DNA of 51,082 nt from NCBI GenBank assembly GCA_038046345.1, contig JBBSWJ010000019.1, forward strand, positions 1 through 51,082. The letters run 5' to 3'. Of this stretch, positions 1-51,082 are shown piece after piece. A program made the position numbers and the translations under genes. The DNA comes from Nanobdellota archaeon. Lineage in GTDB: Archaea > Nanobdellota > Nanobdellia > SCGC-AAA011-G17 > JACPNG01. Position 1 is the stretch's first letter. Every line of letters begins with the position of its first letter. The notes beneath the pieces are model-generated. The model ran no database searches. It saw nothing but the letters and a program-made list of their open reading frames with translations, and was not told the DNA's origin.

Positions 1-5
1 ATAGC

Positions 6-13
6 TTTAAATA
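6..13 (+). promoter_or_regulatory. Archaeal TATA box (TTTAAATA), probably driving a leaderless transcript
   Basis: TTTAAATA ends 21 nt before the ATG at 35. The same spacing recurs at 12243-12250, 17813-17820, 34309-34316 and 35815-35822. Confidence 0.55.
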
Positions 14-34
14 ATATAAGGATAAATTTGTTTT

Positions 35-505
35 ATGATAAAAAAATTACTGGCATCAATTGTTTTAGCTTTATTTTTAGTGACAGCATGCGCTAATGTA
101 AGCTATGAAGAATTCAAAGAGGGGGCATATTCAATGCAATTTGTGAATTGGGGCGACAGGGAGCCAGACAATGTTAATATAGCAATGAAGCAAGGAAATG
201 CTTATTGTGATGTTCTAGTATCAAGAAGAGAACTAGGCTCGTTAGGGTTTGAGCTTGGATCTGATGTTGCTTTAGCCTTTATCAAAAACTTACCAGGAGC
301 TACAATACTCAAAGAATCAAAAAATCCAAATGAGGTAAGACTGGAAGTAAAAGCATCATTCAATGGTAAACCAATCAAATCTGAAATAAAAGCAATACCA
401 TGTGATGGAAAGACTTATGCTGTAGCATACACATGTAAAGAACCAAAATTTAGCAAGTTTGAACATGTAAAAACAACTATGTTTAACTCAATGAAGTGCA
501 GCTAA
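35..505 (+). CDS. Small secreted lipoprotein-like protein of unknown function (possible PsbP-like alpha/beta fold)
   Basis: MIKKLL plus hydrophobic stretch ending in lipobox-like LVTAC. Several Cys. The fold guess is weak. Confidence 0.6.
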   Translation: MIKKLLASIVLALFLVTACANVSYEEFKEGAYSMQFVNWGDREPDNVNIAMKQGNAYCDVLVSRRELGSLGFELGSDVALAFIKNLPGATILKESKNPNEVRLEVKASFNGKPIKSEIKAIPCDGKTYAVAYTCKEPKFSKFEHVKTTMFNSMKCS

Positions 506-542
506 CCAAAACATTTAACAAGATATTAAGTTACTAAACTTT

Positions 543-1526
543 ATGCAAAAAAAAGGTGAGATTTCTATAGTGTTCAAGTATGCGCTGGTCTTAGTATCAG
601 GAATAATAATATTAGCCTTCTTTATAGGATTTGCATTTAACATTCAAAGAACTGGAGAAAAACTTCAAGCAACGGAAGTAAGGGAAACTTTAAATGATTA
701 TTTAGTAGCATTATCAAGTTCTAGCTATAATCTACAGACCCCAGCTGACTTAAAGATAAAGACAAGACTTTCATTTAATACCCCAATATGCCAACACTTT
801 ATAGTACAACAACTTAACGGTGTTTCAGCGCCGGCAGAGTATTCTCATATAATCTATGCTCCAAGATCTTTATTTGGGAAGAGTTTAGAAGTATGGAAGA
901 TGGGATGGTTTTATCCATATTATATAACTAACTTTTTCTTCATAACAAACAAAAGAACTAAAGTAGTCTTAGTAGGAGATCAAGAGTTTATTATTGAGCT
1001 ACTTGATGAAATACCACCAAACTTGAATGTAGGCATCGGGAACAGTGTTAATATCAAAGACTATGCTGATGATTCAAAAAATTATGAACATGTGAAAATA
1101 ATTGCTTTTAGCAATGTTCAGCCGCAAGAACAAGATAATGTACAATTAATAAGTATAAAACCATTTGAAAGTTCATGCAGAACACAGGTGGATGGTACTG
1201 ACAAGTTTAAGTGCCATGGAACAATTGCATTTCCAAGTGGTGCAGCAGAATTTTATGGGAAGACAATGATGTATGGAGCGTTCTTTACAGATCATGTAAC
1301 AGATTATGAATGCAATTTTGAGGCTGCAGAGAAACAGTTAAAGTTAGTATCAGCAGTATATGGAAACAAACAATTATTGTTAAGATCTAAACTATCAGGA
1401 TGTGGGCTGTATAATCTCGGGTTTGATTGGTCACAAGATGGGGCTGGATGGAATGAAAAAGCAACTTCTTTATACTCAGCTAATGACCATCTTGGATCAA
1501 GGAGGGATTGTGCATATGTATTCTAA
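543..1526 (+). CDS. Archaeal type IV pilin-like protein (class III signal peptide), large minor-pilin type
   Basis: N-terminus MQKKG/EISIV followed by a long hydrophobic helix. Cys-containing soluble C-terminal region. Confidence 0.65.
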   Translation: MQKKGEISIVFKYALVLVSGIIILAFFIGFAFNIQRTGEKLQATEVRETLNDYLVALSSSSYNLQTPADLKIKTRLSFNTPICQHFIVQQLNGVSAPAEYSHIIYAPRSLFGKSLEVWKMGWFYPYYITNFFFITNKRTKVVLVGDQEFIIELLDEIPPNLNVGIGNSVNIKDYADDSKNYEHVKIIAFSNVQPQEQDNVQLISIKPFESSCRTQVDGTDKFKCHGTIAFPSGAAEFYGKTMMYGAFFTDHVTDYECNFEAAEKQLKLVSAVYGNKQLLLRSKLSGCGLYNLGFDWSQDGAGWNEKATSLYSANDHLGSRRDCAYVF

Positions 1527-2016
1527 AAAAGCTCAAATAGCAATGATAGAACTATTAATGGTGTTAGTGATACTTGGGATACTGATAGGCCTAGGGGTAT
1601 ATGTATATTTTACATTCTTTATATCAAGTGTAAAAGATACAGAAGCAGAATTAGAAATACAGGAAAGCAACACATTGTTAGCTTTTGCAGCAGGGCTACC
1701 AGAACTACAATGCAGCCAAAGAACTGACCCACAGAACTGCATTGACACAATAAAACTATTAAGCGCTATGGAAGTTATAAAGGATAATCCCAGAAAGTAT
1801 TCTGAGCTATTTGGGGATAGGGGGTTAAGTGTGGAGGTAATCTATCCTGAAGTGTCAAATATTGAATGCAGTCAAGTAACCTACCCCAATTGTAAGATAT
1901 TCAAGCTTTTTGATAGGGGCAGTGGTAAAAAAATCTCTGTACCAATACCGTTATATTATCCTACAACTGGGACATCCTATGTAGGCAGATTGATATTAGA
2001 GGTGGTAAATGAGTAA
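1516..2016 (+). CDS. Archaeal type IV pilin-like protein (class III signal peptide)
   Basis: Start re-called to ATG 1516, with GGAGG at 1501-1505. MYSKKA/QIAMIELLMVLVILG is a typical class III cleavage motif. Confidence 0.75.
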   Translation: MYSKKAQIAMIELLMVLVILGILIGLGVYVYFTFFISSVKDTEAELEIQESNTLLAFAAGLPELQCSQRTDPQNCIDTIKLLSAMEVIKDNPRKYSELFGDRGLSVEVIYPEVSNIECSQVTYPNCKIFKLFDRGSGKKISVPIPLYYPTTGTSYVGRLILEVVNE

Positions 2017-2470
2017 GAAGGGGCAGGGGGAGGTTATTGGTCTGTTAGTTATTGTAGTTTTAATAGTAATCATAATGGGTATATTCATTTTTTTTGCTTT
2101 TAGTGGTAATGGAAGTTCTACTGATTCTTTTAAGCGGAATCTCCAAGCAAGCAGACTAGCTGATGCAATATTGCAGTATACTCCTCCATGCCCAGGTGAA
2201 CAAACAAAGGATATAAGAGATGTGCTAAGGAAATGCGATTTTAAGTTAGATAATGAAATATGCGGAAAACCATGCACTAAACTTGTTGAAGAAGAAATTA
2301 AAAATATAGTTAACAGTGTTAACATAGCGCAGTCATTTTATGAGTATGGAATTAAGGTTGAAAAAGAGGATAAAATTGTTCAAATAAGTACTTGCGACCC
2401 CGGAATTGTAGACAGAAGCGTAATAAGCAGTAATACAGTTCTAACAGTAAAAGTATGCAATATTCAATAG
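2009..2470 (+). CDS. Archaeal type IV pilin-like protein (class III signal peptide)
   Basis: MSKKG/QGEVIGLLVIVVLIVII. Overlaps the previous stop. Several Cys in the head domain. Confidence 0.75.
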   Translation: MSKKGQGEVIGLLVIVVLIVIIMGIFIFFAFSGNGSSTDSFKRNLQASRLADAILQYTPPCPGEQTKDIRDVLRKCDFKLDNEICGKPCTKLVEEEIKNIVNSVNIAQSFYEYGIKVEKEDKIVQISTCDPGIVDRSVISSNTVLTVKVCNIQ

Positions 2471-2592
2471 TTTGTTTACACTGATAAGTAATTTCAATAT
2501 AGTAAAATCGCTGGGTATTATTTTCTTAAAACAGCCTAAAACAATAAAATATTGCCACTACATAGGTTTTATGCTCATGCGTAACCATAATC

Positions 2593-2710
2593 TTTATAAA
2601 CTATAACCAAGAATAATGATAAATGAACATAACATAAAGCCAATGTTATGGGACTACAAAAAAAACAAAAAACCGTTAATATGGTATACCAAAACGGAGG
2701 TGTATACTCT
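2593..2710 (+). promoter_or_regulatory. Putative S-layer promoter and long 5' leader with SD
   Basis: TTTATAAA at 2593-2600, inverted repeat CATAACAT/ATGTTATG at 2628-2650, and GGAGGTG at 2696-2702 before ATG 2711. Confidence 0.45.
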
Positions 2711-4984
2711 ATGCAAAAACAATTTATGTTAAGAGCAGCTAAAAAATTTGCTGCACTGTCAACTAGCGCTGCCATGATGGGAGCAACAATGACAGGTGCT
2801 TTAGCTCTTGACTTAGCAGAATATCCAGCACCATTTGTGACTGCTGGAACATACGATGATTCGAACGCATTTGTTGTTGGAGCAGGTGCTGCAGCAGCAG
2901 ATACTTTAGGTGTTAGTGATCTAACAACTGGTCTGCAATTTGAATCGAAGGTATGTACTGCAAGCGGGGGTAGTGTTAGTGTAAGCGGGGGTGTAAGTGA
3001 AAATATTCCATTAGGCATGAATATTTCAGACTCTGCATCTACTACACTGGACCAAGAGCTAGGCGACGACGATATTAGTTCACTTCTAGACAGTAGTATT
3101 ACTTTTAGAGGAAGTGATTATGACGTACAGGAATTAATCGTATTTGGACAAACCACTGGAAGTCCAACAGTTGAGACTTCTTTAACAAGTTCTGAAGACG
3201 ATTATGAAACTGGAATCTTCATTGAAGCACAACGTGACAACTTAAAGTATTACTATGCCTTTGATGAAGCAATTGAACCCAACGCAACAACAGCTTCTGA
3301 CTCGTTACAAATTAAATTTTTAGGTCAGACACTTAAAATAACCAATGTTGCTTCGAACACTAAGTTCACCGCACAAGTAGGTGCTGAGTTCTTTATGAAC
3401 GTTGGTGATAGTGTTGAAGTCGATGGAAAGAGCGTAACTTTAGATAATGTTGGAAGCGGCGGAGCTATAGTTGTAAGTGTAGATGGAGTAACTGAAACAA
3501 TTCCAAGCAGTGGAACAGAAACTGTAAATGGAGTTGAAATTGTAAACGATGAAACATTCTACGAAGATAACAAAGATCAGAGATCTGCAACTGTAGTAAT
3601 CGGAAAAGATGCACAAGAAACATATTCAGATGGTGATGCATACGTAGGTGAGGATAAAGATGATCCTGCCTGGGTATGGAATGTAGCAGGACTTCAAACA
3701 AGCCCTGTATCAGCAACAACCACAAGTGTAACAGCTGAATATACTGGACCTTACTTTGGTGTTGAGAATGATTTCGTGTACAATGACGACTCAGACAACC
3801 CACCAGGCGCAGGTGAATGTATAGACTATCCAAACAACTACGTAAGTATCTGCTTTGATAGTATAAGCGTTCCAGATGACAAGTATATGACTGTAACTGT
3901 TGAACGAGATGGATCATCAGATATTAGTGAAGCACTTGGAGCTTCTTTCACTGGTGTTAACGCAGTATTTATACACACTGCTCAGAGTGAAGGATTAGTC
4001 ATAGATACAAGTCTATTAGCTGTAGTAAATGGTACTAGTACCTCTGATATTAAGACCGAAAAACTATGGCTGTACATAGAAAATGAAACAAGAATTCAGC
4101 TGATATACGAAGACACCAATGGAAGAGAAAGACTTGCAGGCTGGGTAACAGCTGGGCAGGAGACCACGTCTAACTCATCTCAGTTTGCGCACATAAACTA
4201 CGATAACACAAAAGATAGTGATGTCCTAATACATTTGGATAAAACCCAAAACACACATGCAAACGTAAGTGGAAGTTACATCAACCTGACATTTGTGCCA
4301 TTTGATGGCACAGACCTACCAAACAGAAATGACAACATAACTGTAGTGTTCCAGTCCGGCGGTACAACTGGATTTAGCAGACTTGGAACTGTAGCAAGTA
4401 GCGAAGAAGCTGGAGAACTTGTCTGGAGAGGACGGTTATCTAGTGGTGCTGTTTCAGAAAGCGCAATAGGTGCAAAGGATGAAGACCACAGATCTAAATA
4501 TGGTATCATCGTTAGAGATCCAAAATCTAATGGAGCAAGTGATACCGTAGTATTAGACATACCTGGTGACCAAGTAAATGCAAATATAGTAGTTAAAGGA
4601 AGAACCACTGTTGTAGGTGGAGGTGGCAATGAAAATTGTGTCGTTGCTGAAGTAAACCCTAAACTATTATTGCATAACGAAGTTACAAACCCAAGCGCAA
4701 GCAACCTTGTATTAGTAGGCGGGCCATGTGCTAACCCACTTGTAGAAGACCTTGGATTTGGTGTAACATGCGCAGGATGGAGCATGAGCGAAGGAGAAGC
4801 ACTTGTTAAGTTAATTAACAATGGCGATAAAGTAGCACTTCTTGTAGCTGGAACATTAGCTGATGATACCAGAAGAGCTGCTAAAGCACTTGCAAACTTC
4901 CAAGACTATGCCTTTGAAACAACTGAGGTTGTAGTAAGAGGAACTTCATTCAGTGATATCACTGTAGAAAGTGGCGGTCAATAA
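2711..4984 (+). CDS. S-layer protein (Methanococcales/Thermococcales-type S_layer_N and S_layer_C termini)
   Basis: KKFAALSTSAAMMGATMTGALALDLAEYPAPFV...VVGAGAAAADTLG N-terminus and NLVLVGGPCANPLV C-terminus. Acidic and Thr/Ser/Gly-rich, with 8 N-x-S/T sequons, a strong SD and a terminator. Confidence 0.9.
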   Translation: MQKQFMLRAAKKFAALSTSAAMMGATMTGALALDLAEYPAPFVTAGTYDDSNAFVVGAGAAAADTLGVSDLTTGLQFESKVCTASGGSVSVSGGVSENIPLGMNISDSASTTLDQELGDDDISSLLDSSITFRGSDYDVQELIVFGQTTGSPTVETSLTSSEDDYETGIFIEAQRDNLKYYYAFDEAIEPNATTASDSLQIKFLGQTLKITNVASNTKFTAQVGAEFFMNVGDSVEVDGKSVTLDNVGSGGAIVVSVDGVTETIPSSGTETVNGVEIVNDETFYEDNKDQRSATVVIGKDAQETYSDGDAYVGEDKDDPAWVWNVAGLQTSPVSATTTSVTAEYTGPYFGVENDFVYNDDSDNPPGAGECIDYPNNYVSICFDSISVPDDKYMTVTVERDGSSDISEALGASFTGVNAVFIHTAQSEGLVIDTSLLAVVNGTSTSDIKTEKLWLYIENETRIQLIYEDTNGRERLAGWVTAGQETTSNSSQFAHINYDNTKDSDVLIHLDKTQNTHANVSGSYINLTFVPFDGTDLPNRNDNITVVFQSGGTTGFSRLGTVASSEEAGELVWRGRLSSGAVSESAIGAKDEDHRSKYGIIVRDPKSNGASDTVVLDIPGDQVNANIVVKGRTTVVGGGGNENCVVAEVNPKLLLHNEVTNPSASNLVLVGGPCANPLVEDLGFGVTCAGWSMSEGEALVKLINNGDKVALLVAGTLADDTRRAAKALANFQDYAFETTEVVVRGTSFSDITVESGGQ

Positions 4985-5030
4985 AAAAGGTAACCCTTTT
5001 TTATTTTTTTTATTTTTTTTATTATATTTT
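4983..5030 (+). terminator. Hairpin plus oligo-T terminator of the S-layer gene
   Basis: AAAAAAGG-TAAC-CCTTTTTT inverted repeat followed by several T tracts. Confidence 0.7.
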
Positions 5031-5072
5031 TGTATACATAAGATATAAAAACTGTTTATTTTTAAAGTACGC

Positions 5073-5702
5073 ATGAACTACGAAGAAGATTACCATCATT
5101 ACTTACATGAACACTTACTAAAAAATAAAAGATATTACTCTTTTAGAGCCAGATACGCTGCACAAAACTATCTAAAGTATTTACCATCAGGAAAAATTCT
5201 GGAATTTGGTTGCGGGATGGGACAAAACATATTACTACAAAAGAATAGGGCAATTGGATGTGATATCTCAGAGTTTTCCAGAAAGGTATGTGAAGAAAGA
5301 GGGATAAAAACAATAAAGTCAATTGAAGAGGCACCAAAAGTGGATGGAATATTAAGTGTACATGTATTAGAACACCTAGAAAACCCCAAAGCAATACTCA
5401 AAGCCTTTAGAAATAAATTAACACCTGGAGGCAGACTTGTAATTGTACTGCCTGTAGCCTGTAAGAACAAACCATGCCCGCAGAAGAAAATGGATGTATC
5501 ACAACACTTATTTGCGTGGACATTTGGAACTTTTAACAATATGCTTTTACATGAAGGATATAAGGTATTACATAACAGCTTTAATTACTCAAGAGGATTT
5601 TCCATGTTCTATAGATTACCATACCATTTAGCAGTAATTTTGATTAAGATAACAGGGGTATTAACAAATAAAAAAGAAATGATATTCGTTGCAAGAATAT
5701 AA
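5073..5702 (+). CDS. Class I SAM-dependent methyltransferase
   Basis: ILEFGCGMG motif I, GCDIS, and HVLEHLENP. Confidence 0.85.
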   Translation: MNYEEDYHHYLHEHLLKNKRYYSFRARYAAQNYLKYLPSGKILEFGCGMGQNILLQKNRAIGCDISEFSRKVCEERGIKTIKSIEEAPKVDGILSVHVLEHLENPKAILKAFRNKLTPGGRLVIVLPVACKNKPCPQKKMDVSQHLFAWTFGTFNNMLLHEGYKVLHNSFNYSRGFSMFYRLPYHLAVILIKITGVLTNKKEMIFVARI

Positions 5703-5765
5703 ATAATATAAAAGTGATATTATTTGAATAATAAATCTTTTAAACAGAAACAAAAAAGATACACC

Positions 5766-8435
5766 ATGGATAACACAGATGTAATAGAAATAAGAAAAGA
5801 GGCCATTCTAAAAACTGTAAAAAACAAATCTTTAATGGAATACTTACCATATGGATTACTGTTTATAATAATCTATTTAGGATACAAGCTAAGAGTTCAA
5901 AATCTTGTTCATTTAATTGATAGAACAACTGGGCAATACATACCCATAGCACTAGACCCATATTTATTTTTAAGATACGCAGAAGAAATACTTGCCAATG
6001 GAAAATTAGCAGCAATAGACACGTTACGTTATTACCCCATAGGCTATGTAACCGGCGGGGAGAATATACTTTTGTCATACATGATTGTATGGCTTTACAA
6101 AATAATACATGCTTTTAATCCAGAAGCAACATTACAATATGTGGATGTGATCTACCCACCAATAGCCTTTGCAGTGGGGCTTATATTCTTTTTTCTTTTA
6201 GTAAAAAAATTATTTAACTGGAAGATTGCAGTATTAGCATCTGCCTTTTTAGCAACTGTACCAACCTATTTGTTCAGAACAACTGCAGGATTTGCAGATA
6301 AAGAAGCACTTGGCAGCCTGTTACTGTTTGTGTCATTGTATTTATATGTACATTCATGGCAGGCAAAAACATTGAGAAACACATTAATATTTTCAGCAAT
6401 GTCAGGAGTTTCAACAGGAGTAATGGCACTTGTGTGGGGCGGAGTAAACTTCATATGGTTAACAATCGGGGCGTTTGTAATGATTGAGATATTCCTTAAT
6501 AAGTTCACAAAAAGAGATTTCTATGCATACACAGCTTTCTTAATACCATTATTGCTCATTGTGTTCACACAAACAAACAGGTACCCACCACAAGCATTTT
6601 TTGCTAGTGTAAGCTCTGGTATACTGGGCCTTGCATGGTTAACAGCATTAGTGCACTATATAATCTTTGAAAAAAAATGGCTTAAGATACATAAGTATTT
6701 CGATGAAAAACTTCCTGAGGGAGTATCAAGTTTTATTATAGCAGCAGGTATAGCAATAATTGGAACTAGTATTTATTATGGACCAACATTTATCATAAGC
6801 AGGCTAAGAGAGGTTTACATATCATTTACCAGACCGTTTGGAGAGACAAGATGGTCGTTAACAGTAGCAGAGAACCATCAACCATACATCAAAGAGTGGT
6901 TTGATCAGTTAGGTTTGAGATTTATATGGGCGTTTATAATCGGATCAATACTATTTTTTTACTCTATGATAAAAGGAATAGAAATAGCCAAGAAGAAAAA
7001 GTATTATATCACAGCTGCATATGCTTTGTTTGTAATCAGCTTTATCTTTTCAAGATACAGTCAAGAATCAGAATACTTAAATGGTACTGGGCAATTTGCA
7101 TTATTCTTATATCTTGGAGTTTCATCAATGTTTATTATACTGCTTGGATATATTTACCTAAGAAGTTATTACAAAGACAAAAGCGTATACCAAGAGATTA
7201 GAAGCATACCAAAAATTTATGTATTCATGTTTATATTTTTTGTATTAATGCTAGTAGCAGCAAGATCAGCAGCCAGACTATTGTTTATTTTTTCACCAGT
7301 AATAAGCATATTTGCTGCGTATACATTTGATTATGTTTTCATATGGAGTAAAACACTAACAAAACAATGGTCTAAACTGGTAATCTGGGTTGTTATAATG
7401 TTAGTTTTATTCAGCCCAATAACTATAAGCGACAAACTAGGGGAGTACGGAGATAAAGGGATAATCAACATAAAATACAAAGAGGCTAAGGCGATAGCTG
7501 CAGGTACTGGACCAAGTTACGATCCGCAATGGCAAATTGCTATGGACTGGGTAAGAAAAAATACCCCTAAAGATGCAGTATTTGCACACTGGTGGGATTA
7601 TGGATACTGGGTGCAGTATGGCAGCAGAAGAGCAACGCTTGGTGATGGCGGAAACAGCCGCGGTGCTATTAACCATTTTATGGGCAGGCATGTATTAACA
7701 GGGCATTCTGACAGAGAAGCACTAGAATTACTAGCAGCAAACAATGCAACACATCTTTTGATGATTGTTGATGAAATTGGAAAATACCCAGCTTACTCTT
7801 CAATAGGCGCAGATGTTGGTTATGACAGATATTCATTCATACCAGTATTTTCTCAAAATCTTGAAGCAACAAGGGAAGGAAGGGAAGGTGAGGTTATTTA
7901 TACATACGAGGGCGGCGCAGGAGTAGATCATGACATAACCTATAGTGGTACAATATTCCCAGACGGAGCAGCAGGAATTATTGGATTTCAAATCCCAGTA
8001 ATAGTAAAAGATGGAGTACCAACATTCAATCAACCTGTAATGACAGTGGTTTATAACAATCAGCAATTTCTTATACCATTAAACTGTTTATGGTACGATG
8101 GGGATCTAAATCTTTATGATGGCGGGATTGACGCGTGTGTAAGGATGTTAACCGTATTCAACAGCGAAACAGAATCAAATGCGATTGGTGGATTATTCTA
8201 TCTGAGCCCAGAAGTAAGCCAAACAAGATTTACTCACTTGTTCCTATTCGATGAAGAAAATGAATTCTTTAAAAAAGTATATGACGATAGCAGCATGAGG
8301 CCACTTGCCGTATTCCAAGGAAGATTAGTAGGACCATTAAAGATATGGGAGCTGAGTTATCCTGATGATCTTGAAATACCCCCTGAATATTATGGTGAAA
8401 CATTGCCTGATCCTAGAGTACAAGAAGTGAGGTAG
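5766..8435 (+). CDS. aglB: Oligosaccharyltransferase AglB (STT3 family)
   Basis: WWDYGYW motif, LDPY in EL1, TVAEN in EL5, DEIGK (DK-like motif) and many TM helices. First ATG is 5766; the ORF track starts at TTG 5724. Confidence 0.95.
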   Translation: MDNTDVIEIRKEAILKTVKNKSLMEYLPYGLLFIIIYLGYKLRVQNLVHLIDRTTGQYIPIALDPYLFLRYAEEILANGKLAAIDTLRYYPIGYVTGGENILLSYMIVWLYKIIHAFNPEATLQYVDVIYPPIAFAVGLIFFFLLVKKLFNWKIAVLASAFLATVPTYLFRTTAGFADKEALGSLLLFVSLYLYVHSWQAKTLRNTLIFSAMSGVSTGVMALVWGGVNFIWLTIGAFVMIEIFLNKFTKRDFYAYTAFLIPLLLIVFTQTNRYPPQAFFASVSSGILGLAWLTALVHYIIFEKKWLKIHKYFDEKLPEGVSSFIIAAGIAIIGTSIYYGPTFIISRLREVYISFTRPFGETRWSLTVAENHQPYIKEWFDQLGLRFIWAFIIGSILFFYSMIKGIEIAKKKKYYITAAYALFVISFIFSRYSQESEYLNGTGQFALFLYLGVSSMFIILLGYIYLRSYYKDKSVYQEIRSIPKIYVFMFIFFVLMLVAARSAARLLFIFSPVISIFAAYTFDYVFIWSKTLTKQWSKLVIWVVIMLVLFSPITISDKLGEYGDKGIINIKYKEAKAIAAGTGPSYDPQWQIAMDWVRKNTPKDAVFAHWWDYGYWVQYGSRRATLGDGGNSRGAINHFMGRHVLTGHSDREALELLAANNATHLLMIVDEIGKYPAYSSIGADVGYDRYSFIPVFSQNLEATREGREGEVIYTYEGGAGVDHDITYSGTIFPDGAAGIIGFQIPVIVKDGVPTFNQPVMTVVYNNQQFLIPLNCLWYDGDLNLYDGGIDACVRMLTVFNSETESNAIGGLFYLSPEVSQTRFTHLFLFDEENEFFKKVYDDSSMRPLAVFQGRLVGPLKIWELSYPDDLEIPPEYYGETLPDPRVQEVR

Positions 8436-8437
8436 GA

Positions 8438-9925
8438 ATGAAATTTTCAGATAAATTGTTTATACCTGGAATAATAATATTAATTGGGCATTTCTTTTAT
8501 AGATTAATTGACCAGTCCCAAATGCTTAAAGTATTTCCTTTAGATTACACAAATGACTGGGCATCGCACATAGCAAAAATATTTTTTTTGGAAAATTGCG
8601 GATTTTTTCAATATTGCGAGTATTGGTATAACGGGTTTACATTATTTGAATTATACCCACCAGGATATTTCTTGTTTACTTGGTTGATACAGGTTATAAC
8701 AAATAATTATCTTGTAACAGCATTTGTTTCGATGGTACTATTGTTCACTATTGGCTTTTTAATTTTATGGAAACTTGGTAAACAAGAACATCTTAGCAAA
8801 CTAAAAAGAGCAGCGTTTTTCTCATTTTATTTTCTAAATGCAATACCTATTGGAGATTATATAAGACTTGGAAGAATGCCTGAACTGTTTGCATGGGTAA
8901 CATTCTTAGGGTTTGCAACTACCCTATTTTATTTTAGAAATAAAAAACTGAATAAGTATTTTTTTTTAACAAGTATTTTGTATGCAGTTATACTAATATC
9001 GCATCAAACAGTGGCAATATTAGCAAGTGTGTTATGGATTTCAATATTTTTAGCTCAAAAAGAAAAACTAAAAGTAATTGCCGGGTTTTTGCTTGGTGTG
9101 CTACTAAGCTCATGGTGGACAGTTAGATATTTTATAGCATCACAAGGGACATCAACTTATTCTTACGTATTATCGCGGTGGCTCTTTGATTTTAAAGTAT
9201 TGATATGGACTAATATAGCCGCAATGATAATACCATTAGGCACTTTAATTTTATTTTATGGGTATATCAAAGACAGAGATAAAAATGAATTGTTGTTCTT
9301 TGCGCCACCAATGATTATTACATCTTTGGTATTGCTTAGAGTAGTACCATTTATCCCGATACTTAAGTTTGTTTATCCCGATCCTTACTTAAACTTTATA
9401 CTATTTTTTGGATTGTTCTTTTTGCTTACTTCAAATTATAAATCATATAATAAGCTAATAGCCATGGTAATAACTGTGGTGATTATTGTTGGGCCCATAG
9501 CTGGTGTTGCTGTGAATATTGTTAAAACCCCAAGATTTGTAGGTCATGGGGAAGTAGAAGAAAATGCAATAATGGTCTTAAAAGAAGTTAATGGAAGATT
9601 TTTGATGGTGCATAGCCCATACGAGACTCTTTATAGCAAAGCATTTTTTGCTTACGCGCCAATATACCACGGAAAAATAACTGCAGGCGGATGGAATGAA
9701 CAATTTAAACCCAAAGAATACAATCAAAGAATAATCGACCTTGATAAACACATAGAAAGAAAGGATTGTGACAAATTTGAAGAAATAATTTCCAGTTTAA
9801 ATGTAACAGAAGTAATAACCTTTAATGATCATTGTGAAACTTTAATATCTTGCGGATGGAACAAAAAAAGTCAAAAAGGTAATGTTTGTCTCTTTGAGGT
9901 TAAAGGACGAATTTTTACCAAGTAA
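8438..9925 (+). CDS. GT-C-fold membrane glycosyltransferase-like protein (PTPS-related/YfhO-like membrane family)
   Basis: DWASHIAKI...YWYNGFTLFELYPPGYF first loop, about 12 TM helices and a soluble C-terminal domain. Begins 2 nt after the aglB stop. Confidence 0.65.
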   Translation: MKFSDKLFIPGIIILIGHFFYRLIDQSQMLKVFPLDYTNDWASHIAKIFFLENCGFFQYCEYWYNGFTLFELYPPGYFLFTWLIQVITNNYLVTAFVSMVLLFTIGFLILWKLGKQEHLSKLKRAAFFSFYFLNAIPIGDYIRLGRMPELFAWVTFLGFATTLFYFRNKKLNKYFFLTSILYAVILISHQTVAILASVLWISIFLAQKEKLKVIAGFLLGVLLSSWWTVRYFIASQGTSTYSYVLSRWLFDFKVLIWTNIAAMIIPLGTLILFYGYIKDRDKNELLFFAPPMIITSLVLLRVVPFIPILKFVYPDPYLNFILFFGLFFLLTSNYKSYNKLIAMVITVVIIVGPIAGVAVNIVKTPRFVGHGEVEENAIMVLKEVNGRFLMVHSPYETLYSKAFFAYAPIYHGKITAGGWNEQFKPKEYNQRIIDLDKHIERKDCDKFEEIISSLNVTEVITFNDHCETLISCGWNKKSQKGNVCLFEVKGRIFTK

Positions 9926-10001
9926 TTGCCCTGATAATCTCTGCCATAGCAGTAAGAATTAGTTTAAAATTTGATCTAAATAAATTTTTATAAAATAATG
10001 G

Positions 10002-10229
10002 TTAAACCAGTTTAATAAGATCCTCTAAACTTAAATCTGCCTGCCTCATAATGCTCTTTAATGTTCCTTAGCAAGCTCTTTATGCAATAGAACAGGTATT
10101 GTTATTTTTCCTTTAATAGTTTCTTTTTTTAGGATAGCATGACTCCCCTTTGTCCTTACATGTATAAATCCGATCTTAGAAAAGAGCCTTAATTGCATCT
10201 TTACCCGACATTACTGGCAACTTTGGCAT
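10002..10229 (-). pseudogene. hicA: HicA mRNA interferase toxin, two frameshifts
   Basis: Reconstructed MPKLPVMSGKDAIKAL/SKIGFIHVRTKGSHAILKK...PVLLHKELAK/GTLKSIMRQADLSLEDLIKLV. One extra T at about 10180-10183 and one missing G at about 10066. Confidence 0.8.
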
Positions 10230-10467
10230 TTTTTATTACCTCAACAACAGAAAATAAAGGAAGTTCATTACTTATTAGTTCGCCATATTTTTCAGGTTGC
10301 TCTTCTAAATAAAGTTCAATAGCTTCTTTAATATTTTTCATAGCTTCGTCGGTGTTTCTACCTTGGGAAGCAATGCCTAGACTAGGGCAATGGGCAACAA
10401 AAATAACACTATTATCACTTAATCTCTCTTTATTAATCACAATATCCATAAAATATTTATTTTTCAT
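10201..10467 (-). CDS. hicB: HicB-family antitoxin
   Basis: FVAHCPSLGIASQGRNTDEAMKNIKEAIELYLE. Overlaps the hicA start. Confidence 0.85.
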   Translation of the reverse strand: MKNKYFMDIVINKERLSDNSVIFVAHCPSLGIASQGRNTDEAMKNIKEAIELYLEEQPEKYGELISNELPLFSVVEVIKNAKVASNVG

Positions 10468-10585
10468 AAAGCTTAAATAACTTAAGATGTTTTTAAACTT
10501 TTTTGTTTGGTTTTTTTATTTTTAACTTTTTTTAATGCAATGGAATAGAAAACTATATAACCTATCTTCATTAAAAGGAAATAAG

Positions 10586-12088
10586 ATGATAAAAAAGTTA
10601 TTGATACTAGCAATAAGCGTGGTAATGTTATTATCAATAATGTTAACAGCACAAACATGTGTAAAACTGCCAATATGCGGTGATGGAGAAGTAAACCAAG
10701 CATCAGAACAGTGTGATAAATTAGATTTTAATGATCACACATGCCAAACTGAAGGATTTAGTTCTGGGATGTTAAACTGCAATAATGATTGTACCATTAG
10801 TACAATGAGCTGCCAAACGCAAATGCCTCAATCACAACTGATTCAAAATTATATAATACTAGGAAATAACTGGGGTGGAGGCTCAGCATCACAAGATGAG
10901 CTTGATTATTACATAACAAGATATTCTATGGCACAAGAATTTAGAGACTGGGAAGGAAAACCACTAATAGAAGCAGGAGGACAGAACATACTAAAATATC
11001 GTCTTGGAGGAAGCCTTTTTGACATAAGCCTGTCAAGCGCACCAGAAAGAATGGATATATGGGAAAAAGCAACTGGACAAAGATCAGGATATATGGATAT
11101 AAGACTGAAAAAAGAAGATGGAGGTTACATGCAGAGAAAGGATGGTAAAGAATGGCTTCTAGATTTGTCAACACAAGAAAATGTAAATCAATGGTCACAA
11201 ATATTAATAGAAAGCTTAGAACCATACCTTGAAGAACAAGATCCACCATTCCATGGAATATTTTTTGACGTAGCTAACCTTCAAGATATGAACGGATACC
11301 AAGGAGTTCCAGCACCATCATCAGGAGAAGAATACTCAAAAGGATCACAACATGATGGATTAGTAAATGTATACAGGCAAGTAAGGAATAGATTTCCCGA
11401 GGGGATAATAATACTAAATGGTCATAATCCATGGGAAAGAAGTTCAACTTTCCAAAAAGATCCGTCACTACCAGAATATTCCGGAAGAAGATTAGTAATG
11501 GACAGCGGAGCTGACGGGATAATGGTAGAAAATAGAATGCTGTCAGGAGGACCATCAATATCAAGCTGGACGAGCGCGGCAATACAAGACATAAGCTATT
11601 TATTAGATAATGGAAAAAAGGTGATAGTAACATATGCATTTGGAGAAGACCAACCTAACTTTAATGCGCAAAGAAAATGGGCACTAGCAACATATTTAAT
11701 AGCAACAGGAAATAACCGAAATGCGTATTTTGGAATGGATCAAGTTGGCGGCGGTGAACTACCAGATTATCCAGAACAAACATTTGATATCGGAAAAGAA
11801 CTTGGAGAACCAATAAGCGGTATTTTAGAAGAAAGTAATGGTGAAGTATTAAGAAGAAACTTTGAAAATGGGATAGTATTAGCACATGTGAGAAATGATG
11901 GAACACCACAAGAAATAACAATACCAGGAGAATACGAAGCATTGAGATTGAATGGTGGTGGCGTGTATGACATGGAAGACACACCGCAAGGAATGATTAA
12001 CTGGGATGGAGACATATTTGAGCAATTATTACCTCCAACACAACAAATCGTAGATGGATCTGCATTAATTCTTAGAGAAATACGATAA
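10586..12088 (+). CDS. Secreted/lipid-anchored TIM-barrel glycoside hydrolase-like protein (GHL15/GH114-like) with N-terminal Cys-rich module
   Basis: Signal ending LTAQTC, a CGDG...EQCD...TC...GF..G.L.C...C module, HGIFFDVAN, IIILNG, DGIMVEN, WALATYLIA and LRRNFENGIVL. Start re-called to ATG 10586. Confidence 0.6.
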   Translation: MIKKLLILAISVVMLLSIMLTAQTCVKLPICGDGEVNQASEQCDKLDFNDHTCQTEGFSSGMLNCNNDCTISTMSCQTQMPQSQLIQNYIILGNNWGGGSASQDELDYYITRYSMAQEFRDWEGKPLIEAGGQNILKYRLGGSLFDISLSSAPERMDIWEKATGQRSGYMDIRLKKEDGGYMQRKDGKEWLLDLSTQENVNQWSQILIESLEPYLEEQDPPFHGIFFDVANLQDMNGYQGVPAPSSGEEYSKGSQHDGLVNVYRQVRNRFPEGIIILNGHNPWERSSTFQKDPSLPEYSGRRLVMDSGADGIMVENRMLSGGPSISSWTSAAIQDISYLLDNGKKVIVTYAFGEDQPNFNAQRKWALATYLIATGNNRNAYFGMDQVGGGELPDYPEQTFDIGKELGEPISGILEESNGEVLRRNFENGIVLAHVRNDGTPQEITIPGEYEALRLNGGGVYDMEDTPQGMINWDGDIFEQLLPPTQQIVDGSALILREIR

Positions 12089-12269
12089 TTATTTTTGTAT
12101 TGGCCCATTTGGTTGAAAGTTTTGTACAGTGTATGCGATTATATAACGGTGTAGTATACATTGATAAGATTAATTCGAGAAAAAAGACCTTCTATTACTT
12201 GGGAAAAACTATAAGGCTTGGAGAAAAAACCAGAGAAAACCTTTTAAATAATTCCATGAAGTGAGTGAG

Positions 12270-12938
12270 ATGCAAAATAAGATACCTAAAGATATAAAAA
12301 ATAATTATGAATTCTTATCAAGAATGGACAAAGCATACTTACATGCTAGGTGGAGGTTATGCCCATTTTTATTAATTGATAAATGCTTACCTCAAAAAGG
12401 AAAAATTGTAGACGTTGGAAGCGGATATGGGCTGTTAGGGCATGTAATAGCAAGAAATCAAAATAGAAAAGTTTATGGAATTGATTTATCTAAAAAAAGA
12501 GTAGATATAGCAAGAAGATCCATCAATGGAAAAAAGAACTTATTTTTTGAAAGAAAGAATGTGAAAGACTTAAAATTAGGAGATTGTGATGGTATTGTTA
12601 TGTCTGACTTTCTACACCACATTAGTTTTAAGGATCAAGAAAATTTGATTAGACAAGCAAGAGGGAAGCTGAAGAATGGCGGAATATTAGCAATCCAAGA
12701 CATTGATAAAAAACCAAAATGGAAATATGCATTTGCAGCTGGTTTAGACCTTATTCTGAATGGTTTTCCATACTTATACTACAGACGAAAAGAAAATTTT
12801 AAGACAATGCTTGAAAGGAACGGATTTCAAGTTGAAATTGTCCCAGCAGATAAAGGGCTTCCGTTGCCGGATATTTTATTTATTTGTACAAAGGTTTCTT
12901 TGCCAAACATAAGGCAGAAACACCAAATGGAAAATTAA
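12270..12938 (+). CDS. Class I SAM-dependent methyltransferase
   Basis: IVDVGSGYG, YGIDLS and DFLHHI. TATA at 12243-12250 favours ATG 12270. Confidence 0.85.
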   Translation: MQNKIPKDIKNNYEFLSRMDKAYLHARWRLCPFLLIDKCLPQKGKIVDVGSGYGLLGHVIARNQNRKVYGIDLSKKRVDIARRSINGKKNLFFERKNVKDLKLGDCDGIVMSDFLHHISFKDQENLIRQARGKLKNGGILAIQDIDKKPKWKYAFAAGLDLILNGFPYLYYRRKENFKTMLERNGFQVEIVPADKGLPLPDILFICTKVSLPNIRQKHQMEN

Positions 12939-13614
12939 TATTTATTAGTTTAGATTCTAAAGTAAGAGTAAAAAGCATTATCTTGTTTATTGTTTTATTC
13001 TCAGTTTCAGTATCAGCTTTATTATTTTTTAAACCAATGATCCTTTGTATACTCCTGATCATTAATGTTGGAAAGAATGGAGTAATGTTACAATAAGAAG
13101 ATTTGACAATGTCTAACCCTGAGTTTATTGCTGCTAATTCAAGCTCTTTTTTGTGAAAACGATGCTTAGTTTGAACAACTATATCATGACTACCAAATAA
13201 ACTTTTAAATGCTGGAACACGAATAAGAATTAAACCACCTGGTTTTGTAACTCTTGAAAGTTCTTTAAGCGCAGACTGCCATGAATTAACATTTTGATGA
13301 TATAATACTTCAAAGCTAGTAACCAAATCAAAATAATCATCTTTAAACGGGAGTAGTTCTACTGAAGCTTTTTGGACGTTTAAATCTCTTTTTTTACAAA
13401 AATCAATAGCATGATCATTAATGTCAATGCCATTAACATTGCCGTACCTGGATAAAAATTCCATATTCTTTCCAGTGCCGCATCCTGCATCAAGAATTTT
13501 AACTCTTTGTTTAATATGTCTGTCTAATAATGCTTGGATTATTCTTCTGTTTCCAGCATACCACCAATGATTCTCTTCACGATTAAACATTAATTCGTAC
13601 TGGTGTTGTTCCAT
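12880..13614 (-). CDS. Class I SAM-dependent methyltransferase (type usually clustered with DegT sugar genes)
   Basis: EENHWWY N-terminus, ILDAGCGTG, and FEVLYH. Confidence 0.85.
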   Translation of the reverse strand: MEQHQYELMFNREENHWWYAGNRRIIQALLDRHIKQRVKILDAGCGTGKNMEFLSRYGNVNGIDINDHAIDFCKKRDLNVQKASVELLPFKDDYFDLVTSFEVLYHQNVNSWQSALKELSRVTKPGGLILIRVPAFKSLFGSHDIVVQTKHRFHKKELELAAINSGLDIVKSSYCNITPFFPTLMIRSIQRIIGLKNNKADTETENKTINKIMLFTLTLESKLININFPFGVSALCLAKKPLYK

Positions 13615-14684
13615 TCTTTTACGCTATCACAGACTGTTTTAATATCTTTTGGCGGTAATTCTGGGTATAGTGGTAATGATAAAATTTCGCCGGATAATCT
13701 CTCAGAATTAGGCAAGGAACTTTTTTGTAAGAATGCTTCCTGTTTGTGTAATGGAATAGGGTAATGGACTTCTGTGTTAATACCATCTTCAGTTAAGTAA
13801 GATCTTAATGATTCACGGTTTTTAGTTCTTATGACATATAAGTGGTATACATGCTTGGTGTTAGGCATTTCATACGGGGTTTTAACTATTTTTTTTAAAT
13901 TTTTATTATACTGCTTTGCAAGAATTATCCTTTTGTTATTCCAGGCATCTAGATATTTTAATTTAACCCTTAATATTGCTGCTTGAATTTCTGAAAGACG
14001 AGCATTCCATCCTGGAACTTTTACGTGGTATCTTTTAAACTGTCCATAATATCTTAAGCTTAATGCTCTTTCTTTTAGAACTTTATTATTTGTAGTGATA
14101 GCCCCGCCGTCACCATAACATGCAAGATTTTTACTTGGAAAAAAAGAGAAACAGCCAATATCCCCGAGAGTACCAACTTTTTTGTTTTTATAAGTTGCAC
14201 CGCATGCTTGAGCGCAATCTTCAACCACTGCAATCTTAAATTCTTTTGCTATTTTGTTTATAGGATCCATTGCTGCTGCCTGTCCATATAAATGAACAGG
14301 AATAACTGCTTTTGTTTTAGGCGTTATTTTGTTTGCTATCTCTTTTGGATCTAAAGTGTAAGCATCATTATTTATATCACAGAAGATTGGCCTTGCGCCA
14401 GCCTGAAGAACTGCGGTGGCTGTTGGGATTGCTGTATTAGCCGGGACTAAAACATCATGGCCTCTATGGACTCCAAGTGCACGTAATGAAATTGCCAAAG
14501 CTGAAGTACCAGAGCTTGTTCCTACAGTATAATTGGTTCCGATATAGTTTGTGAACTCTTTTTCAAAATATTCTAATTCAGTACCAAATAAATATCTTCC
14601 TGATTTAAGCACTCTGTTTATAGCAGTATTAATTGGCTTTTGGATTAACTTATACTGTGATTGTAGTTCTAATAGTGGGATCAT
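13590..14684 (-). CDS. DegT/DnrJ/EryC1/StrS PLP-dependent sugar aminotransferase
   Basis: PVHLYGQ, EDCAQACGA, SFFPSKNL (PLP lysine), GDGGAI and HVYHLYVIR. Confidence 0.92.
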   Translation of the reverse strand: MIPLLELQSQYKLIQKPINTAINRVLKSGRYLFGTELEYFEKEFTNYIGTNYTVGTSSGTSALAISLRALGVHRGHDVLVPANTAIPTATAVLQAGARPIFCDINNDAYTLDPKEIANKITPKTKAVIPVHLYGQAAAMDPINKIAKEFKIAVVEDCAQACGATYKNKKVGTLGDIGCFSFFPSKNLACYGDGGAITTNNKVLKERALSLRYYGQFKRYHVKVPGWNARLSEIQAAILRVKLKYLDAWNNKRIILAKQYNKNLKKIVKTPYEMPNTKHVYHLYVIRTKNRESLRSYLTEDGINTEVHYPIPLHKQEAFLQKSSLPNSERLSGEILSLPLYPELPPKDIKTVCDSVKEWNNTSTN

Positions 14685-14798
14685 TGGTTTTTGGGTTTAA
14701 ACCACTTTAAAATAATTGTTATAAGAGCTAAATATATGCTGTGAGCTGGGTTATGAAATAGCTATATGCATAAATAGAGTTGGTATTCTGGGATAAAC

Positions 14799-15860
14799 AT
14801 GAAAAAAATATCTACTGCTGATACAATATACTACCAACCAATACATCTTATAGGCAGTGATCAAGCTGCTGCAGAGTTTTTTAGTACACATCGAGGACAG
14901 CTTTTAGATGCTGTACGCTTAATTCGTAAAAAGGAGTTACCAATACAGTTAGGACTTAAAGCAACAGTAGTTTTAAAAAAGTATAATTCAGATGGTTGGG
15001 GTGTTTCACAGCAGGGTATGGATAGTGCTTTGTTATCTTTTGGTCAATTAGTTAAAGATGGTATAGATGTTAATGTTGATCCACGGTACAGCGGGCCAAC
15101 AAGAAGCATGTTTCAAGTCTTATTTGATCAAGGATTAATAGGAACTGGATTTAAAGCAATATGCACAGGTGATTTAGATCAATTTCCACCATCAAAAAAT
15201 CTTGAAAACGTTATAAGATTAAGCGAAGAAACTATAGCACATGAATCAGTATTGGGTGTTGGCAAAAGAGATGTGCCGGTAGTACTTGCTGCAAATCAAG
15301 AAAATGCATACTTAAGAAGGATATTTGAAGGCGTTATTAACATTAGTATTAAGAATACTTTAGAATGTTTTGAAAAGGAGTTATATGCAGAAGAACCACT
15401 GCAACAATTAGCTGCGGCAGATCCAGCATATATGTCGCATGGTGACTTCGTAACAGGTGTATACTTGCTTAATCCCTCAGCTGAAAATTATGGTGAATTT
15501 GTACGGGGCGTAGTTGATCAAGCAAGGTCAAGAGGATTTTTTGGTTTTGAAGATGAATATTTAATGGTGCATCTAGCGGCAGCATGTTCTAATCTTGATG
15601 CAATTTATTTTAACTCTGTAGCTAATCCTTTTAGTCCTATGGATATAAAAACTGAGAGAAATAAAATAGTAACAAAACAAATACAAGCGCCACTTGAGAA
15701 ATTAGCTGGTACATTTGTTCATGCAATGTTACCGGATGGTATGATAATAGCCCGTGAAAGGCTCACTGAATTTTATCCAAGAGAACAAATTGATGAGGTT
15801 ATTGGGTATATGAAACAAGCAATTGATGATGGATCTGAGCTAAATGAAGGTTATTCTTGA
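14799..15860 (+). CDS. Hypothetical protein, possible highly diverged GT-A glycosyltransferase
   Basis: TGDLDQF (DxD-like), VLGVGKR..., LRRIFEGVIN and GDFVTGVYLLN fall in the order expected for GT2 motifs, but the N-terminus is atypical. Confidence 0.5.
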   Translation: MKKISTADTIYYQPIHLIGSDQAAAEFFSTHRGQLLDAVRLIRKKELPIQLGLKATVVLKKYNSDGWGVSQQGMDSALLSFGQLVKDGIDVNVDPRYSGPTRSMFQVLFDQGLIGTGFKAICTGDLDQFPPSKNLENVIRLSEETIAHESVLGVGKRDVPVVLAANQENAYLRRIFEGVINISIKNTLECFEKELYAEEPLQQLAAADPAYMSHGDFVTGVYLLNPSAENYGEFVRGVVDQARSRGFFGFEDEYLMVHLAAACSNLDAIYFNSVANPFSPMDIKTERNKIVTKQIQAPLEKLAGTFVHAMLPDGMIIARERLTEFYPREQIDEVIGYMKQAIDDGSELNEGYS

Positions 15861-15928
15861 TGACTAAGAAGTTAGGAATTATAGGGTTAGGGATATACCA
15901 AAATAATATGCCAAGGCTATGGTATTAA
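15860..15928 (+). pseudogene. N-terminal stub of a Rossmann-fold oxidoreductase (MTKKLGIIGLG...)
   Basis: ATG overlaps the upstream stop (TGATG). The 22-codon ORF begins with a dinucleotide-binding-type motif and then decays. Confidence 0.35.
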
Positions 15929-15975
15929 AGGGATCATGGTAAAAGATTTTGAATTCTTTTTAAAAAATTGTTACA

Positions 15976-16986
15976 TCACCAATAATGTTGCTTATACTTC
16001 TTATAATACTCTAACATCATCCTAATACCTTCTTTTAGGTCAGTCTTCGGTTCCCAACCCAGCTCTGATTTAATTTTAAAGTATGAACAGTAGGAATCAC
16101 CAATATCAATTTTTTTCTTTTCTTGAGGAAATGGAACTTCGATGTATCCACCAGAACCATTAACCTCAATTAGCATTTTAACAAAATTCTTTAATGAAAC
16201 AGGATGGTGATGACCCAGATTGTAAAAGTTACCATCTGATTTCTTCATGGCTCCTGCACGCAAGAAAGCATCAACAACATCATCAACATAATTCATGTCT
16301 CTTAATTGCTCTCCGCCACCAAACAGTTCAATTTGCTCGTTATCTAAAATTTTACGAACAAACCAGGGAATAACTCCCTGACGTGAATGTTTCATTAATT
16401 GACGCGGTCCAAAAGTGTTAGTCAAACGTAAAGAACATGCATTAATTCCGTAAACATTATGGTATAAAATGTGATACCACTCACCAGCCATTTTGTTAAT
16501 ACCATTAACATCAGTTGGCTGCAGGATATGCTTCTCATCCAAAGGTAAATAAACTGGTTTGCCATAAACTTGCCTGGTGCCTGCGAAAATAATTTTCACA
16601 TCTGGTAAACCATTAGCTCTAACAGCTTCTAATAAGGATAACTGAGCGCGACAGTTGATGTCAAGGTCCGGGTATGGATCCTTCATAGAATCAATGTGAG
16701 ATACTTGCCCGGCAATATTAAAAATAATATCCTGCTCCTTAACAACTACCTGCATGGTGTGCTCAGAACGAATATCTGCAAGATTAATATGGACCTTATC
16801 CTTAATTGACTCAACATTAAATAAGTTACCACCATATGTGGGAATTAAAGAATCAACAATTATAACATTAGCACCAAGAGCCACTAGTTTATGAGCTATA
16901 TTACTGCCTATAAAACCTAAACCACCTGTAATAAGTACATTTTTTTCTTTGTAAAAACTAAAATAATCTTCTACCACCTTAGCCAC
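15976..16986 (-). CDS. NAD-dependent epimerase/dehydratase (extended SDR) with atypical active site
   Basis: TGGLGFIGS, FNIAGQVSH, AGTRQVYG and LRLTNTFGPRQ. The YxxxK motif reads NGINK. Confidence 0.88.
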   Translation of the reverse strand: MAKVVEDYFSFYKEKNVLITGGLGFIGSNIAHKLVALGANVIIVDSLIPTYGGNLFNVESIKDKVHINLADIRSEHTMQVVVKEQDIIFNIAGQVSHIDSMKDPYPDLDINCRAQLSLLEAVRANGLPDVKIIFAGTRQVYGKPVYLPLDEKHILQPTDVNGINKMAGEWYHILYHNVYGINACSLRLTNTFGPRQLMKHSRQGVIPWFVRKILDNEQIELFGGGEQLRDMNYVDDVVDAFLRAGAMKKSDGNFYNLGHHHPVSLKNFVKMLIEVNGSGGYIEVPFPQEKKKIDIGDSYCSYFKIKSELGWEPKTDLKEGIRMMLEYYKKYKQHYW

Positions 16987-17753
16987 TTTTTCAGTCGTTT
17001 CATAAGTACTAATTCATACCATTGATTAATAAGCCCGAATAAAGTTTTAAAAATTCTTTTAGGCCTGAAAAATTGTGATTTTCCATACTGCCTGTCAAAA
17101 TGATTTACAGGAACATTTTTGATAGTATAACCTCCATCTTGAATCTTCCTCATCATTTCAGTGCATATTAATCCAGTGTTAGACTCAAGAGTAATATTCC
17201 TAAAGATGTTAGTGTGCATTAAACGAAAATCGCAATCAACATCTTTAACCTTTAAGCCAAACATGATGTGCATACCAAAATTATACATTTTACCCAGGAT
17301 TGTTCTATAAAATGGATCATGACGCTTTATCTTAAAACCATTCACAACATCATAATCTTCAATAAAAGGGATAAGCAATGACAATTCAGAAACATCATAT
17401 TGGGCGTCACCATCAGTATAGAACACTAAATGTTTAGTAGCTGCAGCGAAACCAGAACGCAGTGCTCCGCCATAACCTTTATTTGTTTCATGGTGGATCA
17501 CTCTTACTCTTTTATCTTGTAAAGCAATGTTATTTGCAATCTCACCTGAATTATCAGGCGAACAATCATTAACCATTATAATCTCATAATCATCACAGTG
17601 TTCACTTAAAACTTTGGTGAGCCGCTTGTACATTAGTTCAACTGTACCAGAATCATTGTACATTGGGAAAAACGCAGAAATTTGATACTGTTTCTTGGGA
17701 AGGTTTCTTTTCTCTTCTAGAGATTGTTTTTCATGGGTAGTAACTGATTCCAT
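16971..17753 (-). CDS. GT2 glycosyltransferase, DPM1-like (polyprenol-phosphate sugar synthase type)
   Basis: FFPMYND, VNDCSPDNS, NKGYGGALRSG, YTDGDAQYD and DVDCDFRL. Confidence 0.88.
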   Translation of the reverse strand: MESVTTHEKQSLEEKRNLPKKQYQISAFFPMYNDSGTVELMYKRLTKVLSEHCDDYEIIMVNDCSPDNSGEIANNIALQDKRVRVIHHETNKGYGGALRSGFAAATKHLVFYTDGDAQYDVSELSLLIPFIEDYDVVNGFKIKRHDPFYRTILGKMYNFGMHIMFGLKVKDVDCDFRLMHTNIFRNITLESNTGLICTEMMRKIQDGGYTIKNVPVNHFDRQYGKSQFFRPKRIFKTLFGLINQWYELVLMKRLKKWLRW

Positions 17754-17841
17754 CTTGATATTCAAAATATCCAGTTTAAAAGTATTATTGGGTTAAAGAA
17801 TCTACGAAAAGCTTTTAAAAATATTATCAGCAGTATGAATA

Positions 17842-18855
17842 ATGATACTTTGGGAATATATGGTCTTTGTTATAGCTTTTGTAGTATTTATGCTGGTCAT
17901 GTGGCTAACAAAATGGCTGATAAGATACTTAAGAAGAGTTAACCTAGTAGTCCCTGATGTACATAAGGAAGGCAGACCATTAGTGCCAATATCTGGTGGA
18001 TTAGCAGTAGCAGGTGGTACAATTTCTGGTTTGATGATCTTTATATTTCTTAGAACATTCTTCCCTCAACCAACTGATAGATTATTACTAAACAGCTCGG
18101 TAATAACTTCATTATTTGCAGGGATTATAACCATATTAATAATAACCTTAATAGGATTTTTAGATGATCTAATAGTAAAATTAAACAGACAAGAATCGGG
18201 CGGGTTAAAGCAATGGCAGAAACCATTACTAACAATTGCAGCTGCAGTACCACTAATGGCAATAAATGCAGGTACAAGTACAATGGTATTACCATTCATA
18301 GGCAGAATAGATATTGGTGTGATTTATCCATTATTATTTGTACCACTGGGAGTTGTAGGCGCAGCAAATATGGTGAACTTATTAGGCGGATTCAATGGGA
18401 TGGAAACAGGAATGGGGGCAGTAGCAGTAGGAATGTTAGGCTTATTTTCTTTATTAAAAGGGCATTACCTAGCTGCATTAATATCTTTAATGGCATTCGC
18501 AGCCCTATCAGCTTTTTATTGGTATAATAAAGTTCCAGCAAGAATATTACCCGGTGACTCATTAACTTACTTTATTGGAGGAGTACTAGTTGTAATAGCC
18601 GTAATCGGGAATATGGAAAAAGCAGCAATTATAGTTTCAATACCATTCATAATTGAGTTTTTTTTAAAGCTAAGAGGCAGATTCAAAAAAACAACAATAG
18701 GGTATGAAGATCATGGAAAAGTGAGATCTCATTATGCCAAGATATATTCTATACCCCATTTTTTTACAAGAACTGGGGAATACACTGAGAAACAGATAAC
18801 ATATATTTTAATATTTATTGAGTTATGTGTTTCAAGCCTTATATGGATAATATGA
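17842..18855 (+). CDS. Polyprenol-phosphate HexNAc-1-phosphate transferase (MraY/GPT/AglH-like)
   Basis: IGFLDD, NMVNLLGGFNGMETG, ILPGDSLTY and multiple TM helices. Confidence 0.88.
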   Translation: MILWEYMVFVIAFVVFMLVMWLTKWLIRYLRRVNLVVPDVHKEGRPLVPISGGLAVAGGTISGLMIFIFLRTFFPQPTDRLLLNSSVITSLFAGIITILIITLIGFLDDLIVKLNRQESGGLKQWQKPLLTIAAAVPLMAINAGTSTMVLPFIGRIDIGVIYPLLFVPLGVVGAANMVNLLGGFNGMETGMGAVAVGMLGLFSLLKGHYLAALISLMAFAALSAFYWYNKVPARILPGDSLTYFIGGVLVVIAVIGNMEKAAIIVSIPFIIEFFLKLRGRFKKTTIGYEDHGKVRSHYAKIYSIPHFFTRTGEYTEKQITYILIFIELCVSSLIWII

Positions 18856-19544
18856 AACTATCAATAATAATACCTGCATATAATGAAGAAAAAAGAATCC
18901 CTGCTACTTTAGAATCTTATGGATCTTTTTTTAAAGAAAATGCAGAAATAATTGTAATTTTAAATAACTGCATAGACAACACAGAAAACATAGTTAAAGA
19001 TAAAATAAAAAAATACCCCAATATATCTTATGCTACAGAAGAAAAAATAGGCAAGGGAAATGCAATAATAAAAGGAATAAAAGAAGCAAGAGGAGAGTAC
19101 ATATGTTTTGTAGATGCAGACTCTTCTACAGAACCAGATCAAATAAAAAAACTATACGACGAAATACAAAACTCAAACTTTGCAGGATTGATAGGATCAA
19201 GGTGGGTTAAAGGTGCAGTAATAAAAAAATATCAGCCAATACCCAGGATAATTGCGTCAAGAGCTTATAACCTACTTGTCAGAATAATCCTTGGATTACC
19301 ATTTAAAGATACTCAGTGCGGTGCAAAAATATTTCAAAATGCTCCAATAAAAGAGATAATAGATGAAATAACACCAACAAAATGGGAGTTTGATGTAGCA
19401 TTGCTATATCCACTATTCAAGAAGGGATATAAAATTAAAGAAGTACCAATAATATGGGAAGATAAAACAGACACCAACTTAAAGATATGGCCAACTGCAA
19501 CTAAAATGTTTAAATCTTTATTGAAGATCAGGTTTAGAAAATGA
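18852..19544 (+). CDS. GT2 dolichyl-phosphate beta-glycosyltransferase (Alg5/AglJ-like)
   Basis: LSIIIPAYNEE, GKGNAI, FVDADSST, DTQCGAKIF and WEFDVALL. Start re-called to 18852. Confidence 0.88.
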   Translation: MKLSIIIPAYNEEKRIPATLESYGSFFKENAEIIVILNNCIDNTENIVKDKIKKYPNISYATEEKIGKGNAIIKGIKEARGEYICFVDADSSTEPDQIKKLYDEIQNSNFAGLIGSRWVKGAVIKKYQPIPRIIASRAYNLLVRIILGLPFKDTQCGAKIFQNAPIKEIIDEITPTKWEFDVALLYPLFKKGYKIKEVPIIWEDKTDTNLKIWPTATKMFKSLLKIRFRK

Positions 19545-20443
19545 TAAGCGTAGTAATAGCATTAGCACCGGGAAGAAAAGCCGAGGTTATAGAGTCCTTA
19601 AAGAACTTAAATCATTCTGGAAAGTATGAAATCATTATAAAAGAAGGACTAAACCCTTCAGAAAATAGAAATAATGGAGTAAGAGAAGCTAAAGGAGAAA
19701 TTATTGCGTTTTTAGACGATGATGCGTATGTGCATAAAGATCTTTTTAATAACGCTAAAAATTTTTTCAAGGAAAATGAAAGAATATCAATCGTTGGCGG
19801 TCCGCAGTTGACTCCCCGCTCTGATGGGGTGTTTGCTAAACTAACTGGAATAGCAATGGCAAGTTATTTTGGTTCTCAAAAGATGAGCAAAAGATACAAA
19901 AGGAGCAGATTTGATCTGAACTCTGATGAATTTGCCTTGACCAGCGCAAACTGCTTTGTAAGAAAAGACGACTTTAAAAAAATAGGCGGATTCAACACTA
20001 ATCTATTCCCAGGAGAAGACCCAGAATTTTTTGCAAGAGCCAAAAATAAGGGATACTTAATAGCTTATAACCCTGACTTAATAGTATACCATAAAAGAAG
20101 GGCAACGTATAAAGAATTTTTTAAACAATTCTATAAGTATGGCAACACAAGACTGAAGAAAGAGCAGTATGTTAAATCTAAAAATGGGTTTTTATTTTTT
20201 TTACCAGCATTGTTCACGGTTTATTTTATCCCGCTATTATTATTAGGGATAATACTTCATAAGATATTTTTAATGCCCTTAGTGATTTATGGCATGTTTG
20301 CATTAATAGCTAGTGTGTACGAGTCAGTTAGAAATAATTATTTATATGGTGTGATTTTAATTCCATTCCTTTACATGAGTATGCATATAGCGTATGGATG
20401 CGGAATACTTGTAAGTTTAATAAAAAATAGCAAGACAGTATAG
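19541..20443 (+). CDS. GT2 glycosyltransferase with C-terminal TM helices
   Basis: RNNGV, AFLDDDA, GGFNTNLFPGEDPEF and hydrophobic C-terminus. Confidence 0.88.
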   Translation: MISVVIALAPGRKAEVIESLKNLNHSGKYEIIIKEGLNPSENRNNGVREAKGEIIAFLDDDAYVHKDLFNNAKNFFKENERISIVGGPQLTPRSDGVFAKLTGIAMASYFGSQKMSKRYKRSRFDLNSDEFALTSANCFVRKDDFKKIGGFNTNLFPGEDPEFFARAKNKGYLIAYNPDLIVYHKRRATYKEFFKQFYKYGNTRLKKEQYVKSKNGFLFFLPALFTVYFIPLLLLGIILHKIFLMPLVIYGMFALIASVYESVRNNYLYGVILIPFLYMSMHIAYGCGILVSLIKNSKTV

Positions 20444-20447
20444 AGTA

Positions 20448-20603
20448 TTATGCTGTTCTAACTCCAGTTAGCTTGTTTACAGCGTCTATGTCTTCTACAA
20501 GTGTTCTTTGTTCGTATCCGCAATAATTACAAAAGATACAGTCACGTTCTTTGTACTTTATTAATTCAATATCTTCAGATTTACAACGTGGGCATTTTAC
20601 CAT
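20448..20603 (-). CDS. Small zinc-ribbon protein (51 aa), not in the ORF track
   Basis: MVKCPRCKSEDIELIKYKERDCIFCNYCGYEQRTLVEDIDAVNKLTGVRTA, with CPRC and CNYC knuckles. Confidence 0.7.
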   Translation of the reverse strand: MVKCPRCKSEDIELIKYKERDCIFCNYCGYEQRTLVEDIDAVNKLTGVRTA

Positions 20604-20652
20604 TTTGTTTTAATTACTTCTCTTTTTAAAAAGATTTCTTGTGTTTGAATAT

Positions 20653-21741
20653 CTATTCTTGGTATAGCAATGGTTCATTTGGTTTGATCTCTTTTTTATT
20701 GTTCGTTGTTAAAAATGGTAATCCATTAGCTATGAGATTAGGAATTGTATCACAGGGGGTTAAGCAGTGGCAAGCACTATCCTTGATGCTATTACGAGCA
20801 TTAACTGCAGGACTACTTCCCCACAATTCATCAAAAGAATCTTCATTAATATTACCCATCTTCCAATCAACAAGCAAACACGGCATTACATCGCCGTTAG
20901 GGATTATATAAAAAGAATTAGCTCCTGCGCGACATTGCATGTAACAAGCAGGTTTTCTTGAATACTTATCAAGGTAATTATAATAAGCCCGATAGACTAA
21001 ACGTTCGTGTACTGGTCTGTCCTTTAAACTCTTTCTGACGTCTGGGACAAATTTCATCATAGTATCATAATCAGAATCTTCGAGGTGCAAATTTTCATAA
21101 CCTTCTTCAGCACTAAACTTTTTGACTTTTAGTATTGGTTTAAACAAAAATCCAACCTCTTTTTCTTGAGCTAATTTATTAACTTCCCCAATATCATTTA
21201 CGTTATTTCTAGTAACTGTAAAACCAAAATTAATCTTTAACCTATTAGGGTATTTTTTTTGTAAATCTTTGAGCATGTCGCACGTACTCATAACCATCTT
21301 AAATGCATTTGGAAGACCACGAGTTTCGTTATGTTTTTCTTCCATGCCATCTAATGATAGTTTAATTCCAAGAATTATATCGGGGTATTTATCGAGAAAA
21401 GATATGGTTAAGGACTCAACTTTTTTAGTAGCGAAACCATTAGTGACAATGCGAATATCAGGATTTTTAGCGTATGTAGCAATGGCATCAACAATGTCAG
21501 GCAGGATATCAACAATAAACGGTTCACCACCGGCAAGATTGAATAGTTTAATCTCTTGTAAGATTTTACTTGTCTCAATTTGTTTACGAAACACATTAGG
21601 ATCTAATTGCTTAATCGGATTACGCTTCCAGATATCACAAATAACACAGCGTGATTGGCATAAATCTGTCATATTAATTGTGACACTAAGTGGATAAGCT
21701 CTACCCATTCTAAGTCCTATCATACTCTTTACAAGCCCCAT
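20653..21741 (-). CDS. Radical SAM protein with SPASM/twitch domain
   Basis: CQSRCVIC, AGGEPF, CRAG...NGDVMPC and CHCLTPC. Confidence 0.9.
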   Translation of the reverse strand: MGLVKSMIGLRMGRAYPLSVTINMTDLCQSRCVICDIWKRNPIKQLDPNVFRKQIETSKILQEIKLFNLAGGEPFIVDILPDIVDAIATYAKNPDIRIVTNGFATKKVESLTISFLDKYPDIILGIKLSLDGMEEKHNETRGLPNAFKMVMSTCDMLKDLQKKYPNRLKINFGFTVTRNNVNDIGEVNKLAQEKEVGFLFKPILKVKKFSAEEGYENLHLEDSDYDTMMKFVPDVRKSLKDRPVHERLVYRAYYNYLDKYSRKPACYMQCRAGANSFYIIPNGDVMPCLLVDWKMGNINEDSFDELWGSSPAVNARNSIKDSACHCLTPCDTIPNLIANGLPFLTTNNKKEIKPNEPLLYQE

Positions 21742-21753
21742 TTTAAACTCCTA

Positions 21754-22707
21754 CTAACCGTAAACTGCATTAATCTTTTCCCAGTTCCTGCAAGATTCGC
21801 AAATCTGAGTCTCATTCCACATACGGTTCCAAATATCTCCAACTGGTTCCTTTAATGCATTACCAAAAGCATTCTGAACTTTAACGCCGGACATTACATC
21901 ACCATAAGCACTTAAATAAATTTTTTCTCTGCCAACCGGGCATAGTTTTGTTCCATTAAAATTGTACATTGAGTGATGGCGTACCTTATTGTGTTTGCGA
22001 AGATGCATGATGCGATCATAATCTTCTCTGGATAAAGAAACATTATCTTGTGACTTCCAGCCTCCAACAGTCTCAACATAATTCATAAGAATGTCGACGT
22101 TTAGAGATTCAGCAATTTTCATAATCCCCTCAAAAGTATTAATTCCATTGTGGAAAACAACTGAAGAAAAACAACAAGGAATGTTTAGCTGCTTACAAAT
22201 CTTAGCAGTCTGAACTGCCTTTTCATGAAGACCAGGGATACCACGCCAAACATCATGTTGTTTTGCTTTAGGGCTGTCAAGACTTATCTGCAAATAACCA
22301 AGGCCGGCATCTTTTAATTCAGAAAGTTTTTCACGTGTGGAAAGACTTGCATTAGTTACGCATGAAACAATAGTCCCTTTTGGTTTCATTGCTTGAATAA
22401 TCTCCGGTAGATCATCACGAAGCATCGGCTCTCCACCAGTAAGATTAACATGAATTGCACCAAGGTTATAGCATTGGTTCCATATTTTCTTAAAGTCTGG
22501 AACTGTAAGCTCTTCACGATTTTTGTTGTATAAGTCTAAAGAATAGCAAAAACCGCAAGTAGCATTGCAACGGTAAGTAACAGCAAACTCAACACTCCTC
22601 AATCTTTTCTGAGCTAATAACAAAGTTCTAATGAAACCTTCTCCAGCTCTATATACAAGCAGTGGTCGTTCTTTCATGTAGCCTATGTGGCGTAAAGCTT
22701 TTTCCAT
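21754..22707 (-). CDS. Radical SAM protein with degenerate SPASM/twitch domain
   Basis: CNATCGFC, TGGEPML, QISLDS and CPVG...GDVMSG (second Cys absent). Start re-called to 22707 with GGAGA SD. Confidence 0.88.
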   Translation of the reverse strand: MEKALRHIGYMKERPLLVYRAGEGFIRTLLLAQKRLRSVEFAVTYRCNATCGFCYSLDLYNKNREELTVPDFKKIWNQCYNLGAIHVNLTGGEPMLRDDLPEIIQAMKPKGTIVSCVTNASLSTREKLSELKDAGLGYLQISLDSPKAKQHDVWRGIPGLHEKAVQTAKICKQLNIPCCFSSVVFHNGINTFEGIMKIAESLNVDILMNYVETVGGWKSQDNVSLSREDYDRIMHLRKHNKVRHHSMYNFNGTKLCPVGREKIYLSAYGDVMSGVKVQNAFGNALKEPVGDIWNRMWNETQICESCRNWEKINAVYG

Positions 22708-22803
22708 TTTATTCTCCTTTTTGTTATGATGGGTATGAGATGGTTTAAATAATTTTTGATTAAAACTAGCAAAGCTTATAAATAAAACGGTTGGCATGAT
22801 GAC

Positions 22804-24273
22804 ATGGGTTTAACAAAACTTGTTGAAAATCTAAATAAAAGGAATTTATCTTCAGAAGTGTTGGGTGATTTATCAAATGAGATTAGACAACATGTTAGCG
22901 GTGGTGATGTTGATGTTAGAGTTGTTAATGGTCCTAGAGATGGAGATAGTTTTGTATACTGGTTAATTGTTGAAACAAATCTGAGTAGTACACTTAAATC
23001 AAGTCAAGATATACTTAACGGAGTTTTAAATGCAACAAAGTCTGCAGTTCCCAAAGGAGTTGATGGAGAGCTATATTGCGGTGTGACTTGGGAGCAAGAT
23101 GCATTTCAGAAAGAGAGCATATTTCCTGGTAGTATAACCGCTAGTTTTTCCGGAGTATCAGTAGATCCAACAAAAGAAGTTATAAACCCTGCAGCGTATA
23201 ATATGGGAGTAATACTTTTAGGCAATTTATTATGGTTAGGCACAAATGGTGCTTATAACAGAGTATTAGCGCCTGTTGCAAAATATTTGAAGCCTGATGG
23301 TGTGTTGTTTGAATTTTCTGAAGGAGACGCTATGTTAATCAAAGATCATACTAAAACTACTGGTTCCAAACTGCATATTGCGGGGAGGTTTGAGCCTAAG
23401 CAATCTTTTCAGAAGGTTATAGAAGATGGTGATAATATGGCATATCGAAGAACTAGCAGGATAGCGGCATGGAGCAGTACTAGAGAGATTACACGTTTTG
23501 AAAAAATTTTAGGGCATTCTATGTTTAATTATCTAAGTGAAGAAGATACAAGACCAACACAAATGGACAAGAAATATGGACTGATTGATTTATTAAGAAA
23601 GAAGAGGTTTAGAGATTTACAATATTTAATGAGGGCTATTCCAGACTTAGATATTGGTATAGTTTATGATAAGCCAGTATTAAATAGTGATCAAGCTAAA
23701 GCATTGATTCTTGGAGAATTGAATGGACTTGTTGGTTTATTTGATAATACTGGAAATCATCAAGTATTAATGGCGAAAGTTAGAGAATTTGCAGTTAAAC
23801 AGTTAGGTAAAGATGCAATTAATGGGTATGATGCAAGTTGTTTAGCTAGTATAGACCCTGTTTACTATTTGAAAAGTTTATGTGGTTATGAAGTAGTAGA
23901 TTTTAGTCTACCAAAAGATGCTAGTAATAGCAGACATTTATTAGAATGCGCTATACAAAATTTTAGAAAAAATCCAAAAAAAGATAGCATTGAAGCGGTT
24001 ATCAACGGTTACGTGAATCCAAGACCTACCATTCAGATCAGTGGCTGTGTTAACAGCAATTTTTCGAAGATTAAAAGATTGGTATTACCCCGCATGGCTA
24101 GTTTAGAAGCCCTGGGTATGCAAAGTCAAAGAAATTCATTGGAACTATCAACTGAAGGATATCCTAATGGCAGAATGGTAATGCATGTTAGGTCTGTTAC
24201 ACATTTAGGCTCACCTAAGTTATTGGATTTACAAGAATACGCATGTGATGCAGTTGGATTAAGTTTTACATAG
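22804..24273 (+). CDS. Hypothetical protein (489 aa ORFan)
   Basis: Long open frame with no recognisable motif, signal peptide or TM helix. Confidence 0.7.
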   Translation: MGLTKLVENLNKRNLSSEVLGDLSNEIRQHVSGGDVDVRVVNGPRDGDSFVYWLIVETNLSSTLKSSQDILNGVLNATKSAVPKGVDGELYCGVTWEQDAFQKESIFPGSITASFSGVSVDPTKEVINPAAYNMGVILLGNLLWLGTNGAYNRVLAPVAKYLKPDGVLFEFSEGDAMLIKDHTKTTGSKLHIAGRFEPKQSFQKVIEDGDNMAYRRTSRIAAWSSTREITRFEKILGHSMFNYLSEEDTRPTQMDKKYGLIDLLRKKRFRDLQYLMRAIPDLDIGIVYDKPVLNSDQAKALILGELNGLVGLFDNTGNHQVLMAKVREFAVKQLGKDAINGYDASCLASIDPVYYLKSLCGYEVVDFSLPKDASNSRHLLECAIQNFRKNPKKDSIEAVINGYVNPRPTIQISGCVNSNFSKIKRLVLPRMASLEALGMQSQRNSLELSTEGYPNGRMVMHVRSVTHLGSPKLLDLQEYACDAVGLSFT

Positions 24274-24345
24274 CATATACCTGTTAACTGTTAAGCGAAG
24301 AACTTTTAAATAAGAGTGGATATACGATTACTGAGGAGATAAACT

Positions 24346-25773
24346 ATGGTTAATAAAAAAAAGGTACTTCTAGTTGAACCGTCAGATAGAGAATTTTATA
24401 AAGATGCTAAAGTAAAGGATGTTGTACCAAATAGTGTTTCATTAACTTTAGCAACAATAGGATCAACATTATTGGAAGCAGGGCATGAAGTAAAAATACT
24501 TGATTTAAATCATGCATTGAGCCCAGCAAAAACATTTGTAGATACTATAACCTCTTTCAAACCAGATATATTAGGAATAAGTTTTACGACTCCATTGTTT
24601 TATATGGCATTAGAAATGGTAAAGATGGCAAAAGAAAAAAATCCAAACCTAGTTGCAATAGGGGGCGGAGCTCATGCATCAGGATATCCAGAAAGAACAT
24701 TGGAAGAATCACCATTTGATATTGTGTGTGTAGGCGAAGGGGATTTTACAATACAAGAAATAGCAAATGATATGCCATTGGATAATATTAATGGTATTGC
24801 TTATAGGAATGCTGAAGGAAAAATAATAAAGACCGGTCCAAAACCATTTATAGATGATCTTGATACATTACCAATGCCAGCATGGCACTTATTTGATGTG
24901 GAAAAATATGTTATTCCTAAGTTTACTGCAAGACATAGCCCTGTAGGCTGGATGGAAACTAGCAGGGGATGCCCATGGGGTTGTACTTATTGCACAAAAT
25001 CAGTGCACGGAAAAAACTTTAGGGTTAAAAGCGTAAAAAGAGTAGTTGATGAAATAGAACACATGCAAAGACATGGATTTAAAGAATTTCAAATTGCAGA
25101 TGATTCGTTTACAACATTAATGGAAAGGTCAGAAGAAATATGCGATGAAATAATCAGAAGAGATATAAAAATGCCATGGGTAGCTCTCACTGGAATAAGA
25201 GTTGATAGAGTAAGACCAGAATTACTAAAAAAAATGAGAAAAGCAGGATGCTACAGAATGTTTTTTGGAATTGAAAGTGGTAATCAAGAAGTATTAAAAA
25301 GAATTAAGAAAAATATTACTCTAGACCAAGTAAGGGAAGCAGTAAAGATGACCAAAGATGCAGGGATAGAACCATGGGGCAGTTTTATGGTTGGCTTACC
25401 AGAAGAAACAGAACAAACCATGGAAGATACAATACAGTTTGCAAAATCACTTGAACTTGATAGAGTTAAATGTACAATAACAATTCCATTACCAGCAACA
25501 CCATTGCATAAAGAATATATGTCGAGGGGATTAATACCGGAAGAAAACTGGACAGAGTATAATCTTTACAAACCAGCAAGAGAATTATACACCCATCCAA
25601 CTCTTGATTGGGACACAATAGAGAGATATCATAATAGATTTTACAAAGAGTTTTATTTCAGACCTAAATACATAGCTTATAGGTTCTTTAAGGATGTAAA
25701 GGATGGAATGTTATGGACCCATCTAAAAGTACTTGCAAAAATAAGATGGAATAGTTCTACTGCTGGACATTAA
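24346..25773 (+). CDS. B12-binding-domain radical SAM protein
   Basis: N-terminal cobalamin-binding domain (PDILGIS, GGGAHAS, VCVGEGD), TSRGCPWGCTYC and FGIESG. Confidence 0.92.
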   Translation: MVNKKKVLLVEPSDREFYKDAKVKDVVPNSVSLTLATIGSTLLEAGHEVKILDLNHALSPAKTFVDTITSFKPDILGISFTTPLFYMALEMVKMAKEKNPNLVAIGGGAHASGYPERTLEESPFDIVCVGEGDFTIQEIANDMPLDNINGIAYRNAEGKIIKTGPKPFIDDLDTLPMPAWHLFDVEKYVIPKFTARHSPVGWMETSRGCPWGCTYCTKSVHGKNFRVKSVKRVVDEIEHMQRHGFKEFQIADDSFTTLMERSEEICDEIIRRDIKMPWVALTGIRVDRVRPELLKKMRKAGCYRMFFGIESGNQEVLKRIKKNITLDQVREAVKMTKDAGIEPWGSFMVGLPEETEQTMEDTIQFAKSLELDRVKCTITIPLPATPLHKEYMSRGLIPEENWTEYNLYKPARELYTHPTLDWDTIERYHNRFYKEFYFRPKYIAYRFFKDVKDGMLWTHLKVLAKIRWNSSTAGH

Positions 25774-25781
25774 GGGGAAAA

Positions 25782-27173
25782 ATGAAATTTGTACTCATAA
25801 AACCATGGTTGAGGTCGAGATATAAAGAACCTTTCTTAAAGGATTTTGATAGACCAAGGCAGCCATTGGGGCTGGCAACACTTGCAGCAGTGCTAGAAAA
25901 AGAAGGGCATAATGTAACAATACTTGATGCATTCATAGAAAAAATAAAATCAGAGGATATTCCGGACAGAGTGTATGAACCAGACATGTTTGTAGTAGCA
26001 ACAGCAGGATATGATCGATGGCAATGCCCAAACCCAATTTATAAAGATGCAGTTGATACAGCAAATGCTTTAAAGAAAAAATATCCTAATGTAAAAATAT
26101 GTTTTATTGGCCCACATGGAACAATGCGACCTGAAGAAGTATTAGCTCATAAAAGCGTGGATTATTTAATACGCGGAGAGCCAGAGTTAAGCTTTCAAGA
26201 ATTATTGAGAAATCTTAATGATCCAAGTGTTATAGAGAAAGGAGTTTGTTCAAAAAAAGATGGCAAACTTGTAATAAAACCCGTTGGAGAATTTGTACCA
26301 AGCTTGGATGAGCTCCCTATACCTGCTTATCACTTGTTAAAGATGGAGTTATATAATCACCCTTCATTAACTGAAAAAAATTTTACTATAATGGTAATGA
26401 GCAGAAATTGCCCATTTAATTGTACATTCTGCTTTAGGAATATGTACGGTGATGGATACAGAACTAGAAGCCCTGAAAAAGTAATTGAAGAAATAAAACT
26501 GTTAAAAGATAAATTTGATGTAAAAAATATATACTTTCAAGATCTTGAATTTTGTTTAGACAAGGCTCATACGAAAAAAATATGTGATTTAATTGTGCAG
26601 GAAGGATTACAAGATATAAAATGGGGATGCACAACAAGAGTAACAAGCGTAAATGAAGATTTGCTAGTCTCCATGAAACAAGCAGGATGCCAATTTATAG
26701 CATATGGACTAGAAACAGCTGATCCAGAAGTTCTTAAAGCATTAAGAAAAGGAATAACATTGGAAGCTGTAAGAAATACTATAAATCTAACAAGAAAAGT
26801 TGGCATAAAAACAATAGTAACATCAATGGTCGGCTTACCAAAAGATAGCAAGGAAGCACAAGATAGAGCATTTAAAGTAACAAGAGAAATAAATCCAGAT
26901 GTGATAGGAGTAGGAACTGTAAATGTGCCCTATCCTGGAACACCAATATACCAACAGGGTAGGGAGCTGGGGATAATACCGGATGATAAATGGGAAAGTA
27001 TTTATCATGGTGTAGGGATTATAGGAAATGAGTTCAACAAGGAAAGCGTGGCAAAAACCTGGAGGCAATTAAGATTTCAGTTAAGATTGTGGCGGTATAA
27101 AAAAGAATATGGCACACTATTCATGGTTCATCCTAAATTTTTAAAACAGATTGCTAGAAAAGTTTTAAATTAG
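25782..27173 (+). CDS. B12-binding-domain radical SAM protein
   Basis: FIGPHGT, IRGEPE, MSRNCPFNCTFC, YGLET and PYPGTP. Confidence 0.92.
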   Translation: MKFVLIKPWLRSRYKEPFLKDFDRPRQPLGLATLAAVLEKEGHNVTILDAFIEKIKSEDIPDRVYEPDMFVVATAGYDRWQCPNPIYKDAVDTANALKKKYPNVKICFIGPHGTMRPEEVLAHKSVDYLIRGEPELSFQELLRNLNDPSVIEKGVCSKKDGKLVIKPVGEFVPSLDELPIPAYHLLKMELYNHPSLTEKNFTIMVMSRNCPFNCTFCFRNMYGDGYRTRSPEKVIEEIKLLKDKFDVKNIYFQDLEFCLDKAHTKKICDLIVQEGLQDIKWGCTTRVTSVNEDLLVSMKQAGCQFIAYGLETADPEVLKALRKGITLEAVRNTINLTRKVGIKTIVTSMVGLPKDSKEAQDRAFKVTREINPDVIGVGTVNVPYPGTPIYQQGRELGIIPDDKWESIYHGVGIIGNEFNKESVAKTWRQLRFQLRLWRYKKEYGTLFMVHPKFLKQIARKVLN

Positions 27174-27482
27174 GTTTATACCTTCTTTGATAGCTTCTCT
27201 TACAATACCAATTTCTTTCTTTTTTATTTCAAATTCTTCAGGTGTATAACAAATTGGTTCTATATCAATAGGATAATAATCCCAAAACTCATACATATTC
27301 GCGATTCTTTGAGAAAAAAAAATTCCATTGAAGTCTGAGGAAACTAAGATAATATCATAGTCACTGTTCTTAAAATTGTCTCCCCGAGCCCTGCTACCAA
27401 AAAAAATAGCTTTGTCTATATGATATTTCTTTCTAACTTTACGTAGAAAATTTTTTATCTTTCGATCTGCTTTTTTGTCCAT
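27165..27482 (-). CDS. Minimal nucleotidyltransferase (MNT), orphan
   Basis: FFGSRARGD, SDYDIILVS and IEPICYTPEEF. No intact HEPN neighbour. Confidence 0.85.
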   Translation of the reverse strand: MDKKADRKIKNFLRKVRKKYHIDKAIFFGSRARGDNFKNSDYDIILVSSDFNGIFFSQRIANMYEFWDYYPIDIEPICYTPEEFEIKKKEIGIVREAIKEGINLI

Positions 27483-27549
27483 TGTAGGTCGCATGTCTAT
27501 TTTTTATAACCTCAAAAAGCCTTTTAATTCTTTCTATAAAAATAATGTT

Positions 27550-28686
27550 ATGAACATATTATATACTGCTTATTCAGGACTTGGAAAAGGCGGCGCAGAG
27601 GTTAGTATGTATACCTTAGCTAAAAATATCCCAAATGTTAGCATTGCATCTACACAGGAATATCCTGGTGTTAAAACGTTTATTATCCCAAGAAGAAAAC
27701 ATATAGACATAGAAAACCAAAATGTTGTATTTCAAAAAGTGTTTCAAAAGATTATTAAAAATAATAATATAAACCTAATCCATAGCCATGATAGCATAAC
27801 CGCAATTGCAGCAATAAGAGCCGCAGAAAACTGCAGGATTCCTGTGATAACACATTACAGAGATTATTGGTTTTGCTGCCCAATATCAAGTTTGTTAAGA
27901 CCAAATCTAAATCCTTGTGATAAATGTAGCTATACTAATCTGTTGACATGTCAAAGACTAAGATATCCATGGAATGCGTATAAGCTAGCATACCTAAAAA
28001 GTATAAGCGCAGAGTTACAGGCTGCGAATAAAATTGCAATAAGCCAGACCATTAAAAAAAAGTTAGACGAAATTGGGATTACTGAGGCTAGAATAATAGC
28101 TAATCCAGTTGATACAAAAGAATATCAAGAAAAAAAAGAAAAACCAAACATAAAAGAAGGATTTAATGCATTATTTGTAGGTTCTTTAGGTTATCATAAG
28201 GGTATACATTTATTATCAAAACTTATTTCATTAAGAAAAGATGTAACCTTTGTGATAATAGGGGACGGACCATTAAGAAATCTGATAAAAAAAGATAATG
28301 TTATCCATATAAAAAAATTAAATCCAAAGGGGGTTATACCTTATTACCAATACTGTGATGTTTTGCTGATACCAAGCCTGTGGGAAGAACCTTTTGGCAG
28401 AACCGCAGTAGAAGGATTGAGCGCAGGAATACCAATAATAGCCAGTGATCATGGAGGATTAAAAGAAATACTTCAAGAAGAACATGCTCTTTTATTACCG
28501 CCAACAAAAGTTAACAGCTGGAGCGATACAATAACTTTTATAAAGAATAATGGATTAATACAATCTAACAAGAAGCTTGTTAATCCATATGATATTGCTT
28601 ATATAAAAAAAGAGCTTAATGACTATTATGATGAGGTATTAAAAAACTATGGTGAAAAAAGTACTATTGGTTTTACTGGAAACTGA
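27550..28686 (+). CDS. GT4 (GT-B) glycosyltransferase
   Basis: GGAEVS, IHSHD, FVGSLGYHKG and PSLWEEPFGRTAVEGLSAGIPIIASDHGG. Start re-called to 27550. Confidence 0.92.
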   Translation: MNILYTAYSGLGKGGAEVSMYTLAKNIPNVSIASTQEYPGVKTFIIPRRKHIDIENQNVVFQKVFQKIIKNNNINLIHSHDSITAIAAIRAAENCRIPVITHYRDYWFCCPISSLLRPNLNPCDKCSYTNLLTCQRLRYPWNAYKLAYLKSISAELQAANKIAISQTIKKKLDEIGITEARIIANPVDTKEYQEKKEKPNIKEGFNALFVGSLGYHKGIHLLSKLISLRKDVTFVIIGDGPLRNLIKKDNVIHIKKLNPKGVIPYYQYCDVLLIPSLWEEPFGRTAVEGLSAGIPIIASDHGGLKEILQEEHALLLPPTKVNSWSDTITFIKNNGLIQSNKKLVNPYDIAYIKKELNDYYDEVLKNYGEKSTIGFTGN

Positions 28687-30070
28687 AGATACTACAATGT
28701 TTTATCCGCCGTATGGGATAATGTATATTGCAGATGCTTTAATTAAAGCAGGATACGATGTTGAAATCTTTCATGAGTATGTTTCAGAAGAAAGTTTAGA
28801 TGAACTTTATGCTAAGGCTAAAGATTGTTTATTAGTTGGGTTTAGCACAATGACAAGCCCTAAGTTATTAGAAATACAAAAAGCCAGCAAACATGTACAT
28901 GATATGGGAATACCTGTAGCCTGGGGCGGCGTGCATGCTTCATTAATTCCAAAAGAAACACTGGAAGATGAATCAGTAGATTTTGTAATACAAAACGAAG
29001 GAGAATTAGTATTACCTGAACTGTGCAATGCTTTAGCAAATGGTACAAGCTATGAAGAAATAGCAGGATTATGCTATAAAAAAGATGGGAAAATAATAAT
29101 TAATCCAACTGCAGGTTTAATAAAAGACTTAGATGATTACACTCCTAGATGGGATCTAGTGCCTGTAGAAAAATACATACATAATGGGGAGATAGTAATA
29201 ATTGAGTCAAGAGGGTGTCCATCTAGATGTACTTATTGTTATAATGTAGAGTTTAATTTTAGAAAATGGAGATACCATTCCACAGATTACGTAGTAAAGA
29301 TGATAAAGGATTTGCAAGCAAAACATCCAATAAAAAGAGTACAATTCTGGTCGGATAATTTTCCAGTGAACAAGAAAAGAGCATTAGAAATCGTTGAGAA
29401 ATTAGACATGCCATGGGGCGCAGAGATACGGGCAAATTATTTCGATGAAGATTTCATAGAAAAAGTTAAAAAAACAAAAGGTGAAAGTTTGTATATTGGG
29501 GCAGAGTCTGGTTCTGATAAGGTGTTGAAACTATTAAAGAAAGATTGCAGAGTAAGCCATATTGAGAACGCAGTAAGATTAGCAACAAACTCTGGGATTA
29601 AAACAATATGCAGCTTTATGGTTGGAATACCTGGAGAAACAGAGGAAGATAGAAATGAAACATTGGATTTCATGCACAAACTATTAAACAATTATAATGT
29701 AGACATTGATGGCCCAAAGTTTTTAAATCCGTATCCTGGAACAGAGTTATATCATGTAAGCAAGCAACAGGGGTGGATCCCACCAAAGGATGTGGCTGGT
29801 TGGAGTGATTATTCAAGATCAAACTATAATCTGCCTTTCATGAATAAAAAAGACGTTAAAAAATATGATATTTATAGGAAATCTTTATCAATGATATCTT
29901 ATGTAAATCGAAACAAAAGAAGCAAAAGTGTTTTAAAAAAAGGAATGGGAATGATTTTACATCCTTTAAAAATAATTGAAGACTACAGGATAAGAAACAA
30001 GAATGCTAGTTTTCCACTAGAGGTGCATGCATTTCAGCTGTTATTAAAAGTAAGAAATGAGCTAAGATAG
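28649..30070 (+). CDS. B12-binding-domain radical SAM protein
   Basis: WGGVHAS, IQNEGE, ESRGCPSRCTYC, IGAESG and PYPGTE. Confidence 0.92.
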   Translation: MVKKVLLVLLETEDTTMFYPPYGIMYIADALIKAGYDVEIFHEYVSEESLDELYAKAKDCLLVGFSTMTSPKLLEIQKASKHVHDMGIPVAWGGVHASLIPKETLEDESVDFVIQNEGELVLPELCNALANGTSYEEIAGLCYKKDGKIIINPTAGLIKDLDDYTPRWDLVPVEKYIHNGEIVIIESRGCPSRCTYCYNVEFNFRKWRYHSTDYVVKMIKDLQAKHPIKRVQFWSDNFPVNKKRALEIVEKLDMPWGAEIRANYFDEDFIEKVKKTKGESLYIGAESGSDKVLKLLKKDCRVSHIENAVRLATNSGIKTICSFMVGIPGETEEDRNETLDFMHKLLNNYNVDIDGPKFLNPYPGTELYHVSKQQGWIPPKDVAGWSDYSRSNYNLPFMNKKDVKKYDIYRKSLSMISYVNRNKRSKSVLKKGMGMILHPLKIIEDYRIRNKNASFPLEVHAFQLLLKVRNELR

Positions 30071-30134
30071 TGATGTAATGATTATATTAGAGTAATTAAA
30101 TAACTTTTTTAACGCTAATCTCAGCAAAAATTCT

Positions 30135-31082
30135 ATGAAAATAGTTAATTGCCCAGTTTGTGACTCAAAAGAATACACGGAAATCTTTATAGTACATGAC
30201 CAAGATCCAAGAGATGTTGGACTTAAAGATTATTTCAGACTAGTAAAATGCAAAGGATGCAATATGCATTTACTTAATCCGCAACCAACAAAAGAAGAAT
30301 TAATACCATACTACGGGAGTACGTATTATGGTGAAGATGTATCATCATGGAATTTCTTAAAAAAAATCATTAAAAAAGAAAGGAACATAAAACCGCTCAA
30401 TGAAAAAAAAGGTAAACTATTAGATTATGGATGTGGTGATGGTTTGTTCTTAGAACTTGCAAAAGAAAAAGGATGGGAAGTAACAGGAGTAGAACAAAGC
30501 ATGGAAGGAGCAAAAAGAACAAGTAAAAGATTAGGAATAAATGTGCTAAACGAAGAAGAGTTTAGTAAAAGCGAGGAACAATATGATCTAATAACACTGT
30601 GGCATGTATTAGAGCATGTACATGAAATTGATGCTTTATTAAGCAAACTGAAAAGCTTGTTAAAACAAGATGGAAAATTGTTTATAGCAATACCAAATAT
30701 CAAATGCCTACAGTTTAAGTACTTCAAGAAAAAAACATTTCATCTGGATATACCAAGACACATATGGCATTTTTCGCCTAACACGATTAAACAATTATTA
30801 CAAAAACATGGGTATAAAGCAACCTCGATAAATCATTACTCCTTTGAGTATGGAGCATTTTCGTTTACACAGGGATTATATAACACTTTAACAACAGTGG
30901 AGCATAACTATTTTTATAATAAGATTAAAAGAAATTACGTGCAAAGTGTTAGCAACAATAAAAATAAAATTATAACATATTTATTGTTTCCAGTATTTGT
31001 ACCTGTTGGAATTATTGGTTCTTTTATTGAAAGCAGCTTAAAGAAAGGAGCAAGTATTCAGGTAACTGCACAAAAACAGTGA
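30135..31082 (+). CDS. Class I SAM-dependent methyltransferase with N-terminal Zn-binding motif
   Basis: CPVC...CKGC, LLDYGCGDG and WHVLEH. Confidence 0.88.
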   Translation: MKIVNCPVCDSKEYTEIFIVHDQDPRDVGLKDYFRLVKCKGCNMHLLNPQPTKEELIPYYGSTYYGEDVSSWNFLKKIIKKERNIKPLNEKKGKLLDYGCGDGLFLELAKEKGWEVTGVEQSMEGAKRTSKRLGINVLNEEEFSKSEEQYDLITLWHVLEHVHEIDALLSKLKSLLKQDGKLFIAIPNIKCLQFKYFKKKTFHLDIPRHIWHFSPNTIKQLLQKHGYKATSINHYSFEYGAFSFTQGLYNTLTTVEHNYFYNKIKRNYVQSVSNNKNKIITYLLFPVFVPVGIIGSFIESSLKKGASIQVTAQKQ

Positions 31083-31107
31083 GTTTTAAGTTAATTTTTT
31101 AGTTTTA

Positions 31108-31374
31108 TTGGTTTTGCTACTGACCTTGGTGATGCGGTATATAGCGCTTAAGATTAAGAGGGGATTAGGCCTTTTAAAAACTCACGATTGTTTTGGTCTT
31201 GCAAAGAGAATTAAAGCTACACGTAAGGTCTTAGAAGCTTCAGAAATTTTGAGTCCGTATTATGCAAGAACGAGGTATCCTGATGCTTTATTGATTAATA
31301 TAGATTTTAGTGACATACAACGAATTAAAAAGGCTGCTGGAGTAGTATTACAATGGACAAAAAAACATTGTTGA
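31108..31374 (+). pseudogene. HEPN-domain protein, N-terminally truncated
   Basis: KTHD...LSPYYARTRYPD...LQWTKK matches the C-terminal half of HEPN partners of MNT. The N-terminal helices and a convincing start are absent. Confidence 0.65.
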
Positions 31375-31664
31375 GTAAGATTAAGACCTCTTTAAACAAA
31401 AAACTTCATGTAAAAAAGATTTACTTATTTGGCTCTAGGGCAAGGGGTGATTTTTATGAAGAATCTGATTATGACCTTGCAGTTATTTCCCAAGATTTTG
31501 CAGAAATGTCATTTGACGAACGACAGAAGTTAGTCCGACCTTTAATTCGCAAAGTCCTAAAGGGTGCGGCATTGGATGTGGTCTGCTATACAGAACAAGA
31601 ATATCGCCAAGGTAAAAAAGCGTTTCTGCCAAGTATTATTGAGAAAGAAGGCATCGCTGTATAA
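31353..31664 (+). CDS. Minimal nucleotidyltransferase (MNT) of a HEPN-MNT module
   Basis: LFGSRARGD, SDYDLAVIS and LDVVCYTEQE. Overlaps the HEPN stop. Confidence 0.85.
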   Translation: MDKKTLLSKIKTSLNKKLHVKKIYLFGSRARGDFYEESDYDLAVISQDFAEMSFDERQKLVRPLIRKVLKGAALDVVCYTEQEYRQGKKAFLPSIIEKEGIAV

Positions 31665-31709
31665 TAAGGTGGTATTAGAACAATTCTGTTTTAGTATAGG
31701 TATTTTTAT

Positions 31710-32310
31710 AAATTTTCTGCGAGTAATCTGCACACTTTAGTGTGATCAGACGAATCGCAGCACTTTTGAAGCCTAAAAAACAAACAATACATGGCGAGCG
31801 AAGCTTGCGCCATGCAAAGTTTTTTACAGAAAAACTTAGCGTAAGCTATCTTCTCGCCAGGAGAATACACATGAAACAATATACATCCCATGCACATTCT
31901 GTTGGTGATAATTTCTGGCACATTGAATGGTGCCCGAAATATCGATACAACATGTTTAGGAAGTTCGAGTACAAAAACCTTGCGGAAGCGTGCGTCCGCA
32001 AGGCAGCAAGTGAACATGGTATCAAAATTCTAGAAATCCAGGTTATGCCAGATCACTTACATGCTGTGATCAGTATTTCTGATACGATGAGCATCAGTCG
32101 TGCAACTCAACTGTTGAAAGGGCGTAGTAGTTACTTGTTCTTTCGTAAACATGAAAAAGCACGGTTGCGTTATCCTCGAGGACACTTGTGGAGCGCAGGA
32201 ACGTTTCGGACTAGTGGGGGTTATAGTGATCTTACAACAACATTACGTTACGTGCAAGATCAAGAGCTTCATCATGGAAGCCCCAGCCTTTAGGCTGGGG
32301 AGGAGATCAC
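31710..32310 (+). mobile_element. IS200/IS605-family element, tnpA only (about 600 bp)
   Basis: Left imperfect hairpin 31717-31760 with TTTA loop. Right hairpin CCCCAGCC-TTTA-GGCTGGGG (32281-32300) followed by AGGAGATCAC. The left boundary after TTAT (31706-31709) is inferred. Confidence 0.8.
31871..32293 (+). CDS. tnpA: IS200/IS605 Y1 HUH transposase TnpA
   Basis: HIEWCPKYR, PDHLHAV (HUH), LKGRSS, HLWSAG and YVQDQ (catalytic Tyr). Start re-called to ATG 31871 after GGAGA. Confidence 0.92.
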   Translation: MKQYTSHAHSVGDNFWHIEWCPKYRYNMFRKFEYKNLAEACVRKAASEHGIKILEIQVMPDHLHAVISISDTMSISRATQLLKGRSSYLFFRKHEKARLRYPRGHLWSAGTFRTSGGYSDLTTTLRYVQDQELHHGSPSL

Positions 32311-32405
32311 GTTATTAAAAAAATTGATAATGTTGAGATTTTAGGCAAGAAACATGGTGTTAAGAAGATAGAAAATTATAAAAGACGAAGATAGCTAGTT
32401 ATAAC

Positions 32406-34274
32406 ATGAAAATAATTGTTGGGTATCCGCCTACTTTTTCTGAAAAAGGAACGTTATTGCTAAGCCAAAACAGACAGTTACAATGGTTTAATAATCCAAC
32501 ATTTTTGTATCCTGTAGCATTAGGAACAGGAGCAACATGGTTAAGGGATAAAGGGCATGTAGTCTTTTGGAAAGATTGCATAGCAGAAGGAATATCAACA
32601 CAAGAATTTTTAAAATTTTTAGATCAAGAAAAACCTGATTTATTTTTATTTGAAACAAAAAGTCCAGTAGTAAAGAAACATTGGGCAGTAATTAACGAAT
32701 TAAAACAGAGAGTGCCATGGTTAAAGATAGGAATATGCGGGGATCATGTAAGTTACAAGCCAAAAGAAACCATGGAAAATTCTAATGCAGACTACGTGTT
32801 TAATGGCGGGTATTATGATTTTGCAATGGTAGAGCTAGTTGAGTCATTAGAAAAAAAAGAGAAAATACCTGCAGGAATATGGTACAGAGAAAATGGTAAG
32901 ATAATTGATAATGGAAGATATAATTTTAAAAGAAGTTTAGATGAAGCACCTTATCCTGATAGAATTTTAACAAAAAATCACTTGTATCAAAAAGAGTTTA
33001 ATCTGAAAGGAAGACCATTAGCGTACATTATGAGCGGAAGGGATTGCTGGTGGGGAAAATGCACTTTTTGTTTTCATCCTGATACAGATATCTTCACAGA
33101 TAAGGGGATTATTTCTATAAAAGATATGAGGCATAATACAAAAGTATTAAGCCATACTGGTAAACTAAGAGAGAAAGAAGACTTCTTTGAGAATTATTAT
33201 TCCGGGGAGTTAATTGTTATACGAACAAACTTGATGAATAAACCCCTGAAGTGTACACCGCGTCATAGAATATTTGTCAATGGAGAAAAAGAGTTAATTG
33301 AAGCAAAAGATATACGAGCAGGGGATGAACTATCTCGAGGAATTGTAACAGAAGTTAGTAAAGAAGAATACATGGGGTTAGTTTATAATCTGCAAGTAGC
33401 AGAAGATAATTCGTATACCGCGAATAATGTAGCAGTAAGTAATTGTGTTTGGGATCATACACTGTACCCAAAAGGAACATTTAGAGCAAGAACACCTGAG
33501 AATGTGATGAAAGAAGTAAGATACTTAGTGGATGAATGCGGTGTGAAAGAAATATTTGATGATGCAGGAACAATAACAGTTGGGCCATGGTTAAAAAAAT
33601 TCTGCAACTTAATGATTGAATCAGGATACAATAAAAAAGTGATGTATTCATGTAATATGAGATTTGGAGCAGTGAACTTAGAAGAATATAAATTAATGAA
33701 AAAGGCAGGATTTAGATTATTAAAGTATGGACTAGAATCCGGTGTACAAAAAACAATAGATAAATTAGATAAAGGAACAAAAATAGAAGAGATAATTCCA
33801 TCATGCAGGGATGCAAAGAAAGCAGGATTAACCGTGCATTTAACAATGATGGTTGGATATCCATGGGAAACAAAAAAAGATGCGGTAGAAACATTAAAGT
33901 TAGCTAAAAAATTAATGCATAAAGGATACGCAGATGTATTACAATCAACAGTAGTGATGCCATATCCCGGAACACCATTATATGCAGAAGCGGTAAAAGA
34001 AGGATGGTTATTAATAGAGCCAACAGACTATGAACGGCTGGATATGACTGAACCAATATTGAAAACACCTCATGTATCCAGAGAAGAAATAATGAAAGTG
34101 TGCGACAGTATTTATACAGAGATATTTTTCCATCCTAAGTATGTATATCAACATCTTAAAAAAATAAAAAGTTGGGACGATATAAAATACACATTGAGGG
34201 GTGTTAAAGCAGTGTTAGGTCATGTTAAAGACTTTTCAAGACCGGTTGACACGCATGTTCCAATAAATTCATAG
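32406..34274 (+). CDS. B12-binding-domain radical SAM protein interrupted by an intein
   Basis: CGDHVS, SGRDCWWGKCTF-[intein]-CVWDH, YGLESG and PYPGTP. Confidence 0.9.
   Translation: MKIIVGYPPTFSEKGTLLLSQNRQLQWFNNPTFLYPVALGTGATWLRDKGHVVFWKDCIAEGISTQEFLKFLDQEKPDLFLFETKSPVVKKHWAVINELKQRVPWLKIGICGDHVSYKPKETMENSNADYVFNGGYYDFAMVELVESLEKKEKIPAGIWYRENGKIIDNGRYNFKRSLDEAPYPDRILTKNHLYQKEFNLKGRPLAYIMSGRDCWWGKCTFCFHPDTDIFTDKGIISIKDMRHNTKVLSHTGKLREKEDFFENYYSGELIVIRTNLMNKPLKCTPRHRIFVNGEKELIEAKDIRAGDELSRGIVTEVSKEEYMGLVYNLQVAEDNSYTANNVAVSNCVWDHTLYPKGTFRARTPENVMKEVRYLVDECGVKEIFDDAGTITVGPWLKKFCNLMIESGYNKKVMYSCNMRFGAVNLEEYKLMKKAGFRLLKYGLESGVQKTIDKLDKGTKIEEIIPSCRDAKKAGLTVHLTMMVGYPWETKKDAVETLKLAKKLMHKGYADVLQSTVVMPYPGTPLYAEAVKEGWLLIEPTDYERLDMTEPILKTPHVSREEIMKVCDSIYTEIFFHPKYVYQHLKKIKSWDDIKYTLRGVKAVLGHVKDFSRPVDTHVPINS
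33069..33443 (+). mobile_element. Mini-intein, 125 aa, no homing endonuclease
   Basis: Block A CFHPDTDI, block B CTPRHRIF (TxxH), block F VYNLQV, block G AVSN, and Cys as +1 extein residue. Confidence 0.93.
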
Positions 34275-34338
34275 GGTTAAATAAGACGTTTTTCGATGTT
34301 CAGATAAACTTAAATAGATTTGAATTATTATTTAGGTT

Positions 34339-35808
34339 ATGAAAAAGCGTAACTTGTTAATCCTTTTTCTTACAATGTTAGTTACGGCACAAACGTGTAA
34401 TACTGATCTTTCGCCAACTGGCAGTATTAATTTTAATCCGACCAACTGTATCGTTGATGTAGGTGATGAAAATGGGCAGTGTTCAACATCGATAACATGG
34501 GAAACAACAAGCGTTAAAGAGCCATTCGTTGAAGTTAAACTATCCAGCGGAGAAACTTTTGATTGCAGAGCTTCTAATCAAAAAGTAACAAGAGAAACTG
34601 GGGATTGGATAGGCACGGACGGCAAAACATTTGAGTTATATCCAGCTAGTAATTGCGGGGCTGCATCTCCTTTTACATTATTAGCTTCTGAAACAGTTTA
34701 TGCAAGAAAAGGACTTTCTTGTTCACTTGACGGTGAGGCAGTTCAAGTTGAAGAAAGTATCATAGGCATGGGAGCGAAAGAGCTTACTGAAAATTATCCT
34801 CTTGAAGAAATAATTAATTTACTTGCGGATGCAAATGTAAAAAGTGTTGTGATGCCATTGCACTGGTATAAAGTAGAACCAGATGCTCCAAGGCGGGAAG
34901 TTCATGGATATAACTGGGATTATGATGTTTTAACAAAGAATGCTGAAAAGTTTAAAGTAACTGTCACAATGGGGAGGCCACCAAAATGGGCTTCAACATG
35001 TTATCAAATGCCATATGTTCCATCTGATTGCGTAGACTCCTGTGATGGTATTCAAGAATATTGTGATCACTTAATAAAACCAAACAGGGCAAGATACATG
35101 CTGTATCCTCCTGATCTTGACAAATGGGCAGTATTTGTTGAAGAAGCAGCAAGACACTATGGCTCACAAGGAACTGGTCAGATAAAGGCATGGGAGATAT
35201 GGAATGAACCAAATGGTGAAGACTTTTTTGTAGGTACTCAAGATTATTATATTTCAATACTTAATAGAGCATATGCAGCAATAAAGTTAGGAGATCCTGA
35301 AGCTTATGTATATGGCGGGCAGTTAGCAGTACACCCATATAATGATAATGATGAAAGAAAAGATTTCTTTAGAAAAATAATTCGTGAAGGGAAATATGAT
35401 GGTATAGCTTTTCATGTTTACTATGATGACTTATCTAGTGGGAAGGAAGCTATAAAATGGGTAAGAGCGGAGTTAGATGATTTTGGCAGACAGGATGCAA
35501 GAATAAGCATTTCTGAAACTAATGCTCTAGTCGCAGTTGTAAACTGTGAAGATTACACTTCAATTGATCAAGCAAAATTACTTAGAGATACTTATGCTTG
35601 TTATGCCACCGGGGGTGCTGATGAAATATACTGGTTCACAGCAACTGACTTGCATGGTGATAACTGTGTTCTTGATTCAAATGGGGATCCTGTTAATGCT
35701 GTTGGTGTTTTAGAGACAGATGTAGGACCATATGACACGGTAATAAATCCAACTCCAAAAGAATCTTATTATTCTTTAAAAGAAATTGGTGATCATTTAA
35801 AACCATGA
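34339..35808 (+). CDS. Secreted/lipid-anchored clan GH-A glycoside hydrolase (GH39/GH5-like)
   Basis: Signal ending VTAQTC, HWYKVEP, WEIWNEPN (acid/base), FHVY and ISISETN (nucleophile). Confidence 0.75.
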   Translation: MKKRNLLILFLTMLVTAQTCNTDLSPTGSINFNPTNCIVDVGDENGQCSTSITWETTSVKEPFVEVKLSSGETFDCRASNQKVTRETGDWIGTDGKTFELYPASNCGAASPFTLLASETVYARKGLSCSLDGEAVQVEESIIGMGAKELTENYPLEEIINLLADANVKSVVMPLHWYKVEPDAPRREVHGYNWDYDVLTKNAEKFKVTVTMGRPPKWASTCYQMPYVPSDCVDSCDGIQEYCDHLIKPNRARYMLYPPDLDKWAVFVEEAARHYGSQGTGQIKAWEIWNEPNGEDFFVGTQDYYISILNRAYAAIKLGDPEAYVYGGQLAVHPYNDNDERKDFFRKIIREGKYDGIAFHVYYDDLSSGKEAIKWVRAELDDFGRQDARISISETNALVAVVNCEDYTSIDQAKLLRDTYACYATGGADEIYWFTATDLHGDNCVLDSNGDPVNAVGVLETDVGPYDTVINPTPKESYYSLKEIGDHLKP

Positions 35809-35843
35809 ATAAAGTTTAAATACTACGAGATATCTTTTGTCAT

Positions 35844-36263
35844 ATGCCTAACAAGAGTGATAAAAAAAAGGGTAGGTCTAAGATTATTGTAGAAAAGAGA
35901 ATATTTTCTGATTACAAGGCATTAACAATAATACTTACTGCTGTAGGATTATTAATCATTGGTGGTATTGTTGCAATTAGTAAAGATAGTGGTGTAACAA
36001 GCAGCATAGTAACTGAATTAGACGATGTATACTTCTGTGTTGATAGGGATCCAATAAATGATCCGGGACTAAGCGGTAATCTTGATGTTACAGACGATAA
36101 AAAAGAAGTGATAATATCATATCAAGATGAATGCGATGATGATATTTTGATACAGCATTCGTGTAGTGAAGAACGGGTTAAGGGCGTTAATAAACTGTTA
36201 GGGCTAGTTGTATTTGAAAAAACAAAATGTGATCGTGGCTGTGTAAACGGCGCTTGTAGTTAG
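35844..36263 (+). CDS. Single-TM membrane protein with small Cys-rich extracellular domain
   Basis: One TM helix, then C.D.DP...D.C...HSC...C..GC..GAC. Confidence 0.65.
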   Translation: MPNKSDKKKGRSKIIVEKRIFSDYKALTIILTAVGLLIIGGIVAISKDSGVTSSIVTELDDVYFCVDRDPINDPGLSGNLDVTDDKKEVIISYQDECDDDILIQHSCSEERVKGVNKLLGLVVFEKTKCDRGCVNGACS

Positions 36264-36348
36264 ATATTTTTGTTTGATAGCAGTGTTTTATTGTTCTAAG
36301 CTAAATGTATAGAAAACCATATAAACAAAATATTAACAGAATTGAATT

Positions 36349-37284
36349 ATGAGCATTAAGAAGATTATACCAGTATTTGGGATATTATTATTTATTTATT
36401 TATTGTATAAGCTAAACATAAAAGAATTACTTTTTTCAGTATTGGATCTATCTTTTTGGTTTTTATTATTAGCTATAGTATTAGTGTTATTACAAACATT
36501 ATTGCAAGTGTATAAATGGAATTTGATAATGAAAGAACAAGGATTTAATTTTTCTCTTAAAAATTTAATGAAGATGCAGCTAAAAAGCATATTCTATGGG
36601 GTTATAACCCCAGCAAAAATTGGATCTTTTGTAAAAATAAACTATATGAAACGGTTAAGTGAAAGAAATGTAGGCGAGTGTGCCAGTTCAGTAATAATTG
36701 ATCGGTTTTTAGATACTATAACAATATCTTTAATGGCTTTAATTGGATCATTTATCATAATCAATACCTCACAAAGTGTGTTATACTATGTATTAATCTT
36801 TGTTATATTACTAACGATCTCCCTCTCCTGTTTAATGAACAAGAAGATGACCCAGTTTTTATTGAAAATATTTTACAGGACATTAATACCAAACAAGATG
36901 AAGGAGCTTGTAAAAGACTCATTTAATGCTTTTTATGAAAATTTGCCTAAAACAAGAACATTAATACGCCCATTTTTGGTTAATGTAATAACATGGATTG
37001 TTACATATGCAGTAGCATTTGTTGTAGCATATGATCTTGGTATAACTTCAATACCATTCTTTACTTTTATAACCCTTTATTCAATAGCTACAATAACTGG
37101 TTTAATCCCAATAACTATAGCTGGGTTAGGTACAAGAGAAGCTGCGTTGATAGGTTTATTTGGATTGTATGGTGTAACTGCAGAAAGAATAGTTGCATTG
37201 TCATTAATAACATTTTTTATCTCGAACCTGCCGCCAGCGGTTCTAGGGGGGTTATATGCTGTCAAAGATACCAAAGTACACTAA
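36349..37284 (+). CDS. Lysylphosphatidylglycerol synthase TM-domain protein (YbhN/AglD2-like putative flippase)
   Basis: KW..IMK, TPAKIGSF, DRFLD, PITIAGLGTREAA and multiple TM helices. Confidence 0.82.
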   Translation: MSIKKIIPVFGILLFIYLLYKLNIKELLFSVLDLSFWFLLLAIVLVLLQTLLQVYKWNLIMKEQGFNFSLKNLMKMQLKSIFYGVITPAKIGSFVKINYMKRLSERNVGECASSVIIDRFLDTITISLMALIGSFIIINTSQSVLYYVLIFVILLTISLSCLMNKKMTQFLLKIFYRTLIPNKMKELVKDSFNAFYENLPKTRTLIRPFLVNVITWIVTYAVAFVVAYDLGITSIPFFTFITLYSIATITGLIPITIAGLGTREAALIGLFGLYGVTAERIVALSLITFFISNLPPAVLGGLYAVKDTKVH

Positions 37285-38578
37285 AATCGGCGGAAAAGCT
37301 GATGAATATATCCATGAACTGGTAAGTAAAATAGTAGATGAAATCAGAATAAGAATACCAAATGTTATATCAATAATCTTAATGGGCGGATTTGGAAGAG
37401 GGGAAGGAATTGTAGAAAAGAAAAATAATAGCTTTAGACCAATAAATGATTTTGATTTTTATATTATTACTAACAAAGTATTAGATGATGAATTTTTAGA
37501 AAAAACAGCAAGAGAAATAAGTCATAAGCTTGGATTTGGCGGAGTAGCGCATGCAGAAGGTTTTGAGAAAAAAAGGTATAATTTCAGAGACTATTTTCAT
37601 ATTGATATAAGATGTTTAGAAGAAAGAAAATTAAAAAATCTACCACCATTGATAAGATATTATGAAATGAAAAAATGTGGACTGGTTGTTTACGGGAAAA
37701 ACAGTTTAAAGAATTTTCCTGATATAACTACTAAAGATTTAACTCTGTCTGATGGATTAAGAGCATTTATGAATCGCATGATGCTAATGCTAATTTCGAT
37801 AAAACCAGAGTGGATTAAAAATAATTCTAAAATGAGCGAAGAAGAAGTTATGGTCTTACACTATTATCTAGCAAAAGGGTTGTTTACTTGTGTAGAAAAT
37901 CTGTTGTTAATCTCCGGAGATTTCGAGCCTACATATTGGGGAAGAGCAGAAAAGTTTCAGAAAATATATTCAAGAAAGTTTCCTGAAGTTGCTAAGAAGT
38001 ACCCTAAATTACCGCAGCTAGTTAATGAATATCTTGATTATAAAAAAACAATGAAGATACCCAAGAAAGACTCTATTGATGCGTGGTTTGAGGTGCAAGA
38101 TGTAATGAGGTATTTATTCAGAGTAAGTTTAAGTTTTTTAACAAAGAAAAGAGCACCAGAAAATATTTTAGAACAATACTATTTTATGAAAAAAGAGTTA
38201 GCGTATCCATATTTTAAGCCATATGCTAGTTTTATTTTAAAAAGATATTATATGGATAATGAGTTATTTAATTGGTTGTTATCAAGAGCAGCTATGAGTT
38301 ATTTAAGTTTGAAATATTCTTACAGAATGAATTATTTACATAAAACTTCAAAATTTAAATACGTTGGATTAAATGATCCTGGGATGAGGATATTAGCAAT
38401 AATGCCACTAATATTTTTTGGGATAAATAAAGATGGCAGCCATGATACTAGACTGACTAATTTAGCAATGAAAGAATTAAAAAAAGTATATTCTGTTAAA
38501 AAAGTAAGAACTTGGGAAGAAGCAAAAACACAATACCTAATAGCACAAAGGAGTTATTTTTTAATGAGATTTGTTTAA
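37256..38578 (+). CDS. Pol-beta-superfamily nucleotidyltransferase-domain protein (440 aa)
   Basis: SIILMGGFGRGEG...NDFDF, followed by a helical C-terminal region. Confidence 0.7.
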   Translation: MLSKIPKYTKIGGKADEYIHELVSKIVDEIRIRIPNVISIILMGGFGRGEGIVEKKNNSFRPINDFDFYIITNKVLDDEFLEKTAREISHKLGFGGVAHAEGFEKKRYNFRDYFHIDIRCLEERKLKNLPPLIRYYEMKKCGLVVYGKNSLKNFPDITTKDLTLSDGLRAFMNRMMLMLISIKPEWIKNNSKMSEEEVMVLHYYLAKGLFTCVENLLLISGDFEPTYWGRAEKFQKIYSRKFPEVAKKYPKLPQLVNEYLDYKKTMKIPKKDSIDAWFEVQDVMRYLFRVSLSFLTKKRAPENILEQYYFMKKELAYPYFKPYASFILKRYYMDNELFNWLLSRAAMSYLSLKYSYRMNYLHKTSKFKYVGLNDPGMRILAIMPLIFFGINKDGSHDTRLTNLAMKELKKVYSVKKVRTWEEAKTQYLIAQRSYFLMRFV

Positions 38579-38796
38579 ACATTACATTCTTGTGATACTT
38601 TAAACTCTTTCAATAACTCTGGGACACGTTCTCTAACGAATAGTATTTCAATACCAATGATAGATCCATCTTTAGCAAAATCTATTATGGTGTTTTTATC
38701 AATTTTTCTAGTGTGGTCTACTTCATTGTTTGTGAGCTTAATGTACATTGCGTCAGCTTCGCGATCATATCTTGTTTTCATCTGATAAGATAACAT
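38575..38796 (-). CDS. DUF2283-family protein (putative antitoxin)
   Basis: RYDREADAMYIKL...DFAKDGSIIGIEIL. Confidence 0.85.
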   Translation of the reverse strand: MLSYQMKTRYDREADAMYIKLTNNEVDHTRKIDKNTIIDFAKDGSIIGIEILFVRERVPELLKEFKVSQECNV

Positions 38797-38990
38797 GTTA
38801 TCACCTTTATATATTTTTTCTTGACATAAACCACTTCAACACTTATACCATTGAGTTTTTTGGTTACTTGATATTTATCTTTTTCTCTCATTATTTCTGA
38901 AGGATTTTTAATTGCTTCTTCGACCCATATGACTGGAATCTTTCTTTCTGTAATCTGTTCTATAGCATGTTTTGTGTATAAAATATCCAT
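38778..38990 (-). CDS. DUF4258-family protein (putative RelE-like toxin)
   Basis: YTKHAIEQITERKI...VITCY. Coupled upstream of DUF2283. Confidence 0.8.
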   Translation of the reverse strand: MDILYTKHAIEQITERKIPVIWVEEAIKNPSEIMREKDKYQVTKKLNGISVEVVYVKKKYIKVITCYLIR

Positions 38991-39129
38991 ATAATAAGAA
39001 TTAATGAAACCTTAAAATTAGTTATGTGAGCTTATTTGAAAGATCTTCAAAACATACTGGAAAGGAAAATTAATGTATATTTTATAGTATACTAATAAGT
39101 CTTAAAAATACGTTTTTGAGATCTTAAAC

Positions 39130-40362
39130 ATGGTAAAAGTATTATTATTGTTTTTAGATGCGTTTAGGCATGATCTTGTTACTAGAGAGAATACCCCTTT
39201 TTTGTATAAGCTGTCTAGAGAAGGGATTTTTGGTAATTTAAACACGTTAGCAGGATACCATGTAGAGTATAGTATGTTTTCAGGATGTCTGCCTACAAAA
39301 CATCATGTATGGACTTGGTACGGTTTATCAAAAAATTCAGACTGGAAATGGACAAAACCATTCATACCAATATTTTTAGTATTAGATAACTATAGTATTA
39401 CAAGAAAAATTATAAGAAATTTTATATCATATTATTCAATGGGATTAAGAAAATTAAAAGGAAAATCTAGATTTATGATGGTTAATAGAATACCATTAAC
39501 AAAACTCTGGAAGTTTCAAACAACAGTTGACCGAAGTTATATAGACAAAAATCCTTTAAGAGTACCAACACTATTTGATGTTTTAAGGAAAAACAAAAAA
39601 AAATACTTAGCTTATGATTATCCAACTAAAGCAACGCATATCAAAACATCATTATATACGAGTCATGGAGATGATGTGATAACACTAAACAAATTAAAAA
39701 AATCTTTAAAGAAGGATTATGATCTTAGATTTGCACATGTATGGAACTTGGATAGTCTGCAGCATAAACATGGTACAGATTCTAATGAAGTAAGAACACA
39801 CTTAAGAAAGTTAGACACTGCAGTAAAAGAGTTATTAACTGAAGCAAGAAAAAAAGAACCAACAACAGTGATGATTTTTGCAGATCATGGAATGAGCAAA
39901 GTAGAGAAAACAGTAAATCCATTTGATGTGTTAAAAAATTATAAAGGAAAAGTTGAATGTTTTGTTGGAAGCACGTTATTAAATATCTGGTTTAAAGATA
40001 AAACCTTAAAAAAAGAATTAACTGAAAAATTTGAAAGATTGGGTTGTTATGTTTACGATAAAAACAATATTAAAAGTATAAAAATACCATATGATCATGA
40101 AATTGTTGGGGATATTATGATAGCAGTAGGACCTGGCGGGCAGTTCTGGCCAGATTATTTCAGGAAAGATGCAATTGTAAAAGCAATGCATGGATATACA
40201 GTAAAAACAAAAGACCAAGATGGAATATTTATAGTAAACGGACCTAACATTAATAAAAAGAAATTAAAAAATGTACAATTAGTTGATATCACCCCAACTG
40301 TTCTGAAATTATTTGGATTAGATATACCAAAAGCATGTGACGGTATCGCAAGATTTAATTAG
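39130..40362 (+). CDS. Alkaline phosphatase superfamily protein (phosphodiesterase/nucleotide pyrophosphatase type)
   Basis: LFLDAFRHD, LDSLQHKHG, FADHGMS, AMHGY and VDITPTVL. Confidence 0.82.
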   Translation: MVKVLLLFLDAFRHDLVTRENTPFLYKLSREGIFGNLNTLAGYHVEYSMFSGCLPTKHHVWTWYGLSKNSDWKWTKPFIPIFLVLDNYSITRKIIRNFISYYSMGLRKLKGKSRFMMVNRIPLTKLWKFQTTVDRSYIDKNPLRVPTLFDVLRKNKKKYLAYDYPTKATHIKTSLYTSHGDDVITLNKLKKSLKKDYDLRFAHVWNLDSLQHKHGTDSNEVRTHLRKLDTAVKELLTEARKKEPTTVMIFADHGMSKVEKTVNPFDVLKNYKGKVECFVGSTLLNIWFKDKTLKKELTEKFERLGCYVYDKNNIKSIKIPYDHEIVGDIMIAVGPGGQFWPDYFRKDAIVKAMHGYTVKTKDQDGIFIVNGPNINKKKLKNVQLVDITPTVLKLFGLDIPKACDGIARFN

Positions 40363-40452
40363 CGTATGAACGGTTTTAGCTATTTGTCTGTTAAGAGAAA
40401 ATTATTGTGAGCTTGAATGTTAATACCGTGTTCTGACGAAGATATAAACCAG

Positions 40453-40704
40453 TTATTTGTAAATATTTCTTCTATGCCCCACTTCTATGACATGAATAAT
40501 TAGCTTATTTTCAATAATATCCATTATTACTCTGTAATCTCCAATCCTTAATCTGAAATACTTAGATCCTACCAGTTTTTTTACGTGAATATGGGGTCTT
40601 ATTTGACATCTTTTTATTGTGGAAATAATTCTGTTTTGAGTATCTCTTGGGAGTTTGCTTAGTTGTTTATCTGCAAAATCTGAAAATATTACCTCATAAG
40701 TCAT
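40453..40704 (-). CDS. relE: RelE/ParE-family toxin
   Basis: KQLSKL...KKLVG..YFRLRIGDYRVI...VGHRRNIYK. Confidence 0.9.
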   Translation of the reverse strand: MTYEVIFSDFADKQLSKLPRDTQNRIISTIKRCQIRPHIHVKKLVGSKYFRLRIGDYRVIMDIIENKLIIHVIEVGHRRNIYK

Positions 40705-40922
40705 ATTTTTAACCTTGATTCAATGTCTGCAAGAGTTTTGACTCTTCCGGCTTTAATATCTTCTTCAGATTTTTTAATATTTGCCAAAGTTTGTTTAGAT
40801 AATTCCATAGTATCTTCTAATAAATCTTTTATTATATCTTCATAACTTTCTTTATCGTACATCTTACGAGATTTTAGATCTTCAAGCAAATCTTTACTTA
40901 TCTGGACAGTTGTTGTAGCCAT
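40701..40922 (-). CDS. Archaeal RHH-type antitoxin paired with RelE
   Basis: MATTTVQIS...ESYEDIIKDLLE...SEEDIKAGRVKTL. Overlaps the relE start by 4 nt. Confidence 0.8.
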   Translation of the reverse strand: MATTTVQISKDLLEDLKSRKMYDKESYEDIIKDLLEDTMELSKQTLANIKKSEEDIKAGRVKTLADIESRLKI

Positions 40923-41022
40923 AGTATTTATACAGAATGCTATAGTATATAAATATTTGCTTCTCTTGAGCGATACTCTTTAACACCAACAACCTTAAAA
41001 GTTCTTATAGAAAGTTAAAAAC

Positions 41023-42243
41023 ATGGAACATAATAGGTATGATATAAACCAGACAAGAATAGACTTATTTGTTACAAGTACATTAAATGATATAAAAAAG
41101 GCAGTAGAGCAAATAATATTTACATATGAAGATCAATTACCCGATAAAAATGCAAAGATATTGTTAAAGCCTAATTTGAATAATGACTTAAATGCTTTAA
41201 CTGGCTGTACTACTGATTTAAGGATAATAGTAGCAGTGATAGAGTCTCTACAAAAAAGAGGATATACAAAGATCTGTGTTGGTGATGGTCCAAACTGCGG
41301 GGCATTTCATGAGAAAATAGATGTGCACAGCCGCTTGGGAGTAACAGCCATAGGAAAAAAGTATGGGGTGGATGTTGTTGATTTTAATTTTGATGAAACT
41401 GTAATAAAAAAACTAGGAAAGAGAGAGACAAAAATATCAAAAACATTTGCAGAAGCAGATTTTGTTATAAACTTACCAAAAATAAAAACTCATACTGAAG
41501 CCAAATACTCTGGAGCCATGAAAAATTTAGTTGGTGTAAATGCTGGTTATGAAAAAAGAAATGTACACTGGGACTTGCAAAAGCATATTGTAGAATTGAA
41601 TACAATAATAAAACCTAATCTGCACATAATGGACGGGCTGATAGCAATGGAGGGAGACGGGCCAGGCGCAGGAACACCAAAAAAATTAGGAATAATATTA
41701 GCTGCAGAAAATCCATTCGTTTTAGACATGTTTACTTCAGTACTTGTTGGCTTTGAATTTGGAAGCGTACCATCATTAGCCATAGCCAAAGAAAAAGGGT
41801 ATATCAGTGATGAAGATATTTCTAGCATAAACAAATCAGGTATCTTTGGGCAGTATTCCATAAAAAAACCATCACATAGACCAGTTGTAAATTTTTTATT
41901 AACTAACTATTTTGTTTTGCCAAGATATTGGAAAGTATTTGATCCAATATTTGCAACAAGGGTGATGAACTGGTTCCTAGTAAACATGCATATCAGACAA
42001 GATTTGTATGCTGATAAGGAGAAAGATGTTATCTTAAAAAAAGAAGGAGAGGTAAGAGATTTAGAAGAGTATTGCCCTGTTGGACTCGAGATTGGCAGAG
42101 AAGATTTTGAATTCGATAATAATTGCATAAAATGTATGTACTGTTATATTGCAGGGAAAGGAAGAATAAAAGCAGAAGGGGAATTAGGTTATATGAAGGA
42201 TCAAATGAAGAGATATGAAAAATATTTTAAGAAAGAATTTTGA
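41023..42243 (+). CDS. DUF362-domain protein with C-terminal ferredoxin-like motif
   Basis: ILLKPNL, TTD.RII.AV, INLPKIKTH, AMKNLVG, DGLIAMEGDGP, and YCP...CIKCMYC. Confidence 0.85.
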   Translation: MEHNRYDINQTRIDLFVTSTLNDIKKAVEQIIFTYEDQLPDKNAKILLKPNLNNDLNALTGCTTDLRIIVAVIESLQKRGYTKICVGDGPNCGAFHEKIDVHSRLGVTAIGKKYGVDVVDFNFDETVIKKLGKRETKISKTFAEADFVINLPKIKTHTEAKYSGAMKNLVGVNAGYEKRNVHWDLQKHIVELNTIIKPNLHIMDGLIAMEGDGPGAGTPKKLGIILAAENPFVLDMFTSVLVGFEFGSVPSLAIAKEKGYISDEDISSINKSGIFGQYSIKKPSHRPVVNFLLTNYFVLPRYWKVFDPIFATRVMNWFLVNMHIRQDLYADKEKDVILKKEGEVRDLEEYCPVGLEIGREDFEFDNNCIKCMYCYIAGKGRIKAEGELGYMKDQMKRYEKYFKKEF

Positions 42244-42319
42244 TAAGGTGTGGATTTGAACTTGATTTATGATGCTTTATGACAATAATTGTTATAAAGA
42301 GTGAAGTTATTGAATATTG

Positions 42320-42706
42320 ATGCCAGAAGAAATAACTTTATGTGATGTAGTCGATAAAAGTGAAGGTGGTGAAGGTGGCAAAGATGTTCAAGCACGGAAG
42401 AGGTTGTATGGTATTGCCTCTAGAATGGCAGAATATTTTCAGTTTTGGGAGATTAAAGATGGTATGCATGTCTATCTTCTAGACTTTGAATGTGATCCTA
42501 GGAGTGTGCTTAAACTTTTTAAGGATACACTTATAGCTTATTGTGGCAGGGGTGATCGATATAGCCCTGCTGAAGAGCTGGTCATAATGGAAGCGGTAAT
42601 GAAAGTTAATGATGATCCCAGTAGTGGTATTGATATAAGTGGCTTATATCGTGACGTTGACAGGAAGTGGGTAAACAAATATCTTGACATGTTAGAGCGT
42701 ACATAA
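42320..42706 (+). CDS. Hypothetical protein
   Basis: Open frame of 128 aa filling an intergenic gap. No motif recognised. Confidence 0.55.
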   Translation: MPEEITLCDVVDKSEGGEGGKDVQARKRLYGIASRMAEYFQFWEIKDGMHVYLLDFECDPRSVLKLFKDTLIAYCGRGDRYSPAEELVIMEAVMKVNDDPSSGIDISGLYRDVDRKWVNKYLDMLERT

Positions 42707-42713
42707 CGTAGTA

Positions 42714-44189
42714 TTAGTTCGTGTTCACAAACTCATAAATAATTACAGCAGGCTGAGTTTGAGCTTCATCAAAATACCATGCCTTAACTGGTTTTACTTT
42801 ATCTTGATTTTCTTGAGGCCAAGAATAAGTCCAATCAGGTGAAGGCTCCCAACGAGTAATTAACATGTACTTTGGTTTTAGGAGATTAATTTTTTCAGGA
42901 AATTGTTCAGCAGTAGAAGTGTAAGAATCAATGTTTCTATCAGAATAATATAACAATTGAGGCTGCCCAGAACTAATAATCCTGTCTGTAGGCTCTGAAT
43001 TTTCTTTAATCCATTCACCAGCAAACTTCAAATGGATAAAAGTATCCCTTTTAGAAACAATTAATTCATCAGCGAATACAACCTGTGAATAGCCACCGAA
43101 ACCTAACAATAATAAAACAATAACAACACCAAAGATTTTAGACTTAAACAGCCTATCAGAAACAGAACTTATCTTTTCAGAAGCATAACCAATCAATAAA
43201 GCAAACATTGGAAGAGTAAGCATTAGGTACCTTTCTTCAACTACAGCAGTAACCAATCCAAAAATTATTATCGGCATAAGAATCCATACAAGCATAAACA
43301 ATTTCCTTCGTATCTTTTCATTTTTGAAAATAATATCCAAACCTAAAAATAACTCAGTGAAATAAGTTAAACCAAAAGCAGCTAAAAAAATAAAAGTACC
43401 TTGATATATATAATTTAAATTTTTAATATAATCAAAAATTAGAATCTCCCTGCCTGTAAAATAATGAATTAATGAACCCTTTACCCCTTCATTAGCACCT
43501 TCATAACTAAAAAATTTAATAAAGAAAGGAGTTAGAATAATTAAGAAAATAATAAGCATGATCCATAAATGTTTATTCTTAAGAAACTTTAGTTTTTCTT
43601 TGGTAATAATGTAAACTAAAATTGGAACTACAGTGATAAAATAACCCAATCTTGTAAATATTGAAAGACTGATTAGGATAGCTGCCAGATACATTAGTTT
43701 AGGCTTTTCTGGATAACCTTTTAAGAAATAATAAATACCGGGGATTATAAAAGCAAGAGCAGGAACGTCTGTTAAAAGTCTTGAAGTAAAAAATAAATGC
43801 AACCATGAAGTGCCCAAAACAAAGGCAGCAATGGCTCCAACATACTTGTTAAACCAAAATTTACCTAAAAGATAAGTATAAACAACAGCTACAAACGAGA
43901 AAACTAATTCAGTAAAATGTAAACTAAGCTCTCCTAAACCAATCTTATATAATCCTGCCCATAAAATTGGTAAGAAAAAAGTTCTTCTAAAATAATAATT
44001 ATCTTCTAATGATAGATCAAAACCCCATAAACGAGCCTGAGCAAGATAAGAACCCTCATCATACCAAACAGCGGAATTAATATTAAAGTATTTCCAACGC
44101 AGAAATAAAGACAATAAGAATATTCCAGTTAAAATGTAAGGAAAATACTTTGCTGCTAAGTCGGATAATCTTTTTTCTTCCATAAACAT
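42714..44189 (-). CDS. GT-C glycosyltransferase (ArnT/PMT, GT39/GT83-like)
   Basis: WYDEGSY acidic loop motif, SRLLTDVP, EERY, multiple TM helices and a soluble C-terminal domain. Confidence 0.85.
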   Translation of the reverse strand: MFMEEKRLSDLAAKYFPYILTGIFLLSLFLRWKYFNINSAVWYDEGSYLAQARLWGFDLSLEDNYYFRRTFFLPILWAGLYKIGLGELSLHFTELVFSFVAVVYTYLLGKFWFNKYVGAIAAFVLGTSWLHLFFTSRLLTDVPALAFIIPGIYYFLKGYPEKPKLMYLAAILISLSIFTRLGYFITVVPILVYIITKEKLKFLKNKHLWIMLIIFLIILTPFFIKFFSYEGANEGVKGSLIHYFTGREILIFDYIKNLNYIYQGTFIFLAAFGLTYFTELFLGLDIIFKNEKIRRKLFMLVWILMPIIIFGLVTAVVEERYLMLTLPMFALLIGYASEKISSVSDRLFKSKIFGVVIVLLLLGFGGYSQVVFADELIVSKRDTFIHLKFAGEWIKENSEPTDRIISSGQPQLLYYSDRNIDSYTSTAEQFPEKINLLKPKYMLITRWEPSPDWTYSWPQENQDKVKPVKAWYFDEAQTQPAVIIYEFVNTN

Positions 44190-44205
44190 CCAGTAAGATT
44201 ATTGT

Positions 44206-44877
44206 TTATAAGGATTTAGCCAATTTAGTTTTACATTCATTACAGAGGGCAGTATCCCTATAATCAAAAGCATCTGGGCTATAGGGTAATAATTTTTTTA
44301 AACGATTAATGCTAACTGCTAGTATCATTGGGCAATACTTTCCACTGGGGTTTAAAAGAACATGATGAATTAAACCATTGAGATGTCCCAGCTCATGAAT
44401 TGATTCTGCGCATATATGCTGAGCAGTTGGCGATTGATTTTTTATTTTAAACAATGCTGCAGAGACTATGCATACCCGTGGATTTAATCCATCTAGATAT
44501 GCTCCATATAACAGGTCATCAGGTTCATCTTCGAAGTTCACTAGAAACTCGCTGGTAATTGCTAATATGTCCGTATCAAATCTCTTTTCTAAATAATCCC
44601 CGATACCTTGTTTATCGCGTCTAGTTGCAGATAACGCATAAACGTGCGGGCGATGTACCGCTAAATCTGGATGAGTATCTTGTAAAGCTTTAATTAAATT
44701 ATCAGGAACACAAGTAAAAAAACAAGGATCTGTTGCTGGGTCTAAGCTTATTCTTTCTGTTAGGGTTATATGCCCTTGATTATACTGGGGGAAATTAGCA
44801 TAAATGTTATCTGCCATTTCTTTTAATGTTTGAAATGGAAGTTCAGAATTTATTGGAACAATTGTTAGTCTACTCAT
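44206..44877 (-). CDS. Archaemetzincin-like zinc metalloprotease (peptidase M54-like)
   Basis: HELGHLNGLIH (HExxHxxGxxH), CPM Met-turn and terminal LCNEC. Confidence 0.75.
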   Translation of the reverse strand: MSRLTIVPINSELPFQTLKEMADNIYANFPQYNQGHITLTERISLDPATDPCFFTCVPDNLIKALQDTHPDLAVHRPHVYALSATRRDKQGIGDYLEKRFDTDILAITSEFLVNFEDEPDDLLYGAYLDGLNPRVCIVSAALFKIKNQSPTAQHICAESIHELGHLNGLIHHVLLNPSGKYCPMILAVSINRLKKLLPYSPDAFDYRDTALCNECKTKLAKSL

Positions 44878-45257
44878 AAATCAAACCCTATCAATAGTGA
44901 TGCGTCCTCAGAAGACGGATGTAAATGGAATCTTTCAATTAAAAAACTATGAATTCTTGTACTTGGAGAACTTGAAACAACATCTTTTGCATTAATCTCC
45001 GGAAAATGTATTGGTGGAAAACAAACATGGTCAGCAAAATTATTATTCTTAATCACGATATTACTAATTGGTTCACGAAATAAAGAATTATGCAGAACCA
45101 TAAGAGTAAACTGACGTTTTAAGCATTCAAAAACACCAATATTCCTTTCTTCTTCTAAATCTTTAATATTGTCCTTATCATAATCATCGAGAAGGAAACA
45201 ACTATGCAAACCGGGAGTGTTATTAAGTGTGTTAATGATTTTTGATACTTTGTTCAT
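44874..45257 (-). CDS. Hypothetical protein
   Basis: 127 aa, coupled to the protease gene by a 4-nt overlap. No function recognised. Confidence 0.6.
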   Translation of the reverse strand: MNKVSKIINTLNNTPGLHSCFLLDDYDKDNIKDLEEERNIGVFECLKRQFTLMVLHNSLFREPISNIVIKNNNFADHVCFPPIHFPEINAKDVVSSSPSTRIHSFLIERFHLHPSSEDASLLIGFDL

Positions 45258-45337
45258 AAATTTGGTTAAAGATTTGAATTTAAAATAGTATCTTTTACTA
45301 GCGGTATGTTTAAAATAAATGGAGGTTGCAATTTTGT

Positions 45338-46081
45338 ATGGTAAGTAATAGATCTGAATCGTATGAGTATAGCGATAGTGTTAGAGTAACAAGAGAGGTG
45401 TTTAATTCATTATTGTACATGGCAGAAACTCATCTCTCTATGCCACATAAAAAACCACCAGATATTTCGATTAAAGTAAACAGGAAAATACATGGTAAGG
45501 CGCGTATACGCCCATTACATGTGCCAGTGCTTGAATTGTCATCATTATTATCACCTGAATCAATAATTTTCCATGAAGCAGTACATTACTTGGCTTATAG
45601 AGAAGATGGTCTTTTTTGGGGGGATAATATTGGTGGTTCAATATTTTCTACACTGCTAAATGAAACTCTTGCAGAACTTGCAACATATGAAGTTTATGGA
45701 TATGGCCCTGTGTATCGGATTGATTTTTTTGATAAATGCCAAAATAATAATATAAGATTTAGCAATGGAGTAAAAATTGATAAAGCGATATTTGATATGT
45801 TGAGGTTATCTTGTAAGGTTGATGTTTTTTGGGCTAAAAAAGGTAAGCAAAAAGATAAAAAAACAGTGTTAAAAGAGTTTATTGAACTGTGTGTTGATAA
45901 TAAGCATAAACTTGACTATTTCATAAAGATTCGCGCAGTAGAATGCGCAAAAAGCCTTAGAAATGCTGATTATAAAGCTAGAACATTAATGGATAGATAC
46001 AAGCATACTGAAAGGGATGAGGCTGGTGCACTGATATTTTATGTTAAGAGCGTTATACCAGCTATGAGGATCAGTGAATAA
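45338..46081 (+). CDS. Hypothetical protein with zincin-like HExxH motif
   Basis: IIFHEAVHY and downstream LNETLAE (possible third ligand Glu). GGAGG at 45321-45325. Confidence 0.55.
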   Translation: MVSNRSESYEYSDSVRVTREVFNSLLYMAETHLSMPHKKPPDISIKVNRKIHGKARIRPLHVPVLELSSLLSPESIIFHEAVHYLAYREDGLFWGDNIGGSIFSTLLNETLAELATYEVYGYGPVYRIDFFDKCQNNNIRFSNGVKIDKAIFDMLRLSCKVDVFWAKKGKQKDKKTVLKEFIELCVDNKHKLDYFIKIRAVECAKSLRNADYKARTLMDRYKHTERDEAGALIFYVKSVIPAMRISE

Positions 46082-47135
46082 GTGTTTTAACCAAATTACC
46101 AGCAATTGTTTGGTATGCCTCGCATGGAGTCCAACAGTTTGGGCAGTTTAGCTTTTCAGCATCTATTTGTGTTTTAATCACTGTTGGTTCTTTCCATAAC
46201 TTTTTGATATTGTAATCATAGTCTCTTACATTACCAAGTGCTTTATCCCAAACAAGGCATGGAAATATATTTCCGTAAGGATCAAGAAAACAAGAAGAGT
46301 TTAGTGCTTTGCAAGGTAATGGTGATTTATTGCTTAATACGAATTCTTTAACGAAATGCGTGTATTTTTTTTCTAAAAAATTAATCTTAAAATCATTGCC
46401 TTGTTTAAATTTGTTGTAAGTATTAATTTCATTGATAACCCTTTGATTATATTCATCAGTCTTCTTTTGATCTTGGTTTTTAAAAAAGTGTTCTGAAGTA
46501 TGATATAAATTCATGTGAATGTATTTTGGGTCAATATTGTATTTGTCTCGCATCTGCTGAATGAACGAGTCTATCTTGCCCATGTTATGCATTGATGAGG
46601 TATAGCTGATAAAAACATTAAAATGGTTGTTTTCTAATGCCTTTAATTTATTAAATGTAATCATACATCTCTTGAAAGATTGTTGCATACCGCGAACAGT
46701 TTCATGATCTGATTCAAATCCATCAATGCTGATAGAAACAACAAATCTAGGAATATTTAATGTTAAAATCTTTCTAACCTGTTCTTCTATTATGTCAGGA
46801 GTGTAACCATTTGTGGTCATATGAACTACATACAACTCTTTGTCATTTTCAGTAATAGTTTTAAGGATGGTATAAACATCACGCATGAATGGTTCTCCAC
46901 CAGTTAATTGTAGCCAGGATGGCTTGGCATTTCTAAAGATTAATCCAATCTCTTCAGTGGATAGCTCTCCTTTTGTGATAGCTTTAGGGTTAGCGAGATA
47001 GTTTTTCCCTATATTACAGGTTTTACATAAGAAAGTGCAAGCATAAGTTATTGCAAAAGTGATCTTACATGGTGAGTCAAGTCTACTAAAATTAGATTTT
47101 ACAAGTTTTTTAGTGATGTTGTATACTGGTTTCAT
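46071..47135 (-). CDS. Radical SAM protein with SPASM/twitch domain
   Basis: CTFLCKTC, TGGEPF, CKAL...YGNIFPC and CPNCWTPC. Confidence 0.9.
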   Translation of the reverse strand: MKPVYNITKKLVKSNFSRLDSPCKITFAITYACTFLCKTCNIGKNYLANPKAITKGELSTEEIGLIFRNAKPSWLQLTGGEPFMRDVYTILKTITENDKELYVVHMTTNGYTPDIIEEQVRKILTLNIPRFVVSISIDGFESDHETVRGMQQSFKRCMITFNKLKALENNHFNVFISYTSSMHNMGKIDSFIQQMRDKYNIDPKYIHMNLYHTSEHFFKNQDQKKTDEYNQRVINEINTYNKFKQGNDFKINFLEKKYTHFVKEFVLSNKSPLPCKALNSSCFLDPYGNIFPCLVWDKALGNVRDYDYNIKKLWKEPTVIKTQIDAEKLNCPNCWTPCEAYQTIAGNLVKTLIH

Positions 47136-48066
47136 TTACGTACCAATCATATGCTTCTTTCAGCATTTGGATATTATCAAATTTCGGAGTCCATCCTAAT
47201 AATGTTTTTGCTTTTGTATTGTCTAATATTGAGTTCTTGTCTAAAACATAATAATGCTCTGGAGTTAAAGGTGATATCTTCAGCTTATAAAGTATTTTAC
47301 ATCCAGTTCTTGCTAAGATTGCTGGAACGGGCAGGACTATTGACTTTGATTTTGAATAGTCAATAAGTGATTTAAACTCTTCTTTAACAGTCGGAATATT
47401 ATCAGAGCCAAGATTAAAGGTTTCACCGGGTTTAATATATTTTTCAGCAAGTAATAAAGCATCAACACAATCATGAACGCTAACCATCTGGATTTTATTA
47501 TTCCCATTTCCAAAAGTTGGTAGTGGATAGCTATTATGAACATAGCTAATAAATTTTTTAAAAACACCATAAATACCAGGACCGATAATTGCCATAGGCC
47601 GAACTATTACAACATCAACTCCCTTTTTAACATATTCTTGGCATTTTATTTCAGCTTGCCATTTGGTGATACCATATGCTCCTTGTGGGTTTTTTGGATC
47701 GTCTTCTTTTAATGGAAATTGCCTGCCACCACCGTAAACACCTGAACTTGAAACGTGAACTAATTTAATATTCTTGGCAAGGCATATTTTTAAAGTATTT
47801 TCAGTACCTTTAACAATGGTATCAACATAAGCACTGTAATTTACGTTTGATTGCGGAACTAATGAAGCTAAATGAAAAATGCTATCAATATTTTTAGTAA
47901 CTTTGTCAAGTGTTTCAATATTTCTTATATCGCCTTTAATAAACTCAACATCCTTGTTAGCGCAGTCTCTTATGTCTAAAACACGCACTTCTTTTTTGTG
48001 TTTAAGCAAGCTTTTGAGTAAATGCGAACCAACAAATCCAGACCCGCCTGTAACTAAGATTACCAT
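47110..48066 (-). CDS. NAD-dependent epimerase/dehydratase (extended SDR)
   Basis: TGGSGFVGS, VSSSGVYG and intact YGITK. Confidence 0.9.
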   Translation of the reverse strand: MVILVTGGSGFVGSHLLKSLLKHKKEVRVLDIRDCANKDVEFIKGDIRNIETLDKVTKNIDSIFHLASLVPQSNVNYSAYVDTIVKGTENTLKICLAKNIKLVHVSSSGVYGGGRQFPLKEDDPKNPQGAYGITKWQAEIKCQEYVKKGVDVVIVRPMAIIGPGIYGVFKKFISYVHNSYPLPTFGNGNNKIQMVSVHDCVDALLLAEKYIKPGETFNLGSDNIPTVKEEFKSLIDYSKSKSIVLPVPAILARTGCKILYKLKISPLTPEHYYVLDKNSILDNTKAKTLLGWTPKFDNIQMLKEAYDWYVNETSIQHH

Positions 48067-48734
48067 ATATCTTTAAACAACCTCCATACAAATTTCCAGC
48101 CAATTTTCCAGAGATTAATGTTTGACTTACCATGTTTTCTTTCATATTCATGAGCAGGGATTTCCTTGATGCGGTTCTTTTTTTTTAAAGCTTTTAAGAT
48201 CATTTCTTGTTCAATATCAAAATCATCAGCATTTAATTTTAAATCTTTAGCAATAGATACCTTTAATGCGCGAAAACCATTTTCACAATCGCTTAGACGA
48301 ACATTAAATCGATAATTAATTATCAGCTGGATGAGATTACTGCCAATATTTCGTATAAAGTTTGAGAAAGTCCCATGCAATTCATCGCTCCCTCCAAGCA
48401 TGCGAGAACCAATTACCATATCTGCTTTATCTTCTTGTAAAGGTTTAATCATTCTTTGAATATCTTTTGAATCGTGGGAACCATCTGCATCCATAAATAC
48501 AATAATACCATCTTGCAAATAATTTATGGCACATTTCTTAGCCTCACCATGACCTTTACCATGATCAATGATGTATTTTATTTTATTCTCCTCTAAAATT
48601 GCTTTAGTTCTATCTGAGGACTTTTTAGCAAGAATGACAAGTACTTCATCACAAAATGGTTCTGTTTCTTTGACTACCATTTTGATAGTATTCTCTTCGT
48701 TAAATGCAGGAATAACAACTGTAACTTTGTCCAT
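48060..48734 (-). CDS. GT2 glycosyltransferase, DPM1-like
   Basis: VVIPAFNEE, GKGHGEA, FMDADGSHD, IGSRML and DCENGFRA. Confidence 0.9.
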   Translation of the reverse strand: MDKVTVVIPAFNEENTIKMVVKETEPFCDEVLVILAKKSSDRTKAILEENKIKYIIDHGKGHGEAKKCAINYLQDGIIVFMDADGSHDSKDIQRMIKPLQEDKADMVIGSRMLGGSDELHGTFSNFIRNIGSNLIQLIINYRFNVRLSDCENGFRALKVSIAKDLKLNADDFDIEQEMILKALKKKNRIKEIPAHEYERKHGKSNINLWKIGWKFVWRLFKDIW

Positions 48735-48831
48735 GGCAAGAAACATTATGGCATGTTTAAAAGGTTTCTTGTGTTGTGTATCATGGCTGTTAATCTATGC
48801 AAATGATTATATTTAACTATGTAATTTTTTG

Positions 48832-49404
48832 ATGATGAGGATTTATGTAGGATATGGAGATCCAATAGAAAAACAAGCGGCTGAAGAAATAGCTCCACTT
48901 TTGATAGATAACGAGTGTGTTAATGTTTTTAGTATTGTATATTCTATTCTTACTTCTGAGCCTAAATCACTTGATGATCTTTTTCTGGGGGCATTAAGCA
49001 GGGCTGGTCGAGCATTTAGAGGCGATAGTAAACTAAGTTTTGGTATAGTAAGCGGGTTATGGAGTTATGATGGTGCATCTTCCGGATGTTTTTATTCTAC
49101 ATTATGTGCGGTATATGATGGAAAAACACGCGCAGTTCCAGGTGTTTCGGCAGCTTTTGATGTACCTGAAGTAATTGTAGACTGTTTAGACCAAGGAGCA
49201 TCAGATATTAATGAAGCATGTTATCAAGCAGGGCTTCTTGAACGTAGCCAATCAATAGATTTATTAGGGGGGATTATAGGGGCTTTAACTGGTGGGCGGG
49301 TGACAAGAAAAGACATGGTAAAACAAGCGATAGAAATGGGGTTTATGCACTTTAACCAACGTGAGCTTTATAGTCAGCGTGGTAATAAGTTTTTAAGATC
49401 GTAG
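48832..49404 (+). CDS. YjjX/DUF84 (inosine/xanthosine triphosphatase)-like protein, apparently degenerate
   Basis: GALSRA, VSAAFDVPEVI and GGIIGALTGGRVTRKDMVKQAI resemble YjjX. The N-terminal NPxK and IExG positions appear as DPIE and IVSG. Confidence 0.6.
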   Translation: MMRIYVGYGDPIEKQAAEEIAPLLIDNECVNVFSIVYSILTSEPKSLDDLFLGALSRAGRAFRGDSKLSFGIVSGLWSYDGASSGCFYSTLCAVYDGKTRAVPGVSAAFDVPEVIVDCLDQGASDINEACYQAGLLERSQSIDLLGGIIGALTGGRVTRKDMVKQAIEMGFMHFNQRELYSQRGNKFLRS

Positions 49405-51082
49405 ATGTACGCAGCTTCTTTGTTTTTTAATAATATTATCTCATTAGGTTGAAATTGTGTCCTAACAAGATCTTCATCCTTTGGGAATTTTCCGGAGTTA
49501 GGTTTAGTATTTAAAACAATGTACCTAACAGTACGATTTAATGGTCTGAATGTTTCAACAGCGTCTATTAAAGATGGTTCTCTCTTAAATTCGTTTCTAA
49601 ATGCCTGGATCCATAAGTAATACAGTAAAGATTCTTCTTGCCGTAAATAATAGTATTCCATGTTTGAAGAAATAAATGTTTCATCATCATTCAGCAATTC
49701 TTTTAACTTGTTAGCAATCTCTCCAGAAGCAAATTGATTTGGGTTATTTTCTCCGTCACAAATCTTGTTAGCTCCAGCGCAGATGATCTGGTTTTCAGAA
49801 TCAAAATATGGAACTGTATTGTGAGCGATAGCAAATGAGAATATAATATAAGCAAAGAGGAACACACCAAAAGCTAGTTTTTTATTTTTAAAGAAGGATA
49901 AAAGCTTTGATTTTTCACAAAAGATTAAACTCATAATGAAAATAATTGGAATGCCATATGAAATAAAAACCCGGACTAATTCAAATGCAATTCCAAAGAA
50001 TAATGCAGCCAGTAAAAATGTTAACAGGTTATACAATAAGAATTTTTCATACAATTTTTTATCTTTTTTTATTAAAATTTTTATAAGAATTAATGCGCCT
50101 ATGACTAATAAGATGGTATCAATTACATTACTATGAGCAAAAAAGAAAACAAAATCTCTTCCTAATTGAACAAAATCAATTGATGGGGTGCTGATAGCAG
50201 GATTAAACTTACGATAAGTTTCTAATGTTGAAAAAAATGTGCTTGGAGATAATTTGAAAGGGAGCAGTGCAGCTATGACAAAAGCTACCAAAGAGGCAAT
50301 ACCAATCTTTAAAGGATTTGAAAGATTTATTTTTGATTCATCGTTAAAAGATCCATCAATCTTTGAAATAGCTTTTTTACAGAATGTTTTGACTGATTCA
50401 TAGTTCTTGTCCATTAGCAAGGATAAGATTAAAGCTAAGAGCGCACCACCATACCATTTTGTAGCCTGTGCTAGCCCAATAAGGAAGGCAGCAACAACAA
50501 AGAAAAAAAACTCTATTTTAGAATTATTATCTGCATGATAGGCCTTCCAGCAAAAATATGTTGCTAGTATAAACAAGAAGAATAATATTATATCTTCTTT
50601 AATCCACCGAGACATAACAAGCAGGCCAGGATAAAATGCGTAAAAAGATACAGCCCATAGCGCAGAAAAACGATTTAGTAAAGTAAATGCTAGTATGATA
50701 ATACCAAATAAAGATAGTAATCCAAAAATAAACATTGGAGCGTGGCAGTAACCAATAGCATTAATCATTTGTTTACCAACCAGAGCTTCACGCCCTGGAT
50801 AAAAAACAGGCGCGATATCACGAACTTGAGAAAAATCTTCTCCGGAGGTGATACATCCTGCCCCAATAATTAGATTTCCAAGCGGCGGGGCTGCATTAGT
50901 AGCTAAACCAGGAAAGTAATTGTACGGGGGATAAAACCAAAAGAGACTACCTGGAACTGCAGACATATCGTCGCCCCAATACCCCACATTTTTGTAATCT
51001 TCAAACCTAACAAAAATTCCAAGAATAATAATAAGCAAAAGAAAGCATAATACGAATTTGTCTTTGAATATTTTTTCTTTTA
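49374..51082 (-). CDS. GT-C membrane glycosyltransferase-like protein (PMT/ArnT-like), 5' end outside window
   Basis: YWGDD acidic loop, APPLG, SRWIKED, TKWYG and many TM helices. The frame stays open upstream of 51038 to the window edge. Confidence 0.75.
   Translation of the reverse strand, partial: KEKIFKDKFVLCFLLLIIILGIFVRFEDYKNVGYWGDDMSAVPGSLFWFYPPYNYFPGLATNAAPPLGNLIIGAGCITSGEDFSQVRDIAPVFYPGREALVGKQMINAIGYCHAPMFIFGLLSLFGIIILAFTLLNRFSALWAVSFYAFYPGLLVMSRWIKEDIILFFLFILATYFCWKAYHADNNSKIEFFFFVVAAFLIGLAQATKWYGGALLALILSLLMDKNYESVKTFCKKAISKIDGSFNDESKINLSNPLKIGIASLVAFVIAALLPFKLSPSTFFSTLETYRKFNPAISTPSIDFVQLGRDFVFFFAHSNVIDTILLVIGALILIKILIKKDKKLYEKFLLYNLLTFLLAALFFGIAFELVRVFISYGIPIIFIMSLIFCEKSKLLSFFKNKKLAFGVFLFAYIIFSFAIAHNTVPYFDSENQIICAGANKICDGENNPNQFASGEIANKLKELLNDDETFISSNMEYYYLRQEESLLYYLWIQAFRNEFKREPSLIDAVETFRPLNRTVRYIVLNTKPNSGKFPKDEDLVRTQFQPNEIILLKNKEAAYIYDLKNLLPR

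What the first reader, a model, noticed from the sequence alone, without database searches (positions are those of the whole stretch)
5073..51082. Radical-SAM-rich glycan-tailoring pathway physically tied to aglB and the S-layer gene
Seen: seven radical SAM genes (four B12-binding, three SPASM/twitch), four class I methyltransferases, a DegT aminotransferase, two SDRs, a DUF362 Fe-S protein, a GPT, and GT-A/GT-B/GT-C transferases. All lie downstream of aglB, with no core lipid or cofactor pathway genes. Established: B12 radical SAMs C-methylate or rearrange unactivated carbons (HpnJ is linked to conversion of a hopanoid glucosamine to a cyclitol), and twitch enzymes such as BtrN oxidise sugar-like hydroxyls. 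Inference: this locus builds an archaeal N-glycan or surface polymer with radical-modified sugars, chemistry I do not know from characterised agl clusters. This is the best candidate for a new system here.
Basis: partly seen in the sequence, partly recalled or inferred. Interest (0 to 1): 0.85.

Follow-up and report, generated by a model that had tools for sequence, protein, structure and literature searches.

The report
Radical-SAM-rich archaeal surface-glycan island
A tiny symbiotic-type (DPANN) archaeon gives about 9% of its genome to a sugar-chain assembly island beside its protein-glycosylating enzyme AglB. Nine radical SAM enzymes sit among the glycosyltransferases there, which points to an uncharacterised, oxygen-free way of modifying cell-surface sugars.

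Summary
The window has seven radical SAM (rSAM) genes: four with a B12-binding domain, two SPASM, and one core-only. It also has four class I methyltransferases, DegT, two SDRs, DUF362, a GPT, four GT2, one GT-B and four GT-C including AglB, beside an S-layer-like gene. The island runs on to the contig end (76.6 kb, 9% of an 821-kb genome) and gains two more B12-rSAMs there.

The link to glycans rests on three findings:
- In all 18 related genomes (10 families) where aglB and a B12-rSAM share a contig, they lie 25 kb or less apart.
- In 79 bacterial and archaeal loci, 41% have a glycosyltransferase within 3 kb of the rSAM.
- 59 of 80 longer homologues are rSAM-glycosyltransferase fusions, including one in cultured Megalodesulfovibrio gigas.

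No rSAM reaches any curated family cut-off, and the chemistry cannot be assigned. It could be C-methylation, AprD4-like dehydration or HpnJ-like rearrangement. The island is a shuffled mosaic of modules rather than one pathway, and the S-layer tie recurs in only one of four relatives compared.

I found no paper describing this. This scan has already noted the same kind of island in at least 34 other genomes. Verdict: a new variant of a known kind. The glycan link rests on context only, and the chemistry is inferred.

The parts
2648..4984 (+). S-layer-like surface protein (778 aa), 8 N-X-S/T sequons, signal-peptide-like N-terminus
   Evidence: PF05124 S_layer_C 41.2 bits, cut-off 23.9. Sequons and termini. 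A 60% homologue lies beside aglB in G003 only.
5073..5702 (+). Class I SAM methyltransferase, upstream of aglB
   Evidence: Methyltransf_23/11/12
5724..8435 (+). AglB oligosaccharyltransferase (903 aa), the only copy in the genome
   Evidence: PF02516 and PF21436. WWDYG at residue 623. One STT3 match in the genome.
8438..9925 (+). GT-C-fold membrane protein (about 9 TM), starts 3 nt after aglB. Conserved next to aglB or B12-rSAMs in relatives.
   Evidence: No Pfam hit. Atlas matches PTPS_related/PMT_2/RgtA-like clusters with TM 0.71-0.93. Homologues in G003, G012, L011 and L020.
10535..12088 (+). GHL15-type putative glycoside hydrolase with N-terminal TM
   Evidence: PF14885 40.8 bits
12261..12938 (+). 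Class I methyltransferase
12880..14684 (-). Overlapping pair: class I methyltransferase (12880-13614) and DegT/PseC/ArnB-like sugar aminotransferase (13590-14684)
   Evidence: Pfam. NCBIfam PseC 246 bits, below cut-off.
15976..17765 (-). Overlapping pair: NDP-sugar 4,6-dehydratase/epimerase-type SDR (15976-16986) and GT2 (16971-17765)
17842..20443 (+). Initiating polyprenyl-phosphate HexNAc-1-P transferase (GPT, 17842-18855) followed by two GT2 genes (18825-19544, 19541-20443)
   Evidence: PF00953 and PF00535. GPT is 36-57% conserved in all four compared islands.
20653..21741 (-). Radical SAM + SPASM enzyme (362 aa)
   Evidence: PF04055 and PF13186. CX3CX2C at residue 28.
21754..22797 (-). Radical SAM enzyme (347 aa), core domain only by Pfam. 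Nearest solved relatives are PqqE and the sugar-nucleoside decarboxylase BlsE.
22804..24273 (+). Unknown soluble 489-aa protein heading the B12-rSAM operon
   Evidence: No Pfam or NCBIfam hit. Atlas gives no confident relative.
24346..25773 (+). B12-binding radical SAM #1 (475 aa)
   Evidence: PF02310 68 bits and PF04055 103 bits. Best NCBIfam hit HpnJ, 245 bits against a cut-off of 578. Its clade is dominated by bacteria. The model is nearest to AprD4 and MgmA.
25782..27173 (+). B12-binding radical SAM #2 (463 aa)
27475..28686 (+). GT-B (GT4-family) glycosyltransferase
   Evidence: PF00534 and PF13439
28649..30070 (+). B12-binding radical SAM #3 (473 aa), overlaps the GT-B gene
30135..31082 (+). 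Methyltransf_23 class I methyltransferase with C-terminal TM. The same MT follows the #1 orthologue in G004.
31353..32293 (+). Mobile or selfish insert: MNT-type nucleotidyltransferase (31353-31664) and IS200/Y1 transposase (31742-32293)
32406..34274 (+). B12-type radical SAM #4 (622 aa). A 125-aa mini-intein (nt 33069-33443) interrupts it at the third Cys of the cluster motif.
   Evidence: PF04055, intein hits PF14890 and TIGR01445. Sequence and alignment.
34339..35808 (+). GH39-like protein (489 aa, 13 Cys)
   Evidence: PF01229 30.4 bits
36349..37284 (+). LPG_synthase_TM (MprF flippase-domain-like) membrane protein, candidate lipid-linked-sugar translocase
   Evidence: PF03706 155 bits. Co-occurs with GT2/B12-rSAM in L075 and L101.
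39130..40362 (+). Alkaline-phosphatase-superfamily phosphodiesterase/pyrophosphatase
   Evidence: PF01663
41023..42243 (+). DUF362 protein
   Evidence: PF04015 163 bits. Homologues lie in B12-rSAM loci L065 and L075.
42714..44189 (-). GT-C (PMT_2) glycosyltransferase, about 30% conserved in all four compared islands
46071..48746 (-). Conserved three-gene module: AglJ/PpgS-like polyprenyl-phosphate sugar synthase GT2 (48060-48746), SDR (47110-48066) and SPASM radical SAM (46071-47135)
   Evidence: Pfam. NCBIfam AglJ 134 bits. The module is 60-72% identical and syntenic in G003. rSAM homologues are patchy, in 13 of 301 genomes, and sit beside GT2, SDR, GT-B or B12-rSAM genes.
49374..51082 (-). 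GT-C (PMT-type) glycosyltransferase. The reading frame continues beyond the window to C19:51866.

Best explanation
This is the variable surface-glycan assembly island of a small-genome DPANN (Nanobdellota, Woesearchaeota/Pacearchaeota-type) archaeon, anchored on its single aglB. A GPT starts a dolichol-linked glycan. GT2, GT-B and GT9 enzymes extend it. DegT, 4,6-dehydratase-type SDR and methyltransferase genes supply amino-deoxy and methylated sugars. AglJ/PpgS-like GT2 enzymes make dolichol-phosphate sugars, which flippase-like proteins pass to four GT-C enzymes (AglB included) acting outside the membrane. Among these genes sit rSAM enzymes that most likely tailor the lipid-linked sugars, each working next to a partner glycosyltransferase. 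The B12-type enzymes would most likely C-methylate unactivated sugar carbons, or extend O-methyl groups placed by the adjacent class I methyltransferases. The SPASM-type enzyme with its SDR partner would carry out an anaerobic oxidation-reduction (epimerisation) or dehydration-reduction (deoxygenation) of a dolichol-phosphate sugar. Shown: gene content, clustering, conserved linkage to aglB and GTs, and fusion to GT domains. Inferred: the substrate (lipid-linked sugar) and all the chemistry.
For: Gene content. Clustering statistics. Linkage to aglB: in five genomes the single aglB lies at the edge of the B12-rSAM/GT2 island. Combining, in 18 genomes from 10 families where the two share a contig, the nearest B12-rSAM is 25 kb or less from aglB (17 of them 16 kb or less). 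In relatives, B12-rSAMs sit directly beside the GPT (L012, L013, L014, L016) or the aglB-adjacent GT-C (L011, L020). Outside the lineage: 32 of 79 loci from Elusimicrobiota, Planctomycetota, Patescibacteria, Omnitrophota, Desulfobacterota, Iainarchaeota and others have a GT within 3 kb of the rSAM. Detection used only single-sequence phmmer, so this is an underestimate. Fusions: 59 of 80 longer homologues carry GT2 or GT1 domains and 11 carry class I MT domains. M. gigas P0178 has the B12-rSAM at residues 35-468 and GT2 at residues 505-631 and beyond. A second mini-cluster in the same genome (C31) repeats the set GT-C-like, GT2, DegT, B12-rSAM. Cobalamin use is plausible because the genome encodes an AdoCbl-dependent class II RNR (408 bits against a cut-off of 400).
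Against: No rSAM reaches any equivalog cut-off. A 2026 review states that methylating and non-methylating B12-rSAMs cannot be told apart by sequence or structure (PMC12931638). AprD4, a cobalamin-free sugar dehydratase, is the best structural match by TM-score (0.76/0.80). The genome shows no corrinoid adenosyltransferase or BtuF-type binding protein. The SPASM model is as close to peptide maturases (SkfB, CteB, anSME) as to the sugar enzymes DesII, BlsE and BtrN. Eleven of 61 related genomes have no such B12-rSAM, so the function is accessory. Related genomes are not independent, so the aglB linkage may be inherited synteny.
Confidence: 0.6

Rival explanations
1. The 'B12-type' enzymes are AprD4-like: cobalamin-independent radical SAM 1,2-diol dehydratases. 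With an SDR reductase (AprD3-like logic) they deoxygenate sugars. This would still be glycan tailoring, but by deoxygenation rather than methylation.
For: AprD4 (6fd2) is the best full-length structural match of the #1 model (TM 0.76/0.80, rmsd 4.0) and the second-best sequence hit in the PDB (9e-25). SDR genes lie in the island. No cobalamin adenosyltransferase or BtuF was found.
Against: The N-terminal domains of #1-#3 pass the Pfam B12-binding threshold (68, 54 and 54 bits against 32.1). Sequence similarity to AprD4 covers only the rSAM core, and the NCBIfam AprD4 score is 108 bits against a cut-off of 500, whereas HpnJ and BchE align from the N-terminal domain onward. The cell must hold cobalamin for its class II RNR.
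Confidence: 0.15
2. HpnJ-like rearrangement: the GT2/B12-rSAM pairs mirror HpnI/HpnJ and convert a lipid-linked hexosamine into a carbocyclic (cyclitol-type) head group or glycan unit.
For: HpnJ is the top NCBIfam hit for three of the four window paralogues and second, just behind BchE, for #3. GT2 adjacency and fusion recur. SDR 47110-48066 resembles the hopanoid-associated epimerase HpnA (101 bits).
Against: Scores are 27-42% of the HpnJ cut-off. No HpnK-type deacetylase was seen. The reviews found list HpnJ's reaction under 'other or unknown transformations'. The frequent class I MT partners fit methylation better.
Confidence: 0.12
3. The radical SAM enzymes modify a protein or peptide (the S-layer protein, pilin-like proteins or a RiPP-type precursor) rather than sugars. 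The GTs then glycosylate that product.
For: SPASM enzymes are typically peptide maturases. The nearest structures include SkfB, CteB, anSME and SuiB. MgmA, a protein glutamine C-methylase, is the best E-value match of #1. ApyD and the RiPP methylase TIGR03975 are among the NCBIfam hits. Four small N-terminal-TM proteins lie at 35-2470.
Against: No recognisable precursor-peptide, leader-peptidase or RiPP transporter set was found. rSAM genes are fused to GT2/GT1 catalytic domains in 59 of 80 long homologues and sit beside the GPT and dolichol-phosphate sugar synthases.
Confidence: 0.1
4. The enzymes act on isoprenoid lipid: the dolichol carrier or membrane lipids taken from a host, with GrsA/B-, Tes- or HpnP/R-like ring formation, coupling or methylation.
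For: DPANN cells depend on host lipids (established knowledge). GDGT-MAS is a weak hit of 21754-22797 (1.7e-9). The lipid B12-rSAM family TIGR04072 is among the hits. LPG_synthase_TM and phosphodiesterase genes are present.
Against: All lipid-family scores are far below cut-off (TIGR04072 130 bits against 360, HpnR 124 against 650). Fusion and adjacency to GTs are not expected for chain-modifying enzymes. GrsA/B could not be compared directly because no reference sequence was available.
Confidence: 0.08
5. The clustering is an assembly, binning or chance artefact.
For: The genome is a 35-contig MAG, and #1 groups with bacterial sequences.
Against: GC content is uniform at 28-38% across the window. 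The same architecture recurs in many related genomes, including assemblies of one to four contigs. The binomial P-values are 1e-5 to 1e-9.
Confidence: 0.02

Closest known systems
aglB-anchored archaeal N-glycosylation clusters (Haloferax volcanii agl genes; Methanococcus agl genes)
   Same: Single AglB with WWDYG, an initiating GPT, AglJ-like dolichol-phosphate sugar synthase, GT2 and GT-B enzymes, class I methyltransferase, flippase candidates, and a surface-layer protein gene alongside.
   Different: No characterised agl cluster known to me carries radical SAM enzymes, and no paper in the library combines radical SAM, AglB, N-glycan and archaea. This island has 9 rSAMs and 4 GT-C enzymes and spans more than 70 kb of an 0.82-Mb genome.
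Sugar-acting class B radical SAM methylases of antibiotic pathways (GenK, GenD1/GntE, Fms7, MoeK5)
   Same: B12-binding domain plus rSAM core, in a glycosyltransferase and aminotransferase context. These are the precedent for C-methylation of unactivated sugar carbons (PMC12931638, PMC4340712).
   Different: Those act on secondary-metabolite pseudo-oligosaccharides in actinomycetes. Here the context is primary cell-surface glycosylation. No sequence-level membership was tested, as no reference models were in the libraries used.
HpnI/HpnJ/HpnK (bacteriohopanetetrol cyclitol ether pathway)
   Same: A GT2 plus a B12-type rSAM acting on a lipid-linked amino sugar. HpnJ is the best-scoring curated family for three of the four window paralogues.
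   Different: Scores are 156-245 bits against a cut-off of 578. There are no hopanoid genes and no HpnK, and the host is an archaeon.
AprD4/AprD3 (apramycin C3'-deoxygenation)
   Same: Best structural match of #1 by TM-score. It acts on a sugar and pairs an rSAM with an SDR reductase.
   Different: AprD4 does not bind cobalamin, and its N-terminal domain is not alignable by sequence with those found here. The NCBIfam score is 108 bits against a cut-off of 500.
CysS (iterative methylation of a methoxy group)
   Same: A B12-rSAM that extends an O-methyl group placed by an ordinary methyltransferase. The class I MT plus B12-rSAM pairing, including fusions, recurs here. CysS is a structural neighbour.
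   Different: The CysS substrate is a carrier-bound aromatic acid. Alkyl-ether sugars are purely hypothetical.
PpgS/Rv3779, ArnC/ArnT and GtrB/Gtr-type three-component glycosylation
   Same: A small GT2 makes a polyprenyl-phosphate sugar that a GT-C enzyme transfers outside the membrane. GT2 48060-48746 hits AglJ and PpgS, and GT-C genes flank it.
   Different: Here an SDR and a SPASM rSAM are inserted in the operon between synthesis and transfer.

Membership tests
Cobalamin-dependent (class B) radical SAM enzymes | N-terminal B12-binding (PF02310) domain | tested here: met
   #1 68.1, #2 53.8 and #3 53.9 bits against a cut-off of 32.1. #4 scores only 20.7, below the cut-off.
Cobalamin-dependent (class B) radical SAM enzymes | CX3CX2C [4Fe-4S]/SAM motif in a PF04055 core | tested here: met
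   Motif at residue 209 (#1), 210 (#2) and 190 (#3). #4 has CX4CX2C, which is restored only after intein removal.
Cobalamin-dependent (class B) radical SAM enzymes | Actual cobalamin binding and methyl transfer (SAH plus 5'-dA formation) | not testable with these tools
   Sequence and structure cannot separate methylases, rearrangement enzymes and AprD4-like proteins (PMC12931638).
HpnJ (TIGR03471) | Score at or above the curated equivalog cut-off (577.6 bits) | tested here: not met
   245, 183, 156 and 193 bits.
AprD4 radical SAM diol dehydratase (NF033070) | Score at or above the cut-off (500 bits) | tested here: not met
   108, 99, 62 and 34 bits. The fold is nevertheless closest by TM-score.
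MCR glutamine C-methyltransferase MgmA/QCMT (TIGR04014) | Score at or above the cut-off (360 bits) | tested here: not met
   165, 69, 141 and 63 bits. I did not search the genome for methanogenesis genes.
SPASM/twitch radical SAM enzymes | C-terminal Cys-rich auxiliary-cluster domain (PF13186) | tested here: met
   20653-21741 scores 44.4 bits and 46071-47135 scores 26.3 bits. Cys275, Cys293 and Cys331 are invariant and Cys334 nearly so in 13 homologues. For 21754-22797 no SPASM hit was found, so it is inconclusive.
BtrN-type sugar dehydrogenase | Specific sequence or structural similarity to BtrN | tested here: inconclusive
   BtrN (4m7t) ranks 35th with TM 0.41/0.56. The peptide maturases SkfB, CteB and anSME, and the sugar enzymes DesII and BlsE, rank higher.
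Archaeal N-glycosylation (agl) cluster | AglB with the WWDYG catalytic motif | tested here: met
   WWDYG at residue 623, with PF02516 and PF21436.
Archaeal N-glycosylation (agl) cluster | Initiating GPT, lipid-linked-sugar GTs and flippase candidates adjacent | tested here: met
   PF00953 GPT, AglJ-like GT2 (134 bits, below the equivalog cut-off of 325), LPG_synthase_TM, and a downstream Wzx-like protein and ABC exporter.
Archaeal N-glycosylation (agl) cluster | The glycan is actually transferred to the S-layer protein | not testable with these tools
   Only 8 sequons in 778 aa. No glycoproteomic data exist.

The most novel reading that the evidence does not exclude
A large, uncharacterised branch of B12-type radical SAM enzymes is coupled to glycosyltransferases by adjacency or fusion and has been exchanged repeatedly between ultra-small archaea and bacteria. 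It installs C-alkyl, alkyl-ether or carbocyclic modifications on lipid-linked cell-surface sugars under anoxic conditions. The result would be hypervariable, cobalamin-dependent glycan decorations of a kind not yet seen in any surface glycan, possibly serving host recognition or virus evasion in episymbionts.
Probability: 0.35. Interest if true: 0.85.

Novelty: new variant of a known kind. Interest (0 to 1): 0.66.

Why it matters
Archaeal N-glycans are chemically diverse, but every known tailoring step uses conventional enzymes. Radical SAM tailoring would add oxygen-independent C-H functionalisation to surface-glycan biosynthesis.

An 0.82-Mb genome that makes almost nothing for itself still keeps eight B12-domain enzymes, nearly all of them in this island. 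This implies that the surface coat, and the imported cobalamin it would need, matter greatly for a symbiotic life style.

The same GT-coupled enzymes occur in CPR bacteria, Elusimicrobiota, Omnitrophota and sulfate reducers, and also on contigs classed as viral. One is a single fused protein in cultured Megalodesulfovibrio gigas, which makes the question testable at the bench.

The largest groups of B12-rSAM enzymes are still functionally unexplored (PMC12931638). This family gives them a concrete substrate class to try.

Tried and rejected
Neighbourhoods were rebuilt instead from the genome search, the search for related loci and the fetch from genomes with my own ORF calling and phmmer/BLAST. 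This detects only families present in the window and so underestimates GT neighbours.
- Lenient Pfam (E up to 1) and the Atlas gave nothing for 22804-24273, 14799-15860, 37256-38578, 44206-45257 and 45326-46081.
- The AlphaFold models with Foldseek did not resolve the chemistry. The SPASM enzyme sits equally near peptide maturases and sugar enzymes. B12-rSAM #1 sits equally near methylases, OxsB and cobalamin-free AprD4.
- A tree with characterised references (GenK, HpnJ, GrsA/B, BtrN) could not be built because no reference sequences were available by reference. NCBIfam scores against cut-offs were used instead.
- A phosphonate or P-methylation reading (PhpK-like hits) was rejected: scores are far below cut-off and no PEP mutase domain appeared among the window proteins scanned with Pfam.
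- No tRNA genes or notable repeats mark island borders, and none flank the IS200 insert.
- 'One linear pathway' was rejected. Relatives share only AglB, the GPT, one GT2 and one GT-C, and the rSAM paralogue sets differ and are reshuffled.

Full report
**What is there**

The window is G000:C19:1-51082 of an 821,143-bp, 35-contig genome that is 97% complete. GC content is 28-38% throughout. Nearest protein clusters are from Nanobdellota, and homologues are named Woesearchaeota, Pacearchaeota or Nanoarchaeota. This is a small-genome DPANN archaeon.

- Seven radical SAM genes: four with an N-terminal B12-binding domain, two with SPASM, and one with the core domain only.
- Four class I methyltransferases.
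- A DegT aminotransferase and two extended SDRs.
- DUF362.
- A GPT, four GT2 genes and one GT-B.
- GT-C enzymes, including the genome's only AglB (WWDYG at residue 623).
- An S_layer_C protein just upstream.

Corrections:
- One methyltransferase lies upstream of aglB, not downstream.
- The ORF translationally coupled to aglB (8438-9925), which has no Pfam hit, has a GT-C fold.
- An IS200 transposase and MNT-type nucleotidyltransferases interrupt the cluster.
- The GT-C gene at the window edge continues beyond it.

**Extent and statistics**

The island continues to the end of contig C19 (76,584 bp). The extra stretch carries:
- a QueC-like gene, GT2, two GT9 and a GT1;
- a fifth B12-rSAM followed by a ferredoxin/DUF4346 fusion;
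- a Wzx-like flippase, a second LPG_synthase_TM protein, an SDR and an ABC exporter;
- a sixth B12-rSAM and another GT2.

The contig is 9.3% of the genome, yet it holds 9 of at least 17 rSAM genes (P=6e-6), 6 of 8 B12-domain genes, and 13 of 20 GT-type ORFs (P=2e-9). A second mini-cluster on C31 repeats the set GT-C-like, GT2, DegT and B12-rSAM.

**Is the rSAM-glycan link real?**

Three independent lines say yes.

1. Conserved linkage to aglB.
- 50 of 61 genomes of the same order have B12-rSAM homologues, usually 4-13 copies in physical clusters.
- In five genomes examined with Pfam models, the single aglB lies at the edge of the B12-rSAM/GT2 island.
- Combining, in all 18 genomes (10 families) where aglB and a B12-rSAM share a contig, the nearest one is 25 kb or less away (17 of them 16 kb or less). 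In 10 further genomes the two lie on different contigs, so they are undetermined.
- In relatives, the rSAM genes sit directly beside the GPT or the aglB-adjacent GT-C.

2. Distant genomes. In 79 loci from Elusimicrobiota, Planctomycetota, Patescibacteria, Omnitrophota, Desulfobacterota, Bathyarchaeia, Iainarchaeota and others:
- 32 have a GT within 3 kb of the rSAM, and 39 have a GT, SDR or DegT.
- I assume a background of about 10%; against that, P is about 1e-12.
- Recurrent patterns are GT2 then B12-rSAM, and GT-B then MT then B12-rSAM.

3. Fusions.
- 59 of 80 longer homologues carry GT2 or GT1 domains, and 11 carry class I methyltransferase domains.
- In P0178 of cultured Megalodesulfovibrio gigas, the B12-rSAM occupies residues 35-468 and a GT2 follows from residue 505.

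The SPASM enzyme 46071-47135 is rare, found in 13 of 301 genomes of the phylum. It too sits beside GT2, SDR, GT-B or other rSAM genes. Its GT2-SDR-rSAM module is 60-72% identical and syntenic in G003.

**Architecture**

The island is a mosaic, not a single pathway. Across four related islands, only these parts are conserved:
- AglB (39-44% identity);
- the GPT (36-57%);
- one GT2 (32-42%);
- one GT-C (about 30%).

The B12-rSAM paralogues share about 30-33% identity with each other and 27-46% with the best match in relatives.

Modules are reshuffled between genomes. G004 and G006 have the order #3-like, GT2, #1, MT. The window has unknown protein, #1, #2, GT-B, #3, MT.

On a 164-sequence FastTree, #1 lies in a well-supported clade of 17 bacterial, one named archaeal and three unlabelled rows (#1 itself and relatives from the searched genomes). 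Starred branches force at least 13 switches between domains (FastTree only, and long branches were flagged). The S-layer homologue accompanies aglB only in G003. This resembles hypervariable O-antigen or capsule loci with a conserved anchor.

**What the enzymes do**

None of the seven rSAMs reaches a curated equivalog cut-off. For the B12-type enzymes:
- HpnJ and BchE are the top NCBIfam hits, at less than half their cut-offs.
- By sequence, the nearest solved proteins are MgmA/QCMT (9CCB), AprD4, TokK, OxsB and CysS.
- The AlphaFold model of #1 (pLDDT 87) matches AprD4 best by TM-score (0.76/0.80) and MgmA best by E-value.
- A 2026 review states that methylases and non-methylating members cannot be separated by sequence or structure. 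It mentions no glycan, sugar or polysaccharide substrate (PMC12931638).

For the other rSAMs:
- The SPASM model (pLDDT 90) lies equally near the peptide maturases SkfB, CteB and anSME and the sugar enzymes DesII, BlsE and BtrN.
- 21754-22797 is nearest to PqqE and the sugar-nucleoside decarboxylase BlsE.

My committed reading is that the rSAMs tailor dolichol-linked sugars next to their partner GTs.
- B12-type enzymes: most likely C-methylation. All functionally characterised groups of the family contain C-methyltransferases, and class I MT partners recur, which also allows CysS-like extension of O-methyl groups.
- SPASM enzyme with its SDR: epimerisation or deoxygenation of a dolichol-phosphate sugar made by the AglJ/PpgS-like GT2 and used by the flanking GT-C.

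All of this chemistry is inference.

**Cobalamin**

No CobA- or PduO-type adenosyltransferase and no BtuF-type binding protein was found (the genome is 97% complete). However, the genome encodes a class II, AdoCbl-dependent ribonucleotide reductase above its cut-off. The cell must therefore import corrinoids, which makes cobalamin-dependent rSAMs plausible.

**Literature and earlier scan notes**

No paper in the library combines radical SAM, AglB, N-glycan and archaea. Searches on B12-rSAM with DPANN, glycosyltransferase or polysaccharide returned only aminoglycoside work and general reviews.

This scan has already reported the same kind of island in at least 34 other genomes. I re-derived the linkage and the fusions independently here. 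The earlier notes are not independent evidence.

**Limits**
- Neighbour annotation outside the window used single-sequence searches with the window's own proteins.
- Related genomes are not independent samples.
- The tree is FastTree only.

**Verdict**

This is a new variant of a known kind (an agl-type glycan island with radical SAM tailoring). It is of clear interest because it can be tested in cultured bacteria that carry the fused enzyme.

Noticed in passing
window 33069-33443 (within gene 32406-34274): A 125-aa mini-intein sits in B12-type rSAM #4, exactly at the third cysteine of the [4Fe-4S] motif (C214-x4-C219-x2 | intein C222...SN346 | C347). The +1 splice-junction Cys would therefore become the third cluster ligand only after splicing. 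Homologues P0123 and P0125 carry a larger, LAGLIDADG-containing intein at the same site.
   Followed up: partly
G000:C19:58735-60919 (beyond the window; L001 7735-9919): A fifth B12-rSAM is followed on the same strand by a small ferredoxin (Fer4) fused to a PterinBD-DUF4346 domain. This could be a dedicated electron donor or cofactor-handling partner.
   Followed up: no
whole genome G000: The genome has eight B12-binding-domain matches (seven of them clear B12-rSAM paralogues; the eighth, on C29, scores only 18.6 bits) and an AdoCbl-dependent class II RNR (C17:726-2897). No CobA/PduO adenosyltransferase or BtuF-type binding protein was detected, so the route of corrinoid uptake and activation is unknown.
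   Followed up: partly
window 31353-32293 and 27165-27494: An IS200/Y1 transposase and two paralogous MNT-type nucleotidyltransferase genes lie between the rSAM operons, consistent with a plastic, exchange-prone island.
   Followed up: no
L132-L169 (IMG/VR contigs): 38 contigs classed as viral encode B12-rSAM relatives (22-38% identity). Several have GT2, SDR, DegT or MT neighbours (for example L136, L138-L141, L147, L149). I did not check whether these are true viruses or misclassified cellular islands.
   Followed up: partly
G000:C31:174-6115: A second, smaller cluster repeats the set: 8438-like GT-C protein, GT2, DegT and B12-rSAM.
   Followed up: partly
window 35-2470: Four small ORFs (153-327 aa) lie upstream of the S-layer gene. 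Each has one N-terminal hydrophobic segment, 5-6 Cys and no family hit. They may be secreted or pilin-like surface proteins.
   Followed up: no
G000:C19:52812-56788 (L001 1812-5788): Just beyond the window lie a QueC-like PP-loop ATPase, GT2, a thymidylate-kinase-like protein and GT9. An earlier scan note describes this as a module travelling with a stand-alone aIF5A lysine-loop domain.
   Followed up: no
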